Source: an uncultured Oscillospiraceae bacterium
Lineage (GTDB): Bacteria > Bacillota > Clostridia > Oscillospirales > Oscillospiraceae
Length of the DNA: 64,000 nucleotides
NCBI GenBank assembly: GCA_934573855.1
Contig: CAKTMF010000009.1
Location: 12,762 to 76,761, forward strand
Reading direction: 5' to 3'
Below are positions 1-64,000 of this stretch, in pieces. The notes beneath the pieces were generated by a model. The model searched no databases. It was not told the DNA's origin and worked only from the letters and a program-made list of their open reading frames with translations. The translations under genes and the position numbers were made by a program. Each line of letters begins with the position of its first letter. Position 1 is the stretch's first letter.

Positions 1-20
1 CTTGATTTGAAAGAGAGGAA

Positions 21-1732
21 ATGTGCATGAACCTGACCGGTTACCCGTCCATTGACAAGCCCTGGCTGAAATATTACTCCGAGGCGGCTATCAACGCCCC
101 GCTGCCGGAGCGTACCGTCTGGGAAAACATCTACAAACGTAATAAGGATCATCTGACCGATACGGCGCTGCTTTACTTTGGCAAGAAGATTTCCTATGGG
201 AAGCTGTTCTCTGAAATTGACAAAACGGCAAAAGCGCTGGCATACCTCGGCGTAAAAAACGGCGACAATGTTGCCATCTGTATGCCTGCCGTACCGGAGG
301 CGATTTATACGATCCTTGCGCTTAACAAGCTCGGCGCAAACGCAGGAATGCTCAATCCCACCTTCAGCGAAGCCCAACTGACGGATCGCGTCAATGAGAT
401 GGAAGCAAATGTTTTGATCGTAGTCAATGAACTGTACGCCACTATGCAAAATGTGATTCCCAAGACTTCCATAAAGCATATTGTCACTTGCCCGGCGGCC
501 AATTCACTGGGCGCATTTGTGCGCCTGGTAAAAAAAGTGAAGCCTATCTCTGGAACGCTGAGGTGGAATGTGTTTATCCGGCAGGGGCGAGACACATCTT
601 ACCAAACGGCATCGTATGAGAAGCAAAAACCTGCCATTATGGTTTTTTCTTCCGGCACCACTGGGGCTTCCAAGGGTATCCAGCTTACCAACGATGGCAT
701 CAATGCGACAGGCTGTGAATATGAATACGGTGGTTTTGGCTTCCAAAGACAGGACATCTTTTTTGCCCAAATACCGATTTGGTTTTCCACAGGAATAAGC
801 GTCACCGTGCTGGTGCCACTCATCCATGGAGTAACCGTAATTCTGGAGCCGGTATATGATTTTGAATTGTTCTATCAGCATATTTTGAAATACCGCCCAA
901 ATTTTCTTGTGACGGCGACAGGATTGCTGGATTATCTTCTCTGGATTATCTTCTGAATAAGCAGCCAAGATCGGAGGCATACCAGCAGTTCAAGTATCTG
1001 GTTGCTGGAGGTGAATATGTTGCGCCGAGTGCAGAGCAAAAGTACAATCAATGGTTATCGGATAATCATAACCCACATGGCTTGCACAAGGGCTATGGTA
1101 TGTGCGAGTGTGGTGGAACAGTAACATCTACAAACGAAAGCAGCAATATTCTTGGCTCGGCAGGAATCCCTTTGCCTCATGTGACCGTGGCTGCATTTGA
1201 TCTTATAACAGGCGAAGAAAAGCGCTATGGCGAGCGCGGTGAGATCCGTGTCCTGACACCATGCCGGATGTTGGGCTACTATAAAAAGCCAGCCGAAACC
1301 GCAAAGTATTTCCACAGCGATGCACATGGAAACGTCTGGGCATGCACCGGCGACATGGGCTATGTTGCAGAGGATGGAAATGTATATGTCAGCGGTCGAA
1401 TCAACGATTCCTATGTCAACTCAAGTGGCAAGACGGTTTATCTCTTTGACATTGAGCGGGCAGTTCTGGATATCCCGCAAGTTCGTCAGTGTAAGGCAAT
1501 CGCCCATGAGATCAATGGTGTTATGACGCACATTTGCCATACTGCCCTGATTGGCGGGGCCAATCAGGAAGAGACGCTGCGCATGATAAAGGAGCACTGC
1601 ACTGAAAAGCTGGATGCGACCCATCAGCCAGAGTTGTTCCGCCTTTATGACGACGCACTGCCCGTTGCGCCCAGTGGGAAGTTGGACATAAGAAAAATGC
1701 AGGAGAACACAGACCATTTGATTCGTACATGA
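21..1732 (+). pseudogene. AMP-dependent acyl-CoA synthetase/ligase (FadD-like), split into ORFs 21..956 and 1082..1732 by a 14-bp tandem duplication at 927-954
   Basis: The N-terminal ORF has the AMP-binding P-loop SSGTTGASKG. The C-terminal ORF, in another frame, has GYGMCECGG, TGDMGY and the terminal PSGKLDIRK lysine region. Removing one copy of ctggattatcttct fuses both into one reading frame of about 566 aa. Confidence 0.7.
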
Positions 1733-1900
1733 AATCTACATCACAGAGGCCCTTCCGAGAACATTGATCGGCAAAGTGGATTTCCATTCGCTCGAGCGCA
1801 TGGCGGCGGACGAGACCACGGAATAAGACCGCGGTACCGCAGCCTCTGTCGTGGAGCGGCCGCTCCGCGGCAAATCTCCGCCCGAAATGTAATTTAATGT

Positions 1901-1929
1901 TGTTAATCAAAGCAATATGTGCTACTATT
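1901..1929 (+). promoter_or_regulatory. candidate sigma-A promoter (ttgtta-17-tactat) upstream of the DUF853 gene
   Basis: Hexamer spacing is seen directly in the AT-rich intergenic region. An ATGTAAAC copy and the aggaggag RBS follow. Confidence 0.35.
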
Positions 1930-1941
1930 AACACATTAAAC

Positions 1942-1949
1942 ATGTAAAC
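1942..1949 (+). repeat. ATGTAAAC core copy of the dispersed motif (acATGTAAACagg)
   Basis: 8-mer core of the TTATGTAAAC family, 19 nt upstream of the DUF853 start codon. Confidence 0.6.
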
Positions 1950-1967
1950 AGGAGGAGAGAGACCCTT

Positions 1968-3599
1968 ATGTATACCGAGAAAAAGATATGGTTGGCACAG
2001 TCCGACAAAAACCTTTTCCTGCTGCCTCAAATGGCGAACCGTCACGGCCTTGTCGCGGGCGCGACCGGCACCGGTAAGACCATCACCATGAAGGTCATGG
2101 CCGAGTCCTTCTCCGATATGGGCGTTCCCGTGTTCCTTCAGGACATCAAGGGCGACCTGAGCGGCATGTGCCAGCCCGGCGCCGAGAGCGACGATATGCG
2201 CCGCCGCGTAGAACGCTTCGGTATCGAGGGCTTTGAGTACAAGTCCTATCCCACCCGCTTCTGGGACATCTTCGGCGAGCAGGGCCATCCCGTCCGCGTC
2301 GCCGTGTCCGAGATGGGCGCGACGCTCCTCGGCCGTCTCCTCGGCCTTACCGAGGTGCAGACCGGCGTTCTGAGCATAGTTTTCAAGGTCGCCGAGGATA
2401 ACGACCTCCTCCTTGTGGACATCAAGGATCTGCGCGCCATGCTCCAGTACGTCGGCGACAACAGGGCGGAGTTCACCACCATGTACGGCAATGTTTCCGC
2501 CGCGAGCGTGGGCGCTATCCAGCGCGCGCTCCTCCAGTTCGAGGAGGAGGGCGGCGAGCAGTTCTTCGGCGAACCCAGCCTTGACATAAAGGACTGGATG
2601 CGCACCGACGCCGACGGCCGCGGATACATCAACATCCTCAACAGCGTCCGCCTTATCCAAAGCCCCACCGTCTACGCGACCTTCCTCCTGTGGATGCTCA
2701 CCGAGCTGTACGAGACCCTGCCCGAGGTCGGCGACCTCGACAAGCCGCGCATGATATTCTTCTTTGACGAGGCGCACCTTCTCTTTGACGACGCGCCCAA
2801 GGCGCTGGTGCAGAAGATCGTCCAGATCGTAAAGCTCATCCGTTCCAAGGGCGTGGGCGTGTACTTCATCACCCAGAGTCCCTCCGACATCCCCAACGAC
2901 GTTCTCGCTCAGCTCTCCAACCGTGTGCAGCACGCACTGCGCGCCTACACCCCCGCCGAGCAGAAGTCTGTCAAGGCCGCGGCAAAGACCTTCCGCGTGA
3001 ATCCCGCCTTCAAGACCGAGGACGCCATCATGGAGCTGGGCGTGGGCGAGGCCCTCGTGAGCTTCCTTGACGCGGACGGTATCCCCACGGTGTGCGAGCG
3101 GGCCTTCATCCTCCCGCCGCAGAGCCTCATGGGACCCGCGCCCGAGGCGAGGATCAAGAGTCTTATCGCCTCCAGCGAGTTCGAGATAAAGTACCGCGAG
3201 ACGATAGACAGAGAGTCCGCCTACGAGATCATCACGCGCGCTGCCGAGGAGCTTGAGCGCACCAGAGCCGAGGAGGCCGCCGCGGAGGCAGCCGAAAAGC
3301 AGCGCCTCAAGGAGGAAGCCGCCGCCGAAAAGCAGCGCCTCAAGGAAGAGGCGGCCGCGGCCAAGGCAGCCGAGAAGGAAAAGAAAAGGAAACAGAAGGT
3401 CGCAAAGCAGGCGACGAACGCCGCGGCGTCCTCCGTCGCCAACGCAGTTACGACCAACTTTGTAAACTCCGTCACCGGCGGCAGGACCACCAGTGCCGCC
3501 ACCATCGCCAAGCGCGCTGCGACCAACGCCCTCAGATCCGTTGCCCGCAGCGGGGCAAACGCCCTCATCGGCGGCCTGTTCGGCGGCAAGAAAAAATAA
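1968..3599 (+). CDS. DUF853 / HerA-like P-loop NTPase (YjgR family) with low-complexity Ala/Glu/Lys-rich C-terminus
   Basis: N-terminus [21 protein letters not shown] has a Walker A motif typical of the DUF853 helicase-HerA-like family. The C-terminal coding region contains a 33-bp tandem repeat ([12 protein letters not shown] x2). Confidence 0.55.
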
Positions 3600-3613
3600 T
3601 AATGTGATGTGAA

Positions 3614-3646
3614 ATCCCGGACGCTCTGCGTCCGGGATATTTTCAT
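3614..3646 (+). terminator. rho-independent terminator (cccggacgc-tctg-cgtccggg + T-run)
   Basis: GC hairpin followed by atatttt directly after the stop codon at 3599. Confidence 0.6.
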
Positions 3647-3708
3647 CGCTGAGGGACAGACGAAAAAACGGCACGGAGCAAGTCCGTACCGTTTTTGCTT
3701 AGTGTGTG

Positions 3709-4035
3709 TTACGCGGGTTCAAAGCTCTTGCCGACCTCGCTGCCCTGCGCGTCGTATTCCACGTTCTCCATTATCGCGGGGTCGACGCGGCTGCGCTTTT
3801 TGATGATGAGTCCCTCGCCCTGCACGTTGAACACCCATATCTTGTAGCCGGGGAACTGCGGGTCGGGCTTCTGGAAAACGCCTGTCTTGTTCAGACGGCA
3901 GAACTTCTCCCTGCCCTCCGCGGTGTCCAGCAGGTCGCCGGGGCCGCTGTAATACAGCTCGTCCTTGTACGCTTCCTCCTTGAACTTCTCCCAGTCGGCG
4001 TCGTCGACCTTCATAACATCGTTGGGTTCTATCAT
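3709..4035 (-). CDS. hypothetical 108-aa protein
   Basis: Clean ORF with an aggaga RBS 9 nt upstream of the ATG and codon usage matching its neighbours. No recognisable family. Confidence 0.45.
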   Translation of the reverse strand: MIEPNDVMKVDDADWEKFKEEAYKDELYYSGPGDLLDTAEGREKFCRLNKTGVFQKPDPQFPGYKIWVFNVQGEGLIIKKRSRVDPAIMENVEYDAQGSEVGKSFEPA

Positions 4036-4107
4036 AATATATTCTCCTGCGTATTCAAGTATTTGACATTAAAATACCATATCCCGCGCAAAAGCGCAAG
4101 CGGTTCG

Positions 4108-5706
4108 TCACTCGGCGCGCTCCTCCGCGATGTGCATGTACTCGTCGTAGGTGCAGCGGCGGTCGATGATACCGTCGTCGGTTATTTCGATTATGCGGTT
4201 CGCGACGGTTTCGGTGAGCTGGTGGTCGTGGCAGGAGAAGATGATATTGTGCTTGAAGGCCTCCATGCCGCTGTTGAGCGCCGCGATACTCTCAAGGTCG
4301 AGATGGTTGGTGGGCTGGTCGAACACGAGGAAGTTCGCGCCGGAGAGCATCATTTTGCTGAGCATGCAGCGGACCTTTTCGCCGCCGGAGAGGACCTTGA
4401 CGGGCTTATACACGTCGTCGCCGGAGAAGAGCATTCGTCCGAGGAAGGTGCGCAGATAGCTCTCCCGCTTATCGGCGGAGAACTGGCGCATCCAGTCGAT
4501 GAGGTCGTAGTCGCAGCCGTCGAAGTAGCTGTTGTGGTCCTTGGGGAAATAGGCGGGCTGTATCGACGCGCCCCATTTCACGCTGCCGATGTCCGGCTCC
4601 TCCTCGCCCATGATGATCTTGCAGAGCATGGTGACGGCAAGCTCGTTTTTGCCGATGAGGGCTATCTTGTCGTCCTTGCCGACGATGAAGCTGACGTTGT
4701 TGAGTAGCTTCACGCCGTCGACGCTCTTTGAGACCTCGGTGACGAAAAGACGGTCCTTGCCCGGCTCGCGCTCGGCCTTGAAGCCGACCCACGGATAGCG
4801 CCGCCCGGAGGCGGGCAGCTCCTCCACGGTGATCTTGTCGAGCAGCTTGCGGCGGGAGGTGGCCTGACGGGATTTGGATTTGTTGGCGGAGAAGCGCGCG
4901 ATGAAGGTCTGCAGCTCCTGTATCTTCTGTTCGGCCTTCTTGTTCTGGTCGCGGATGAGCTTTTGTATGAGCTGGCTGGATTCGTACCAGAAATCGTAGT
5001 TGCCGACGTACATCTTTATCTTGCCGTAGTCGATGTCGACGATGTGGGTGCAGACGTTGTTGAGAAAGTAGCGGTCATGGCTCACGACCAGCACCGTTCC
5101 CTCGTAATCCATCAGGAAGTCCTCGAGCCAGACCACGGAGCTGAGGTCGAGGTTGTTCGTCGGCTCGTCCAGCAGTATCACATCCGGGTGGCCGAAGAGC
5201 GCCTGAGCCAGCAGCACCTTGACCTTGAGCCGGGGGTCGATGTCGCGCATGAGGCTCTGGTGCAGGCTGACGTCCACGCCAAGCCCCTGCAGAATGCGCC
5301 CCGCGTCGCTCTCGGCCTCCCAGCCGCCAAGCTCAGCGAACTCCTCCTCAAGCTCCGCCGCCCGGATACCGTCCTCGTCGGAAAAGTCGGGCTTGTCGTA
5401 GATGGCGTCCTTTTCCTTGCCGCATTCGTAGAGCCGCTCGTTGCCCATGATGACGGTGTCGAGCACAGGGTATTCGTCGTAGAGGCTCTGGTTCTGCTTG
5501 AGGACGGACATGCGTTTTTTGGGGGCGAGGACGACGCTGCCGGAGGTAGGTTCGAGCTCGCCGGAGAGGATCTTGATGAATGTCGATTTGCCCGCGCCGT
5601 TCGCGCCGATTATGCCGTAGCAGTTCCCGGCGGTAAACTGCAGGTCGACCCTGGAGAAAAGCACGGTCGGGCCGAACTGGATGGAGAGGTCGTTTACTGT
5701 AAGCAT
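4108..5706 (-). CDS. ABC-F family ATPase (two tandem ABC domains, no transmembrane domain; EttA/YbiT/Uup-like)
   Basis: GANGAGKST Walker A in domain 1, a second Walker A/LSGGE signature in domain 2, 532 aa, aaggag RBS. Confidence 0.85.
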   Translation of the reverse strand: MLTVNDLSIQFGPTVLFSRVDLQFTAGNCYGIIGANGAGKSTFIKILSGELEPTSGSVVLAPKKRMSVLKQNQSLYDEYPVLDTVIMGNERLYECGKEKDAIYDKPDFSDEDGIRAAELEEEFAELGGWEAESDAGRILQGLGVDVSLHQSLMRDIDPRLKVKVLLAQALFGHPDVILLDEPTNNLDLSSVVWLEDFLMDYEGTVLVVSHDRYFLNNVCTHIVDIDYGKIKMYVGNYDFWYESSQLIQKLIRDQNKKAEQKIQELQTFIARFSANKSKSRQATSRRKLLDKITVEELPASGRRYPWVGFKAEREPGKDRLFVTEVSKSVDGVKLLNNVSFIVGKDDKIALIGKNELAVTMLCKIIMGEEEPDIGSVKWGASIQPAYFPKDHNSYFDGCDYDLIDWMRQFSADKRESYLRTFLGRMLFSGDDVYKPVKVLSGGEKVRCMLSKMMLSGANFLVFDQPTNHLDLESIAALNSGMEAFKHNIIFSCHDHQLTETVANRIIEITDDGIIDRRCTYDEYMHIAEERAE

Positions 5707-5787
5707 ATATGTACTCCTTGTTGGTTTCAGCTCATTTTAACACATATCGGGATGAATTAACAGAGCTTTTTCCTGCACTATGTACAG

Positions 5788-5816
5788 TTGCTTTTTTCCG
5801 CGCCGTATCGTATAAT
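5788..5816 (+). promoter_or_regulatory. sigma-A promoter ttgctt-17-tataat for the MATE gene
   Basis: Near-consensus -35 and perfect -10 with a 17-bp spacer, about 28 nt upstream of the RBS. Confidence 0.6.
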
Positions 5817-5843
5817 ACGCAGAGCAAAAAGGGGAGAAAAATA

Positions 5844-7229
5844 ATGAATTTCAGAAAATTTATCGGTGACCGGGCATTTTACAGCAAGCTTTTCGGCGTG
5901 ATGTTCCCGGTACTCGTCCAGAATATAATCACGAACTTCGTGAGCCTTCTTGACAACATCATGGTCGGGCAGGTGGGTACCGAACCCATGTCCGGCGTCG
6001 CCATCGTCAACCAGCTCATCTTTGTTTTCAACCTGTGCATATTCGGCGGTATCGCCGGTGCGGGTATTTTTACGGCCCAGTTCTACGGCAAGAACGACCA
6101 CAAAGGCGTCCGCGACACCTTCCGCGCGAAGCTTTATATCGTCCTCTCGGCCTTTGTCATTTTCCTTGCGGTGTTCCTTGCGGGCGGCGAAAGGCTCATA
6201 AGCTTCTTCCTTCACGAGGGAGGGGAGGCGCTCGACCTCGACGCAACTCTCGGCCACGGCAAAGAATATCTCGCCGTCATGCTCTTCCAGCTGCTGCCCT
6301 TCGCGGTAATGCAGGCCTACGGAAGCACCCTGCGCGAGACAGGAGAGACCGTGCTGCCCATGAAGGCGGGCATTACGGCGGTCTTTGTGAATCTCGTTTT
6401 CAACTGGATACTTATCTTCGGCAAGCTCGGCGCGCCGGCAATGGGCGTCGTCGGCGCGGCCATCGCGACGGTCATCTCCCGCTTTGTCGAGTGCGGGATC
6501 ATCGTCATCTACACCCACCGCCACAGCGACAGACACAAGTTCATCGTCGGAGCCTACCGCTCTCTGAAGATACCCGCGAGCCTTGCGAACCAGATATTCG
6601 TCAAGGGACTGCCTCTCCTCGCGAACGAGGTGCTTTGGTCGAGCGGCATGACTGCCATGAGCCAGTGCTACTCCATGCGCGGGCTTGAGGTCGTCTCCGC
6701 GGTGAACATCTCAAGCACGGTGTCGAATCTCTTCTTCTGCGCGTTCTTCGCCATGGGTACGACGATCTCCATCATCGTCGGTCAGCTCCTCGGAGCGGGT
6801 GAGCTCGAGCGCGCCGTGGACGAGGACAGAAAGCTCATTTTCTTCGCCGTTGCGCTCTGCGTTGCGGTCGGCGCGGTCATGGCCGTGCTTGCCCCCATCA
6901 TACCGCAGATATACAACACAACGGACAACGTAAAGCATATAGCCTCCGAGCTGCTGCTCGTCAGCGCCATCATGATGCCCTTCAACGCCTTCTGCAATTC
7001 CTGTTACTTTACCCTGCGCTCGGGCGGCAAGACGGTGATCACCTTTATCTTCGACAGCTTCTTCATGTGGACGGTCTGCGTGCCTCTCGCGTTCTATATC
7101 TCCCGCTTCACCGCGCTGCCCATTCTTGAAATGTTCATCATCATCCAGGCCACTGACCTCATCAAATGCGTTATCGGCTACATCATGGTCAAAAACAGAA
7201 AGTGGGTCAACAATCTGGTCACGGAATGA
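5844..7229 (+). CDS. MATE family efflux transporter
   Basis: 12-TM hydrophobic profile, typical MATE N-terminus (FYSKLFGVMFPVLVQNIITNFVSLLDNIMVGQ), ggggag RBS. Confidence 0.85.
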   Translation: MNFRKFIGDRAFYSKLFGVMFPVLVQNIITNFVSLLDNIMVGQVGTEPMSGVAIVNQLIFVFNLCIFGGIAGAGIFTAQFYGKNDHKGVRDTFRAKLYIVLSAFVIFLAVFLAGGERLISFFLHEGGEALDLDATLGHGKEYLAVMLFQLLPFAVMQAYGSTLRETGETVLPMKAGITAVFVNLVFNWILIFGKLGAPAMGVVGAAIATVISRFVECGIIVIYTHRHSDRHKFIVGAYRSLKIPASLANQIFVKGLPLLANEVLWSSGMTAMSQCYSMRGLEVVSAVNISSTVSNLFFCAFFAMGTTISIIVGQLLGAGELERAVDEDRKLIFFAVALCVAVGAVMAVLAPIIPQIYNTTDNVKHIASELLLVSAIMMPFNAFCNSCYFTLRSGGKTVITFIFDSFFMWTVCVPLAFYISRFTALPILEMFIIIQATDLIKCVIGYIMVKNRKWVNNLVTE

Positions 7230-7233
7230 TTTG

Positions 7234-7244
7234 ATTATGTAAAC
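7234..7244 (+). repeat. ATTATGTAAAC motif copy, followed by variant TTATGTAAAA at 7249-7258
   Basis: Exact 10-mer core just after the MATE stop codon. Confidence 0.9.
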
Positions 7245-7273
7245 TGAATTATGTAAAATCAAAATAAGATATA

Positions 7274-7314
7274 AAAAGGACGGTCGCCGTACATCGCGGA
7301 GACCGTCCTTTTTA
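7274..7314. terminator. bidirectional rho-independent terminator (ggacggtc...gaccgtcc flanked by A-run and T-run)
   Basis: Perfect 8-bp GC stem with aaaaa on one side and ttttt on the other, between the convergent MATE and sdaAA genes. Confidence 0.65.
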
Positions 7315-7326
7315 TATGTTGAATGG

Positions 7327-7337
7327 GTTTACATAAT
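7327..7337 (-). repeat. GTTTACATAAT (reverse complement of ATTATGTAAAC). Forms an inverted pair with the 7234 copy around the terminator
   Basis: Exact 10-mer core, inverted relative to the 7235 copy and about 83 bp from it. Confidence 0.9.
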
Positions 7338-7343
7338 GTGGAT

Positions 7344-8228
7344 TCAGCTTTCCTTTTTTCCGAAAAGACCGTCACGGAAGCGTACCGCGGTGGGACTTGC
7401 GGCAATGCCTCCGCGTCCGGTCTCCCGCAGCTCAGCGGGGAGGGAGAGACCCACATCGCGCATGGCGTCGATGACCTCGTCCGCGGGTATCTTAGAGCAG
7501 ATCCCCGCGAGCGCCATGTCGGCGGCGGAGAGCGCGTTCATCGCGCCGATGGCGTTGCGCTTAACGCACGGGACCTCCACAAGCCCGGCCACAGGGTCGC
7601 ACACAAGGCCCATCAGGTTTTTGAGCGCGATAGCCACGGCGTTCGCCATCTGCGTGTTGTCCCCGCCGTGGAGGAATACCAGCGCCGCGGCGGCCATTGC
7701 GGACGCGGAGCCTATCTCGGCCTGACAGCCGCACTCCGCGCCGGAAGTGGAGGCACGCGAGGCGATCACGCCGCCGAAGCCGCAGGTCACGAACAGCGCC
7801 TTGATAAGCTCGTCGTCCGCCGTGCCGAATCTTTTCGCATACGGGAGCAGCACGGCCGGAAGAACGCCGCACGAGCCCGCGGTGGGCGCGGCCACGATAC
7901 GGTGCATGCAAGCGTTGCACTCGCCCATGCGCAGCGCGGCGGAGATTATCTCGCCGATAAATTCGCCGCCTATGCTGCCGCCGGAGCGGGCGTAGACGTG
8001 CATGCGCTCGCCGTCGCCGCCGACAAGGCCGCTCCGGGAGAGCTGCCCTGCGTCATACGAGGCGTCTGCCTCGCGCATGGCGGAGAGCCGCCCGGACATA
8101 CGCTGCCACGCTTCGTCGGTGCCGACGCCGAACTCCTCGCAATAGGAGCGCATGACCAGCTCCCAGATGGGGAGCCGCTGCCTTTCGCTCTCGGAAAGGA
8201 GGGCTTCGACGGAGATGAAGATATTCAT
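7344..8228 (-). CDS. sdaAA: L-serine dehydratase, iron-sulfur-dependent, alpha subunit
   Basis: Strong similarity to SdaAA (the MNIFISVEALL start and the Cys-rich FeS region CGFGGVIASRASTSGAECGCQAEIG). gaggagg RBS. Its start overlaps the sdaAB stop. Confidence 0.85.
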   Translation of the reverse strand: MNIFISVEALLSESERQRLPIWELVMRSYCEEFGVGTDEAWQRMSGRLSAMREADASYDAGQLSRSGLVGGDGERMHVYARSGGSIGGEFIGEIISAALRMGECNACMHRIVAAPTAGSCGVLPAVLLPYAKRFGTADDELIKALFVTCGFGGVIASRASTSGAECGCQAEIGSASAMAAAALVFLHGGDNTQMANAVAIALKNLMGLVCDPVAGLVEVPCVKRNAIGAMNALSAADMALAGICSKIPADEVIDAMRDVGLSLPAELRETGRGGIAASPTAVRFRDGLFGKKES

Positions 8229-8899
8229 TTTCCGCCTCCTCTCTCGGGGTTGACGCATACGGCGTTGAGTATCCCGGGTATCTCTCTTATGCGCGACACC
8301 GTGGCGGGGTCTATCGGCGCGTCGCACTCGATGACCATTATCGCGGTGCCGCCGCGTGAGCCGCGGTTCACCTGAAAGGTGCCGATGTTTATCTTCTCGT
8401 CCGCCAGCACGCGCGACACGTCGGCCACGCTGCCCGGCTGGTCGCTGTTTTTGACGATCAGCGTCGGAAGCTCGGCGGAAAAATTCAGCTTCATCCCGTT
8501 TATCTCGCGCACCTGGATACGTCCGCCGCCGATGGACGCGCCGACGATCTCCATGCGGCTGCCGTCGCCGCCGGTAAGCTTCAAAAGCGCGCTGTTCGGG
8601 TGCGCGCCGCGAAGCTGCGCGGTGAAGAACTCAAAGCTCATCCCCGCCCTTTCGGCGTATTCAAAGCTCTGCGGGATGCGCTCGTCATCCGGGTCCATGC
8701 CCAGCAGCCCCGCGACAAGCGCGCGGTCGGTACCGTGTCCGCTGCCGGTGTCGGCAAAGGAGCCGTGAAGGTACAGCTCAGCGTGTACCGGCATCTCGCC
8801 GAGGAGTCGCCGCGCCACCTGCCCGATACGCACCGCGCCCGCGGTATGCGAGCTTGACGGGCCGACCATGACCGGTCCGATAAGATCGAAAATATCCAT
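8225..8899 (-). CDS. sdaAB: L-serine dehydratase beta subunit (with ACT domain)
   Basis: MDIFDLIGPVMVGPSSSHTAGA signature of SdaAB. aaggagg RBS. 4-nt overlap with sdaAA. Confidence 0.85.
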   Translation of the reverse strand: MDIFDLIGPVMVGPSSSHTAGAVRIGQVARRLLGEMPVHAELYLHGSFADTGSGHGTDRALVAGLLGMDPDDERIPQSFEYAERAGMSFEFFTAQLRGAHPNSALLKLTGGDGSRMEIVGASIGGGRIQVREINGMKLNFSAELPTLIVKNSDQPGSVADVSRVLADEKINIGTFQVNRGSRGGTAIMVIECDAPIDPATVSRIREIPGILNAVCVNPERGGGK

Positions 8900-8961
8900 A
8901 CTGCCTCCTTGAGAGGTGATAACGGACTCATTATATCCGGCGCGCGGCGCTTTGGCAAGAC

Positions 8962-9684
8962 TCATACCTGCAAAAGCCGCTGCATTTCCCGCCGCAGCTG
9001 GTCGATAATGCGTTTTTCTATGCGGCTTATGTAGCTCTGGGATATGCCGAGGCTGTCGGCCACCTCCTTCTGGGTGTACTCCTTGCCGTCGGCAAGACCG
9101 AAGCGCAGCATTATTATCAGCCTCTCGCGCTCGTCGAGAGAGTTTATAGCCGACATGAGCATCTGCCTCTCGGCGTCGTCCTCAAGCTCCCGGTATGTCT
9201 CGTCCTCGTCCGTACCGAGTATGTCGGACAGAAGAAGCTCGTTCCCGTCCCAGTCGGTGTTGAGCGGCTCGTCGAAGCTCACCTCGGTCCGCTGGGCGTT
9301 TATCTTGCGCAGGTGCATGAGTATCTCGTTTTCAATGCAGCGCGAGGCATAGGTGGCGAGCTTGATATTTTTCCCGGAGTTGAAGGTGTTCACGGCCTTG
9401 ATAAGCCCGATGGTGCCGATGGAGATAAGGTCCTCGATGTTGAGTCCCGTGTTTTCAAAGCGCTTGGCGATGTACACCACAAGGCGCAGATTATGCTCGA
9501 TGAGGAGCCTTCGCGCCGCCTCATCACCGCTGTCGAGCGCGCCTATCGCCTTTTCCTCTCTTTCCTTTTCCAGCGGCGGCGGCAGGGTGTCGCTGCCGCC
9601 TATGTAAAAAACCGGCGGCGGCTCGATCCCGAGTATCGAGAGCAGACTGCTGCGTAAAAACAGGATTTGAGGTTTACATAACAT
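8962..9684 (-). CDS. sigE: sporulation sigma factor E (pro-sigma-E)
   Basis: The pro-sequence and [12 protein letters not shown] junction are nearly identical to B. subtilis SigE (YIGGSEALPPPL). Sigma-70 regions 2-4 are conserved. aaaggag RBS. Confidence 0.85.
9672..9682 (-). repeat. GTTTACATAAC motif copy overlapping the sigE start codon (ATG TTA TGT AAA CC on the minus strand)
   Basis: Exact 10-mer core. The motif supplies codons 2-4 (L-C-K) of pro-sigma-E. Confidence 0.9.
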
Positions 9685-9696
9685 ACAAAACTCCTT

Positions 9697-10521
9697 TCAA
9701 ACTATTCCGTCAAAGCCGTCGCCCGCGGCGGAGGCGGACACGGCCACAAGCACCTCCCTCTCGAGCCCTCCGTCGATGGTCAGCTCCTCCGGGCGGAATA
9801 CCGGCAGCAGCCCCCGCACGCCGACGGCGGAAAAGGGGATGAGACGGAATTTTCCCCGCAGCTCCGGCACGCTGTCGAGCGCTTCGAGCTGCGCCACAGG
9901 GTCGGGAAGGGCGAACAGCTCTGCGTTCGTGCCGAGTATCGGGCGCAGCGCGTGGGGCGTGACTATCATCACGGCGGCGCCGGTCATTGGGTCGGAAAGC
10001 TCGTTGCCGTTATCAAGAAGCGCCATGAAGCGGCTCTCTCCGCCGAGAAAGCGCAGCACCACCTGTACTCTCGGCTTATCCGGCAGCACGGCGCGTGCGC
10101 GGAAAAGAAGCTCTGCCCCCGCGTAGCACAGGGCGAACGCCACCGCCAGCGCCCGCAGGGAAAAGGGCATATAGGCCCGCCCGTCCCATGAAATGCCGCT
10201 CGCCATGGAAATCGCCCACACAGCGCCTCCGAAGGCCGCCGACACCGCGAGAAATACCGCCGTGCACCTTACTCGCCGCCGCTCGCTCCCGTAGGCGATG
10301 ACCCCCATGAGTGTCGCGCAGCTCAGCTTGCCCCAGCGTCCAGCCAGAAAGCCGAGTCCCGGCAGGAACACCGCCGCCGAGTATATCGCCCCGACGAGCG
10401 CCGCCGCAACATAGCGCGGCCTCTTGAGCCACAGCCCGCATATCCGCGCCGATACAAGGCACAGAAGGTAGTCGATGATAAAATTCAGGACAAAGAGACT
10501 GTCTATGTAGATAACTTCCAT
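9697..10521 (-). CDS. spoIIGA: sigma-E processing peptidase SpoIIGA
   Basis: The start MEVIYIDSLFVLNFIIDYLL matches the SpoIIGA N-terminus. The polytopic N-terminal half plus a C-terminal aspartic-protease-like domain are present, and it lies immediately upstream of sigE. The ORF is open further upstream (to 10773) and has no SD, so the start is uncertain. Confidence 0.75.
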   Translation of the reverse strand: MEVIYIDSLFVLNFIIDYLLCLVSARICGLWLKRPRYVAAALVGAIYSAAVFLPGLGFLAGRWGKLSCATLMGVIAYGSERRRVRCTAVFLAVSAAFGGAVWAISMASGISWDGRAYMPFSLRALAVAFALCYAGAELLFRARAVLPDKPRVQVVLRFLGGESRFMALLDNGNELSDPMTGAAVMIVTPHALRPILGTNAELFALPDPVAQLEALDSVPELRGKFRLIPFSAVGVRGLLPVFRPEELTIDGGLEREVLVAVSASAAGDGFDGIV

Positions 10522-10527
10522 AGAGAA

Positions 10528-10574
10528 AGTATAAGTCCGCGCCACTGCACATTTTGTCATTTGGTAATTGTCAA
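10528..10574 (-). promoter_or_regulatory. candidate Spo0A-type spoIIG promoter. On the minus strand: TTGACA, 12 bp, ATGACA, 21 bp, TATACT, 6 nt, ATG
   Basis: The -35-like and -10-like hexamers are about 21 bp apart, as in the B. subtilis spoIIG promoter, and a second TTGACA lies upstream. The ATG follows the -10 with no SD. Confidence 0.3.
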
Positions 10575-10596
10575 AAGGAAGATGTTGTGGTAAAAT
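10568..10596 (+). promoter_or_regulatory. sigma-A promoter ttgtca-17-taaaat for the EamA transporter gene. Its -35 is palindromic with the divergent TTGACA of the spoIIGA promoter
   Basis: Hexamers seen directly. The divergent arrangement shares the ttgtcaa/ttgacaa sequence. Confidence 0.5.
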
Positions 10597-10632
10597 CAAA
10601 TAAGTTATGATTTGATAGGGAGTATATCTGCA

Positions 10633-11544
10633 ATGTGGTTTTGGTTCTCTTTGGCGGCTCTGTTTTGCTGGAGCGGCTCTGACCTTTTCTCCAAGATAGG
10701 CTGTCAGGACGAAAAGGATAAGTACAGTCATCTGAAGATGGTGTCCGCCGTCGGTATCGTGATGGGCCTGCACGCGCTCTATCAGATAATTTTCGGCGGC
10801 GTGGAGATCAGCCTTTCAATAATCCTCACCTACCTCCCCGTGTCGCTGCTGTACATCTCGTCGATGGCGCTGGGCTATTTGGGGCTGAGATATATCGAGC
10901 TTTCGATATCGTCCCCCATATGCAACAGCTCCGGAGCCGTCGTGGCGGTGCTCACCATCGCGACGGTGGGGCTGAGCGCGGATGTGCCTCCCGCGGCACT
11001 CGCCGCGGTGGCGCTGGTGTGTATCGGCGTCATCTCCCTCGGCATTACCGAGGCGAACGAGGACGAGGAGCTTCGCCGCGCCCGTCAGGACGAGTCCAAC
11101 CGCCATTACGCCAAGAGCTGGATCGCGATAGTCATTCCCGTGATCTACTGTCTGCTCGACGCGCTGGGGACATTCGCGGACAACCGCGTGCTGGAGATAC
11201 TTGACGAGGATTCCGCCAACGCCGCCTATGAGCTGACGTTCCTTGCGGTCGGCCTCGTGTGCGCGGTGTATGTCCTTCTGGTGAAAAAGCAGAAGCTCAC
11301 CGCCAAGCAGGAGCTTCCCAAGTACGTCGGCGCACTGTGCGAGACCGTGGGCCAGTTCTTCTACATATACGCCATCGCCGATACTGAGCATGTGGCCTTT
11401 GCCGCGCCCATCATCTCGTCCTACTGCGTGGCCTCGGTGATATGGGGACGCCTCTTCCTCAAGGAAAAGCTCTCAAGGAAGCACTATCTGTCTATCGCCG
11501 TGGTCGTTCTGGGTATAGTTATAATGGGAATACTTGATATTTAA
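10633..11544 (+). CDS. EamA/DMT family transporter
   Basis: 10-TM profile and two EamA-like repeats. Preferred start is the ATG at 10633, 10 nt after gggag. A TTG at 10612 is also possible. Confidence 0.75.
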   Translation: MWFWFSLAALFCWSGSDLFSKIGCQDEKDKYSHLKMVSAVGIVMGLHALYQIIFGGVEISLSIILTYLPVSLLYISSMALGYLGLRYIELSISSPICNSSGAVVAVLTIATVGLSADVPPAALAAVALVCIGVISLGITEANEDEELRRARQDESNRHYAKSWIAIVIPVIYCLLDALGTFADNRVLEILDEDSANAAYELTFLAVGLVCAVYVLLVKKQKLTAKQELPKYVGALCETVGQFFYIYAIADTEHVAFAAPIISSYCVASVIWGRLFLKEKLSRKHYLSIAVVVLGIVIMGILDI

Positions 11545-11555
11545 GGAGAAAGTCA

Positions 11556-12266
11556 ATGGAAGCAGCTTACAGGCGCGTTCTCATAAAGATCAGCGGCGAG
11601 GCTCTTGCCGCCGACAAAAAGACAGGCTATGACTTTGAATTTGTTTCACGAGTCTGCTCGGCCGTGAAGTCCTGCGCCGAGATGGGCGTGCAGGTCGGGA
11701 TCGTCGTCGGCGGGGGCAACTTTTGGCGCGGCGTCAAGGACGGCGCGGGCAAGGTCGAGCGCGTCAGCGCGGACCGCATGGGCATGCTTGCCACCGCGAT
11801 GAACTGTCTTGCCGTGGCGGATGTTTTCAAGCAGCTCGGCGCGGACGCCAAGGTCATGACCGCCGTAGATATCCAGGGCGTGGGCGAGCGCTATGACACC
11901 AAAAAGGCCATCGAGTATCTCGAATGCGGGAAGATCGTCCTCTTCGGCTGCGGTACTGGGCTTCCGTTCTTCTCGACCGACACTGCGGCGGTGCTTCGCG
12001 CGGCGGAGATACATGCCGACGCCATACTCCTTGCGAAGAACATCGACGGCGTATACAGCGACGATCCCCGCAAGGACCCCAACGCCGTGAAGTTCGACTC
12101 CATCAGCTATGACGAGGTCCTCTCCCGCCATCTGGCCGTCATGGACACCACCGCCACGAGCCTTGCCATGGATAACTCCATCCCCGTCGTGGTCTTTGCC
12201 CTCGCGGAGCCGGAGAATATCCTCCGCGTCCTTGCCGGAGAGAAGCTCGGAACTGAAGTAAAATAA
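11556..12266 (+). CDS. pyrH: UMP kinase
   Basis: [10 protein letters not shown]...GGGNFWRG signature, aaggag RBS. Confidence 0.9.
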
Positions 12267-12298
12267 AAATTGAAGATAACACTACGGAGGTAAAAAGC

Positions 12299-12850
12299 AT
12301 GTCTGACTACAAAGAATTTGAACACAAAATGAAAAAAACCTGCGAGGCGCTCTCTGCACAGCTCGCGACCATCCGCGCCGGCCGCGCGAACGCGTCCGTG
12401 CTTGACCAGATAACCGTGGACTACTACGGCTCCGCCACGCCTCTCAATCAGGTCGCATCCATCGGCTCTCCCGACCCCCGTTCTCTTCTCATCCAGCCTT
12501 GGGACGCTTCCGTCCTCAAGGGGATAGAAAAGGCCATCCTCGCCTCCGATCTGGGTATAAATCCTCAGAACGACGGCAGAATGATCCGCCTCGTTTTCCC
12601 CCCTCTCACCGAGGAGCGCCGTAAGGATCTCGTAAAGCAGACCAAGAAATACGGCGAAGAGGCGAAGGTCGCCATCCGCAATATCCGCCGCGAAGCGGTC
12701 GACAAGTTCAAGAAGCAGCAGAAGGCCTCCGAGATGACCGAGGACGACTACAAGATCGCCGAGAAGGATATCCAGAAGCTGACCGACGACTTCATCAAGG
12801 AGATCGACAAGATCACCGCGGGCAAAGAGAAGGAACTCACCGAGATATAA
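12299..12850 (+). CDS. frr: ribosome recycling factor
   Basis: Full-length similarity to Frr (183 aa), ggaggt RBS. Confidence 0.9.
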
Positions 12851-13599
12851 TGAGCGAAACGATAAAAACCAATACGGCGGGGGAGCGGGAGACATCCGGC
12901 CTCCCCCGCCATATTGCCATTATTTTGGATGGCAACGGCCGCTGGGCAAAGAAGCGCGGCCTGCCCCGCACCGCCGGACACGCGGTCGGAGCCGAAAATT
13001 TCAGGAAGATAGCCACATACTGCCGGGATATCGGCGTAGAATATCTTACGGTGTACGCCTTTTCCACCGAAAACTGGAAGCGCCCGCAGGACGAGGTAAA
13101 GACTCTCATGAAGCTGCTGGGCAAGTACCTTCAGGAGGCTATCGACACCATGGAGCGCGACCACATAAAGATGAAGATATTCGGCGATGTCTCCGCGCTC
13201 TCGCCGGAGCTTCGCGCCATGGTGGACAGGACCGACGAGATATCCGCCCGGTACGAGGGCTTTCAGGCGAACATATGCCTCAACTACGGCGGCCGGGACG
13301 AGATCGTCAACGCCGCAAAGCGCTACGCACGCGACTTTGCCGAGGGCAAGGCCGGCGGAGAGCTTACCGAGGAGATGTTCTCCGGCTACCTCTACTCCGC
13401 GGGGGTACCCGATCCCGACCTGCTGATACGTCCGGGCGGAGAGACCCGTATTTCCAACTTCCTGCTGTGGCAGTGCGCGTATTCGGAGTTTTATTTCACG
13501 GATGTGCTGTGGCCGGACTTTGGCTCGAACGAGCTTGACAAGGCCATCGAGGCATACAGGCGCCGCGACCGGCGCTACGGCGGCGTGAAGCAGGAGTAA
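12850..13599 (+). CDS. uppS: isoprenyl transferase (undecaprenyl diphosphate synthase)
   Basis: HIAIILDGNGRWA and cis-prenyltransferase signature. 1-nt overlap with the frr stop. Confidence 0.9.
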   Translation: MSETIKTNTAGERETSGLPRHIAIILDGNGRWAKKRGLPRTAGHAVGAENFRKIATYCRDIGVEYLTVYAFSTENWKRPQDEVKTLMKLLGKYLQEAIDTMERDHIKMKIFGDVSALSPELRAMVDRTDEISARYEGFQANICLNYGGRDEIVNAAKRYARDFAEGKAGGELTEEMFSGYLYSAGVPDPDLLIRPGGETRISNFLLWQCAYSEFYFTDVLWPDFGSNELDKAIEAYRRRDRRYGGVKQE

Positions 13600-13616
13600 C
13601 AGCAAGAGGTGTTTTT

Positions 13617-14765
13617 ATGGTAAATTCCATTTCCGTTTTGGGCTGCACCGGCTCCATCGGCCGCCAGACCCTTGCCGTCGCGGAGCATATAGGCGTCCGC
13701 GTCGCGTCCCTGACCGCCAACAGAAAGATCGACCTGCTCGAGGAGCAGGCGCGGCGCTTCAGACCCGAATTTGTTGCCGTCTTTGACGAGGACGCGGCGC
13801 GCGAGTTCAGGCTCGCCGTCGCGGACACGGATATCCGCGTCGGCTCCGGCATGGAGGGGCTTATCGAGGCCGCGACGCTCGACAGTGCGCAGTGCGTCGT
13901 CACGGCCGTCTCCGGCGCGGTGGGGCTGAGACCCACTCTCGCCGCTATCGACGAGGGTAAGCGTATCGCGCTCGCGAACAAGGAGACCCTTGTCTGCGCC
14001 GGCGAGATAGTCATGGCGAGGGCAAAGGAGAAGGGCGCGGAGATCGTCCCCGTCGATTCGGAGCATTCCGCCATCTTCCAGTGCCTTATGGGCCGGGGTA
14101 AGGAAGAGCTGAGCAAGATACTGCTCACCGGCTCCGGCGGCCCGTTTCGCGGAAAGGCGAGAGCGGAGCTTGAAAACGTCACCCCAGAGGAGGCCGTGCG
14201 CCATCCCAACTGGAGCATGGGCGCGAAAATATCCGTCGACAGCGCGACAATGATGAACAAGGGCCTTGAGTTTATCGAGGCCATGCACCTCTTCGGCGTA
14301 ACGCCGGATGATATTCAGGTCGTTATCCACCCCCAGAGCGTCATACACTCTATGGTAGAGCTTGTTGACGGCACCGTCATCGCCCAGCTCGGCGTACCCG
14401 ACATGGGACTCCCCATTCAGCTCGCGCTCACCTATCCGCGGCGCTGCGAGTCCATGTTCTCACGGCTCGATTTCACGAAGCTCGGTGCGCTCAGCTTTGA
14501 AGCGCCGGACCTTGAGAAAACGCCGTGCCTGAGGCTCGCCATGGAGGCCGCGCGCATGGGCGGCACCGCGCCGTGCGTCATGAGCGCCGCGAACGAGGTG
14601 GCCGTGCATAAATTCCTCCGCCGTGAGCTTGGCTATAACCGCATATACGACTGCGCCGCCGAGGCCGTCGAGCGCGTCGGTGTTGTACTGCACCCGGATC
14701 TTGAAACCATACTGGCGGCCGACGAGGCGGCCAGAGCATTTGTCAGGGAGACAACAGCAATATGA
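13617..14765 (+). CDS. dxr: 1-deoxy-D-xylulose 5-phosphate reductoisomerase
   Basis: VLGCTGSIGRQTL NADPH-binding motif and DXR family length. Confidence 0.9.
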   Translation: MVNSISVLGCTGSIGRQTLAVAEHIGVRVASLTANRKIDLLEEQARRFRPEFVAVFDEDAAREFRLAVADTDIRVGSGMEGLIEAATLDSAQCVVTAVSGAVGLRPTLAAIDEGKRIALANKETLVCAGEIVMARAKEKGAEIVPVDSEHSAIFQCLMGRGKEELSKILLTGSGGPFRGKARAELENVTPEEAVRHPNWSMGAKISVDSATMMNKGLEFIEAMHLFGVTPDDIQVVIHPQSVIHSMVELVDGTVIAQLGVPDMGLPIQLALTYPRRCESMFSRLDFTKLGALSFEAPDLEKTPCLRLAMEAARMGGTAPCVMSAANEVAVHKFLRRELGYNRIYDCAAEAVERVGVVLHPDLETILAADEAARAFVRETTAI

Positions 14766-15820
14766 CCGTTCTTTATATTATCGTTGCAATACTTATATTC
14801 GGCGTACTCATCGCCATCCACGAGTTCGGGCACTTCACCGCGGCGAAGCTCTGCGGCGTGAAGGTCGAGGAATACTCCATCGGCATGGGTCCCGCGCTAT
14901 GGAAAAAGCAGAAGGGGGAGACCCTGTACGCTCTGCGCGCGCTGCCCTTCGGCGGCTACTGCGCCATGACCGGCGAGGACGGGAACTCAGACGACCCGCG
15001 CGCTTTCAACAACCAGAAGTGGTGGAAGAGGCTCATCATCCTCGTGGCCGGATCCTTCATGAACTTTGTGCTGGGCTTTCTGATCGTGGTGATAGTCTTT
15101 GCTGACGCGCAGGCGTTTCGCACGGCCATAATTTCCGGCTTCATGGAGGGCTGCCCCTATGAGAGCGAGGAGGGACTCCACGTCGGCGACAGGATATACA
15201 GCATTGACGGCCACAGGATATACCAGACCGGCGATGTCAGCGACTTTCTCGGTCAGGGCGACGGCGTGTACGACTTCGTCGTTGTCCGCGACGGAAAAAA
15301 GGTGCGGCTGGACGGTTTCGGCTTTGAGCCGCTGGAGTACCCTGGGTACGAGAATAAAATGTACGGCATTTACTTCGGCTATGAGGAGGCGACTGCCGCC
15401 GTGAAGCTCCGCTGCTCGTGGGAGACCACCATGGAGTTTGGCCGCTGGGTATGGATGGGCCTCAAGCAGCTCGTCAGCGGCGGGGTAGAGGTGGCCGATA
15501 TGGCCGGCCCCGTGGGTATAGTCGACCTGATGGCCGAGACCGGCTCGCAGGCAGAGAGCGTGAAGGACGGCATTTCCGACGTGCTGTATATCGGCGCGTT
15601 CATCGCGGTGAACCTCGCCATAATGAATATGCTGCCCATCCCGGCGCTGGACGGCGGACGCGTGTTCGCGCTCATCGTCACCGGGATCATCGAGCTTATC
15701 ATCGGCAAGCGCGTCGATTCCAAGTACGAGGGCTATATCAACGCCGCCGGCATGATACTCCTGCTGGGACTGATGGCGGTCATAATGTTCTTTGATGTTG
15801 TCAGGATAATCAAGAGATGA
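14762..15820 (+). CDS. rseP: RIP metalloprotease RseP (site-2 protease, M50)
   Basis: HEFGH zinc motif in TM1, PDZ region and a C-terminal LDGG motif. 4-nt overlap with dxr. Confidence 0.85.
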   Translation: MTVLYIIVAILIFGVLIAIHEFGHFTAAKLCGVKVEEYSIGMGPALWKKQKGETLYALRALPFGGYCAMTGEDGNSDDPRAFNNQKWWKRLIILVAGSFMNFVLGFLIVVIVFADAQAFRTAIISGFMEGCPYESEEGLHVGDRIYSIDGHRIYQTGDVSDFLGQGDGVYDFVVVRDGKKVRLDGFGFEPLEYPGYENKMYGIYFGYEEATAAVKLRCSWETTMEFGRWVWMGLKQLVSGGVEVADMAGPVGIVDLMAETGSQAESVKDGISDVLYIGAFIAVNLAIMNMLPIPALDGGRVFALIVTGIIELIIGKRVDSKYEGYINAAGMILLLGLMAVIMFFDVVRIIKR

Positions 15821-16875
15821 GAAAACAGACCAAGAAAATATACGTCCGCGGCCTCGGGATAGGCGGCGGCGCGCCGGTCTCCGTCCAGTCGATGTGCAAT
15901 ACCAAGACATGGGACGTTGACTCCACCGTCGAGCAGATAAAGGCAATGCGCGCCGCAGGCTGCGATGTGGTGCGCGTCGCGATACCCGATATGCGCTCGG
16001 CGCAGGCCGTGGATAAGATACGCGAGCGGACGGATATGCCGCTCGTGGCGGATATACACTTTGACTACCGGCTCGCGCTCGCCGTTGCGGAGCGGGGTAT
16101 AGACAAGATACGCATAAACCCCGGCAATATCGGCGGAGAGGAGAACGTAAAGGCCGTTGCCGAAGTTTGCCGCCGCCACAACATCCCCATCCGTATCGGC
16201 GTGAATGCGGGGAGCCTTGAAAAAAGGCTCATCGAAAAATACGGACACCCCTGCCCCGAGGCGATGGTGGAGAGTGCGAGAGGGCATGTGGAGCTTCTCA
16301 ACCGCTATGACTTTGACGACATCTGCCTTTCGCTCAAGGCATCCTCCGTGCCGCTCACCGTGGCGAGCTACCGTCTCGCCTCCGAGTGCTTTGACTACCC
16401 GCTGCACCTCGGCATTACCGAGACCGGCACCGAGTGGAACGGCACCATACAGTCCGCCGTGGGTATCGGCACGCTTTTGAACGAGGGCATAGGCGACACC
16501 ATCCGCGTATCCCTCACCGCAGACCCCGTCAGGGAGGTCAGCGCCGGTATCGCCATACTCAAGGCTGCCGGGGCGCGCAGCGGCGGCGTGAAGTTCGTCT
16601 CCTGCCCCACCTGCGGCAGAACGGAGATAGACCTTATCTCTCTCGCCACCGAGGTGGAGAAGAGAGTGCGCAGCATGCCCCGCGACATAACCGTCGCGGT
16701 CATGGGCTGCGTGGTGAACGGACCCGGCGAGGCAAGGGAAGCCGACTACGGCATTGCCGGCGGGCGCGACAAGGGCATTATTTTCAAAAAGGGCAAGGTC
16801 CTGGGTACATACCCATATGAGCGTCTCTGCGACGCGCTTATTGAACTGATAGAAAAAGACGAGGAGATCGGATGA
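15817..16875 (+). CDS. ispG: 4-hydroxy-3-methylbut-2-enyl diphosphate synthase (flavodoxin)
   Basis: GcpE family with C-terminal CPTCGR...C cluster ligands. ATGA overlap with rseP. Confidence 0.9.
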   Translation: MRKQTKKIYVRGLGIGGGAPVSVQSMCNTKTWDVDSTVEQIKAMRAAGCDVVRVAIPDMRSAQAVDKIRERTDMPLVADIHFDYRLALAVAERGIDKIRINPGNIGGEENVKAVAEVCRRHNIPIRIGVNAGSLEKRLIEKYGHPCPEAMVESARGHVELLNRYDFDDICLSLKASSVPLTVASYRLASECFDYPLHLGITETGTEWNGTIQSAVGIGTLLNEGIGDTIRVSLTADPVREVSAGIAILKAAGARSGGVKFVSCPTCGRTEIDLISLATEVEKRVRSMPRDITVAVMGCVVNGPGEAREADYGIAGGRDKGIIFKKGKVLGTYPYERLCDALIELIEKDEEIG

Positions 16876-19800
16876 GCGAGCATACCCCGTTTCTTACCAT
16901 ATTTCCCGGCTGCGAGGATATGAAAAACGCCTGCGGGGGGCTTGATAACGCCTATGTCACCGACGTGCAGGTGGATACGGGGAATCTGGCGCTGACTGTG
17001 TGCGCGTGGTTTGCGGCCATGCCGTCGCCGGCGGAGATCGCGTCCGTCTCGGAGCGCCTGCGCCGGGATTACCGCCTGAATACCGCGGTCATCATCCCCG
17101 ACCACCCGAGACCGAAGAGCGCACCCGCGCAGGCCGCGGCCCACAAGAGCGCCGCTCCCGGCGGCGCGCCCACCGGGGACGTGCTCTATGGCCGCGCCAT
17201 AAAGCAGCGGCCTGTCGCGATGGAGATCGTGACGCTTGAATCCGGAAAGGTGACTATAGAGGGCGACGTCATCGCCGTCACCAGCCGCACCATTCAAAAG
17301 CGCGGCAGCGCGGTGCTTTGCTTTGACATTACCGACAGGACGAATTCCGTGCGCGTTTCGCGCTTCCTCCGCTCCGAGGACGACCAGTCAGTCATAAACA
17401 GGATAGAGGTCGGCGACCACCTCATCGTTCAGGGCGAGATGATCTACAGCAAATATGACGACGACGTTGTGCTTGACCCCCGGAATATAATGAAGAGCAA
17501 GCGCTTCGTCCGCCCGGACAACGCCCCGGAAAAGCGCGTGGAGCTGCACCTGCATACGCGTTTTTCGGCGCTGGACGCGCTCACCGACCCGGACGCCGTT
17601 GTAAAGCGCGCGGCCTACTGGGGCATGGACTCCATCGCCGTCACCGATCACGGCGTGGCTCAGGCTTTCCCGGACATGTGGAAGGCCGGCAAAAAGCACG
17701 GCGTGAAGATCATTTACGGCCTCGAGGCATATTTCGTCAACGACATGGACGGCAACAGCGCCGTCATCGGCAAGAGCAGGCTCCCGCTCGACACGGAGTT
17801 CGTGGCCTTTGATATCGAGACCACCGGCCTCAACGCCATGAACGACCGCATGACGGAGATCGGCGCTGTCATTTTCTCCGGCGGCGAGGTGAAGAAGGTA
17901 TTCAACACCTTTGTCGACCCCCAGCGCCATATCCCGCCGGACATCACCACTCTTACCGGCATTAAGGACAGCGACGTCAAGGGCGCGCCCCTCGAAAAGG
18001 AAGCCATGGAGAAATTCATGGACTTCATCGGGGACAGGCCGCTCATCGCACATAACGCCCATTTTGACGTGGGCTTCATGCAGGCCGCCGCACAGCGCAG
18101 CGGTATGCGCTTCAACCCCGTGTTTCTTGACACGCTGGCGCTCTCTCAGGCTCTGTGTCCGGAGCTTAAGCGCTTCAAGCTCGACACGGTGTCGAACCAT
18201 CTGGGACTGCCGCAGTTCAACCATCACCGCGCCTCCGACGACGCGATGGTCGTTGTGCGCATTATGGGCAAATTCCTGCCCATGCTCGCGCAGCAGGGCG
18301 CAAAGACCGTGGATGATATCGAGGCGGTCTACCACTCCCTGCGCCGCACGGATGTGGCAAAGTCCTACCATATGATACTTCTGGTGAAGAACCGTACAGG
18401 GCTTAAAAACCTGTACGAGATGATCTCGCAGTCGTATCTCAAGTACTTCCACCGTACCCCCACCATACCCAAAAGCCTCCTTGTCCGCCGGCGCGAGGGC
18501 ATACTTGTCGGTTCGGCCTGCGGCATGGGCGAGCTGTACGGCGCGGTCATGAAGGGCGCGAGCCAGGCGGAGCTTGAGAAAATAGCCTCATTCTACGACT
18601 ATCTTGAGATACAGCCCATATGCAACAATCATTTTCTTATCGACAACGGCACCGTCAGCGGGGAAAACGTGCTTCAGGACTATAACCGCACGATACTTGA
18701 GCTGGGGCGCAGGCTCAATAAGCCCGTCATCGCCGCGAGCGACGTGCATTTTCTCGACGCCGAGGACGAGCAGTACAGAAAGATCCTTTTGGCCGCGAAG
18801 AAATTCTCCGACGCGGACAGGAGCTGCCCCATATTCTTCCGCACGACCGACGAAATGCTTCAGGAGTTCATGTATCTCGGCAAGGAGACGGCGAAGGAGG
18901 TCGTCATCACCAACACCCGCGCCATCGCGGATCAGGTGGAGCCGATCGAGCTATTGCCAAAGGACCTTTTCCCGCCGAAGATCGAAAACTCCGCGGAGCA
19001 GCTGAGAGACCTCGTCTACTCGAAAATGCACCGTATTTACGGAGAAAACCCGCCGGAGATCGTGCAGAGCCGCGTGGATGTCGAGCTCAACACCATCCTC
19101 TCGCACCACTACGACGTTATCTATATGAGCGCTCAGAAGCTGGTGCAGAACTCCCTTGAAAACGGCTATCTCGTCGGCTCGCGAGGCAGTGTCGGCTCGT
19201 CCATCGTCGCCTACATGTCCGGCATTACGGAGGTCAACTCCCTCCCGCCGCACTATGTCTGCCCCAAGTGCTGCCACAGCGAGTTCATCACCGACGGCAG
19301 CTACGGCTGCGGCGCGGACATGCCGGAAAAGGACTGCCCGGAGTGCGGCACGCGCATGCGCCGCGACGGCTTCGACATTCCGTTCGAGACGTTCCTGGGC
19401 TTCCCCGGCAACGAAAAGACCCCGGATATCGACCTTAACTTCTCCGGCGAGTATCAGGCCAAGGCGCACAAATACACCGAGGTCCTCTTTGGCTCCGACC
19501 ACGTTTTCCGCGCCGGCACCATCGGGACCCTCGCGGAAAAGACGGCCTTCGGCTATGTGAAAAAATACCTTGAGGAGCGGGGGATGAAGGCCTCAAAGGC
19601 TGAGGAGAACCGTCTCGCACAGGGCCTCGTGGGCATTAAGCGCACCACGGGCCAGCACCCCGGCGGCCTCGTGGTGATCCCGCAGGACATGGACGTGACG
19701 GACTTCTGCCCGGTGCAGCACCCGGCGGACGACCCGGACAGCGACATCATCACCACACACTTTGAATATCACTGCATGGAGGCGAACCTCCTCAAGCTCG

Positions 19801-20879
19801 ACGAGCTGGGACACGATGACCCCACCATGATACGCATGATGGAGGACATGACCGGCGTTGACGCGAAGGAAATATCCCTCTCCGACCCGGATACCATGTC
19901 CATCTATACAAGCCCGAAGGTGCTGGGTCTCCCCGACGACGACCCCATCATCGGCAAGACCGGCAGTATCGGCGTCCCCGAATTCGGTACGCCCTTTACC
20001 CGCCAAATGCTTGTGGACACCCAGCCGCACCAGTTCGACACCCTCGTGCGCCTGTCGGGCTTTTCTCACGGCACGGACGTGTGGGCAGGCAACATCCACG
20101 ACCTTATCGTAAACGGCACGGCCAACGTCAACGAGACTATCGGCTGCCGCGACGATATCATGCTCTACCTCATCTCCGTGGGTATCGAGCCGTCCCTCGC
20201 GTTCAAGACCATGGAGGCCGTCAGAAAGGGAAAGGTCAAAAAAAGCGGCGAGTTCCCCGGCGACGCCGAGCAGAAGATGCGCGACAGGGGAGTGCCGGAA
20301 TGGTACATAGAGTCCGCGAGAAAGATAGCCTATCTCTTCCCGAAGGCCCACGCCGTGGCCTACGTCATGATGGCCTTTCGTATCGCGTGGTTCAAGGTGC
20401 ATGAGCCGCTGGCGTTCTACAGCGCGTATTTCTACCGCCGCAGCCAGAAGGGCGGCTTTGACGCGGAGCGCATGTGCGGCGGCGCCGATGACGTGAGGCG
20501 GAAAATAAACGAGATGAAGCGCAGAAACGACCTCACCGCGAACGAGGAGGACCTCCTCGTCACCATGGAGGCCGTGTACGAGTTCAATATGCGCGGCTTT
20601 GAGTTTGCCCCCATCGACCTCTATGAGTCCGACGCGACGAAATTCCTCATAACCGACGACGGACGGCTGCGTCCGCCCTTCGTCTCCGTCTCCGGTCTGG
20701 GCGAGACGGCGGCCATCGACCTTGCGAGGTGCAAGGACATGGGGACGCAGTTCATCTCCATGGAGGAGCTGGGACGCGCCTGCCCCAAGGTCAGCCAGAC
20801 CCACCTTGACACCCTCAAACGCATGGGCGCGCTGGGCGAGATGCCGGAGAGCAGTCAGCTGAATCTCTTTGAAATGTAA
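16872..20879 (+). CDS. polC: DNA polymerase III PolC-type (Gram-positive replicase)
   Basis: 1335 aa. PHP domain, DEDDh proofreading exonuclease (FVAFDIETTGL) inserted in the PHP domain, pol III alpha core. ATGA overlap with ispG. Confidence 0.9.
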   Translation: MSEHTPFLTIFPGCEDMKNACGGLDNAYVTDVQVDTGNLALTVCAWFAAMPSPAEIASVSERLRRDYRLNTAVIIPDHPRPKSAPAQAAAHKSAAPGGAPTGDVLYGRAIKQRPVAMEIVTLESGKVTIEGDVIAVTSRTIQKRGSAVLCFDITDRTNSVRVSRFLRSEDDQSVINRIEVGDHLIVQGEMIYSKYDDDVVLDPRNIMKSKRFVRPDNAPEKRVELHLHTRFSALDALTDPDAVVKRAAYWGMDSIAVTDHGVAQAFPDMWKAGKKHGVKIIYGLEAYFVNDMDGNSAVIGKSRLPLDTEFVAFDIETTGLNAMNDRMTEIGAVIFSGGEVKKVFNTFVDPQRHIPPDITTLTGIKDSDVKGAPLEKEAMEKFMDFIGDRPLIAHNAHFDVGFMQAAAQRSGMRFNPVFLDTLALSQALCPELKRFKLDTVSNHLGLPQFNHHRASDDAMVVVRIMGKFLPMLAQQGAKTVDDIEAVYHSLRRTDVAKSYHMILLVKNRTGLKNLYEMISQSYLKYFHRTPTIPKSLLVRRREGILVGSACGMGELYGAVMKGASQAELEKIASFYDYLEIQPICNNHFLIDNGTVSGENVLQDYNRTILELGRRLNKPVIAASDVHFLDAEDEQYRKILLAAKKFSDADRSCPIFFRTTDEMLQEFMYLGKETAKEVVITNTRAIADQVEPIELLPKDLFPPKIENSAEQLRDLVYSKMHRIYGENPPEIVQSRVDVELNTILSHHYDVIYMSAQKLVQNSLENGYLVGSRGSVGSSIVAYMSGITEVNSLPPHYVCPKCCHSEFITDGSYGCGADMPEKDCPECGTRMRRDGFDIPFETFLGFPGNEKTPDIDLNFSGEYQAKAHKYTEVLFGSDHVFRAGTIGTLAEKTAFGYVKKYLEERGMKASKAEENRLAQGLVGIKRTTGQHPGGLVVIPQDMDVTDFCPVQHPADDPDSDIITTHFEYHCMEANLLKLDELGHDDPTMIRMMEDMTGVDAKEISLSDPDTMSIYTSPKVLGLPDDDPIIGKTGSIGVPEFGTPFTRQMLVDTQPHQFDTLVRLSGFSHGTDVWAGNIHDLIVNGTANVNETIGCRDDIMLYLISVGIEPSLAFKTMEAVRKGKVKKSGEFPGDAEQKMRDRGVPEWYIESARKIAYLFPKAHAVAYVMMAFRIAWFKVHEPLAFYSAYFYRRSQKGGFDAERMCGGADDVRRKINEMKRRNDLTANEEDLLVTMEAVYEFNMRGFEFAPIDLYESDATKFLITDDGRLRPPFVSVSGLGETAAIDLARCKDMGTQFISMEELGRACPKVSQTHLDTLKRMGALGEMPESSQLNLFEM

Positions 20880-20880
20880 A

Positions 20881-20920
20881 GCAAATACCGCAGTCACACG
20901 ACTGCGGTATTTGCTTTTAA
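20881..20920 (+). terminator. rho-independent terminator after polC (aaataccgcagtc-acacg-actgcggtattt + gctttt)
   Basis: 13-bp stem followed by a T-rich tract. Confidence 0.6.
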
Positions 20921-20974
20921 GTCTTTTATAACGCGGCTCCTGCCGTCATAGGAAATTGGAAGAAGTTGTAGCAA

Positions 20975-21052
20975 GTAAACATAATTATTTAATTTTACAA
21001 TTACGTCCACAAGATTATGTAAATTAAATTATCGGAATAAAATTATGTAAAC
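20975..21052. repeat. cluster of three motif copies in the convergent polC/radical-SAM intergenic region: GTAAACATAAT (20975), ATTATGTAAAT (21014-21024), ATTATGTAAAC (21042-21052). The last two start 27 bp apart
   Basis: Direct reading of an AT-rich 150-bp spacer. Confidence 0.85.
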
Positions 21053-21951
21053 AAGCTGCCCTGAATAACGCCGTCTCTCTCAAAGGCGCGGTTGATGGCA
21101 TTCAGGACCTTCTTTTTATCAGCGCTCCACAGCGGCGCAATGAGGTCGCGCTTTGCCCCGTCGCCGGTGAGACGGTGTATGACCATTCCGGCCGGCATGC
21201 GCCTTACGCAGCCCTCAAGAATGTCGATGTACTCATCCGGCGTCAGCGTCTCAAAGCGCCCGGCGGCATAGTCCTCCGCAAGATCGGTGCCGCGCAGCAC
21301 GTGGAGGAGCTGAAATTTGACCCCGTCCGCGCCCGAATGCGCGATATGCTCCGCCGTTTCAAATATCATCTCACGGTTTTCTCCGGGCAGGCCGATTATC
21401 ATGTGCACGACGACCTCAAGCCCGGCCGCCTTCAGACGCCTTACCGCGTCGTCAAAAACCTCGAGCCTGTAGCCGCGGCGGATATAGGCGGCGGTAGTCT
21501 CATGCACGGTCTGAAGCCCCAGCTCGACCATGACGGGCTTTGACGCGCTGATATCCGTGAGAACCTCCACTACCTCGCCGCCGAGGCAGTCGGGCCGTGT
21601 CCCTATCGAGAGCGCCGCGATGTCCGGAAGTCCCGCCACGGAGCCGAAAAGCTCCCGCAGGCGGTCAATGGGAGCATAGGTGCCGGTGTAGCTTTGAAAA
21701 TAGGCGATGTATTTCCCGCCGCCGTTTTTTCCGTGAAGGACGGACTTTGCCCTCTCCACCGCAAGCGCCGCGTTATCAGTGACCGGGACGGAAAAATCGC
21801 CGCTCCCGCGCCCGGAGCAGAAGATACACCCGCGCTCGCCAAGCGTGCCGTCGCGGTTCGGACAGGTGAAGCCTCCGTCGAGCGCGAGCTTGTACACCTT
21901 GCAGCCGAATTTTTCGCGGAAATATGAATTTGCCGAGCGGTAGCGTTCCAT
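21043..21951 (-). CDS. TIGR01212-family radical SAM protein (YhcC/YtqA-like)
   Basis: Typical family spacing of the CxxxC FeS ligand pair CIFCSGRGSG rather than classic CxxxCxxC, and a TIM-barrel radical SAM core. ggagaatgg RBS. Confidence 0.75.
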   Translation of the reverse strand: MERYRSANSYFREKFGCKVYKLALDGGFTCPNRDGTLGERGCIFCSGRGSGDFSVPVTDNAALAVERAKSVLHGKNGGGKYIAYFQSYTGTYAPIDRLRELFGSVAGLPDIAALSIGTRPDCLGGEVVEVLTDISASKPVMVELGLQTVHETTAAYIRRGYRLEVFDDAVRRLKAAGLEVVVHMIIGLPGENREMIFETAEHIAHSGADGVKFQLLHVLRGTDLAEDYAAGRFETLTPDEYIDILEGCVRRMPAGMVIHRLTGDGAKRDLIAPLWSADKKKVLNAINRAFERDGVIQGSLFT

Positions 21952-22095
21952 CTATTTCCATTCTCCAAATATAAATATTTATTAAGTTCCGTTGCCTGAA
22001 AACGCATAAAGATGTAGAATAAGTATAGCAGGAAAAACCTCAAAATTGAAGAAAAAAGTTACAATTATAAGTCTTGCGAAAAACGTCAAAAACGG

Positions 22096-22124
22096 TTGAC
22101 ATAAATTTTTGCGTGTGTTAACAT
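22096..22124 (+). promoter_or_regulatory. candidate sigma-A promoter ttgaca-17-taacat for the pseudokinase/lectin gene. The -35 and -10 each sit inside a motif-like word (GTTGACATAAAT, GTTAACATAAT)
   Basis: Perfect -35, 17-bp spacer and a 4/6 -10, about 35 nt before the ggaggag RBS. Confidence 0.4.
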
Positions 22125-22161
22125 AATTTTCGTATCGGACCATCTGACTGGAGGAGAGACA

Positions 22162-23682
22162 ATGGCAAACGTTAAATTTGACCGGGATAAAGTTCTGGGC
22201 AACAGCATAGCGTGTCTCAGCAGGCAGGCTCTCTGTGAGTTCGCCTCAAAGCTGTGCTCCGCAATAAAGGAGGACGCCGGAAGCGGCGGATACCGCGGCG
22301 GAGTATACCCCTCCAACATCAGCATGAGCGAGAACGGGGAGCTTGCCATCGGCCCCGCATCGAGCGCGGACTGGCAGGGCGAGGAGCTTCAGTATCTGGC
22401 TCCGGAGCTTTACTGGAACGGCCGGCGTTCGCCCGCGTCCGACGTATATTCCGTCGGCATGGTGATGTATTTCGCCGCCTCCGGGGGAAAGCTCCCGTTC
22501 GAGGATGAGTGCAGCGACGCGCAGCTTCGCCGTATGAGCGGCGCCGCTATCAATCCCCCGCGCGCGGCCGGCCGCCGTCTGGGCGAGATAATCGCGAAGG
22601 CTATCAGCTTCAAGGCCGGCGACAGGTACCAGAGCATGGATGAAATTAAGACCGTGCTTGACAGCTGCAATAAAAATCTCTTCGCCTCCGGAGCCTCTAC
22701 CTCCGAGGCGGTGTTTGGGAAAAGCGACGACGACCTGAGCGACATCGAGCGCATGATGGTTGACATAATGGAGCGCGGAGAAATAAATCAGGAGGCCCCC
22801 GAGCTGCCTGAGACCGTCCCCGATACTCCCGAGGAAATGCTCAAGCCCAAGCCCAAGGCGGAGACCCGCGAACCCAGGGGCGAGGACGTCCGGATATACA
22901 CCCCATCTGAGGATAAGTCCGGCGAGCCGGAGGTCATCGAGCTTCGCGAGGAAAAGAATCCCCTCATCGAGCCTATAGTTTTTTCCGGCGCGCGGCCGGG
23001 CGGCGTCCAGTACAGCAAAAATCTTGAGCGCGAGCGCAAGATAGCCGAGCAGGTCAGAAAACGCCGCAGACGCCCCGTCGTGTTCATCGGCCTTTTGTGC
23101 GCCATGCTCCTCGTCGCGGCGATAATCTTCAACGCCATGACGCGCGAGCTCAAGCGCGCCGACACCGTGTTCGGAACGCCGACGCCCGCCGAGACCTCCG
23201 CCGTATCCACGCCAATCGTCGCCCCGACCCCGGACCCCGAGGTCGTCAGCACTCCCGAGCCTACCGCCGAGCCTGAGCCGGTAAGAGAACACACCTACAA
23301 GATATTCGTCGAGGACGTGAGCTGGACGGTGGCGCAGCAGCGCTGCGAGGAGCTTGGAGGACACCTTGTCACCATATCCGACGTGGACGAGCTGAAAATA
23401 GTCACCGACCTTGCCGAGCAGTACGGCGTCACACGCGTGTGGATCGGCTGCCGCCGTATCGACGGCGAGCTGACATGGGTCACGGGCGAGAGGATAACAT
23501 ACTATCCCTGGGGCAGGGGAGAGCCGAGTTATGTTGACTCCGGCGACAATGTGGACGAGGACTATCTGCTCCTCTGGAACCACGGCGGCTGGAGCTATAA
23601 CGACAGCCGCAACGACCCCGTCGCCGATTACCCCGAAATGTACAGCGGCAATCTGGCCTATGTCTGCGAAATAGACCCCTGA
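22162..23682 (+). CDS. single-pass membrane protein: degenerate Ser/Thr-kinase-like cytoplasmic domain (pseudokinase C-lobe), TM helix, Pro/Thr/Glu-rich stalk, C-terminal C-type lectin-like domain
   Basis: N-terminal residues YPSNIS (compare KPSNIL of the catalytic loop, with HRD lost), an APE motif in YLAPELYW, subdomain IX DVYSVGMVMY, and no Gly-loop or VAIK lysine. A TM helix (VVFIGLLCAMLLVAAIIF). The C-terminus has the CTLD fingerprint WTVAQQRCEELGGHLVTI...WIGC...WVTGE...WGRGEPS...LLLWNHGGWSYND...AYVCE. Confidence 0.7.
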   Translation: MANVKFDRDKVLGNSIACLSRQALCEFASKLCSAIKEDAGSGGYRGGVYPSNISMSENGELAIGPASSADWQGEELQYLAPELYWNGRRSPASDVYSVGMVMYFAASGGKLPFEDECSDAQLRRMSGAAINPPRAAGRRLGEIIAKAISFKAGDRYQSMDEIKTVLDSCNKNLFASGASTSEAVFGKSDDDLSDIERMMVDIMERGEINQEAPELPETVPDTPEEMLKPKPKAETREPRGEDVRIYTPSEDKSGEPEVIELREEKNPLIEPIVFSGARPGGVQYSKNLERERKIAEQVRKRRRRPVVFIGLLCAMLLVAAIIFNAMTRELKRADTVFGTPTPAETSAVSTPIVAPTPDPEVVSTPEPTAEPEPVREHTYKIFVEDVSWTVAQQRCEELGGHLVTISDVDELKIVTDLAEQYGVTRVWIGCRRIDGELTWVTGERITYYPWGRGEPSYVDSGDNVDEDYLLLWNHGGWSYNDSRNDPVADYPEMYSGNLAYVCEIDP

Positions 23683-23693
23683 GCAATTATTAA

Positions 23694-23722
23694 ACAAGGC
23701 CACCGTTCAGGTGGCCTTGTTG
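23694..23722. terminator. bidirectional terminator (aacaaggccacc-gttca-ggtggccttgtt) between the convergent lectin gene and pepF
   Basis: Perfect 12-bp inverted repeat. Confidence 0.6.
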
Positions 23723-23737
23723 AGCATAATATTGAGA

Positions 23738-25423
23738 TCAGACCTTTATCTTCTCCAGCAGAGCCTCGACCCTTGCGGCCATCTCCTTGAGAGCGCCGGG
23801 GACGAAGGGAGCGGTGAAGCCGGCCTCCTTGAGGAGATCCGTCCAGACCATCTCTCCGCCATGCTTCGAGAAGCGGATGTAGCGGGCGAACGCGTCGTCG
23901 TAGTTCTCCTGAGACGCCAGAAGGAAGTTGAACGCTGCGGTCTGGGCGAGGCAGTAGTCGATGTAGTAGAACGGGCTTTCGTAGATGTGCATCTGATACT
24001 GCCAGCGGGTACCCTTTTCAAGATACGGCATGCCGTCGAGAGAGATATGCGGGCGGAACTTGTGTTCAAGCTCGAGCCACGCCGCGTCGCGCTCGGCGGG
24101 AGTCATGTCGGGGTTCTCATACACAATGTGCTGGAACGCGTCGACGATGGTGCCGTAGGGGATGAAGGACAGCGCGTCGAGCGCGTGCATGTAGCGGTAC
24201 TTCCCGGCGTTCTCGCCGAAGAACTTGTCCATGTACGGCCATGCGAAGAACTCCATGCTCATGGAGTGGGTCTCGGCGGTCTCCATGCCGCCGCAGCCAA
24301 GCTCGAGAGCGAAGCGGTTGTCGGCGATGAGAAAGGCGTTGAGCGCGTGGCCCGCCTCGTGGGTGACGACGTCGACGTCGCCTGCGGTGCCGTTGAAGTT
24401 CGCGAGGATGAAGGGCTGCTTGTACTTCGCAAACTCGGTGCAGTAGCCGCCGCCCCACTTGTTCTTGCGCGAGTCGACGTCGAAGGCCTCGTTTTCGAGC
24501 ATGAGGTCGATGAACGCGCCGGTCTCGCTGCCCATCGCGTGGTACATCTCCTTCGCCGCCGCGAATATCTCGTCCTTGCCGAAGGGGCGGGGGTCACCGC
24601 CGGGGACGATAACGTCGTTATCATAGAGCATGAACTTGTCGATACCCATGCGCTTCGCGTTTTCGGTGCGCAGACGCGCAACGACAGGGGTGATGTCGCT
24701 GAGTACGTTCTCGCGGAAGACCTTGACGTCCTCCTCGTTATAGCAGAGACGGCCCATGCGGCAGTAGCCCAGCTCGACGAAATTCTTGTAGCCCATCTTC
24801 TTCGCCATGCGGTCGCGGACGTGGACCATGCGGTCGTAGATGTCGTCAAGCTGCTCGCTGTGCTGCTCAAGAGTCCGGCCCAGAACCTCGTAGGCCTCCC
24901 TGCGGGTCTCGCGGTCGTCGCTCTTGGCGTAGCCCATCAGGGACGCGCGCGGCAGCTTCTCGCCGCGAAATTCAAATTCCATGCCGGCCATCAGCTTTGA
25001 ATACTCGCTCACGAGCTTGTTTTCCTCGATGAGATCGGGGACTATCTCGGGCGACATGGTCTTGCGCTGCACCTCAAGAGACTTGAAGAGAACGGGAGAG
25101 AGCTTCTCCTCCAGCTCCGCGCGGAACGGGGAATCCAGCAGCGCGCAGGCGTAGGCGACCATGTAGTTCTGAATCTTCGGGCCGACCTCGTCGTAGTAGT
25201 CGTTCTCGGCCACATAGAACTCGTCGGCGGTGTTGATGGTGTAGCGCATGTACGCGAGAGAGTAGTTCGTGGAATACTCAAGATAGATCTTCAGATAGTC
25301 TTCACGCGCGGCAAGTATCTCGTCCGCATTCGAGGCGTTCTTGATACGGGCGATGATATCGTCCATCGCGGCGGAGACTTCTTCAAGCGTTACCCGTCTG
25401 TAGGGGAGTTCAGAAACCTTCAT
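23738..25423 (-). CDS. pepF: M3 family oligoendopeptidase F
   Basis: HEAGHAL zinc motif and M3B length and architecture. The preferred start MKVSELPY has an aagga RBS. The ORF also offers an upstream TTG at 25441. Confidence 0.85.
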   Translation of the reverse strand: MKVSELPYRRVTLEEVSAAMDDIIARIKNASNADEILAAREDYLKIYLEYSTNYSLAYMRYTINTADEFYVAENDYYDEVGPKIQNYMVAYACALLDSPFRAELEEKLSPVLFKSLEVQRKTMSPEIVPDLIEENKLVSEYSKLMAGMEFEFRGEKLPRASLMGYAKSDDRETRREAYEVLGRTLEQHSEQLDDIYDRMVHVRDRMAKKMGYKNFVELGYCRMGRLCYNEEDVKVFRENVLSDITPVVARLRTENAKRMGIDKFMLYDNDVIVPGGDPRPFGKDEIFAAAKEMYHAMGSETGAFIDLMLENEAFDVDSRKNKWGGGYCTEFAKYKQPFILANFNGTAGDVDVVTHEAGHALNAFLIADNRFALELGCGGMETAETHSMSMEFFAWPYMDKFFGENAGKYRYMHALDALSFIPYGTIVDAFQHIVYENPDMTPAERDAAWLELEHKFRPHISLDGMPYLEKGTRWQYQMHIYESPFYYIDYCLAQTAAFNFLLASQENYDDAFARYIRFSKHGGEMVWTDLLKEAGFTAPFVPGALKEMAARVEALLEKIKV

Positions 25424-25425
25424 TT

Positions 25426-25435
25426 GTTTACATCC
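25426..25435 (-). repeat. GTTTACATCC variant copy (minus strand gGATGTAAACaaATG) spanning the pepF RBS-start spacer
   Basis: 8-mer core ATGTAAAC. Confidence 0.6.
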
Positions 25436-25525
25436 TTTCAATGATTTATTTGGATGGAGACACTATACTACATTTGCGCCGTTATTTCAATCCAATATAT
25501 CCGGACCGAGGAAAAGGAGACAAAA

Positions 25526-26824
25526 ATGGACACTGTAAACAGAAAGCTGCTTGATTTCATTGCCGAAAGCCCTACTGCCTTTCACGCGGCGCACAATGTC
25601 GCGAAGGCTCTTGACGAGGCCGGCTATACCCGCCTCTACGAGGATGAGAGCTGGCGCGTCGGCAGCGGAAAGTATTATGTGATGCGCAACAGCTCCTCCG
25701 TTATCGCCCTGAACATACCCAAGACGGAGTTTCGCGGCTTTATGATGATGGCGGCTCACAGTGACTCACCCTCCTTCAAGATAAAGGAATACCCGGAGGA
25801 CAGGGCGGCGGGACAGTACGTCCGGCTCAATACCGAGCGCTACGGCGGCATGATCGCCTCCACATGGCTGGACAGGCCCCTTTCCGCTGCGGGGCGCGTC
25901 ATGGTGCGCGAGAACGGCCGCATAGCCGAAAAGCTCGTAAACATCGAGCGCGACCTTATGATGATACCCAGCGTCGCCATCCACATGGAGCGCGGCGTGA
26001 ACGACGGCAAAAAGTTCGACCCCAACACCGATATGCTCCCCGTTATCAGCGCGGCGGACGCGAAGAACAGTCTGCGCGCCCTCGCGGCGGAGAACACCGG
26101 CGTGCCTGAGGACGACATCCTGTCTACCGACCTTTTCCTCTATCCCCGTACCCCCGGAACGGTCTGGGGCGCGGACGAGGAGTTCGTCTCCTCGCCGAGG
26201 CTCGACGATCTCCAGTGTGTTTTCGCCTGCCTGAACGGCTTTCTCGGGGCGAAGCCCGCAGAGAGCGCGGCGGTGCTGTGCGTATTTGATAACGAGGAGG
26301 TCGGCAGCGGCACCAAGCAGGGCGCGGATTCGACCTTCCTTGAGGATACGCTCGTCAGAGTGTGCGAGGCGCTCGGCAGGAGCGGCGCGGAGTACCGCGC
26401 GGCGCTGAACCAGAGCTTTATGGTCTCCGCTGACAACGCCCATGCCGTCCATCCCAACCACCCGGAGTTTGCCGACCGTATCGACCGGCCCGCGATAAAC
26501 GGCGGCATCGTCATCAAATTCAACGCCAACCAGAAATACACCACCGACAGCGTTTCGGCCGCGGTATTTGCCGAGCTGTGCAGGGACGCCGGAGTGCCGG
26601 TGCAGCGCTTTACGAACCGCGCGGACATGCCGGGCGGCTCGACGCTGGGGAATATAAGCTCTGCGCACGTCTCCGTGGATACGGTGGACATCGGCCTTCC
26701 TCAGCTTGCAATGCACTCCTGCTATGAGACGGCGGGAGCGAGAGACACCGAATATCTTATCCGCGCCGCACACGAGCTTTTCTCCCGCAGCTTCAGACGC
26801 GGCAGAAACGGGATAGAAATATGA
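25526..26824 (+). CDS. M18 family aminopeptidase (aspartyl aminopeptidase-like)
   Basis: Full-length M18/M42-type similarity, aaaaggaga RBS. Confidence 0.8.
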   Translation: MDTVNRKLLDFIAESPTAFHAAHNVAKALDEAGYTRLYEDESWRVGSGKYYVMRNSSSVIALNIPKTEFRGFMMMAAHSDSPSFKIKEYPEDRAAGQYVRLNTERYGGMIASTWLDRPLSAAGRVMVRENGRIAEKLVNIERDLMMIPSVAIHMERGVNDGKKFDPNTDMLPVISAADAKNSLRALAAENTGVPEDDILSTDLFLYPRTPGTVWGADEEFVSSPRLDDLQCVFACLNGFLGAKPAESAAVLCVFDNEEVGSGTKQGADSTFLEDTLVRVCEALGRSGAEYRAALNQSFMVSADNAHAVHPNHPEFADRIDRPAINGGIVIKFNANQKYTTDSVSAAVFAELCRDAGVPVQRFTNRADMPGGSTLGNISSAHVSVDTVDIGLPQLAMHSCYETAGARDTEYLIRAAHELFSRSFRRGRNGIEI

Positions 26825-28566
26825 AAATAAAACGGATACTTTCGGCCGTCCTGTGCCTGTGTACGCTGCTTGCATGCGTGCCTGCGGCCTTTGCCGACGG
26901 AACGGACGCCGAAGAAATGAAAATATTCAACGACAGCGAGATAGAGAACATCATAAAAGACTATCTCTCCTCGCGCAGCATAAGCGCCGAGAAGGTGAGT
27001 ATAGGCTTCTGCTACACTGCCACCGGTGACGAATGGTTCATGAACGGCGACGAGTGGATATACCCCGCGAGTCTCTACAAGATGCCGCTCATGATGCTCC
27101 TTGCCGAAAAGGTGAGCTCCGGAGAGCTTACGCAGGAGAGCAACATCGGCGGCATGAGCGTCGGGCAGATAGAGGAGTACATCATCGTCTACTCCAATAA
27201 CGACTGGGCGCACACCATACGCGCGTATCTCGGCGGCGACGAGGCGTGGCGGGCCGAGGCAAAAAAGTATGCGCGCCTTTCGGACGCCGACTACAGCGCG
27301 GATTACATGACCTACTGCTACTTCACCGCGCGCTACATAACCGAGGTCATCGAGACTCTCTATGCCTCGCCGGAGACCTTCCCAAACGTGATCGAGTGCA
27401 TGGGACAGGCGAAGCCGGGCGAGTATCTGCGCACGAATATCGAGGGACAGTATACCGTCGCCCAGAAATACGGCAGCTATATCGAACCCAACGGCACATG
27501 GAACAATCATGCGGCTGGTATCATATACACGCCCAATCCGATCATCGTTACCGTCATGACGAGGAATGTCGATAACTATAACGCCGTTATCGGCGACATC
27601 GCGGAGCTGCTGACCAGCTATGCGCTGACTCTGGATGAAAAGCTCGAGATATTCGAGCAGCAGAAGCTCGCCGCGCAGGTGGCGGCGGAGCAGGCAGAGG
27701 CCGACAGGGCGGCAGCGGAGCAGAGAGCCGCCGAGGAGGCGGAGCGTGCGGCCGCCGAAAAGGCAGCCGCGGACAAGGCCGCAGCGGAGGCCGCCGAAAA
27801 GGAGGCCGCCAAGGCAAAGCGCATGGAGGCGGTGAAGAAGGTCGCAAAGCTCGGCCTGAGCGCGCTCGCCATCGCGGCGCTGGCAGCGGCGGCGATAATA
27901 TTCCTCGGCAGGAAGAACAAAAAGAGATCCCCGGCTGACGAAAGAAACGCCGAAAAATACGGCAGAGGCAGATATGACGACGAGCTGTGGGACGATTACG
28001 ACCTCGAGAGCGGGAAGAGGACCCCGCGGGCAAGGCCCGCCCGTGAGCAGCCTGTACGGCGCGGCGCGCCCGATGATGCCGCTGTCCGCCGCCGGATCCA
28101 GGCGAGCGCGGAGAACGAGGGTTATCGCCGCGGCACGGCCCCGGATGAGAGCGCGCCTTACCGCAGAGGCCCAGCCACCGCCGGGGAAGCGCCTCGCCGC
28201 CGCGCACCGGACCGCGCGGACGAAAGGACATATTCCCGCAGCGCACCATCCTATGAGACCCACCGTCGCGAAGATACCGCCCCGGCGGAAAACGGAGCCT
28301 ATCGTAATTACCCGGCTTACGGCCGCGGCAGAGCGAAGGACGTCTATGAGGACGAAGACTGGGCGGACGAAAACGAAGCCGCAGACGAAAACGAGAATGC
28401 GTATGGCGGCGAATTTGAAAAGCGCTTTTCCCAGGGACGGACAGCCCGGCGCGAGACCTATGACGAGCCTCGCCGCCAGAGACAGAGCGACGATACCGCA
28501 GACAGACGCTCCGACCGCGGCGCGGCGGCCTCCCGCGGGAGAAAACGCGGCAGACACGAACTTTGA
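26821..28566 (+). CDS. secreted class-A beta-lactamase-like serine hydrolase domain, coiled-coil Ala/Glu linker, TM anchor, and a C-terminal Arg/Asp/Glu-rich disordered tail of about 230 aa
   Basis: Signal peptide. SxxK (ASLYK), SNN (SDN-like) and KYG (KTG-like) motifs in class-A order. An AEQAEADRAAAEQRAAEEAERAAAEK repeat. A TM segment LGLSALAIAALAAAAIIFLG. The tail is rich in R, D, E and Y. Confidence 0.6.
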   Translation: MKIKRILSAVLCLCTLLACVPAAFADGTDAEEMKIFNDSEIENIIKDYLSSRSISAEKVSIGFCYTATGDEWFMNGDEWIYPASLYKMPLMMLLAEKVSSGELTQESNIGGMSVGQIEEYIIVYSNNDWAHTIRAYLGGDEAWRAEAKKYARLSDADYSADYMTYCYFTARYITEVIETLYASPETFPNVIECMGQAKPGEYLRTNIEGQYTVAQKYGSYIEPNGTWNNHAAGIIYTPNPIIVTVMTRNVDNYNAVIGDIAELLTSYALTLDEKLEIFEQQKLAAQVAAEQAEADRAAAEQRAAEEAERAAAEKAAADKAAAEAAEKEAAKAKRMEAVKKVAKLGLSALAIAALAAAAIIFLGRKNKKRSPADERNAEKYGRGRYDDELWDDYDLESGKRTPRARPAREQPVRRGAPDDAAVRRRIQASAENEGYRRGTAPDESAPYRRGPATAGEAPRRRAPDRADERTYSRSAPSYETHRREDTAPAENGAYRNYPAYGRGRAKDVYEDEDWADENEAADENENAYGGEFEKRFSQGRTARRETYDEPRRQRQSDDTADRRSDRGAAASRGRKRGRHEL

Positions 28567-28589
28567 TCATCGGCAGGTGCATATCCATA

Positions 28590-29390
28590 ATGAAGAAGTT
28601 AGTTTGTATCATACTTATACTTTGCCTCTGCGCGTCTCTGTGCGCCTGCGGAGGCGGGGGCTACGGCGTAAAGGTCGTGCAGACGCTCGTTGAGCAGGAC
28701 TATTCGCTCGCCTTCCGCAACGACGACCCGATATATTACTATGTGAAGGCCGCCATCGAAACGCTCAACGCCGAGGGCAAGGTCAGAGAACTCGCGTACA
28801 AGTGGCTGGGCGACGACCTCATCAAGTTCGACTCGAATCCCAACGCCCTCACGGAGCTGGGAATGCCGGAGCCGCAGGTGTTCGTCATCGGCGCGGACAT
28901 CAACTCCTTCCCCATGTCCTACATCACGAACGGCACGTTTTGGGGCTATGACATCGAGCTTGCCTATGCGGTCTGCGAAAAGCTGGGCTGGGAGCTTCAG
29001 ATACAGCAGATAGAGAAGGAGAACGTATATATCGAGCTTTCCTCCGGCAATATCGACTGCGCGTGGGGCGGCGTCGCGCTCAACGAGAAGGAGATCGAGA
29101 GCAAGCAGTACACGCAGTACGGTCCGTACATACACAACGATATCGTCGTCGCGGCGCGTGACAGCTCGCCGATATGGAACAAGCTCCAGCTAAACGGCAA
29201 GAACATGACCATGTGTTCTACGCCGGAGGCCAAGGAGGCGCTCAACTCCGACGAAAGGCTCGTTCACCGTCTCGGGCAGATAACGCGTCTCGCGGGAGGC
29301 ACCACCGAGTGCTTTGAGTATCTCTACTCCGGCCGCTGCGACGCGGTCCTGACCGACAGTACAGCCCTATACTACTTTAATTGCCATTAA
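28590..29390 (+). CDS. solute-binding lipoprotein (family-3 SBP, amino-acid ABC transporter type). Orphan: no adjacent permease or ATPase
   Basis: Lipobox LCLCASLCACGG and a two-lobe SBP_bac_3-like sequence. Confidence 0.6.
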   Translation: MKKLVCIILILCLCASLCACGGGGYGVKVVQTLVEQDYSLAFRNDDPIYYYVKAAIETLNAEGKVRELAYKWLGDDLIKFDSNPNALTELGMPEPQVFVIGADINSFPMSYITNGTFWGYDIELAYAVCEKLGWELQIQQIEKENVYIELSSGNIDCAWGGVALNEKEIESKQYTQYGPYIHNDIVVAARDSSPIWNKLQLNGKNMTMCSTPEAKEALNSDERLVHRLGQITRLAGGTTECFEYLYSGRCDAVLTDSTALYYFNCH

Positions 29391-29399
29391 TTACTGAGA

Positions 29400-29435
29400 G
29401 AGGTTATGTTTACTAAATTATGTAAACATAACCTC
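29400..29435. repeat. perfect 14-bp inverted repeat with an 8-nt loop: gaggTTATGTTTAC-taaattat-GTAAACATAAcctc. It contains one TTATGTTTAC and one TTATGTAAAC copy
   Basis: Seen directly. Lies 10 bp after the SBP stop codon. Confidence 0.9.
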
Positions 29436-29457
29436 TTTTACTGCAACTTACACGGTA

Positions 29458-29468
29458 TTATGTAAACC
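29458..29468 (+). repeat. TTATGTAAACC motif copy, about 50 bp upstream of the -35 of the methyltransferase promoter
   Basis: Exact core. Confidence 0.9.
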
Positions 29469-29512
29469 TGAATTTCCCCTCGGATATGAGCAAATTAATG
29501 GCGCTCTCACCG

Positions 29513-29541
29513 TTGACCTCAACGTGGTTTCGTGATAAAAT
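29513..29541 (+). promoter_or_regulatory. sigma-A promoter ttgacc-17-taaaat
   Basis: Hexamers and spacer seen directly. Upstream of the 29589 gene. Confidence 0.5.
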
Positions 29542-29588
29542 ACAATGTCTTATCATGGAATTGCTGTATCCGTCAGAGAGGTTAGAAT

Positions 29589-30449
29589 ATGTGGATTTCC
29601 GATAAATGGCAGGATTTTGAGCTTATAGACTGCTCAAGGGGCGAGAAGCTGGAGCGCTGGGGCAGCTATTATCTTGTCCGGCCCGACCCGCAGGCCATCT
29701 GGGACACGCCCAGGCGCAGCGCCCACTGGAACGACAGGGACGCTCGCTACCGCCGAAGCGAGACCGGCGGGGGCAGCTGGGACAAGGGTGCGCTTCCCGC
29801 AAACTGGCGGATACGCTACGGGGAACTCACCTTTAACGTAAAGCCCATGAACTTCAAGCACACCGGCCTTTTCCCTGAGCAGGCCGCGAACTGGGACTGG
29901 GCAATGGGCAGGATTCGCGCGGCGGGGAGACCCGTAAGCGTCCTGAATCTCTTCGGCTATACGGGCGCGGCGACCGTCGCCTGCGCCAAGGCGGGCGCTC
30001 AGGTCTGCCATGTAGACGCGGCAAAGGGAATGGTCTCCTGGGGCAAGGAGAACGCGGCCGCCTCCGGCCTTACCGAAGCGGCGATACGCTGGATAGTCGA
30101 CGACTGTGCGAAGTTCGTTGAACGCGAGATACGCCGCGGCCGCCGCTATGACGCCATCATCATGGACCCGCCGTCCTACGGCCGGGGACCCGGCGGCGAG
30201 ATATGGAAGCTCGAGCAGAACCTTTGGCCTTTCGTGTCGCTGTGTGCCGGGGTGCTGTCCGACGACCCGCTTTTTGTCATAATTAACTCCTACACCACCG
30301 GACTTTCCGCGTCGGTGCTGAGCTATGTGACCGAGAGCATATTCACTAAAAAATTCGGCGGCCGCTCCGAAAGTCAGGAGCTGGGGCTGCCCGTTACCGA
30401 CAGCGGGCTTTGCCTGCCGTGCGGCGCGACCTGCCGCTGGGAGCGCTGA
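29589..30449 (+). CDS. class I SAM-dependent methyltransferase (rRNA m5C methyltransferase RlmI/YccW-like core, no PUA domain)
   Basis: Rossmann motif LNLFGYTGAATV and DPPSY catalytic motif. Confidence 0.65.
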   Translation: MWISDKWQDFELIDCSRGEKLERWGSYYLVRPDPQAIWDTPRRSAHWNDRDARYRRSETGGGSWDKGALPANWRIRYGELTFNVKPMNFKHTGLFPEQAANWDWAMGRIRAAGRPVSVLNLFGYTGAATVACAKAGAQVCHVDAAKGMVSWGKENAAASGLTEAAIRWIVDDCAKFVEREIRRGRRYDAIIMDPPSYGRGPGGEIWKLEQNLWPFVSLCAGVLSDDPLFVIINSYTTGLSASVLSYVTESIFTKKFGGRSESQELGLPVTDSGLCLPCGATCRWER

Positions 30450-30491
30450 GACTCCTGCGCGGCCAGCCTTCAGAAAGTTTGATCTATACCG

Positions 30492-31349
30492 ATGAGTACG
30501 ATTATCAGTTTTAAAAACGTGCATTTCACATATCCGGGCGACGATGAGGAGAGCCTCTGCGGTATCGACCTTGATATAGAAGAGGGGAGCTTTGTGGCGG
30601 TCCTCGGACATAACGGCTCGGGCAAATCCACCCTTGCAAAGCACATGAACGCAATACTTGTCCCCGACGAGGGGAGCGTCACCGTCGCGGGCTTTGATAC
30701 CTCACGCGAGGAGGATCTCCTTGACGTGCGGCGGAGCGTCGGCATGGTGTTTCAAAATCCCGACAACCAGATAGTCGCAAACGTGGTGGAGGACGACGTG
30801 GCCTTCGCACCCGAAAATCTGGGCGTCGCGCCCGGCGAGATACGCGAGCGCGTCGACAGGGCGCTTCAGGTCGTCGGCATGTACGAGCTGAGGCAGCACG
30901 CGCCCCATCTCCTCTCCGGCGGACAGAAGCAGCGCGTGGCCATAGCTGGGGTCATCGCCATGGAGCCGAAGATAATCGCCCTTGACGAGCCGACCGCAAT
31001 GCTTGACCCCGTGGGCCGGCAGGAGGTCATCACGACCGTCACGCGCCTCTGCCGGGAAAAGGGCATGACGGTGGTGCTGATAACCCACCACATGGACGAA
31101 TGCGTGGGTGCCGACAGGCTCATCGTCATGTCAAACGGCCGCATTGCCGCCGACGGCACGCCCGCCGAGGTCTTTTCTCAGGTCGCGCTCATGGAGCGCG
31201 AGGGGCTGTCCGTCCCGGAGACCACGAGGCTTATCTACGATCTGAACTCCGCCGGCTTTGAGCTGCCGCTCTCCGCGCTCGGCGTGGAGGAGTGCGCACA
31301 GGCGATATGCAAATACATCAACAGGAAGAAAGAAAAATGTCAGAAATAA
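30492..31349 (+). CDS. ecfA1: energy-coupling factor transporter ATPase
   Basis: GHNGSGKST Walker A, LSGGQKQRVAIAG signature, EcfA-type C-terminal helix. Confidence 0.85.
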   Translation: MSTIISFKNVHFTYPGDDEESLCGIDLDIEEGSFVAVLGHNGSGKSTLAKHMNAILVPDEGSVTVAGFDTSREEDLLDVRRSVGMVFQNPDNQIVANVVEDDVAFAPENLGVAPGEIRERVDRALQVVGMYELRQHAPHLLSGGQKQRVAIAGVIAMEPKIIALDEPTAMLDPVGRQEVITTVTRLCREKGMTVVLITHHMDECVGADRLIVMSNGRIAADGTPAEVFSQVALMEREGLSVPETTRLIYDLNSAGFELPLSALGVEECAQAICKYINRKKEKCQK

Positions 31350-32197
31350 AGGCGGAAAACCTGCGCCATGTATACAGCGCAGGGACACCCTTTGAAAAAG
31401 TCGCCATAGACGATATAAATGTAACGATACCTCAGGGACAGATGGTAGGGATCATAGGACACACCGGCTCCGGCAAGTCCACCTTTATCCAGCATCTCAA
31501 CGCTCTTCTGCAGCCCTCGTCCGGCAGAGTATTCTGCGGCGGACAGGACATAAACGCGGATAAGATATCCCGCCGTGACGTAAAATGGAAAGTGGGTTTG
31601 GTGTTCCAGTACCCGGAATATCAGCTTTTTGAGGAGACGGTCTATAAGGACATCGCCTTCGGGCCGCGCAACATGAAGCTCGGCGAGGAGGAGATCGATC
31701 GGCGCGTGCGCGAGGCGGCGAGCTTTGTCGGCGTGGATGAGGAGCTTTTCGAGTCCTCGCCTCTGGAACTATCCGGCGGACAAAAGCGTCGTATAGCCAT
31801 AGCCGGAGTCATCGCCATGCGGCCCGAGGTGCTGATACTTGACGAGCCGACCGCGGGCCTCGACCCGGCAGGCTGTGAGCAGATACTTGAAAATATCTGC
31901 GACTACCGCGAAAAGACCGGCGCTACGGTCCTGATAGTCAGCCACAATATGGACGACGTCGCGCGCCTGAGCGAGCGAATAATCGTTTTTGACCACGGCA
32001 AAATAGCTATGGACGGCACGCCGGAGGAGATATTCTCACAGCCGGAAAGGCTCATCTCCATGGGACTTACCGTGCCTCATTCAACGGCCGTCGCGATGGA
32101 GCTTCGGCGGCTCGGTCTTGAGCTGCCGGGGGCCGTCTATACCCACGAAAAGCTTCTTTCGGCGGTGATCCGAGCCGGGGAGGTGGGCAAATGCTGA
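31337..32197 (+). CDS. ecfA2: energy-coupling factor transporter ATPase
   Basis: GHTGSGKST, LSGGQKRRIAIAG, overlaps ecfA1. Confidence 0.85.
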   Translation: MSEIKAENLRHVYSAGTPFEKVAIDDINVTIPQGQMVGIIGHTGSGKSTFIQHLNALLQPSSGRVFCGGQDINADKISRRDVKWKVGLVFQYPEYQLFEETVYKDIAFGPRNMKLGEEEIDRRVREAASFVGVDEELFESSPLELSGGQKRRIAIAGVIAMRPEVLILDEPTAGLDPAGCEQILENICDYREKTGATVLIVSHNMDDVARLSERIIVFDHGKIAMDGTPEEIFSQPERLISMGLTVPHSTAVAMELRRLGLELPGAVYTHEKLLSAVIRAGEVGKC

Positions 32198-32988
32198 AGG
32201 ATGTCACTCTCGGCCAGTTTTTCCCGGGCGACACGATAGTCCACCGTCTCGACCCCCGCACGAAGCTCATACTCGTCATCGCGTACATCGCCGCGCTCTT
32301 TCAGGCGCGCGGCTGGGTGTCCTATGGCGCGGTGTGCGCCGTGACGGCGGCGTGCATGCTTCTCTCGCACATCGGCTTGAAGAATATCTTCAAGGGCCTC
32401 AGACCCATGCTCCTCATCATTATCCTCACCGCGGCGCTGAACATCTTCTACACCGCGGGTACGCCGGTCATCCCCGGCTGGATAATAACATGGGAGGGCA
32501 TAGAGAGAGCCGTGCAGATGGTGCTGCGCATAATGCTCCTCATCACCGGCACGTTCCTCCTCACCTACACCACGAGTCCTATCGCGCTAACCGACGGACT
32601 CGAGCTCCTGATGGAGCCGCTGAAAAAGATCAGAGTCCCCGTCCATGAGATAACCATGATGATGAGCATGGCGCTTCGCTTCATCCCCACGCTCATCGAG
32701 GAGACAGACAAGATCATGTCCGCGCAGAAGGCAAGAGGCGCCGATTTTGAAACCGGCAGCCTTATCGACCGGGCCAAGGCGCTTTTACCGGTGCTGGTGC
32801 CGCTGTTCGTCTCGGCGTTCAGACGCGCAGACGAGCTTGCCGTCGCCATGGAGAGCCGCTGCTATCACGGCGGCGAGGGGCGCACGCGCATGAAGCAGCT
32901 GCGCATGGAGCGGCGCGATCATGCGGCGTTTGCGCTGGGCGCGATCTTCCTCGCGGGAATGATAGTAATGAAAAAATTCGGTATTTAA
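32191..32988 (+). CDS. ecfT: energy-coupling factor transporter transmembrane protein EcfT
   Basis: CbiQ/EcfT family, 5 TM helices, conserved Ala-Arg-Gly motifs (ARGA). Confidence 0.85.
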   Translation: MLKDVTLGQFFPGDTIVHRLDPRTKLILVIAYIAALFQARGWVSYGAVCAVTAACMLLSHIGLKNIFKGLRPMLLIIILTAALNIFYTAGTPVIPGWIITWEGIERAVQMVLRIMLLITGTFLLTYTTSPIALTDGLELLMEPLKKIRVPVHEITMMMSMALRFIPTLIEETDKIMSAQKARGADFETGSLIDRAKALLPVLVPLFVSAFRRADELAVAMESRCYHGGEGRTRMKQLRMERRDHAAFALGAIFLAGMIVMKKFGI

Positions 32989-32995
32989 GGCGCTT

Positions 32996-33763
32996 ATGAG
33001 AAACATTGCCATTCGCTTGAAATACGACGGCAGCCGCTACCACGGCTGGCAGGTGCAGAAGAATGACATCACCGTTGCCAAGACCGTGGAGGAGGCGCTC
33101 GCGAAGGTCTGCGAGGAGCCGGTGCGGGTCATCGGCTGCGGCAGGACGGACGCGGGGGTCCACGCGCTGCGCTACTGCGCGAACTTCCGCTCGGACACGC
33201 GCATACCCATCGCACGCCTCCCGCTCGCGGTCAACTCAAGACTGCCGGAGGATATCGCGGTAGTCGACGCGGTGGAGGTGCCGGAGGACTTCAACGCCAT
33301 CGGCTCCTGCATAAAAAAGGAGTACATTTACAAAATACTAAACTCCAATATCCGTGACCCCTTCCTCGAAAAGCGCGTCTGCTTCTATCCCCAGCACCTC
33401 GATATGGAGCTTATGGAGCGGGCGGCAAGGGCCTTTGAGGGAACGCACGACTTCCGCGCCGTCCGCAGCGAGGGGACGCAGACCAAGACCACTGTGCGCA
33501 CCGTCCACTGGTGCAGTGTGGAGAAGAGCGGCGACGTCATCACCGTCTCCGTCTGCGCCGACGGCTTCCTTTATAACATGTGCCGCGCCATTGTCGGCAC
33601 GCTGGTCTATGCCTCCTACGGCAAGCTCCTGCCGGAGGATATCCCGCTTCTTCTCGAAAGGGGGGACCGGCGGCTCACCGGCCCGACCATGCCGCCGCAG
33701 GGACTCTACCTCAACCGCGTCTGGTACGGCGGAGAGGCCGGGAAAATGATGGAAAAAGACTGA
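32996..33763 (+). CDS. truA: tRNA pseudouridine(38-40) synthase
   Basis: YDGSRYHGWQVQ and catalytic RTDAGVHA motif. Conserved ecfAA'T-truA order. Confidence 0.9.
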   Translation: MRNIAIRLKYDGSRYHGWQVQKNDITVAKTVEEALAKVCEEPVRVIGCGRTDAGVHALRYCANFRSDTRIPIARLPLAVNSRLPEDIAVVDAVEVPEDFNAIGSCIKKEYIYKILNSNIRDPFLEKRVCFYPQHLDMELMERAARAFEGTHDFRAVRSEGTQTKTTVRTVHWCSVEKSGDVITVSVCADGFLYNMCRAIVGTLVYASYGKLLPEDIPLLLERGDRRLTGPTMPPQGLYLNRVWYGGEAGKMMEKD

Positions 33764-33863
33764 CGCACCTGTGCAAAAGCAGTATTTCCCATGCCGCCGA
33801 TATATATTTGTTAACAAATACGTGATATAATATATCGTACAAAGCTAAAAGGATGAGTTACAT

Positions 33864-34580
33864 ATGAAAGCTGCCATCGACATTGTTCTACTGATAATAA
33901 TCGCTCTGTGTACATGGGGCGGATACAAGCGCGGGCTTGTGGGCGGCATAGCCGGGATACTCGCGATAATTATCGCGATCTTCGGCGGCAGCCTCCTGTC
34001 CAACACCTACTCGGGCGAGGTCATCCCCGCGCTTGAGCCGTTCGTCAACGGCTATATGGATTCCGAAACGAACCGTGAGGCGACCCTTGAGAAGCTGGGC
34101 TACGCGGACAGCGAGCTTTCGCTGGACGATATCCTCAGCAGCGACCCCTCTCTGCGCTATGACTACGCCTACGAGGCCGTAGCAGGCGTCGGCTTTTACC
34201 GCGACCGCGCAGAGGAAGCGGCGGAGAAGGCCGTCAAGCTCTCCGAGGCGAAGAATATCGACATGACAAGCGCGATAGTGTCCGTGCTGTGCAGCACGAT
34301 CACCTATGTGGCGGGGCTGTGCGTGGCGTTCCTGATGATACTCATTCTCCTGATAGCCTTGGGAAACATCGGCAATATGTCCTTCCGGCTCCCGAATATG
34401 GAAACGCTCGACGAGGTCGGCGGCGCGCTGCTGGGCTTTATAAAGGGCTTTATCTACTGCACGCTTCTGTGCTGGCTCCTCAGCTTTTTCGGGATAGTTA
34501 TCGGCAGGGAGACCCTCGAGAACACCACTCTCGCCAGATTTTTCCTTGTCTTTCGGTTCATTACCGAAAATCTAATTTAA
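33864..34580 (+). CDS. CvpA family membrane protein
   Basis: Four TM helices with a CvpA-like N-terminus. Extended -10 (cgTGaTATAAT) upstream. Confidence 0.6.
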   Translation: MKAAIDIVLLIIIALCTWGGYKRGLVGGIAGILAIIIAIFGGSLLSNTYSGEVIPALEPFVNGYMDSETNREATLEKLGYADSELSLDDILSSDPSLRYDYAYEAVAGVGFYRDRAEEAAEKAVKLSEAKNIDMTSAIVSVLCSTITYVAGLCVAFLMILILLIALGNIGNMSFRLPNMETLDEVGGALLGFIKGFIYCTLLCWLLSFFGIVIGRETLENTTLARFFLVFRFITENLI

Positions 34581-34595
34581 TTTCAAGAGGTATAT

Positions 34596-36935
34596 ATGCA
34601 GCCTACAATGTGTTCACGCTGCGGTAAAAACGTAGCCGTGATCTTCATAACGAGGATCGAAGCGGGCCAGACAAAGAACGAAGGCCTGTGTCTCAAATGC
34701 GCCCGCGAGCTTCACATTAAGCCCGTGGACGACGTGATAAATAAAATGGGCATTTCGGACGAGGACCTTGACAGCCTTTCCGGCGACATGATGAACGCGC
34801 TCTCCGGCGTCGAGGATATCATGCCCACCGACGAGGACGAGAGTGAGGACGACGACGGCAAGACCGCGACCTTTCCCTTCCTCAACAGGCTCTTCGGCGG
34901 TCCCGCCGCAGCAGGCGGCGCCCAGAATGAAAATCAGGAGCGGCCGAAGAACGACGCTCCCGGCACTGCCCCGGCCGCGCCCAAGACGCCCAAGCGCAAG
35001 TATCTTGACAACTACTGCATTGACCTGACGGCGCGCGCCAAGGCCGGTAAGCTCGACAGCATGATCGGCCGTGAGGAGGAGCTTGAGCGGGTCATACAGA
35101 TACTCAACCGCCGCCAGAAAAATAACCCCTGCCTCATCGGCGAGCCGGGCGTCGGCAAGACCGCCATCGCCGAGGGGCTTGCCCAGCGTATCGCCATGGG
35201 CAATGTTCCCTATAAGCTTCAGGATAAGCAGGTATTTCTCCTTGACCTCACCGCGCTCGTGGCCGGGACGCAGTTCCGCGGCCAGTTCGAGAGCCGCATG
35301 AAGGGCCTCATCGAGGAGATACGCAAGCAGGGGAACGTCATCCTCGTTATCGACGAGGTGCATAATATAGTCGGCGCAGGCGACGCCGAGGGCAGCATGA
35401 ACGCTGCCAATATTCTCAAGCCTGCTCTTTCAAGGGGAGAGATACAGGTCATCGGCGCCACCACCTTTGCCGAGTACAGGAAGCATATCGAAAAGGACTC
35501 CGCACTCGAGCGCCGCTTCCAGCCCGTCACCGTCGGCGAGCCGTCCATTGACGACAGCATAAAGATCATCCGCGGCATTGCCCACTACTACGAGGATTAC
35601 CATCAGGTACACATCTCCGACGAGATGTGCCGTCAGGCTGTCCTGATGTCCGAGCGCTATATCACCGACCGCTTTCTCCCCGACAAGGCCATCGACCTCA
35701 TCGACGAGGCCTGCTCCGACGTCAATCTCAAGGACTCCGGGATCACCCGCCGCATGGAGGCGGAGCGGGATCTTGAAAACGTATGCTTCGAGCGGGAGGT
35801 GCTCATGTCCGACGGCGGGTCTGCGGGGACCGAGCTTACCGAGGAGCAGCTCGACATGCGCTATGCCCGTATCGCCGAGCTTCGCAGCAAGGAAATACAG
35901 CTGCGCTCCGAGATAGACCAGCTCAAGGCCAAGGGCCGGCCGGAGCTTACGCAGGATAACCTCGCCCGCATTATCGAGCTGTGGACCAAGATCCCCGCTT
36001 CCACCATCTGTCAGGATGAATTTGACCGTCTCGCGAGGCTTGACGAACGCCTCAAGACCCACATCGTCGGGCAGGACGAGGCGGTGGAGGCCGTCTGCGC
36101 CGCCATCAAGCGCAGCCGCGTCGGACTCAAGACCAAGCGCAAGCCCGTGAGCTTTATCTTTGTGGGCGGCACGGGCGTTGGCAAGACGGAGCTTGTAAAG
36201 CGCCTTGCCGCCGACATGTTCGACTCGCCCGAATCACTCATTCGCCTTGACATGTCCGAGTTTATGGAGAAATTCTCCGTCTCGCGCATAATCGGCTCGC
36301 CTCCGGGCTATGTCGGCTATGACGAGGCCGGTCAGCTCACCGAGAAGATACGCCGTAAGCCCTACTCGGTCGTGCTTTTTGACGAGATAGAAAAGGCTCA
36401 TCCCGACGTGATGAACATTCTCCTTCAGATACTTGACGACGGCCGCATCACCGACGCTCAGGGCAGAGTCGTGAACTTCGAAAACACCGTCATCGTCATG
36501 ACCACCAACGCCGGCAGCAACAGCAAGTCCGGCAGCGTGGGCTTCGGCGGCTCTCTCGGCGACATGAGCCGTGAGCGCACCATGAAGGCGCTCAACGAAT
36601 TTCTCCGCCCAGAGTTTATAAACCGCGTGGATGAGGTCATCTGCTTCAACCAGCTGACCGAGGAGAATTTCCGCGCCATCGCCGCCATCATGCTCGGCGA
36701 GGTGAGGGACGCCATGGCCGAGCGGAACATCACCGTTGCGTGGGACGAGAGCGTCATTGACCATCTTGTCAGGGAAGCCTATTCCGTCACCTACGGCGCG
36801 CGTAATCTCCGCCGCACCATCCAGAAGCAGATCGAGGACGAGATAGCCTCTCAAATCGTTGACAGGCACGGAGAAAATATTAGTTATGTAAACCTCTCTG
36901 CCGCCGACGGAAAGATAAAGGTAGAAATAAACTGA
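34596..36935 (+). CDS. Clp/Hsp100 double-AAA+ ATPase (ClpA/ClpC class) with an N-terminal ClpX-type C4 zinc ribbon instead of Clp_N repeats
   Basis: CSRCGK...CLKCAREL zinc ribbon. An acidic linker. D1 [17 protein letters not shown] short middle region. D2 [19 protein letters not shown] ClpP-docking loop (SGSVGFGG). Confidence 0.8.
36884..36894 (+). repeat. TTATGTAAACC motif copy inside the 3' end of the Clp ATPase gene (encodes S-Y-V-N-L)
   Basis: Exact core. Confidence 0.9.
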
Positions 36936-36947
36936 CGGAGGATAGCT

Positions 36948-37463
36948 ATGGGAAAGCTTGAGATAGTTCTTGGCGACATCACGAAGCAGCACGCCGACGC
37001 CATAGTCAACGCCGCGAACTGCTCGCTCCTCGGGGGCGGCGGAGTCGACGGTGCGATACACCGCGCAGCGGGACCGGAGCTGCTGGAGGAGTGCCGCACC
37101 CTTAACGGCTGCCGCACCGGAGAGGCCAAGATAACCAAGGGTTACCGCCTCCCGGCAAAGTATGTTATCCACACTCCCGGCCCGGTATGGCACGGCGGCG
37201 GACATAACGAGGCGGAGCTTCTCGCCTCCTGCTACCGCTCCTGCCTGACGCTCGCGTCGGAGTACGGCTGCAAAACGGTGGATTTCCCCTCCATAAGCAC
37301 AGGTGTGTACCATTTTCCGCTTGCCAAGGCGGCGGAGATAGCCGTGAAAACGATCACCGGATACCTCGCGCAGCACCCTGAGATCGAGCGCGTGCGTATG
37401 GTCTGCTTCAATGAGCAGACTGCCGTTCACTATGAAAAGGCGCTCCGGGACTGCGGGGGCTGA
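36948..37463 (+). CDS. macro domain protein (O-acetyl-ADP-ribose deacetylase, YmdB/MacroD-like)
   Basis: [24 protein letters not shown] macro-domain signature. Confidence 0.8.
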
Positions 37464-37465
37464 CA

Positions 37466-38032
37466 GTGAGAAAAGGCAGCATAAGATTTCAGTACAATTC
37501 ACCGGTCGTCCTTACCTTTGCGCTGCTCGCGCTCGGTACGCTCCTGCTGCAGAAGCTTTCGGGCGGCTGGACGACGATGAAGTTTTTCAGCGTCTACCGC
37601 TCCTCGCTGGCAGACTTCTGGACTTATCCGCGCTTCGTCCTCCATGTCCTCGGCCACACCGGCTATTCCCACTACATAGGCAACATGATGATGATACTCG
37701 TCGTGGGGCCTCCGCTCGAGGAGAAGTACGGCAGCCGCAGTCTGCTCCTCGCGATATTCCTGACGGCGCTGATCTCCGGCATGGTGCAGTGGCTTTTCTT
37801 CCCCGGCACCGCGCTGCTGGGCGCGTCGGGGATAGTGTTCATGATGATAGTCATGTCCTCCCTCTCCGGCATGAAGGAGGGCTGCATTCCGATAACCCTC
37901 ATCCTTGTTCTCGTGCTGTATGTGGGCAGGGAAGTGGTCGACGGCGTTGTACTCAGCGACAATGTCTCCCAGCTCACCCACATCATCGGCGGGCTGTGCG
38001 GGGCGCTGTTCGGGCTGAGCGTGCGGAGGTAG
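37466..38032 (+). CDS. rhomboid family intramembrane serine protease
   Basis: GASGIVF GxSG motif and catalytic His in THIIGGLCGALFG. 6 TM helices. GTG start. Confidence 0.7.
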   Translation: MRKGSIRFQYNSPVVLTFALLALGTLLLQKLSGGWTTMKFFSVYRSSLADFWTYPRFVLHVLGHTGYSHYIGNMMMILVVGPPLEEKYGSRSLLLAIFLTALISGMVQWLFFPGTALLGASGIVFMMIVMSSLSGMKEGCIPITLILVLVLYVGREVVDGVVLSDNVSQLTHIIGGLCGALFGLSVRR

Positions 38033-38036
38033 CGCG

Positions 38037-38483
38037 ATGGAGAGACTTCTTATCAGCGCCTGCCTCATCGGGGCCGACTGCAAGTATTCCGGCGGCAATA
38101 ACGCGCTGGACGGCGGGACGCTTCGCGCGCTTCGGGAGCGCTACGAGCTTGTACCGGTCTGCCCCGAGTTTGCCGGTGGCCTTCCCACTCCGAGAGATCC
38201 CAGCGAGCGTCTGAACGGCAGGGTCGTGAGCTGCAACGGGCGCGACGTGACGCGTGAGTACGAACGCGGCGCGGATCTGGCTCTTGAGCTTGCGAGGCGA
38301 TTTGACTGTCATAAAGCGCTCATGAAGGAGCGCAGCCCCTCCTGCGGCAGCGGCGAGATATATGACGGAAGCTTCAGCGGAACGGTCATAAGCGGTTATG
38401 GCACCGCGGCGGAGAAGCTCCGTGCCGCCGGCGTGGAGGTCATCGGCGAGAGCAGGGTGTACTGCCTCATCCGGAACTTATAA
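38037..38483 (+). CDS. DUF523 (YbbK-like) domain protein
   Basis: Conserved Cys-rich DUF523 core (ISACLIGADCKYSGG...CPE...SPSCGS). Confidence 0.65.
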   Translation: MERLLISACLIGADCKYSGGNNALDGGTLRALRERYELVPVCPEFAGGLPTPRDPSERLNGRVVSCNGRDVTREYERGADLALELARRFDCHKALMKERSPSCGSGEIYDGSFSGTVISGYGTAAEKLRAAGVEVIGESRVYCLIRNL

Positions 38484-38496
38484 ACGAATAACAGCA

Positions 38497-38524
38497 GCCG
38501 GGCGGCCGTAGGCCGCCCGGTTTT
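38497..38524 (+). terminator. rho-independent terminator (gccgggcggcc-gta-ggccgcccgg + tttt)
   Basis: Perfect GC stem and T-run after the DUF523 gene. Confidence 0.65.
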
Positions 38525-38737
38525 CTACCTTGCGATCACGAGTGAAGCGGGAGTGATGAAAAGCCCCCTATCGGAGGAGCCATCAGGCTGACTGAGGGAG
38601 TGTGTCGGAATGAGAAGGTCTCTCTCCGTTAAATCCTGCGGTTTTGCCGCCTCCCCCGTCGGAGGGCGGCAAAAAGACGGTGTCGCACGGAAAAAAGATT
38701 TTCGCACGGGAGGAGCAAGCCCAGTCCCTACGAAGGG

Positions 38738-38772
38738 AAGAAAAGAAAAAATCTTTCCTATTGGAAAGATTT
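38738..38772 (-). terminator. minus-strand rho-independent terminator (aaatctttcc-tatt-ggaaagattt followed on the minus strand by ttttttctttt)
   Basis: Perfect 10-bp stem. It ends the 3' UTR of the 38886..39428 gene, or of an unannotated small RNA. Confidence 0.5.
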
Positions 38773-38787
38773 CCAAAGTGAATTTGC

Positions 38788-38880
38788 ATTATGTGAATTA
38801 CAATATGTAAACCAAATTATGAAAATAAAAATATGTAAACCAAAACTTCCCGGACGGGATCCTGTTCTGGTTTACATAAT
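38788..38880. repeat. motif cluster: ATTATGTGAA (38788), TATGTAAACC (38804), TATGTAAACC (38832, 27 bp after the previous copy), and inverted GGTTTACATAAT (38869-38880). The last two pair into an imperfect hairpin of about 15 bp around a cccg-gac-ggg mini-hairpin
   Basis: Direct reading of the convergent intergenic region. Confidence 0.9.
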
Positions 38881-38896
38881 TTATTTTATGCTCTTT
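38869..38896 (-). other. dif: candidate dif / Xer recombination site: minus strand AAAGAGCATAA-AATAAA-TTATGTAAACC (11-6-11)
   Basis: The right arm equals the Firmicute XerD arm TTATGTAAAC. The left arm ends in GCATAA like the E. coli XerC arm. The palindromic inner CATAA-N6-TTATG framework is present. It is the only motif copy in the window with this full architecture. Confidence 0.4.
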
Positions 38897-39428
38897 CCCC
38901 GTCTCCGTCGAAATACATCACCGGGGCCATTCCCGAGACCAGCAGCACCATGTCTGAGCTCTCTGTCTCACTGCCGCTGCGGCCATAGCACTGTTCGATG
39001 AGTATTTCTCCGCTGTAGACGCCGTATTCGGCGGAGTTCGGCTGCTGGGAGACGATGTTTTCCTTCAGCAGCGTCCGTATGTCGCACTCGCCGCTGACGC
39101 TGCCGAGGCGTCTGCCCTTGACATAGACGGTCTTGAGCAGGGAAACGCCCCCGGTCTCCCTCAACACCCTGTCGGTAAAGTCCTGCCGGTCGTTCCGCGG
39201 CGGGCGCAGACTCAGATATGACGATGTCGTGACCGCCGGCATTATTGCCGCGCCCTCGCATATCTCCTCCGCCGCAAGCTCCGAAAGATACAGGCACTCA
39301 CCGGCACAGCCCGGCGAGTAGCTCCCTGCCAGCGGCTCGCCGTTTACGCTCACGGTGCAGCACACGTTAAGATTCGCCGCTGCCACGAGCAGCAGCGCGG
39401 ATACGAACAAAAAAAGTTTTCCCCTCAT
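38886..39428 (-). CDS. hypothetical secreted protein (signal peptide, 6 Cys), function unknown
   Basis: Start MRGKLFLFVSALLLVAAANL with a ggaggtgg RBS. The six-frame ORF extends further 5' to 39686, but that region lacks an RBS. Confidence 0.55.
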   Translation of the reverse strand: MRGKLFLFVSALLLVAAANLNVCCTVSVNGEPLAGSYSPGCAGECLYLSELAAEEICEGAAIMPAVTTSSYLSLRPPRNDRQDFTDRVLRETGGVSLLKTVYVKGRRLGSVSGECDIRTLLKENIVSQQPNSAEYGVYSGEILIEQCYGRSGSETESSDMVLLVSGMAPVMYFDGDGERA

Positions 39429-39443
39429 TTGACCACCTCCAAA

Positions 39444-39453
39444 GTTAACATAA
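39444..39453 (-). repeat. GTTAACATAA (reverse complement TTATGTTAAC), T-variant motif copy between the two minus-strand genes
   Basis: Seen directly. Confidence 0.7.
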
Positions 39454-39505
39454 CTTATCTGACGGACGAGGTCAATAGCTTCGACAAAACTGGTGGGAAT
39501 AAGCT

Positions 39506-40123
39506 TTATTCTTCTTCCGTGACGGCGGCGATCTCCGTGACGGACACCTCGAACGCGGTCCTTTCGACCGAGCCGTATTCCGTCAGCTTTATGTAGTGCC
39601 GGCTCTGGAGCCTTCCGCTGAGCTGCACCTGCGTCCCCACGCCCCACAGGCAGACCTGCTGCGCCTGCCGGCCCCAGCATATACACGGCAGATAATCCGA
39701 GCGGCTGTAGCTCCTGTTGACGGCCAGCATAAGGTCGCAGATATCCCTGCCCATCGGCGTGGTGCGCAGGTTGGGGAGTTTACATAATGTTCCACGCAGC
39801 ATGACGAGGTTGCTGTCCTCATCGTCGCAGAAGTAAAGCTCTCTCGCGAACACGGTTATCACGAGCTTCGCGCCCTCTCCGCGGCGATTGTTGAAGGTCC
39901 GCACCTGCCCGATAACGCAGAGCTTCTCGCCCTCGTGCCCCTGAAGCTCCGGCAGCTGGCTCCGGCGCACTATCACGTTCAGCGTGTCGAAGTTTCCCGA
40001 CAGGCGCTCCACCTCAAGCTGAAAGGTGTAGAATTCCTGCGAGCGGCTGAGATGGGAAAAAACGGGGCTGCCGGCCATTGTCCCGCACAGCTTCGTGTAG
40101 TTGTTTTCGGTGTTCATGTCCAT
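39506..40123 (-). CDS. SSB-like protein with two tandem OB folds
   Basis: C-terminal half aligns to bacterial SSB (LAVNR, CICWGRQAQ vs CVTWRRQAE, GRLQSRHY vs GRLQTRNY, ERTAFEVSVTEI). The N-terminal half is a second divergent OB fold. No acidic SSB tail. Confidence 0.6.
   Translation of the reverse strand: MDMNTENNYTKLCGTMAGSPVFSHLSRSQEFYTFQLEVERLSGNFDTLNVIVRRSQLPELQGHEGEKLCVIGQVRTFNNRRGEGAKLVITVFARELYFCDDEDSNLVMLRGTLCKLPNLRTTPMGRDICDLMLAVNRSYSRSDYLPCICWGRQAQQVCLWGVGTQVQLSGRLQSRHYIKLTEYGSVERTAFEVSVTEIAAVTEEE
39778..39788 (-). repeat. GTTTACATAAT motif copy inside the SSB-like gene (encodes T-L-C-K-L on the minus strand)
   Basis: Exact core. Confidence 0.9.
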
Positions 40124-40175
40124 TTCTTAGGCCATCCTTTTCGAAGATATGTTTAAGCATATGTTCAGATGACTA

Positions 40176-40204
40176 TTGAATATGTGCGCGGAAAAGGTTA
40201 TAAT
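40176..40204 (+). promoter_or_regulatory. sigma-A promoter ttgaat-17-tataat for deoC
   Basis: Hexamers and 17-bp spacer seen directly. Confidence 0.6.
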
Positions 40205-40234
40205 ACTGCCACAATTCTTATGAGGTGAAGATCA

Positions 40235-40894
40235 ATGGACATTAAGGAAATTCTTGAAAAATGCGACCATACTCTGCTCCGCGTGGACTGCACCGCCGAT
40301 GAGATACGCACTCTGTGCGACCAGGCGATAAAGTATAACTGCGCCAGCGTATGTATCCCGCCCTGCCACGTTTCGGGCGCGAAGAGATACGTCAGCGGCA
40401 GAATGAAGATATGCACGGTCATCGGCTTCCCCAACGGCTACATGACCACCGCCGCCAAGGCGTTTGAGGCGGCCGACGCGATAAAGAACGGAGCGGACGA
40501 GATCGACATGGTCATCAATCTCTCCATGGTCAAGGATGGCCGCTGGGACAAGGTGGCCGAGGACATCTCCGCCGTCCGCGAGGCGACCAAGGGCTATATC
40601 CTCAAGGTCATAATCGAGTGCTGCCTTCTCACCGACGAGGAGAAGGTAAAGATGTGCGCCATAGTCGCGGACTGCGGCGCGGATTATATCAAGACCTCTA
40701 CCGGCTTCTCCAAGGGCGGCGCCACCCGCGAGGACGTCAAGCTCATGCGCGAGAACTGCCCCGCGAGCGTCAAGGTCAAGGCCGCCGGCGGTATCTCCTC
40801 CATAGAAGATGCGGAGGACTTCGTGGCCCTCGGCGCGGACCGTCTCGGCACCAGCCGTATAGTCAAGCTCGCCATGGCGATGGAGCAGGAGTAA
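40235..40894 (+). CDS. deoC: deoxyribose-phosphate aldolase
   Basis: Class I aldolase DeoC with Schiff-base lysine context (DYIKTSTGF), 219 aa. Confidence 0.85.
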   Translation: MDIKEILEKCDHTLLRVDCTADEIRTLCDQAIKYNCASVCIPPCHVSGAKRYVSGRMKICTVIGFPNGYMTTAAKAFEAADAIKNGADEIDMVINLSMVKDGRWDKVAEDISAVREATKGYILKVIIECCLLTDEEKVKMCAIVADCGADYIKTSTGFSKGGATREDVKLMRENCPASVKVKAAGGISSIEDAEDFVALGADRLGTSRIVKLAMAMEQE

Positions 40895-40911
40895 GACCTC
40901 TTACCTACGGA

Positions 40912-41280
40912 TCATTTGCGGAGACTTCTCCGCAGCAGCGTACACAGCGCCGTGCCGGGGACGGAGAGCGCCAGCCACGCGAGAGTGAACGCGGGACATA
41001 TCTGCCCCATCAGGTTGAGCGGCATGTCCGAGTAATCCCAGACGCCCCAGCCCAGCGTGAGGTTCACGAGCAGCCCGGTCTCAAATTCCACCGCGGTTAT
41101 CACGGCGGCACAGAGTATCCATTTACGCACGCGGCCGAGACCGCTGCCGGAGATGATATATATGAGCGTGAAGCACAGCCCGCCGCACAGAAGCATCGTC
41201 CAGTGCGTCCACCCGCGCCAGAGAAGCTCCGCCAGACCGTAGAGCGCCGCGCCGAGGAGATATACGATAAAGTATTCCAT
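40912..41280 (-). CDS. small 4-TM membrane protein (putative ABC-transporter type IV / DUF1113-like)
   Basis: Hydrophobic 122-aa ORF with a gggagggg RBS. Confidence 0.5.
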   Translation of the reverse strand: MEYFIVYLLGAALYGLAELLWRGWTHWTMLLCGGLCFTLIYIISGSGLGRVRKWILCAAVITAVEFETGLLVNLTLGWGVWDYSDMPLNLMGQICPAFTLAWLALSVPGTALCTLLRRSLRK

Positions 41281-41372
41281 GTCGACCCCTCCCATTGGGT
41301 ATATCTTTTCCGGGGACAGGAATAATTATCCTCGCGCGTGAATAATAATATTGAAGAAAGCGAAAAAAGCCT

Positions 41373-41401
41373 TGACAAGCCGCGAAATAACTGTTATATT
41401 A
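41373..41401 (+). promoter_or_regulatory. sigma-A promoter ttgaca-17-tatatt for the infC operon
   Basis: Perfect -35 with a 17-bp spacer. Confidence 0.55.
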
Positions 41402-41407
41402 TCAGGG

Positions 41408-41550
41408 CTAAAAGAAAGAAGGTATCGCGCTTTGCGTCCTCACCCGGCGGCAGTCGCCAGCCGTGGTCAATAAAAGCACTTCCCCTTTGGGGCAACAGTG
41501 GTTTTATGCGCGGACGCGGTGCGTCCGCGCTTTATTTTTACCGGAGGTGT
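41408..41550 (+). ncRNA. ribosomal protein L20 leader (infC-rpmI-rplT autoregulatory leader) with intrinsic attenuator
   Basis: A leader of about 150 nt between the promoter and infC. It contains the hairpin gcgcggacgcg-gtg-cgtccgcgc followed by tttattttta just upstream of the infC RBS, the arrangement of Bacillus-type L20 leaders. Confidence 0.45.
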
Positions 41551-41555
41551 TTCAA

Positions 41556-42137
41556 ATCGCAAACGCTGTTCATCAGATCAACGAAGAGATCATTGACAAG
41601 GAGATACGCCTTATCGGCGACGAGGGCGAGCAGTTAGGCATCATGTCTGCTGAGGAAGCATTCAAGATCGCACTGGAACGCGACCTGGATCTGGTCAAGA
41701 TCGCTCCGGGTTCCAATCCTCCGGTGTGCCGTATCATGGACTACGGTAAGTTCCGCTTCGAGCAGACCAAAAAGGAAAAGGAAGCCAAGAAGAACCAGCG
41801 TGTTATCGAGATCAAGGAGATACGCATGTCTCCCGGTATCGACACCAACGACTTCAACACCAAGCTCAAGAACGCCCAGAAGTTTCTCGCGGACGGCGAC
41901 CGCGTGAAGGTCTCCGTGCGCTTCCGCGGCAGAGAGATGGCACACACCCAGATAGGCGAGGTGCTGCTCCGCGATTTTGCCGAGAAGTGTTCAGAGATAG
42001 CCAATCTGGACAAGGCGCCCAAGCTTGAGGGCCGGAATATGTCCATGTTCCTCTCTCCCAAGCCCACTACCCCGCCGAAAAAGCCCGCGAAGCCCAAAAT
42101 CCCTAAAGCCCCCGAGACCGCCGGGTCTCAGGAATAA
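41556..42137 (+). CDS. infC: translation initiation factor IF-3, probably initiating at a non-AUG (ATC) codon 6 nt after ggaggtg, with a Pro/Lys-rich C-terminal extension
   Basis: Body aligns to IF-3 (PPVCRIMDYGKFRFEQ...). No in-frame ATG follows the RBS, consistent with the atypical infC start codons known in other bacteria. Confidence 0.7.
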   Translation: MANAVHQINEEIIDKEIRLIGDEGEQLGIMSAEEAFKIALERDLDLVKIAPGSNPPVCRIMDYGKFRFEQTKKEKEAKKNQRVIEIKEIRMSPGIDTNDFNTKLKNAQKFLADGDRVKVSVRFRGREMAHTQIGEVLLRDFAEKCSEIANLDKAPKLEGRNMSMFLSPKPTTPPKKPAKPKIPKAPETAGSQE

Positions 42138-42186
42138 ACCAGTTTATAACAGGAGTTTCCTGTAAGTTACGGAAGGAGAAAATATC

Positions 42187-42384
42187 ATGCCCAAACTGAA
42201 AACCCACAGCGGTGCAAAGAAGAGATTCAATCTCACCAAGTCCGGTAAGGTAAAGCGCGCACACGCGTTTAAGAGCCATATCCTCACCAAGAAAGACACC
42301 AAGCGCTGCCGCCGTCTGCGCTCCGAGGCATATGCCGACGTGACCAACGAAGCAACCATCAAGAAAATGATCCCTTACAAATAA
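42187..42384 (+). CDS. rpmI: 50S ribosomal protein L35
   Basis: [14 protein letters not shown] start. Confidence 0.9.
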
Positions 42385-42413
42385 GGGCGGACGCTATATA
42401 GGAGGATAAATAA

Positions 42414-42767
42414 ATGGCAAGAGTTAAAGGCGCAATGATGACCCGCAAGCACAGAAATAAGGTTCTCGGTCTTGCAAAGGGTTACTGGGGCAACAAGTCC
42501 CGTCACTATAAGATGGCAAACGAGCAGCTCATGAAGTCCGGCCGCTACGCATACGTCGGCCGCAAGCAGAAGAAGAGAGACTTCCGCAAGCTGTGGATCA
42601 CCCGTATCAGCGCAGGCTGCAAGATGAACGGCATAAACTACTCCACCTTCATGCACGGCCTCAAGCTGGCCGGTGTCGACATGAACCGCAAGATGCTGTC
42701 CGAGACCGCCATCCACGATCCCGCCGCCTTCACCGCTCTGTGCGAGCTGGCGAAGAACGCAAAGTGA
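42414..42767 (+). CDS. rplT: 50S ribosomal protein L20
   Basis: [18 protein letters not shown] start. Confidence 0.9.
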
Positions 42768-42781
42768 TTTTTGCATGATAT

Positions 42782-42818
42782 GACCTCTCCGCTTTACGGC
42801 GGAGGGGTCTGTTTTTTT
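42782..42818 (+). terminator. rho-independent terminator after rplT (gacctctccgc-tttac-ggcggaggggtc + ttttttt)
   Basis: Stem-loop plus a run of 7 T. Confidence 0.7.
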
Positions 42819-42867
42819 CCAATCTTTTCACTTGCCCGGACGGGCGAAATGATGTATTATTTGCAAT

Positions 42868-44004
42868 ATGGAAAGTATAACTGTCGAAAAGCGCGGTCTG
42901 CGCAGCTTATATAGGCTCTGCCCGAAGCGCCACGTCCTGCTGCTCATAAGCGTGGCGCTCATATTGCTGCACCTTGCGGCACGGGGGAATAAGGCTCTTA
43001 TGGTCTCCCTCTCGGGACGCTTCGTGCAGCCGCTCCACCATGCCCTCGCAAAGCTCAATTCCCGTGTGCCGTTTTCCGTGGCGGAGCTTATCTGGGCGCT
43101 GGGCGTGATAGCAGCCGCGGTTTACATAATTTCACAAATTATTTTGCTTTTCTTGAGAAAAGACCGGCTGAAACGAGTTTACATAATTTTTATAACTGTT
43201 CTCTCGATCGCGGCGTTCATCTATGCTATGTTCTGCATGCTGTGGGGAACGTACTATTACGGCGACGATTTTCAGAGCCGCAGCGGGATAGAGTCGAGGG
43301 ACATATCCGCCGAAGAGCTGGCCGCGGTGACGGAGTATTTTGCCCTGCGCGCGAACGAATATGCCGACATGGTGATGCGCAATGAGGACGGGTTCTATGT
43401 CTGCGACCGGGAAGCTATACTTGCGCGCTCCGACGAGGTCTTTGACGCGGTGGTCGAGGATTACCCCAGCCTTGACGGGCCGAGGGTCCGTGCCAAGGGG
43501 ATATTTTTCTCGCGCGTGATGAGCTACACGAATTTTACGGGCTTCTTTTTCCCGTTCACGGCCGAGGCGAATGTGAATACCGATTTTCCGCCGGCGCTCT
43601 TTGCCTCCACGGTGGCGCATGAGCTTTCGCACCAGAGGGGCGTTGCAAAGGAGCAGGAGGCGAATTTCACCGCCGTTCTGGCGAGCCTATATTACGGCGA
43701 CACGGATTACTGTTATTCGTCCTGTCTGCTTGCGTATGTGCATTTGGGCAACGCGCTGTACAGGGCGGATCACGCGGAGTGGGAGCGCGTGTACGGCCTG
43801 CTTGACGAGCGTGTGGTGAAGGATTTTGCGCTCGACACCCATTATTGGCGGCAGTTTGACACCCCCGTGCAGACGGTCAGCAATACGGTCTATGAGGGCT
43901 TCCTCCAGAGCTACGATCAGAAGCTCGGCATGCGGAGCTATGGAGCGTGCGTCGATCTCCTCGTGAATTACTATTATGGGGAAGCAAAGAATTTCTTGGA
44001 GTAA
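42868..44004 (+). CDS. DUF3810-family membrane-anchored HExxH (zincin-like) protein
   Basis: Two N-terminal TM helices, conserved TVAHELSHQRG motif, 378 aa. Confidence 0.65.
   Translation: MESITVEKRGLRSLYRLCPKRHVLLLISVALILLHLAARGNKALMVSLSGRFVQPLHHALAKLNSRVPFSVAELIWALGVIAAAVYIISQIILLFLRKDRLKRVYIIFITVLSIAAFIYAMFCMLWGTYYYGDDFQSRSGIESRDISAEELAAVTEYFALRANEYADMVMRNEDGFYVCDREAILARSDEVFDAVVEDYPSLDGPRVRAKGIFFSRVMSYTNFTGFFFPFTAEANVNTDFPPALFASTVAHELSHQRGVAKEQEANFTAVLASLYYGDTDYCYSSCLLAYVHLGNALYRADHAEWERVYGLLDERVVKDFALDTHYWRQFDTPVQTVSNTVYEGFLQSYDQKLGMRSYGACVDLLVNYYYGEAKNFLE
43120..43189 (-). repeat. two direct copies of GTTTACATAATTT (43120-43132, 43177-43189), 57 bp start to start, inside the TM-coding part of the DUF3810 gene (each encodes V-Y-I-I)
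   Basis: Exact 13-mers seen directly. Confidence 0.9.
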
Positions 44005-44028
44005 ATCGGAGTTTTTTGAAAATAACAC

Positions 44029-44056
44029 TTGACAAATTCCGTAAAGCGGTTATAAT
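44029..44056 (+). promoter_or_regulatory. sigma-A promoter ttgaca-16-tataat driving tRNA-Gln
   Basis: Consensus hexamers 12 nt upstream of the tRNA. Confidence 0.6.
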
Positions 44057-44068
44057 AGCTCTTGCGTT

Positions 44069-44142
44069 TAGCGGAGTTGTGTAAAGGTAGCACACCGGAC
44101 TCTGACTCCGTTTGTGAGGGTTCGAATCCTTCCTCCGCTGCC
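44069..44142 (+). tRNA. tRNA-Gln (anticodon CUG), CCA encoded
   Basis: Manual fold: acceptor agcggag/ctccgct, D-arm gtg-taaaggtag-cac, anticodon stem ccgga/tccgt with loop cuCUGac (U33, A37), T-arm gaggg-ttcgaat-ccttc, discriminator G, CCA. The anticodon arm aligns to B. subtilis tRNA-Gln. Confidence 0.8.
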
Positions 44143-44146
44143 AAAG

Positions 44147-44181
44147 GACAGTCCACCGTCGGGTGGGCTGTTTTTTTATGT
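44147..44181 (+). terminator. rho-independent terminator after tRNA-Gln (cagtccacc-gtcg-ggtgggctg + ttttttt)
   Basis: Stem plus T7. Confidence 0.65.
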
Positions 44182-44235
44182 GTAGAGAGGGATCGAACCC
44201 TCACAAAAATTTGATCCATCGGCGGAGCCGACGCA

Positions 44236-44306
44236 CCAAAGGCGCGAGGGTTCGAATCCTTCCTTCGCTGCCAAAGGACAGTCCACCGTCGGGTGGGCTG
44301 TTTTTT
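44236..44306 (+). repeat. direct repeat of the tRNA-Gln 3' half plus its terminator (T-arm, acceptor 3' strand, CCA, hairpin, T-run), 3 mismatches in 64 bp, with no matching 5' half. An att-like tRNA relic
   Basis: 44236-44306 matches 44114-44187. The intervening 48 bp holds an antisense T-arm-like fragment (gagagggatcgaaccctcaca). Confidence 0.7.
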
Positions 44307-44424
44307 GTGTGTTCTATTGCTTACTTAAGGCACGGACCCGCGCGGAGCGTAAACCGTCTTGCTACATCTGCCTGTTTGTGATAGACTGAGCGCGGCAGAG
44401 AAAAACGGCGAAGGGAGACGGTAC

Positions 44425-45330
44425 TTGGTGAAGGTTTACCTTAACGACCCCATTGCGGACTCCGCGCTCGGACGGCTGAGGGCGCATGTGGAGCTTGTCG
44501 ACAATTTTGACCACCCGGAGGAGCTTGACGCCATTATCGTCAGGCAGCAGTATTGTACCGCGGACGTTATCCGCAGGGCGGTGCGCTGCCGCCTCATACA
44601 GCAGCACGGGGTCGGTCTTGACAGGATAGACACGAAGGCCGCCGAGGAGTGCGGCATTCCCGTGAAAAACACCCCCGGTATCAATTCGCGCTCCGTTGCG
44701 GAGTACACTGTCGCCATGATGCTCGACCTTTCCAGAAAGGTCACTGAGATCGACAAAAAGACCCGGGCAGGGCAGCTTCCGCGCTTCGGAATGCCGGAAA
44801 CGGTCGGGTACGAGATATCGCACAAGCGTATCGGCCTGCTCGGCAGCGGTCATGTGGCGCGCGAGGTCGCGCAGATATGCCGGGACGGCTTTCACATGGA
44901 CGTTTGCTGCTGCAGCTTCCACCACAGCGACGACGAGATTCGGAAAATGGGCTATACTCCCATCTCTTTCCGGGACATGTTTTCCGACTGCGATCTCGTC
45001 AGTCTCCACTGCATGCTCACGCCGGAAACTTACCATATAGTCGACGGCAAATGCTTTGAGGCTTGCAGTCCCAAGCTCATCTTCATCAACGCCGCGCGCG
45101 GCGGACTGGTCGATGAGGAGGCCCTGTACGAGGCGCTCGTTTCCAAAAAGCTTGCCGCAGCGGGGCTGGACGTTTTTGAGCAGCAGCCGCCGTCCACGGA
45201 TAATCCGCTGCTGTCGCTGGATAACTTCCTTGCCGGAATGCACGTCGCCGGCAGCACCCACGAGGCGCTGGAAAGAAACGGAAAGGCTGTCGTGGACTCC
45301 GTGTTCGCGGCGCTGGGTATCGAGGGATAA
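44425..45330 (+). CDS. D-isomer-specific 2-hydroxyacid dehydrogenase family protein (NAD-binding)
   Basis: GLLGSGHVAREVA Rossmann motif and catalytic R/E/H context. TTG start 6 nt after aagggaga (a GTG at 44428 is also possible). Confidence 0.75.
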   Translation: MVKVYLNDPIADSALGRLRAHVELVDNFDHPEELDAIIVRQQYCTADVIRRAVRCRLIQQHGVGLDRIDTKAAEECGIPVKNTPGINSRSVAEYTVAMMLDLSRKVTEIDKKTRAGQLPRFGMPETVGYEISHKRIGLLGSGHVAREVAQICRDGFHMDVCCCSFHHSDDEIRKMGYTPISFRDMFSDCDLVSLHCMLTPETYHIVDGKCFEACSPKLIFINAARGGLVDEEALYEALVSKKLAAAGLDVFEQQPPSTDNPLLSLDNFLAGMHVAGSTHEALERNGKAVVDSVFAALGIEG

Positions 45331-45342
45331 AGCTATGATACG

Positions 45343-45769
45343 GGCTTTACAGGAAAAGGATGTGGACAGCACGGCCGCTATATGGCTTGACGGCAACCTG
45401 ACGGCGCATGACTTTATCTCCGCGCGATACTGGACGGATAATCTTGAACCGGTAAAGGAGCAGCTGCCCCTTGCGGAGGTCTATGTTTATGAGGACGGCC
45501 GGGGCGTTGCGGGCTTTGTCGGGCTGAGCGGTGAGCATATCGAGGGCATTTTTGTCTCCGGTGCCGCGCGCTCGCACGGGATAGGCAGGCAGCTGCTGGA
45601 CTATGTAAAGGGCATAAAGCCTCGTCTGACGCTGAATGTGTACCGCAAGAACGAGAGCGCGGTGCGGTTTTACCGCCGGGAGGGCTTTGACATCCGGGCC
45701 GGGGGACTCGATGAAGCCACTGGCGAAGAAGACTATATGATGGTGTGGGAAAGGAAGCGGACGGTATGA
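45343..45769 (+). CDS. GNAT family N-acetyltransferase
   Basis: Acetyl-CoA binding motif RSHGIGRQLL, gaggga RBS. Confidence 0.75.
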
Positions 45770-46258
45770 ATATAGAGATCAGGGGTCACACCGAAAGAGA
45801 CATGGAGGCCATGATCCGTATATGGAACGAGGTCGTGGAGGACGGTATTGCTTTTCCGCAGGAGGAGACGCTCACGCTCGCGGACGGGAGGGAGTTTTTT
45901 TGACTCCCAGACCTACAGCGCCGTGGCCGAAAACACCGAAAGCGGCGAGATACTTGGCCTTTACATACTGCACCCGAATAATGTCGGCAGGTGCGGACAT
46001 ATCTGCAACGCGAGCTATGCCGTGAGCAGCCGTGCGCGCGGCCTGCACATCGGCGAAAAGCTCGTCAAGGACTGCATGGAGCAGGGACGGCGGTACGGTT
46101 TTCGCATACTGCAGTTCAACGCCGTCGTCGAGTCGAACATCCACGCGCGGCATTTGTACGAGCGGCTTGGCTTTGTCCGGCTCGGAACGATACCGGGCGG
46201 CTTTAGAATGAAGGACGGACACTATGAAAATATCTGCCCGTACTATCACGAGCTGTGA
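45766..46258 (+). pseudogene. GNAT family N-acetyltransferase interrupted by a frameshift at a T7 homopolymer (45895-45901)
   Basis: ORF 45766..45903 (MNIEIRGHTERDMEAMIRIWNE...) stops right after the T-run. The acetyltransferase core (RGLHIGEKLV, Q/R-x-x-G-x-G/A region) continues in another frame through 46258. One fewer T fuses them. Confidence 0.6.
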
Positions 46259-46283
46259 GCGATAACACACGGACGGGAATATA

Positions 46284-46318
46284 AAAATGACGGGCGTCGA
46301 TCGCCCGTCATTTTTTTA
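46284..46318 (+). terminator. rho-independent terminator (atgacgggcg-tcga-tcgcccgtcat + ttttttt)
   Basis: Perfect stem plus T7. Confidence 0.7.
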
Positions 46319-46387
46319 TGCATGTCTCCCGTCGTACATCCTCCTGCGCACTGCCGCTGTGCCGGCAGAGGTTTTTGCCGGTGATCG

Positions 46388-46417
46388 TTGACACAAAATA
46401 TTTCGCCGGGTTATAAT
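46388..46417 (+). promoter_or_regulatory. sigma-A promoter ttgaca-18-tataat for the MFS gene
   Basis: Consensus hexamers. Confidence 0.6.
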
Positions 46418-46473
46418 CAAATCAGCTTGTGCCGTTATTCGGCATATCGGAGAATAAAAATAGGGAGGAAATC

Positions 46474-47751
46474 ATGGAGACCCAAACAAATAAGATCACC
46501 GCAAAGCAGTGGATGATAATCATCATCGCCGGCCTTGCGGGGCAGCTCTGCTGGAACATCGAAAACCAATGGTTCACGACCTTCGTGTACGCGAAGATCG
46601 CGCCCGACCCCGCGATAATTTCATGGATGGTGGCCGCGTCCGCCATCACCTCCGCTATCGCGACTATCTTCTTCGGCACCATAGGCGACCGGCTCGGCAA
46701 GCGCAAGCCGCTCATGGCCGCGGGCTACATCATCTGGGGCGTGACGGTCATCATCTTCGGCCTGACCGAGTTCATTTCCCACAGCAGGCTCGCTCTCGCC
46801 GCGGCCGCGGTCGTGGCTGCCGACTGCCTCATGACCTTTTTCGGGGCCATGGCTCACGACGCGGGCTATAACCCGTGGACTACGGACATCACCAACGAGC
46901 ATAACCGCGGGAAGCTCGGCGCCGTCATCGCCGTAATGCCCGTGGTGGCGACGATAATCGGCTCGCTGGTATTCGGCAATGTCATCGAGGCCATCGACTA
47001 CATGGCGTTCTTCATCCTCCTCGGCGCGGTAATGATCCTCCTCGGCCTCTTCTGCCTGTTCATGGTCAAGGACGCCCCCGACGTAAAGGCTTACCGCGAC
47101 GAGAAAGGCTTCTGGCACCAGATGTTCTCCTTCTTCCGCTTCACCATGGTCAGGAACAATAAGGTGCTGGGTTGGGTGCTGGCGACCTTCTCGGTGTATT
47201 TTATCGGCTTTAATATGTACTTCTCACACCTGACAAACTACTTTATCTATACCCAGGGCAACGCGCCCGGCATGGCGGGGATTATCGTCGGCGTGGGTCT
47301 CCTCATCGCGGCGCCCACCACCATGATCGCCGGTAAATTCATCGACAGGGACAGGCACACTCAGGTGCTTGTCGCGTCCGTGGCCGCGACGGCCGTTGGC
47401 CTCCCGCTGGTCGCCATGAAGGGAATGGCCGTCAACATGGTCGGCATGGTGTTTGTCGGCATCGGCTACATGTGTATCTTCCAGACCCTCATGGTCCTGC
47501 TGAAGAACCTGTTCCCCGAGCATCTGAGAGGGCAGTGCGAGGGACTGAGATGTATATTCTATATCCTCATCCCCATGTGTATCGGAACGCCCATCGGCTC
47601 TGCCATCATCAAGGGCAGCGGTATCGAGATCATCAACCAGTACGGCGAGAAGGGCTTCTCCGCAGACGGCACGCTCTTCATCATTGCCGCGGTCTGGACG
47701 CTGCTCACGCTCATACCCATCGCAATGTATAATAAGTCGCGCAAACAGTGA
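46474..47751 (+). CDS. MFS transporter (GPH/sugar-cation symporter-like)
   Basis: 12 TM helices and MFS signature G-x-x-x-D-R/K-x-G-R-R/K (GTIGDRLGKRK) in loop 2-3. gggagg RBS. Confidence 0.8.
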   Translation: METQTNKITAKQWMIIIIAGLAGQLCWNIENQWFTTFVYAKIAPDPAIISWMVAASAITSAIATIFFGTIGDRLGKRKPLMAAGYIIWGVTVIIFGLTEFISHSRLALAAAAVVAADCLMTFFGAMAHDAGYNPWTTDITNEHNRGKLGAVIAVMPVVATIIGSLVFGNVIEAIDYMAFFILLGAVMILLGLFCLFMVKDAPDVKAYRDEKGFWHQMFSFFRFTMVRNNKVLGWVLATFSVYFIGFNMYFSHLTNYFIYTQGNAPGMAGIIVGVGLLIAAPTTMIAGKFIDRDRHTQVLVASVAATAVGLPLVAMKGMAVNMVGMVFVGIGYMCIFQTLMVLLKNLFPEHLRGQCEGLRCIFYILIPMCIGTPIGSAIIKGSGIEIINQYGEKGFSADGTLFIIAAVWTLLTLIPIAMYNKSRKQ

Positions 47752-47828
47752 AATAACGGCGCCCCATCTGCCGGACAGGCAGGTGGGGCGCTGTTTACTC
47801 ATGTTTTCGCATGGACCCGACGGGAACG

Positions 47829-48641
47829 TCAGGCCTTTACCCTGTAGGAGGAGACATTGAGGACGGTCTCGCCGTCGATCTGGAGCGCGCAGGGTTCGTT
47901 GAAGCTGACCTCGAACTCACGGCCGGTAAGGACGGTGACCATCTTTTTATGTACCACATGGCCGCCGGTAAAAATACTCGGGAAGACTATGAGGGACTTG
48001 AGCTTGGACGGGCAGCTGTACACAACGGCGGAGAGCGTGTCGCCGTTCCTGTCCTGACCGGGGGCTATCATCATTCCGCCGCCGTAAAAACGGCCCTTCA
48101 TCGTAGGGGCGAGCCACACGTTTTTGAAGGAATACTCCTTGCCGTCGACCTTGAGGACCGCCTTTTTCTTCTTGAAGAAGAACAGAAGACCCTTTATCGC
48201 AATGACGGTGTAGTTTATCTTCGCGTTGGAGTCGGATTCTCTTATTTTGTCGGCCTCCTCGCAGCAATAGCCGTCAATGCCGTAGCCGATACCGTTGATG
48301 AACTTCTTTTCAAGGCCGTTGACGTACACGGTGGGGAGATTTTTGATGTAGCCGTTGAGGAGTATCTCGCGGCCGTCATGCTCGTTGAGGTCGTTCATGA
48401 AGTCGTTGCCGCTGCCGGAGGGCTTGAGGTAGACCTTGTTTTTGATGCTGTCGGTGTCGACGGCGTTGATGAAGTAATTGAGCGTGCCGTCCCCGCCGAC
48501 AAAGACTACCTCGTCCTCCTCCGCGAGAGAATCAAAGAACTTCTGATAGTCGAGACCTATCACGTCGATGTACTCCACGCCATCGAGAAAGTCGGGCTTT
48601 ATGCCGTTGTTCGCCCGGGGGTTGTATAAAATATATCTCAT
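47829..48641 (-). CDS. diacylglycerol/lipid kinase family protein (DAGK_cat, YegS/BmrU-like)
   Basis: GGDGT motif and NGxG region. aaggaaggagg RBS. Confidence 0.75.
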   Translation of the reverse strand: MRYILYNPRANNGIKPDFLDGVEYIDVIGLDYQKFFDSLAEEDEVVFVGGDGTLNYFINAVDTDSIKNKVYLKPSGSGNDFMNDLNEHDGREILLNGYIKNLPTVYVNGLEKKFINGIGYGIDGYCCEEADKIRESDSNAKINYTVIAIKGLLFFFKKKKAVLKVDGKEYSFKNVWLAPTMKGRFYGGGMMIAPGQDRNGDTLSAVVYSCPSKLKSLIVFPSIFTGGHVVHKKMVTVLTGREFEVSFNEPCALQIDGETVLNVSSYRVKA

Positions 48642-48656
48642 AAGAAGCCTCCTTCC

Positions 48657-49340
48657 TTATGCCAGCAACATGAATCCGAGCGCGATAAGAAACTCGCCGA
48701 CAGAGTAGGTGAGCATGACGGTGAAATGCGACTTGATGGGGAATTTCTTATCGAAGCGGACGAAGAACAGCGTGCAGTCGGAAATAAAGAACAGCAGCGC
48801 GCCAATGCCGGTGATGAGGCCGCAGAGGGTGGAGCAGGAGCCGCTGAGCAGTCTGAACCACGCGAAGCAGTTCATCGCGCCGTTGGTGAGCAGATACGCG
48901 AACATAGGATAGAACAGCCCCTTTGGGAGGCTGGGCCTGAGCTTTGAGAACACCAGACACACCGTGACGGCGTAGACGAGAGAGACAAGCACGATAACAA
49001 CCGGGTTTATCACGCTGAACACGATACCGGACTCGTTATAGGCAAATATGAACAGCAGGTGCGAGAGCAAAAAGGCCACGCCGCCGGAGGAGAACCACTT
49101 CACCCCGTCGGGGATGAGCAGCATATCGCCCAGCCAGCTCATTACAAATGCAAAAACGACGAGCGCGGAGGGATCCGCCCCCACAAAGTGTACATACTCG
49201 AGATACATACCGAGGATCGCAAGAAGGATAACGGGCTTTGTCGCCATTCTGAGGCTTGCACGCCCGATCCTGCTGGCGTACAGGTGGACGCCGGTGAACA
49301 CAAGGAAGATCGCGAGGTACAGAAAAACAATGTAGGGCAT
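48657..49340 (-). CDS. YhhN-family lysoplasmalogenase-like membrane protein
   Basis: 8-TM YhhN/TMEM86 topology, ggagga RBS. Confidence 0.65.
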   Translation of the reverse strand: MPYIVFLYLAIFLVFTGVHLYASRIGRASLRMATKPVILLAILGMYLEYVHFVGADPSALVVFAFVMSWLGDMLLIPDGVKWFSSGGVAFLLSHLLFIFAYNESGIVFSVINPVVIVLVSLVYAVTVCLVFSKLRPSLPKGLFYPMFAYLLTNGAMNCFAWFRLLSGSCSTLCGLITGIGALLFFISDCTLFFVRFDKKFPIKSHFTVMLTYSVGEFLIALGFMLLA

Positions 49341-49450
49341 ACTTTTCCTCCAAAATATTAATTAAAAATTTACAATTTGATTATATCATGCGTATTGCGT
49401 CAAATCAAGCGCGAAATATGCGTATTATTCGCGCTTCGCCATTTGATAAG

Positions 49451-49461
49451 TTATGTAAACC
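49451..49461 (+). repeat. TTATGTAAACC motif copy in the divergent yhhN/tmk promoter region, next to a gcgcgaa...ttcgcgc hairpin
   Basis: Exact core. Confidence 0.9.
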
Positions 49462-49596
49462 AATAGCGGCACTATACAAATTTGACCGGGGGACAGGCTT
49501 GTAAAAAAACGAAAACTGTTATATCATGATGAGCAGAGTTTTATCTCGGCTCCGGCGCGCGAGCGCCATACTTCACGGAAAAGGCGGGAAGAGACG

Positions 49597-50286
49597 GTGA
49601 AAGGAAGGCTTATCGTAATAGAAGGGCTGGACGGCAGCGGGAAGGCTACTCAGACCGGACTGCTGTGCGAGGCGCTGGAAAAAAGAGGCGCCGCTGTCAG
49701 AAAGGTGTCCTTTCCCGACTACTCGTCTGACTCCTCCGCGCTGGTTAAAATGTATCTCAACGGCGAATTCGGGCATGATCCGGCCTCGGTCAACGCCTAC
49801 GCGGCGTCGACATTTTATGCCGTCGACCGTTACGCCTCATATAAAAAGGACTGGGGCGGCTTCTACGAGGCGGGGGGCGTCATACTTGCCGACCGCTACA
49901 CGACCTCCAACGCGGTACACCAGTGCTGCAAGCTCCCGGAGGAGGAGTGGGACGCGTACCTGAGCTGGCTTTTTGACTTTGAGTACAGGCTGATGGGCAT
50001 TCCCGCGCCGTATATGGTGATCTACCTTCAGGTCGACGTGGACGAGAGCCAGCAGCTGATGAGCGGCAGATATGCCGGACACGAGGAAAAGAAGGACATA
50101 CACGAGAGCAACGTCGCCTACCTCAACCGTGCGCGGCGGGCGGCGGATTACTGCGGCAAGGCTCTCGGCTGGGAGACCGTGAGGTGCTGCCGCGATGGGA
50201 CGCTCAGGGCGGTGGAGGATATCCACGCCGAAATAATGTCGCTCGTGGAGGGCCTTGACCGGATGGGGGAGAGCGATGAAGGCTGA
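49597..50286 (+). CDS. thymidylate kinase family protein (dTMP kinase-like P-loop NMP kinase)
   Basis: IVIEGLDGSGKATQ P-loop and DRY motif context. GTG start. Confidence 0.65.
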   Translation: MKGRLIVIEGLDGSGKATQTGLLCEALEKRGAAVRKVSFPDYSSDSSALVKMYLNGEFGHDPASVNAYAASTFYAVDRYASYKKDWGGFYEAGGVILADRYTTSNAVHQCCKLPEEEWDAYLSWLFDFEYRLMGIPAPYMVIYLQVDVDESQQLMSGRYAGHEEKKDIHESNVAYLNRARRAADYCGKALGWETVRCCRDGTLRAVEDIHAEIMSLVEGLDRMGESDEG

Positions 50287-50506
50287 CTCAATATTCCGCA
50301 GAGCGCGAAAGAGCGCGGAATACGGCTGCGACGAGGCCCTCGCGCAGATAAAAGAGGGGAGCGCCTACGCCGCGGAGCATGATTATGACCCTGATATGCT
50401 CCACTGCAAGGGCTGTATCTACGCCTGCGCGTTTTCAAAGGCACGCTGCGATACCGGAAGGAAAGCCGTCCCTGTCCTGGCGGCCAAGAAGAATAGTAAA
50501 ATGTAA
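50276..50506 (+). CDS. small Cys-rich hypothetical protein (76 aa), translationally coupled to the upstream gene
   Basis: ATGA overlap with the upstream stop. CDEAL...HCKGCIYACAFSKARC cysteine pattern. The stop codon lies inside a motif copy. Confidence 0.35.
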   Translation: MKADSIFRRARKSAEYGCDEALAQIKEGSAYAAEHDYDPDMLHCKGCIYACAFSKARCDTGRKAVPVLAAKKNSKM

Positions 50507-50526
50507 ACCAAATTATGTTAACATTA
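50501..50526 (+). repeat. ATGTAAACC copy followed by the T-variant ATTATGTTAACATTA (near-palindrome), then the hairpin atcatgaccg-N14-cggtcatgat (50526-50559)
   Basis: Seen directly, upstream of the sbcD promoter. Confidence 0.85.
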
Positions 50527-50567
50527 TCATGACCGAAGTCCTACGGCTCCGGTCATGATCTTATCTG

Positions 50568-50595
50568 TTGTAAAAAAGCGGACAGATGATATAAT
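50568..50595 (+). promoter_or_regulatory. sigma-A promoter ttgtaa-16-tataat for sbcDC
   Basis: Hexamers seen directly. Confidence 0.55.
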
Positions 50596-50625
50596 TAGAA
50601 AAAAGCACTCTGACAGGAGCTTAAA

Positions 50626-51759
50626 ATGAAGCTGATACATTTATCCGATCTCCATCTCGGCAAGCGCGTGAACGAGTATTCCATGCTCGAGGATCAGCGC
50701 CATATCCTCGCCGCGATAGTCGGGATCATTAAGGACGAAAGCCCCGACGGCGTTATCCTCGCGGGCGACATATATGACAAGGCCGTTCCCCCGGCGGAGG
50801 CGGTCGGGCTGTTCGACGATTTCCTCGTGACCGTTTCGGCGCTCGCTCCCGTGTTCGTCATCAGCGGCAACCACGACTCGCCGGAGAGGATAGCCTTTGC
50901 CTCACGCATAATGGAGCATGGGGGCATATACCTCTCCCCCGTGTATGACGGGGAGGCGAAGCGGGTGACGCTCCGCGACGGATACGGCGAGGCGGACATA
51001 TGGCTCCTGCCGTTCATAAAGCCCGCGCATGTGCGCCGCGCCTTCCCCGGCGAGGAGATAAACAGCTATACCGATGCCGTCCGCGCGGCGGTCGGGCATA
51101 TGGACATTGACCCCTCCCGGCGGAATGTGCTGGTAACGCATCAGTTCGTCACCGGCGCGAGCCGAAGCGACTCCGAGGAGATATCCGTCGGCGGCGCGGA
51201 CAACGTGGACGCGGCGGTATTTGGGGCGTTTGACTACGTCGCGCTCGGGCATATCCATTCGCCCCAGAACTGCGGAGCGAGGATACGCTATTGCGGCACC
51301 CCGCTCAAATATTCCTTCTCCGAGGCAAAGGACGTCAAGTCCGTGACGGTGACCGAGCTGGGCGAAAAGGGGAGCCTTACGCTCAGAACAGTACCGCTCA
51401 GACCCCTGCGCGACATGATCGAGCTGCGGGGGAGCTATGCGGAGCTTACCTCGCGCGCGTTCTACGCCGGCACCCCGTGGCAGGAGGACTATACTCACAT
51501 CACCCTCACCGACGAGGATGACGTCCCCGAGGCGCTGGGAAAGCTCAGAGCCGTATATCATAATCTGATGAAGCTCGACTACGATAATTCCCGCACGCGC
51601 ACAAATTCCGAGATAAAGGCCGACGCCGGGGCGGAGCGGAAGTCCCCCGCAGAGCTTTTTTCGGACTTTTACGCCTTGCAGAATAACGGCGGCATGAGCG
51701 CCGAGCAGGAAGAGTATATGCTCAGGCTCATAGAAAAAACGTGGGAGGCGGAGGCATGA
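50626..51759 (+). CDS. sbcD: exonuclease SbcCD subunit D (Mre11-type nuclease)
   Basis: Calcineurin-like phosphoesterase motifs (HLSDLHLG, GDIYD, GNHD). Confidence 0.85.
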   Translation: MKLIHLSDLHLGKRVNEYSMLEDQRHILAAIVGIIKDESPDGVILAGDIYDKAVPPAEAVGLFDDFLVTVSALAPVFVISGNHDSPERIAFASRIMEHGGIYLSPVYDGEAKRVTLRDGYGEADIWLLPFIKPAHVRRAFPGEEINSYTDAVRAAVGHMDIDPSRRNVLVTHQFVTGASRSDSEEISVGGADNVDAAVFGAFDYVALGHIHSPQNCGARIRYCGTPLKYSFSEAKDVKSVTVTELGEKGSLTLRTVPLRPLRDMIELRGSYAELTSRAFYAGTPWQEDYTHITLTDEDDVPEALGKLRAVYHNLMKLDYDNSRTRTNSEIKADAGAERKSPAELFSDFYALQNNGGMSAEQEEYMLRLIEKTWEAEA

Positions 51760-54700
51760 GACCGATAAAACTTACGCTCTCCGCGTTCGGCCCCTACGCG
51801 GGGAGGACGGTGCTGGAGCTTGACAGGCTTGGCGAGAGCGGGCTGTATCTCATCACCGGCGATACCGGCGCGGGAAAAACGACCATTTTCGACGCCATAA
51901 CCTACGCGCTCTACGGCGAGGCAAGCGGCGACAGCCGCGACCCGGGAATGCTTCGCTCAAAATACGCCTCTCCCGACACCCCGACCGAGGTCGAGCTTGT
52001 TTTTTCAAGCGGCGGAAAGGTCTATACCGTCCGCCGTAACCCTGAGTATCAGCGTCCAAAGACCCGCGGTGAGGGCTTCACCCTGCGCCGAGCCGAGGCG
52101 GAGCTTATCTGCCCGGACGGACGCGTCGTGACAAAAACCAAGGACGTCACCGACGCCGTGCGCGGTATCCTCGGCATAGACCGCAGACAGTTTTTACAGA
52201 TAGCGATGATAGCGCAGGGCGATTTCCTGAAGCTCCTTCTTGCGCCCACCGAGGAGCGTAAGGCGATATTCCGCCAGCTCTTCAAGACGGAGCCGTACCG
52301 CCGGCTTCAGGACGAGCTGAGGACGAAGACCGCCGCGCTCAGCCGCCGGTGCGCCGAGATCGGCGCAAGCGTCAGGCAGTACACGGACGAGATAGACTGC
52401 GCCGCTGAAAGCCCCCTGTACGAGGAGCTGACCGAGGCAAAGGCCGGGCGCATGCCGGCAGGCGAGACGCTTGGACTCATCGCGCGCGTGATCGGGCAGG
52501 ATGAGCGCCTATCGGATGAAATGAGCCGCGAGATAGACACCCTTGAGGAGCGGCTCAGAGATATACACGCCCGCCTGCGTGAGAACGAGAAGAATGAAAG
52601 ACTTCGTGAGGGACTTGCGGCAAAGCTCGCGGAGCTTGAGGAGAAAAAGGGCGGGCTTGAGCGCTCGTCGGCCGCGCTGAAGGCGGAGCGGGACAAGCGG
52701 CCGCGCGCGGCGGAATACGCCGCTGAGCTGGCGCTTCTGGAGAGCAGGTCCGGCGAGTACGAAAAGCTTGCGGAGCTGAACGGAGATATACATAAGCTCT
52801 CGGCGCAGCTCGATTCCGATACCGGGGAGCTGCGCAGGACCGACTCCGCCATTGCGGAGAGACGTGAGAGCGCGGCGCGGCTGCGCACAGAGGGGCAGGA
52901 GCTTGCCTCCGCGGGCGAGGATGTCCAGCGCCTGAGCGCGGAGAGAGACAGAGCCGAGGCGGAGCGGGAAATGCTCAGCGAATATCTCGCCTGCCGGGAA
53001 CGGCTCGACGGGGCGGAGAACGCCCTGAACGCCGCGCGCGAGGCTTACGAGGCACTCAGGCCGAAAGAGGACGAGCTTGAAGAGCTTAAGACGGAGACGG
53101 CAAAGCTTGAAGCGGAGCTTCCGTCCTACGCGGAGCTTGAGAATATCACGGCCGGAGCGAACACGTCGAAGGAAAGGCTCCGCGCCGCCGAAACCGCCCT
53201 TGAGCTGAAAAAGCGGGAATACGAGTCGGCCGGGACCCGCCTTGCCGCGTGCAGGGCTGAGCTTGACGCGCTCAAAAACGCCGCGGCAGATGTGGAAAGG
53301 CTCACGCGTGAGAAGGAGACGGCGGAGCGACGCCTATCGGCCCTGCAAAAGCTTGAGGAGGACGCTGCGGAGCTTGACGGGCTTGCCGTGCTGCTCGAGA
53401 AAAAACAGGCCGGCTTCCTGCTCGCCGGTAAAACGGCGGATGAGCTGCAAATAGATTATGTAAACCTAAATAAGGCTTTCCTCGCGGCGCAGGCCGGAGT
53501 CCTTGCCTCCGCGCTCCACGATAACGAGCCGTGTCCCGTATGCGGCTCCCTGAGCCATCCGCACCCGGCCGCGATCCCTGCGGAAGCGCCGGGCGAGGAC
53601 GAGCTGAACGCCCTGAGGGACGAGAGCGCCGCGGCACAGGAGGAGCTGCGCCGGATAAGCGCGGAGTGCGCCGCCGTTAGAACACGAAAGGACGCCAAGG
53701 AGAGCGCGCTGAATGCCGCCCTCGCGGATATCGCCGCCGTGCGTGAGGATGTCCCGCGGCTCACCGCCGAAACAGAGAGAGCGATACACGCTCTTTCCGA
53801 GCGGATAAGCGCCGCGAACGCAAGGGACGAACGCCGTCAGGAACTCGCCGCCGGGCTTCCCGCGCTTGAGGAGAGAGCGGCCGCGCTCGCAGCGGAGCAG
53901 GGCGAGCTTGAAAAGACCCGTGCGGCCGAAAGCGCGTCGCTTGCCGCACTTGATGAGCGCCGTGCCGCGCTGTGCGGGCGTCTGCGCTGTGCAAACGGTG
54001 ATGAGGCGCGGCGTGAGCTTCGCGCCCTGAACGACGGGCGTGACCGGCTCACTAAAACGCTTGCCGCCGCGCAGGAGGCGTTCGATTCCTGCCGTGACGG
54101 CTATACCGCTGCCTCCTCCGCCTGTACACAGGCAGAAAGACGTCTGCGCGCGGGGCTTGTGACGGATGCGGACGCAGACGCTTTCAGGCCCGCCGCGACA
54201 GAGCTGCACAGAAAAACGCTTGAGAAAATAAGCGCTCTTGCGCGTGATATTGCCGCCGCGGAGGAAAGGGCCGTGCGTAAGGCCGGGACCGAAAAGCTCC
54301 TGCGTGAGACGGAGGAGGAGCTGAGTACGCTCTCCGGGACAAGGGAAGCGCTGAGCGGAGCCGTGCAGTTCAACTCCTCGCGGCTCGCCGAAATGCGCCG
54401 CCGCGTACAGGAGCTGGCCTCCTCGCTGCCGTTCCCGGACGGCGGGTCCGCACGGGCAAGAGCGAAAGAGCTTGCCTCCCTGACCGAGAGCATGAAGGCC
54501 GATCTGGAGCGTGCCGAGCGCGAGCATGGGCAGCTTGAAAGGGCGGTGTCCGCGCTCTCGGGCGAGACGGACGGACTGATAGCACAGCTCGCGGACGCGC
54601 CGGAGCTTGACGCGGCGGCGGAGACGGCAGAGCGGGAGCGCACGGAGACCTTGCGCGCGGAGCTGAGACAAAAAAAGCAGACCGTCGACAGCCGTATCCA

Positions 54701-55316
54701 TTCAAACCGCGCGGCGGCGGAGAGCATAAGCGAGCGCCTGAGCGAGCTTGAGCGGCTCGAGCGGCGGTTGAGCTGGATGAAGTCGCTCTCGGACACCGCG
54801 AACGGCACGATAAACGGCAAGGAAAAGGTCGCGCTCGAGACCTATGTCCAGATGACCTTCTTCGACCGTATCATCGCGCGCGCGAACATCCGCTTCATGG
54901 TCATGTCCGGCGGACAGTATGAGCTGAAGCGCCGCGCCGACGCCGGTGATTACAGAAGTCAGAGCGGCCTTGAGCTGGATGTTGTCGACCACTATAACGG
55001 CTCCGAGCGCAGCGTAAAGACCCTCTCCGGCGGCGAGTCGTTCAAGGCGTCGCTCTCGCTTGCGCTGGGGCTTGCGGATGAGATACAGTCCTCCGCCGGC
55101 GGCGTTCGCCTCGAGACGATGTTCGTGGACGAGGGCTTCGGCTCGCTGGACGAGGAGTCCCTTGACCAGGCGATACGCGCCCTCGGCGGTCTCACGGAGG
55201 GGAACCGCCTTGTGGGTATCATCTCACATGTTGGCGAACTCAAGGAGCGTATCGACAAGCAGATAGTCGTCACCAAGGAACGGACCGGCGGCAGCAAAGT
55301 AAAGATAATTGCATAA
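51756..55316 (+). CDS. sbcC: exonuclease SbcCD subunit C (Rad50/SMC-like ATPase)
   Basis: N-terminal Walker A GDTGAGKTT, long coiled coil with a central CPVCG zinc hook, C-terminal LSGGE signature and Walker B. Confidence 0.85.
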   Translation: MRPIKLTLSAFGPYAGRTVLELDRLGESGLYLITGDTGAGKTTIFDAITYALYGEASGDSRDPGMLRSKYASPDTPTEVELVFSSGGKVYTVRRNPEYQRPKTRGEGFTLRRAEAELICPDGRVVTKTKDVTDAVRGILGIDRRQFLQIAMIAQGDFLKLLLAPTEERKAIFRQLFKTEPYRRLQDELRTKTAALSRRCAEIGASVRQYTDEIDCAAESPLYEELTEAKAGRMPAGETLGLIARVIGQDERLSDEMSREIDTLEERLRDIHARLRENEKNERLREGLAAKLAELEEKKGGLERSSAALKAERDKRPRAAEYAAELALLESRSGEYEKLAELNGDIHKLSAQLDSDTGELRRTDSAIAERRESAARLRTEGQELASAGEDVQRLSAERDRAEAEREMLSEYLACRERLDGAENALNAAREAYEALRPKEDELEELKTETAKLEAELPSYAELENITAGANTSKERLRAAETALELKKREYESAGTRLAACRAELDALKNAAADVERLTREKETAERRLSALQKLEEDAAELDGLAVLLEKKQAGFLLAGKTADELQIDYVNLNKAFLAAQAGVLASALHDNEPCPVCGSLSHPHPAAIPAEAPGEDELNALRDESAAAQEELRRISAECAAVRTRKDAKESALNAALADIAAVREDVPRLTAETERAIHALSERISAANARDERRQELAAGLPALEERAAALAAEQGELEKTRAAESASLAALDERRAALCGRLRCANGDEARRELRALNDGRDRLTKTLAAAQEAFDSCRDGYTAASSACTQAERRLRAGLVTDADADAFRPAATELHRKTLEKISALARDIAAAEERAVRKAGTEKLLRETEEELSTLSGTREALSGAVQFNSSRLAEMRRRVQELASSLPFPDGGSARARAKELASLTESMKADLERAEREHGQLERAVSALSGETDGLIAQLADAPELDAAAETAERERTETLRAELRQKKQTVDSRIHSNRAAAESISERLSELERLERRLSWMKSLSDTANGTINGKEKVALETYVQMTFFDRIIARANIRFMVMSGGQYELKRRADAGDYRSQSGLELDVVDHYNGSERSVKTLSGGESFKASLSLALGLADEIQSSAGGVRLETMFVDEGFGSLDEESLDQAIRALGGLTEGNRLVGIISHVGELKERIDKQIVVTKERTGGSKVKIIA
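53456..53466 (+). repeat. TTATGTAAACC motif copy inside sbcC (encodes D-Y-V-N-L), about 70 bp upstream of the zinc-hook codons
   Basis: Exact core. Confidence 0.9.
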
Positions 55317-55352
55317 AAAATGACCTTGCTGAAAAGCAAGGTCATTTGATTT
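55317..55352. terminator. bidirectional terminator (aatgaccttgc-tgaaaa-gcaaggtcatt + tgatttt) between sbcC and capA
   Basis: Perfect 11-bp inverted repeat. Confidence 0.65.
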
Positions 55353-55363
55353 TCTGCCGGTCA

Positions 55364-56581
55364 TCAGCCGCCGAGGCTCGCGTACCAGTTGGAGTAGTCC
55401 GCGCCCTGACTGTCGGGGACAAAGCTGCCGTCCAGCTTTGAGAGGACGCGGGCGTAGCCCTCGCAGTCCTTGGGATAGGGGGTGGGGCGGTAGTCGTTGT
55501 AGTTCTGCGACTTCTTCATCGCGCCCTCGATGTTGCTGCTGACGCAGCAGGGGATGGTGTCGTAGCTTTCGGTGCTGATCGTGCCGTCAACATCGCGCTT
55601 TATATGCACCTGTACGAGTACGGTGTCGGGGTCGGACGGCGTGGTATGGCCGCCGAAGGTCCAGTTGCCGAGAGAGTAGAAGATGGGAACTCCGTTATAC
55701 TCCTCAATGGGCTGGAGACAGTGCGAGTGGCTGCCGTAGATGAGATCCGCCCCGGCGTCGACGCAGGCGTGCGCAAGCTCGATCTGATAATCAAAGGGCT
55801 TATAATACAGCTCGTTGCCCCAGTGGAACATGCATATCACATATTCCGCGCCCTGCTCGCGCAGAGACTTTATCGCGGCCACCGCCGTGTCGGTCTTCCA
55901 GTCGGGGCGCATGTTCACGCCCGCGGTGTATATGCCGAGCTTCAGACCGCTCTCGGTCGTGACGAGCTGCGCCTGACACTCCGCACCGTAGGGGAGGCCG
56001 TATTCCTCGAGCGCCGCCTTTGTGGACTCGAGACCCTTTTCGTAGCAGTCCATGATATGGTTGTTCGCGATGGTCACGAAGTCAACGCCGCCCTCTGTCA
56101 TGATGGTGACATAGTCGGTCGGGGCGAGGAAGGCGAACGTCGCCCATTTGTAGTCCACGGTCAGCTGCTTGTCCGAAAGTATACACTCGAGATTCGCGAG
56201 CGTGTAGTCGTCCGTGCCGGTGTACTGTATGGTATTGGAAAACGGGTAGGTCGGGTCGCCGTTTATGACCCCGGCGTAGCCCGCGGGATGGTTCGCGTAG
56301 TTCTTGTTCGACCAGAGCGTGCAGTCGCCCACCATAGAGATCGTGAAGTATTCCGGCTCAGCCTCCGGTGTGGGCTCGGGCGTAGGCTCCGGCGTCGTCT
56401 CGGGGGAGGCGGTGTTCTGCACCATCTCCACGGGTGCGGCGGGGACCTCCGCCGGATCGTTCTCCTTCGCGGCGTCCTGCGTCGCACGGAAGAACAGCGT
56501 CACTGCCAGCAGCGCAAAGGTGATCATCATTACCGTGACCTTCAGGCCGGTATTATCTTTTTTCCTCTTCTTCTGGTTCAT
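55364..56581 (-). CDS. CapA family protein (poly-gamma-glutamate biosynthesis / metallophosphatase-like), membrane-anchored with a Pro/Glu/Thr-rich linker
   Basis: N-terminal TM helix, PGA_cap domain similarity including histidines in the GSHSH motif. Confidence 0.7.
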   Translation of the reverse strand: MNQKKRKKDNTGLKVTVMMITFALLAVTLFFRATQDAAKENDPAEVPAAPVEMVQNTASPETTPEPTPEPTPEAEPEYFTISMVGDCTLWSNKNYANHPAGYAGVINGDPTYPFSNTIQYTGTDDYTLANLECILSDKQLTVDYKWATFAFLAPTDYVTIMTEGGVDFVTIANNHIMDCYEKGLESTKAALEEYGLPYGAECQAQLVTTESGLKLGIYTAGVNMRPDWKTDTAVAAIKSLREQGAEYVICMFHWGNELYYKPFDYQIELAHACVDAGADLIYGSHSHCLQPIEEYNGVPIFYSLGNWTFGGHTTPSDPDTVLVQVHIKRDVDGTISTESYDTIPCCVSSNIEGAMKKSQNYNDYRPTPYPKDCEGYARVLSKLDGSFVPDSQGADYSNWYASLGG

Positions 56582-56756
56582 TTCGCAAAGACCTCACACA
56601 TATATAGCTCGTATATTATAGTTAACTTTGTCGTATAAAGCAAGAGCGGAGATGATAATTAATAAATCCTCAGATATAAAAAGGCAAAAATACACTTTTA
56701 TTTTACACCGCGTCAATGTATAATAAACCGAGATATACAAGAGGAGCGGTGTACAT

Positions 56757-58670
56757 ATGGATAAAGAACTCAGACGCTGCATACCCGATACCGACATATA
56801 TCTGTTCAATTCCGGCGATGCGCGCAAGGCGTGGCTGTGCTTCGGCTGCACATGGGTCGCGGAGCTGAATATGCACCGCTTCGTGCTGTGGGCGCCGAAC
56901 GCGCGCGCGGTCTCCGTCGTGGGCGATTTCAACGGCTGGGACGGCGCCGCCACACCCATGGAAAAGCTCGACGGCGGCGTTTGGGCGGCGTTCGTTCCGG
57001 GGCTTGAGACGGGCGCTCTCTATAAGTACTGCGTGACCGGCGCGGACGGGAGGACGGTATTCAAGGCCGATCCCTTCGCCGCGTATTCCCAGAATGGGGC
57101 GGACACCGCGTCGATAGTCTGGCGCAGCCGCCATGAATGGCGCGACGGCGCGTATATGCGCGCTCGTGCGCGGCGCGACTTCATGCACAGCCCCATGAGC
57201 GTGTACGAGGTACACCTCGGCTCGTGGAGGGATCTCCGCGGCGGCGAGCCGCCCTATCGCGAGCTTGGAGAGAGGCTTGCGGACTATTGCCGGGAGATGG
57301 CGTATACCCATGTGGAGCTTATGCCGATAACCGAGTATCCCTACGACGCCTCGTGGGGCTATCAGGTCACGGGCTATTACGCGCCGACCTCGCGCTACGG
57401 CTCGCCGGACGACTTCAAGTACATGGTGGACACGCTCCACGCCGCCGGTATCGGCGTTATCATGGACTGGGTCCCGGCGCATTTTCCGAAGGACGAACAC
57501 GGCCTTGCGAGCTTTGACGGCACCCCTCTCTTCGAGTGCAAGGAGAAGCGCATGGCCGAGCATCCGGAGTGGGGGACGCTCATCTTCGACTATGCCTCCA
57601 CTCAGGTACAGAGCTTCCTCGTCTCCTCCGCCTGCCGCTTCTTTGACGAATACCACGTCGACGGCATACGCGTGGACGCGGTCAGCTCAATGCTTTACTT
57701 AAATTATGGCAGACGCGACGGAGAATATACGCCCAACAGGTTCGGAGGGGAAATAAATCTTGACGCGGTGGAGTTCCTGAAAAAAATGAACCGCGCCGTG
57801 CTGACGACGTATCCGGGGGCGATAACCGTCGCCGAGGAGTCAACGGCCTTCCCTCTCATCACGGCTCCACCGGAGAACGGCGGGCTGGGCTTCTGCTTCA
57901 AGTGGGACATGGGCTTCATGCACGACACGCTCGACTACATGGCCGTCGACCCGCTCTTTCGCGGCGGCAGCCACGATAAGCTCACCTTCTCCATGATGTA
58001 CGCATTCTCGGAAAACTACGTCCTTGCCTACTCTCATGACGAGGTCGTCTACGGCAAGCGCTCCATGATAGAGAAGATGAGCGGCGATTATGACCAGAAA
58101 TTTGCCTCGCTCAGGACGCTCTACGGGTACCAGTTCGGCCACCCCGGCAAAAAGCTCAACTTCATGGGCAACGAGTTCGGACAGTTCGTGGAGTGGAACT
58201 GGCAGCGCCAGCTCGACTGGATGCTGCTCGACTTTCCACGGCACCGGGAGCTGCGCCTTTACTGCGCGGAGCTGAACCGCCTGTACGTCTCGCGCCCCGC
58301 GCTGTATGACGTCGACCGTTCGTGGGACGGCTTCAAGTGGCTGAACGTGGACGACCGGGACAGAAGCTCCATCGCCTTCATGCGCATGTCGGAGAGCAAA
58401 AAGGACTATGTCGTGTGCGTGTGCAACTTCACGCCCGTGCGCTACGACGGCTTCGTCATCGGCATGCCCTGCGCGGGGACCCTCCACCAGCTCCTCAGCA
58501 GCGACGAGACGCGCTTCGGCGGCGGTGGGACGGAAAATAAAAAGACCGTATATACAAGAAAAGAGCCGTTTTTGGATATGCAGCACTCGGCAAGAGTGAC
58601 TCTGCCGCCCATGTCGGCGGTGTTCTATGAGTTCAGGCCGAGAAAAACGAAAACGAGAGGTGAAAAATGA
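56757..58670 (+). CDS. glgB: 1,4-alpha-glucan branching enzyme
   Basis: CBM48 plus GH13 catalytic domain and GlgB-specific C-terminus, gaggag RBS. Confidence 0.9.
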   Translation: MDKELRRCIPDTDIYLFNSGDARKAWLCFGCTWVAELNMHRFVLWAPNARAVSVVGDFNGWDGAATPMEKLDGGVWAAFVPGLETGALYKYCVTGADGRTVFKADPFAAYSQNGADTASIVWRSRHEWRDGAYMRARARRDFMHSPMSVYEVHLGSWRDLRGGEPPYRELGERLADYCREMAYTHVELMPITEYPYDASWGYQVTGYYAPTSRYGSPDDFKYMVDTLHAAGIGVIMDWVPAHFPKDEHGLASFDGTPLFECKEKRMAEHPEWGTLIFDYASTQVQSFLVSSACRFFDEYHVDGIRVDAVSSMLYLNYGRRDGEYTPNRFGGEINLDAVEFLKKMNRAVLTTYPGAITVAEESTAFPLITAPPENGGLGFCFKWDMGFMHDTLDYMAVDPLFRGGSHDKLTFSMMYAFSENYVLAYSHDEVVYGKRSMIEKMSGDYDQKFASLRTLYGYQFGHPGKKLNFMGNEFGQFVEWNWQRQLDWMLLDFPRHRELRLYCAELNRLYVSRPALYDVDRSWDGFKWLNVDDRDRSSIAFMRMSESKKDYVVCVCNFTPVRYDGFVIGMPCAGTLHQLLSSDETRFGGGGTENKKTVYTRKEPFLDMQHSARVTLPPMSAVFYEFRPRKTKTRGEK

Positions 58671-60145
58671 AAAGGGAATTTCGTGAAATGCTCTCCGAGC
58701 GCGGACGCCGGGATATGCCGGGCGTCCTTCTCGCCTCGGCCGAATGCGCTCCTCTTTCAAAGACGGGGGGCCTCGCGGACGTGGTCGGCACGCTGCCAAA
58801 GTCCCTGAAAAAGCTCGGGATAGACGCGCGCGTCATCACGCCGTACCATCGCTGCATAAAGGACAGATACTCCGGACAGACGGAGCATATGTTCCATTTC
58901 GACGTACATCTCGGCTGGCGCACGCAGTACGCCGGGATAGAAAAGCTCGTGCTGGACGGCGTGACGGTCTACCTTGTGGACAGCGAGTACTACTTCGGCG
59001 ACAGGATATACCGCGGAGGACTCGCGGAGGGAGAGCAGTACGCCTTCTTCTGCCGTGCCGTTCTCGAGGCGCTGCCGGGACTTGATTTCGAGCCGGAGGT
59101 CGTCCACTGCAACGACTGGCACACCGCCATGCTGCCCATGCTTGCGCGCACCCAGTATCAGGGGCGCATGCAGGAGAGCCGGCGCTATCTCCTCACCATC
59201 CACAATATCGCCTTCCAGGGCAAGTTCGGATTTGATTATGTTCAGGACCTTTTGGGCGTGGATGCGCGCTACTATACGCCCGAGTTCATGGAGCTCAACG
59301 GCTGCGCGGACTTCCTCAAGGCCGGCTGCGTCTTTGCCGACAGGATAAATACCGTCTCTCCCAGCTATGCCGAGGAGATAATGACCCCCTATTACGCCGA
59401 GGGACTGGAGGGTATACTCAACGCCCGCCGCGCTCAGGTCTCGGGGATAATCAACGGTATCGACAAAACGCTGTTCAACCCGCATACCGACCCGCTTCTC
59501 CCGGCACGCTACGACCGCGGACACCTGCGCGGCAAGGCAGTGTGCAAGAGCGAGCTTCAGGAGCGGATGGGGCTTGAGGTGCGCGCGGACGTCCCGCTCA
59601 TCGCCATGGTCACGCGCATGACGGAGCAGAAGGGCTTCGATCTAGTCGCGCGCGTCATCGACGACCTGATGGGGAACGACGACGTTCAGTTCATGCTGCT
59701 GGGGTCGGGAGACGAGCGCTTTGAGAATATAATGCGCGCCACCGAGGGTCGCTACAGGGGGCGGCTGTGCGCCTATATCGGCTACAGCGAGCCGCTCTCC
59801 CACCTCGTCTATGCCGCGAGCGACTTCTTCCTCATGCCCTCGCGCTTTGAACCGTGCGGGCTGAGCCAGATGATCGCCATGCGCTACGGCTCTCTCCCCA
59901 TCGTCCGCGAGACCGGCGGACTGAGAGACACCGTCGCGCCCTACAATAAATATACTGGAGAGGGCAACGGCTTTTCCTTCGCCAACTTCGACGCCTACGA
60001 AATGCTGGGCGTCATCCGCTCGGCACTCGGCTGCTACGGCGACAGAGAGATAATGCGCGGACTCATCAGCCGCGCCATGCAGGCGGACTACGGCTTTGAC
60101 GGCTCTGCGGAGGAATACGCGAAGCTATACATATGGATGCTGTAA
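58667..60145 (+). CDS. glgA: glycogen synthase (ADP-glucose type, GT5)
   Basis: KTGGLADVVGTLP motif and E-x7-E region. ATGA overlap with glgB. The alternative starts at 58688 and 58715 are possible. Confidence 0.85.
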   Translation: MKREFREMLSERGRRDMPGVLLASAECAPLSKTGGLADVVGTLPKSLKKLGIDARVITPYHRCIKDRYSGQTEHMFHFDVHLGWRTQYAGIEKLVLDGVTVYLVDSEYYFGDRIYRGGLAEGEQYAFFCRAVLEALPGLDFEPEVVHCNDWHTAMLPMLARTQYQGRMQESRRYLLTIHNIAFQGKFGFDYVQDLLGVDARYYTPEFMELNGCADFLKAGCVFADRINTVSPSYAEEIMTPYYAEGLEGILNARRAQVSGIINGIDKTLFNPHTDPLLPARYDRGHLRGKAVCKSELQERMGLEVRADVPLIAMVTRMTEQKGFDLVARVIDDLMGNDDVQFMLLGSGDERFENIMRATEGRYRGRLCAYIGYSEPLSHLVYAASDFFLMPSRFEPCGLSQMIAMRYGSLPIVRETGGLRDTVAPYNKYTGEGNGFSFANFDAYEMLGVIRSALGCYGDREIMRGLISRAMQADYGFDGSAEEYAKLYIWML

Positions 60146-62517
60146 AAGAGAGAATCTATAAAATATATTTCGGCGGCAGCTACCGCGAGTGCTGGTCGGA
60201 GGATTATACCCTCTCCATCGCCTATGAGGGGCGCAAATGCGCCGAGGCTGCCTTTACAGACGGAAAATGGCATGCCGTGGGCGGGGACGGTGAGCTTGCG
60301 GCCCTGCTCGAGTCGGCGGACTGCCCGCCGCTCACGCGGCTTTATTTTGAGGCCGCCGCCTCGGCCTACGACGGAGCGCAGGAGTGCCTGCGCCGCGGGC
60401 TTGAGCTTTCAAAAATGTACGAGTGCTTCTGCGGCAACTCGAACGCGCTCATCGCGCCGGAGCTTATGCGCCTTCTGATGGACGACTGCGGCTTCCCCAT
60501 GGGCGCGGCGTATGACACGGTCTCGTGCTGCTGCGGCGACCTGCGCTCGCCGGGGATAGACCTCCACGCGCTTTACGCCCTCCAGCCCCGCACCGCCCAT
60601 GTGGCGGGCATACTGCGCGAGACGTCTCAGGAGCGGCCTGCGGCGGAGCATGACTCGGCGGACGCACGCTTCCGCAGCCCGACGGGAGCCGTGGAGTGCG
60701 GGGAACAGATACGCCTGAGCGCGCGCATACGCGGCGGCAGGGTGAAGAAGGTCACTCTCGTCGTCGAGGGCGACGAGCTGCACACGGAGATCGAGACCGA
60801 GCGGGACGGGGACGTCTGGAGCGTCGTGCTTGCGTGTCCGGAGACTCCTGCCGCACTGTGGTATCATTTCAGGATAGAGACCGACCACAGCTCGCACTGG
60901 CTCTGCCCGGACGAGGGCGGACACCGCGGGCGGCTGTACGGGAGCGAGAGCGCGGGCTTTCGCCTCACGGTGCATTGCAGGGACTTTGAGACCCCCGCGT
61001 GGTTCCGCCGCAGCGTCATGTATCAGATATTTCCCGACCGCTTCGCCTTCAGCGCCGACGGCACGGCGGAGCGGGGGATAGAGTACCACCGCGCGCTGCA
61101 CCAGACGCCGGAGCTGCACAAAAGCCTTGACGAGCCGGTGAGATACCTGCCCCGCCCGTTTGAGACGAGCTACTCGCCCGACGATTTCTACGGCGGAACG
61201 TTCAAGGGAATAGAGAGCAGGCTACCTTATCTGAGCGCGCTGGGCGTGAGCTGCATTTACCTCAACCCCATCTGCGAGGCCCGCTCCAACCACCGCTACG
61301 ATACCTCGGACTATTTAAGACCTGACCCGATACTCGGCACGGAGCGGGACTTTGAGGAGCTGTGCGCCGCCGCGGCCGCGATGGGTATACGCATTATATT
61401 GGACGGCGTGTTTTCACACACCGGAGCGGACAGCACATACTTCAACCGCTATGGGCATTACCCGGACAGCGGCGCGTGTCAGGGGCCGTCCTCGCCCTAT
61501 TTCGACTGGTACGATTTCAAAAGGTTCCCGGATGAGTACCGCTGCTGGTGGGGCTTCCGCGACCTGCCTGAGGTGAACGAGGGAAACGGGAGCTGGCAGG
61601 ATTTCGTCATAACCGGGGAGAGCAGCGTTGTGCGTACATGGCTGCGCCGCGGGGCGTCCGGCTGGCGGCTTGACGTGGCCGACGAGCTGCCCGACGAGGT
61701 GCTGGGCCTTATCCGCGCCGCGGCGAAAAGGGAAAAGCCCGACGCGCCCATAATCGGCGAGGTCTGGGAGGACGCGGTGACGAAGGAGAGCTACGGCGGC
61801 AGACGCAATTACGCGCTGGGCTTCTCGCTCGACTCGGTGATGAACTATCCGTTCCGCGCGGCGGCGCTGGACTTCATTCACGGGCGGATAAACGCCTGCG
61901 GGATGAGGGATTTTCTCATCTCCCAGCAGCAGAACTACCCGAAGCCGCTCTACTATTCGCTCATGAACCTTCTCGGTACTCACGATGTGGACAGGCTCCG
62001 CACGGCGCTCTCGACAAAGACCGTCATACGCGGCCTGAGCCGGGAGCAGCAGCTCGCCCTGCGCTTCACGGACGAGGCGCTCGAGCGCGCGGTGAAGCTC
62101 GAAAAGCTCTGCGCGGCGATACAGTTCTCCATACCCGGCGTGCCAAGCATATACTACGGCGACGAGCAGGGGATGTGCGGCGTGTCGGACCCCTTCAACC
62201 GCGAGCCGTTTCGCGAGGGGACGCCGGAGTTGCACGACTATTACGCCTATCTCGCGCACCTGAGGAGTGAAAATCCGGCTCTCTCCACGGGCGAGGCCGT
62301 GTTTGGGGCCGCCGGTGCGGGCGTGCTTACGATATTGCGTTATGTAAACCACAGTAAGGATGCGTTCGGACTTGACGCCGAAAACGGCGCGTTTCTGACC
62401 GTTATAAATATCGGCGCACAGGACGCGGAGGTGAGTGTGGACTGCTCTGCCGCGGGCTGCGGCATGTACCGCGGAAAAATCGAAGGAGAAGGCACAAAAA
62501 TAGTTAGGTTAAGATAG
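60133..62517 (+). CDS. GH13 family alpha-glucan hydrolase (neopullulanase/amylopullulanase-like catalytic module) with an unusual Cys-rich N-terminal domain of about 170 aa
   Basis: GH13 regions I-IV: DGVFSH, GWRLDVADE, EVWE, LLGTHDVDR. The N-terminal domain has 12 Cys including CFCGNSN and SCCCGDL. Confidence 0.8.
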   Translation: MDAVKERIYKIYFGGSYRECWSEDYTLSIAYEGRKCAEAAFTDGKWHAVGGDGELAALLESADCPPLTRLYFEAAASAYDGAQECLRRGLELSKMYECFCGNSNALIAPELMRLLMDDCGFPMGAAYDTVSCCCGDLRSPGIDLHALYALQPRTAHVAGILRETSQERPAAEHDSADARFRSPTGAVECGEQIRLSARIRGGRVKKVTLVVEGDELHTEIETERDGDVWSVVLACPETPAALWYHFRIETDHSSHWLCPDEGGHRGRLYGSESAGFRLTVHCRDFETPAWFRRSVMYQIFPDRFAFSADGTAERGIEYHRALHQTPELHKSLDEPVRYLPRPFETSYSPDDFYGGTFKGIESRLPYLSALGVSCIYLNPICEARSNHRYDTSDYLRPDPILGTERDFEELCAAAAAMGIRIILDGVFSHTGADSTYFNRYGHYPDSGACQGPSSPYFDWYDFKRFPDEYRCWWGFRDLPEVNEGNGSWQDFVITGESSVVRTWLRRGASGWRLDVADELPDEVLGLIRAAAKREKPDAPIIGEVWEDAVTKESYGGRRNYALGFSLDSVMNYPFRAAALDFIHGRINACGMRDFLISQQQNYPKPLYYSLMNLLGTHDVDRLRTALSTKTVIRGLSREQQLALRFTDEALERAVKLEKLCAAIQFSIPGVPSIYYGDEQGMCGVSDPFNREPFREGTPELHDYYAYLAHLRSENPALSTGEAVFGAAGAGVLTILRYVNHSKDAFGLDAENGAFLTVINIGAQDAEVSVDCSAAGCGMYRGKIEGEGTKIVRLR
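62340..62350 (+). repeat. TTATGTAAACC motif copy inside the GH13 gene (encodes R-Y-V-N-H)
   Basis: Exact core. Confidence 0.9.
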
Positions 62518-62534
62518 AAAAAGTAGTGGAGAGA

Positions 62535-64000
62535 TATGATTATGGAAAAAACAAATGGGTTGCTATATGAAAAAGCAGTGAGATGGTTGCTGGAGCATAT
62601 TCGCGAATATAGAATTCCGCTAATATCTTCATGGATAGTAGGACTTCTTGCACATATGTTCATGTTCACAAACAAAATAGTGAACCATGACGATGTACTG
62701 TATCTTTTCAGTAAGGGAGAGACTCTTGTATCCGGACGCTGGCTTCTTGCCTTGACCGGATATATTTTTCCGAATTGTTCCATGCCATGGATATACGGAG
62801 TGCTGTCGCTTGCCATTACCGCTGCTACAGTTTGCCTTATAGTAAAAATTTTTGATATCCGCAGCAAGTATCTTCAGGCGCTTCTTGCGGGACTTATCGT
62901 GAGCTTTCCCGCGCAGACGAGCATCTTCTGCTTCATGTTCACCAGCGCCCCGTATGCGCTCGCCTTTCTTGGCTCTGTCCTCTCCGTATATATACTTATC
63001 AGGGGCAGCCTGAAGAGTCTCTTGGCCGGCAGCGCTGTACTTGCGCTTACCCTCGGCATATATCAGGGGTACATCGCAGTGGCGTCCAGTCTTTATATCA
63101 TACTGATGATACAGGCGCTGCTGAAGGGTGAACCGGCCGGAAAGGTATTCAAGGACGGACTTAGATACGCCGCGGCGCTGCTGGCCGCGCTTGGCCTTTA
63201 CTATGCGGTCACGCTCGTGATCTGCAGACTCAGCGGGACGGAGCTTCTCAGCTACGGGTACAGTGAGGACAGCATACTGTTTCGCGTGCTGCTCGCATAC
63301 AATGGCTTTCTTCGCAGCATCATCAGCGGCTACTTTGGCTTCGTTAACAGCGGGATTTCCATGACGGCTCATTTGGCTTGCCTTATAGCCATGGCGGTAT
63401 TGCTTGTTCATTATTTCAGTAAGAGAAGAACGAAAAAAACAAAGGAAGCACTGTTGCTTTTTGTTTGTACTGCACTTTTTCCTTTAAGCATAAACTGCCT
63501 TTATCTTATCGCTCAGACAGGCGTAATTAACAGCTGGACTCTATATTCTTTTATATGCATTTATATTCTTGCAGCGGTAATTGTTGAGCTGCTGGCGGAA
63601 AAGAACTGGCTGAACGATGTTGTTCTTATTTCTTTTACTCTTGTGATAATATCGAATGTATTCTTCGCAAATAAAGTATATCTAAAAATGTATCTTGGCA
63701 ATGAGAGCATGTTTGCTTACTATTCGGCAATGGCTGCGGACATAAGACAAAGCCCGGAGTATAAGGATGGCATGACTCTTGCAATACTGGGCGAAGAAAC
63801 TGATTTGGTGGAATACATGGATGAGATTGACACGGGATATTTCACGGGGCCGGCGGATAATACCATAAATATGTATACAAGGGACTGCTTTTTGAAATAT
63901 TACATTGGACTGAATGTTCCCACTTTACCGTACCTTGATACATATAAAATACGCGGTGACATTGAGAGTACAGATGAGTTTAAGTCTATGCCTGAGTATC
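62535..64000 (+). CDS. polytopic membrane protein, 5' partial (runs off the window end). Possible GT-C-type glycosyltransferase or YfhO-like protein. Mixed GC content, partly much lower than its surroundings
   Basis: I translated the sequence from the ATG at 62535 to the window end and found no stop codon (over 488 codons). The product has at least 9 predicted TM helices. The supplied ORF list shows only antisense ORFs here. Confidence 0.5.

Follow-up and report, generated by a model that had tools for sequence, protein, structure and literature searches.

The locus and its recurrent word

The window, i.e. the whole 64-kb stretch of DNA analysed here, harbours among others genes for HerA, a MatE protein, serine dehydratase, pro-sigmaE, a radical-SAM protein, PepF, a solute-binding protein, ClpC, an SSB-like protein, a DUF3810 protein, SbcD, SbcC and a GH13 protein. 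It is interspersed with the 10-mer TTATGTAAAC, of which 14 exact copies (8 on the plus and 6 on the minus strand) are found at precisely the coordinates and strands that an earlier note on this DNA had listed (Table 1). The expected count amounts to 0.05 in dinucleotide shuffles, not one of which gave even 3 copies, and to 0.03-0.17 under Markov models of orders 0-4; the recomputed enrichment is ~100-500-fold over chance, in round terms some 300-fold, rather than ~1000-fold as claimed before, and the GC content of the window is 58.2% and not ~63%. Allowing for at most one mismatch yields 24 sites versus 1.07 expected, and the 8-mer ATGTAAAC occurs 19 times versus 0.62 expected. The near-copies reported earlier are also in place, namely ATGTAAAC at 1942, 25426, 38805, 38833 and 50501, TTATGTTAAC at 22117, 39444 and 50513, and TTATGTTTAC at 29404 and 20975. 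The resulting density is one exact copy per ~6 kb, or one per 2.7 kb when variants are counted.

The sites share the consensus (A-rich 6 bp)-TTATGT[A>T,C]AAC-[C/T], in which position 7 is the sole tolerant position of the word (A15, T5, C3, G0), and the flanks outside the word differ from copy to copy. Among the 14 exact copies, nine carry a terminal CC; the previously counted twelve are reached only if near-copies are included. Intergenic DNA has a GC content of 44% and coding DNA one of 60%, so that AT-rich stretches inside a GC-rich genome might be thought to generate the word by composition alone. The probability of such a chance or compositional artefact is negligible, since it is refuted in both compartments: six exact copies lie in 5.6 kb of intergenic DNA, where 0.02-0.06 are expected, and eight within coding sequences, where the expectation is 0.03.

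Table 1. Copies of the word and related features in the window
Feature	Position	Strand	Context
ATGTAAAC + TTATGTATAC (1966-1975)	1942..1975	+	ATGTAAAC abuts HerA RBS; TTATGTATAC spans HerA start codon (1968)
Exact word	7235..7244	+	5 bp past MatE stop; left arm of inverted pair around bidirectional terminator
Near-copy TTATGTAAAA	7249..7258	+	14 bp on from copy at 7235
Exact word	7327..7336	-	Right arm of inverted pair with 7235; downstream of serine dehydratase gene
Exact word	9672..9681	-	Codons 2-4 of pro-sigmaE (ATG TTA TGT AAA CC = M L C K P)
14-bp-period array: TTATGTAAAT, one degenerate unit, exact TTATGTAAAC	21014..21052	+	
ATGTAAAC	25426..25433	-	Between RBS and start of pepF
Terminator hairpin	29396..29435	+	After solute-binding-protein gene; stem = TTATGTTTAC (29404) + exact word (29418)
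Exact word	29458..29467	+	40 bp beyond copy at 29418, just past hairpin
Exact word	36884..36893	+	In ClpC, S-Y-V-N, residue 763
14/28-bp-period array	38788..38845	+	Two ATATGTAAACC copies (38803, 38831) + degenerate units
Complete dif/XDS-like site	38869..38896	-	AAAGAGCATAA-AATAAA-TTATGTAAACC; XerD arm = exact copy at 38870
Near-copy TTATGTTAAC	39444..39453	-	3 bp 5' of RBS of gene after SSB-like gene
Exact word	39778..39787	-	In SSB-like gene, L-C-K, residue 113
Two exact copies, 57 bp apart	43120..43186	-	In DUF3810 gene; coding strand GTT TAC ATA A = V-Y-I
Exact word	49451..49460	+	Divergent intergenic region, YhhN / thymidylate-kinase-like genes
AATGTAAACC then TTATGTTAAC, starts 12 bp apart	50501..50522	+	Directly 5' of terminator-like hairpin preceding sbcD
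Exact word	53456..53465	+	In sbcC, D-Y-V-N, residue 572
Exact word	62340..62349	+	In GH13 gene, R-Y-V-N, residue 736

Arrangement between genes

Between genes, the copies are either placed as inverted pairs that flank or extend terminators, or lined up in arrays of 14-bp period, such arrays being found in the window as well as in locus L266. The stem of the 7235/7327 inverted pair has a folding energy of -45 kcal/mol (z -7.4) and the 29396..29435 hairpin one of -26 kcal/mol (z -8.3), while the exact copy at 38870 also forms a hairpin with 38831. The last copy of the 21014..21052 array overlaps the stop codon of the minus-strand radical-SAM gene. Direct pairs, formerly described as spaced by 27 bp, start in fact 28 bp apart with a degenerate copy in between, which amounts to a 14-bp period, and at 7249..7258 strain L123 is shorter by the loss of precisely one such unit of 14 bp.

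A promoter role, which had also been proposed, holds for two near-copies and for no other site: those at 22095 and 22117 constitute the -35 and -10 elements of a strong sigma-A-type promoter and may not belong to the word family at all. A transcription-factor operator, e.g. the TGTAAACC inverted repeat of the BirA type, would be expected with fixed spacing in front of the genes of a small regulon and does not fit, as the sites are single, direct or variably spaced and many are intragenic or located at 3' ends. Read at the RNA level, UUAUGUAAAC just 5' of terminator hairpins would be a protein or RNA binding site in the 3'-UTR, the target being the complementary GUUUACAUAA pair of the DUF3810 mRNA. 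In accordance with this, 11-12 of the 14 exact window copies are sense to the gene containing or preceding them, inverted pairs place the forward word 5' of the hairpin in both directions of transcription, and the DUF3810 sites appear on the mRNA as the reverse complement. Such an element is nevertheless highly improbable, given that direct arrays are located after terminators, that most copies in L258 are antisense to their genes, that no Rfam family matches, and that the DUF3810 region is devoid of a fold signal (z -0.7).

Constraint at the DNA level

The eight in-gene copies are confined to compatible reading frames. Among nine peptides compatible with the word, seven are actually encoded by it, with rare codons, against 0.067 predicted from codon usage. 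In the ClpC region around residue 763, the residues at the copy differ from those in 15 relatives, and by this comparison ClpC has altered amino acids to hold a copy. In sbcC, the flanking codons differ among strains and the word does not. Judged from sequence, the word is a DNA-level signal and not a coding by-product, because of the codon test, the ClpC change and the conservation in the sister species described below; the same three results reinforce the earlier point that the variety of frames speaks against a cause at the protein level.

Conservation and differences among relatives

Strains show zero SNPs inside the words. In the sister species, which is 83.1% identical overall at the nucleotide level, 49 of 50 word bases are kept compared with 220 of 300 flanking bases (73%; P=0.001), and at the GH13 copy (62340) TTATGTAAAT is read at the same position. 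Similarly, words are kept and flanks are variable in the L221 group. Essentially no word is present in relatives at ~75% nucleotide identity (3 x 21 kb) or in 77 other loci. A comparison of closely related strains had been proposed as a check, and its outcome, retention in strains and sister species and absence from the ~75% relatives, favours function; as far as these alignments reach, evolution preserves the word. Moreover, the DUF3810 pair is conserved at the nucleotide level in every homologue examined, in species at 43-97% protein identity, including species without further copies in 5-21 kb.

Word clusters coincide with synteny breakpoints relative to L129, and the ecfT-truA intergenic region carries an array in L242 that is absent from the window. 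Together with the 14-bp indel polymorphism, the word-hairpin-reverse-word cassettes of window and phages, and a Y1_Tnp-like gene adjoining DUF3810 in L332 and L333, these observations would suit a REPIN- or MITE-like mobile element, in which the word is the terminal inverted repeat around a GC-rich hairpin centre moved by a Y1 (RAYT/IS200-like) or other transposase, and single words are decayed remnants. The hairpin-making inverted pairs at convergent gene ends, accompanied by singletons, likewise resemble REP/REPIN. This explanation is decidedly unlikely, however, since 8 of 15 exact copies lie in genes and have arisen by substitution with the length unchanged, sequence beyond the word is not conserved between copies, target-site duplications were not seen, and the 90 kb examined contain no transposase. 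The resemblance to a REP/BIME-type element suggested earlier lacks support on similar grounds: unlike in REP/REPIN-RAYT systems, the unit of 11-17 bp is not palindromic, more than half of the exact copies sit in genes, and a RAYT gene is absent from the 90 kb examined.

Relation to Xer sites

In a 28-bp dif site, one Xer monomer occupies 14 bp, and the XerD arm of Bacillus subtilis dif is TTATGTAAACT. The sequence TTATGTAAAC(C/T) is identical over 11 of 11 bases to the XerD arm of published dif sites, including TTATGTAAACC, which bears out the identity with the Firmicute XerD arm that had been claimed; some proteobacterial dif sites have the same XerD arm. In addition, the one tolerant position of the word corresponds to dif position 24, which is reported to be variable in XerD arms.

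XDS are typically few in number and terminus-proximal. In Bacillus subtilis and S. aureus they are XerD sites that unload SMC-ScpAB near the terminus (Karaboja et al. 2021, as summarised in PMC9226527 and PMC11840125). Next to the arm, their definition requires a degenerate centre of 5-6 bp and then an inverted copy of the innermost five bases of the arm (CATAA), and they are bound by XerD without the need of XerC (PMC9226527). The word shares with XDS the bona fide XerD arm TTATGTAAAC(T/C), the occurrence of several copies in one chromosomal region, its proposed use without XerC and without recombination, and, at one of 24 sites only (38869-38896), the full CATAA-N6-arm layout. Unlike XDS, it lacks the inverted five-base partner at the other 23 sites, occurs once per 3-6 kb with many copies inside genes, forms 14-bp tandem arrays and is not accompanied by a skew switch. 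A position matrix over the 24 sites likewise yielded no partner arm. The scan for the full layout that singled out 38869-38896 also detected proper XDS-like sites in a Peribacillus locus. Since a XerC-type arm is missing at 23 of 24 sites, those sites cannot recombine.

Identity with dif, i.e. a single-copy XerC arm, 6 bp and a XerD arm at a skew switch, was ruled out, as the copies are half-sites apart from one dif-like 28-mer (38869-38896), where no skew switch is found. Neither a skew switch nor a reversal of polar motifs occurs in 80 kb, and GC and AT skew stay weakly positive throughout; hence, by local criteria the locus does not look like a terminus. With 9 copies on the plus and 6 on the minus strand (n=15) across one replichore, the word lacks strand skew, and a polar word of the Chi or KOPS type was discarded too. 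No xer gene is present in the 90 kb examined.

A candidate protein-docking signal

On present sequence evidence, the best reading, to which we assign a rough probability of 0.38, is that the copies are half-sites for a XerD-type protein in an architectural, non-recombining role. The word would be a recognition site that is read on DNA by a sequence-specific protein and kept by selection or biased conversion, the most parsimonious reader being XerD, or a lineage-specific protein with XerD-arm specificity, on isolated half-sites. As in the case of the XerD-only XDS of Bacillus, which unload SMC complexes, these half-sites might act architecturally, possibly as loading, unloading or roadblock points on the chromosome, sited mostly at gene ends around terminators and sometimes in 14-bp-period arrays. 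We infer both the identity of the binder and the effect of binding. The earlier note had listed several readings and settled on none of them; they are borne out in part.

The XerD reading is favoured by the enrichment, the DNA-level constraint and the conservation in the sister species, by the arm identity with its matching degeneracy, by the one full CATAA-N6-arm site, by the XDS-like sites in Peribacillus, by the XerC-independent binding of XerD to XDS, by the 14-bp arrays in the window and L266, and by the presence of the word also in other Clostridia and in phages. It is opposed by the missing CATAA partner that defines XDS, by a density far above usual XDS numbers, by the local skew, by the lack of a xer gene in the 90 kb examined, and by the patchiness of the word, which is absent from the ~75% identity relatives, the 77 other loci and the nearest cultured phages. 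Because XerD is nearly universal, XerD alone cannot explain this patchiness.

Whichever protein reads it, the word is probably an undescribed protein-docking signal, and no prior description was found in the literature. Genomes rarely keep short words in dense supply; the known cases, Chi, KOPS, uptake sequences and HIP1, have each revealed a basic DNA-handling mechanism, and we know of no such word in Clostridia. If XerD or a relative indeed reads half-sites, a recombinase would have been recruited as a dense chromosome-organising factor, well beyond the few XDS of Bacillus; if the word instead signals uptake or self, no earlier case would be known from Gram-positives. It is also of practical use as a marker for contig binning and phage-host linking in gut metagenomes.

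Occurrence in other Clostridia and phages

Other gut Clostridia are rich in this word, as are some of their viruses: unrelated Oscillospiraceae contigs and virulent Firmicute phages both carry it at high density. The word-dense lineages span a GC range of 0.30 to 0.67, which is easier to reconcile with a conserved reader than with an arbitrary lineage-specific word. The virulent phages have 19-24 copies in 9-14 kb, and the closest cultured phages have none.

This distribution bears on an uptake-signal-like drive, in which a competence receptor would prefer DNA containing the word and conspecific transformation would spread it, as for Neisseria DUS and Pasteurellaceae USS. The DUS-like behaviour suggested earlier was indeed recovered: like DUS/USS, the word has 10-12 non-palindromic bases and is strongly over-represented over 90 kb on both strands, in genes and terminators, without replication skew. 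Within genes it occupies tolerant frames and variable protein segments and is paid for in amino-acid changes, a pattern displayed by the co-evolution of USS/DUS with proteomes (PMC2817400). Furthermore, its inverted pairs form terminators, it is common to strains and the sister species and missing from more distant relatives, and dprA lies in the region. Uptake-driven spread is a live rival, if a rather unlikely one. dprA, the only competence gene seen near the word, is widespread in non-competent bacteria, the host is a Gram-positive spore-former, and the density is lower than that of DUS/USS. A literature search returned no sequence-specific uptake in Gram-positives, and to our knowledge none is known. 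Moreover, uptake words are arbitrary in sequence and diverge into dialects, whereas the word is the same in unrelated lineages and is neither clade-specific nor rare in phages and foreign DNA; its abundance in virulent phages is not predicted by uptake bias, nor does the DUF3810 pair in species without other nearby copies fit this model.

Alternatively, the reader might be a lineage-specific protein other than Xer, such as an abundant nucleoid-associated or insulator protein, or the word might mark DNA as self for a defence system or a nuclease; in either case its agreement with the XerD arm would be coincidental or convergent. The patchiness among close relatives, the cultured relatives of word-rich phages that lack the word, the benefit that phages could gain by copying a self or organiser signal of the host, and the 14-bp arrays, which suggest cooperative DNA coating, are in line with this. 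We consider it rather unlikely, as an 11/11 identity with matching degeneracy would hardly arise by chance, a Chi- or KOPS-like strand skew is absent, and no candidate gene emerged, with not a single phage ORF having a homologue in the word-rich bacterial DNA compared.

A doubtful but more far-reaching reading is that some gut Clostridia and the virulent phages infecting them share a genome-marking system of isolated XerD-arm half-sites. Phages would copy the word (one together with parS) so that their DNA is handled as host chromosome, e.g. for carriage into spores or escape from SMC-type surveillance; to the host it would be a dense chromosomal signal, serving either the handling of the chromosome or the marking of DNA as self or for uptake, and the nucleotide-conserved DUF3810 pair would go back to an ancestral site for that reader. 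Judging from the phage copies, viruses of gut spore-formers may have a new way to exploit host chromosome machinery. One word-rich phage also contains five parS-like sites, which lends support to the XerD reading; phi29 is known to use host parS/Spo0J (PMC2731898). Like phi29 with its parS sites and 0A boxes (PMC2731898), the word-rich phages bear many host-type chromosomal sites; unlike phi29 with its five parS sites, they hold the word at 19-24 copies per roughly 10 kb. The hairpins of the phage cassettes have ~80% GC within genomes of 30% GC.

Abundance and form of the word

The decamer TTATGTAAAC occurs 14 times in the window, eight times on the plus strand and six times on the minus strand, precisely at the sites which the earlier note had reported. 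Since dinucleotide shuffles predict 0.05 copies and Markov models of order 0-4 predict 0.03-0.17, a chance origin is excluded or unlikely. Sites with at most one mismatch number 24 (1.07 expected), while the core ATGTAAAC is found 19 times (0.62 expected); the GC content of the window is 58.2% instead of the approximately 63% claimed before. Alignment of the 24 sites yields a motif comprising an A-rich stretch of 6 bp, roughly AnTAAR, followed by TTATGTAAAC and by C or T, with no conservation further out. Position 7 of the word is the sole position that tolerates single substitutions (A15, T5, C3, G0). We found no description in the searchable literature of this 10-mer, or of its complement, as a word that recurs in a genome.

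In general, we regard the word as a selected protein-recognition word with a probability of roughly 0.85. After the exclusions presented here, we are left with a word in DNA on which selection or drive acts, whereas the identity of its reader and its function are what we infer. The source organism is an uncultured, spore-forming human-gut bacterium of the Oscillospiraceae group, the ClpC of which shares 81% identity with that of the nearest species representatives.

Features of the word and its genomic contexts (positions refer to the window unless another locus is named)
Feature	Location	Details
Gene content	window	spoIIGA-sigE; pyrH-frr-uppS-dxr-rseP-ispG-polC cluster; infC-rpmI-rplT; clpC; sbcCD
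L-C-K frame	sigE codons 2-4; SSB-like gene	
Y-V-N frame	ClpC, SbcC, GH13	
V-Y-I frame	DUF3810, twice	
F-T-stop frame	radical SAM gene	
DUF3810 pair	43120-43186	two GTTTACATAA copies, 57 bp apart, in frame; first transmembrane region
Inverted word pairs	7235/7327, 29404/29418, 38831/38870	flank or extend intrinsic terminators
14-bp-period arrays	7235/7249, 21014-21051, 38788-38845	strong alternating with degenerate units
Synteny breakpoints versus L129/L130	7220-7235, 29394-29587, 38435-38886	
Metagenome contig L258	cobalamin genes	11 word copies in 14.7 kb
Metagenome contig L266	aro operon	10 word copies and 13-unit array, 14-bp period
Metagenome contig L242	between ecfT and truA	5 word copies
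Metagenome contig L213	housekeeping DNA	dispersed word pattern
Metagenome contig L342	aro operon, Pseudoflavonifractor-like organism	6 exact and 7 one-mismatch copies in 12.2 kb
Low-GC Herelleviridae-like phage family	L433, L380, L446, L441, at least 8 further viral loci	cassettes between most early genes

Copies inside genes

Eight exact copies reside inside genes, where 0.03 would be expected, and they are confined to frames devoid of premature stop codons. Peptides that the word could spell occur nine times in 19,495 codons, and seven of these nine do use the word, whereas codon usage predicts 0.067, a value so low because TTA accounts for 1% of Leu codons, GTA for 9.5% and GTT for 11% of Val codons. 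Moreover, the ClpC copy is situated in a variable C-terminal segment, and 15 ClpC relatives feature different residues at this position (e.g. SIAM or KISI versus SYVN) at unchanged length. Given the rare-codon excess and the ClpC residue changes, we agree with the earlier note that protein constraint is excluded or unlikely as the cause of the word: the constraint acts on DNA and not on protein.

Intergenic copies

Six exact copies and about ten near-copies fall within the 5.6 kb of intergenic DNA, mostly directly past stop codons. The terminator scan was too noisy to put a figure on the tie between word and terminators. The word clusters at 7.2, 29.4 and 38.8 kb coincide with synteny breaks relative to the nearest species (L129/L130), in which ordinary terminators without the word occupy the matching junctions. 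A drive resembling that of uptake signals, by which the word would spread, accounts for the terminator pairs as well as for the coding-frame behavior, but it leaves unexplained the copies in phages, the DUF3810 pair and the fact that different lineages share the word; we hold it to be unlikely. Classical REP elements and known RNAs are likewise excluded or unlikely as an explanation, and no known RNA family was found.

Some copies had also been placed at promoters. This holds for near-copies 22095 and 22117, which are explained by the hexamers of a strong sigma-A-type promoter (22096-22124, TTGACA-17-TAACAT with TG) mimicking the reverse word, but elsewhere no consistent -35/-10 geometry exists, and a promoter role thus fits just these two near-copies. 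At 25426-25436, a near-copy that follows the ribosome-binding site and precedes the start of pepF creates a start-stop mini-ORF (ATG TAA).

Extended region and replication polarity

By means of conspecific metagenome contigs the region was extended to 89.8 kb, which contains 15 exact copies. Confinement of the word to 7-62 kb seemed likely after the first extension, as 25 kb of flanks held no exact copy, but was overturned by an exact copy inside trmFO at about 77 kb; hence, the word is not limited to a single small island. On the plus strand, GC and AT skew remain weakly positive over the whole extended region, which thus constitutes one replichore without terminus signature. The terminus/dif hypothesis was rejected upon finding no reversal of GC skew, AT skew or SRS/KOPS/Chi-type motifs in 80 kb, and Chi/KOPS-type polarity is excluded or unlikely as an explanation of the word.

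At the left end (21-1732), comparison with L122, L124 and L125 shows that a gene of the AMP-binding (acyl-CoA synthetase-like) type is broken into two ORFs in the window and in some strains, whereas other strains have it in one piece (571-574 aa). Left of the window, beside a resolvase gene, lies a strain-variable region (L339 277-2918 versus L340 1-6568), which in one strain holds a module of integrase, sigma-like and HTH genes, as is typical for the end of a conjugative transposon, and in the other MgtE, nitrilase and NUDIX genes.

Conservation in strains and relatives

Absence from close strains, which would have argued against a conserved motif, was not observed: the word is kept in 14 conspecific loci and in a sister species. 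The conspecific loci show zero SNPs in any word copy, and the sole change is a 14-bp deletion in one strain (L123) that fuses two tandem copies (7235-7258) and removes exactly one array unit, which suggests slippage or unit-wise recombination. The sister species (GCA_964587485.1), 83.1% identical over 17.6 kb, retains all five word positions of this stretch, with 49/50 word bases identical versus 220/300 flanking bases (P=0.001). At about 75% nucleotide identity, relatives have zero copies in three 21-kb syntenic loci, and 77 further loci contain at most two each. Word dialects were rejected, as the leading 10-mers in 80 related loci stem from protein repeats, CtsR boxes or unrelated REP-like hairpins. 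A related Oscillospiraceae MAG (L138 4547-16145) features a GC-rich hairpin repeat of REP-like type, GGCGGCGGGG...CCCCGCCCTACG, which is unrelated to the word and occurs six times in 16 kb.

An unrelated lineage-specific reader would fit the patchy distribution of the word and is the least improbable of the alternatives, though still doubtful; the recurrence of the same word in very different genomes is best explained by a conserved reader.

The conserved pair inside DUF3810

The metagenome matches of the word include three homologues of the window DUF3810 gene; further homologues were picked by protein search, and their choice is thus unbiased by the DNA pattern. In four more species (81, 68, 65 and 64% identity), wherever V-Y-I occurs at these positions it is spelled GTTTACATAA, as is the case at 15/15 such sites in eight species. 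The pair is identical at synonymous sites across homologues of 43-97% protein identity (window, L218, L245, L318, L329, L331, L332, L334), while third codon positions of the adjoining conserved residues vary freely, and the four added species possess no other word copy in 5-21 kb around the gene. With V-Y-I always spelled alike, neighboring third positions free and no other copies nearby, the pair stands by itself as an old element at the level of the nucleotide sequence, and it also provides the strongest argument for a conserved reader outside the word-rich lineages. In L331, an extra third copy, inverted, replaces a conserved Pro. No papers on DUF3810 were found. In a related species (L332 4339-4755, L333 6227-6643), a 138-aa Y1_Tnp (IS200/RAYT-like) ORF, assigned by Pfam at 25.6 bits (cut-off 23), is located between rplT and DUF3810.

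Other bacterial genomes and phages

A metagenome scan for two word copies 18-48 bp apart gave at least 120 matches. Among those listed, GC ranges from 0.25 to 0.68, and many reflect repeats, in proteins or in tandem, or true dif-like arrays (L267, L300), while in several contigs (L258, L266, L242, L213, L342) the word is dispersed through housekeeping DNA as it is in the window. A role of the word at the RNA level is contradicted by antisense copies in L258, and we consider it very improbable. A plasmid iteron or partition reading of the L266 array was rejected, since the plasmid collection contained nothing that matched this array. In the L342 operon, GTTGACATAA-(T/A)4-GGAGG directly precedes cistrons (3830, 5115, 5884), and the reverse word embeds the stop codon of the upstream cistron.

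The viral scan revealed at least 12 contigs of GC 0.27-0.32 with 5-24 copies each. These are real phages encoding portal, terminase, sigma factor and homing endonucleases, and among cultured phages those of Enterococcus of the Herelleviridae type come closest to them, with about 50% identity. Almost all copies are intergenic, organized in cassettes that precede sigma-A-type promoters and consist of word(s), GC-rich hairpin with T tract and reverse word(s); the hairpins reach about 80% GC in 30% GC genomes. REPIN-like mobility is consistent with such cassettes but inconsistent with intragenic copies; we judge it improbable. A phage-encoded reader was rejected, because homologues of the phage ORFs are absent from the word-rich bacterial DNA examined and the word is missing from the nearest cultured phages (zero copies in Enterococcus phage H1). 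Phage L441 carries five parS-like sites, including two perfect ones, a feature reminiscent of phi29, in which spore entrapment relies on host Spo0J/parS (PMC2731898).

Relation to Xer, dif and XDS

The 11-mer, TTATGTAAAC plus C/T, equals the XerD arm of published dif sites (Myxococcus ...TTATGTAAACT, Syntrophus ...TTATGTAAACC), which bears out the likeness to a Firmicute-type XerD arm noted earlier; it likewise matches the dif arm of B. subtilis. Position 7, which tolerates substitution, corresponds to dif position 24, reported as one of two variable XerD-arm positions and adjoining an invariant A.

In XDS, the XerD-only sites at which SMC is unloaded in Bacillus, the arm is described as being followed by a 5-6-bp center and then by its own five innermost bases in inverted form (PMC9226527; PMC11840125). 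Such a layout is present in the window at 38869-38896 alone (AAAGAGCATAA-AATAAA-TTATGTAAACC), in a 400-bp spacer of convergent genes, so that the other 23 of the 24 sites lack a defining feature of XDS. Since no skew switch occurs there, this 28-mer is probably not a true dif. In a locus from Peribacillus, the same scan detected a pair of proper XDS-like sites (L204 16939 and 18010; CATAA/AATAA-N5-TTATGTAAACT), 1 kb apart in inverted orientation.

Most simply, the word may be read by a XerD-type protein. Our preferred, albeit tentative, reading, to which we assign less than even odds, is that the copies are half-sites with an architectural and non-recombining role: the protein would sit on isolated half-sites, organizing rather than recombining. 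This reading is favored because the arm match is exact and the degeneracy corresponds, because one complete site exists (38869-38896), because the 14-bp array period is half of dif, and because of the recurrence in very different genomes.

Complete dif-like sites of the type AGGTCCGATAA-GTGATA-TTATGTAAACC occur nine times in about 1.2 kb of an element classed as viral (L267 264-1396, L463 9111-10243), resembling pdif-module arrays. In L300 (8482-8672), repeated perfect palindromes, GGTTTACATAA-ATATAT-TTATGTAAACC, consist of two XerD-type arms and resemble sites of a Xer system with a single recombinase.
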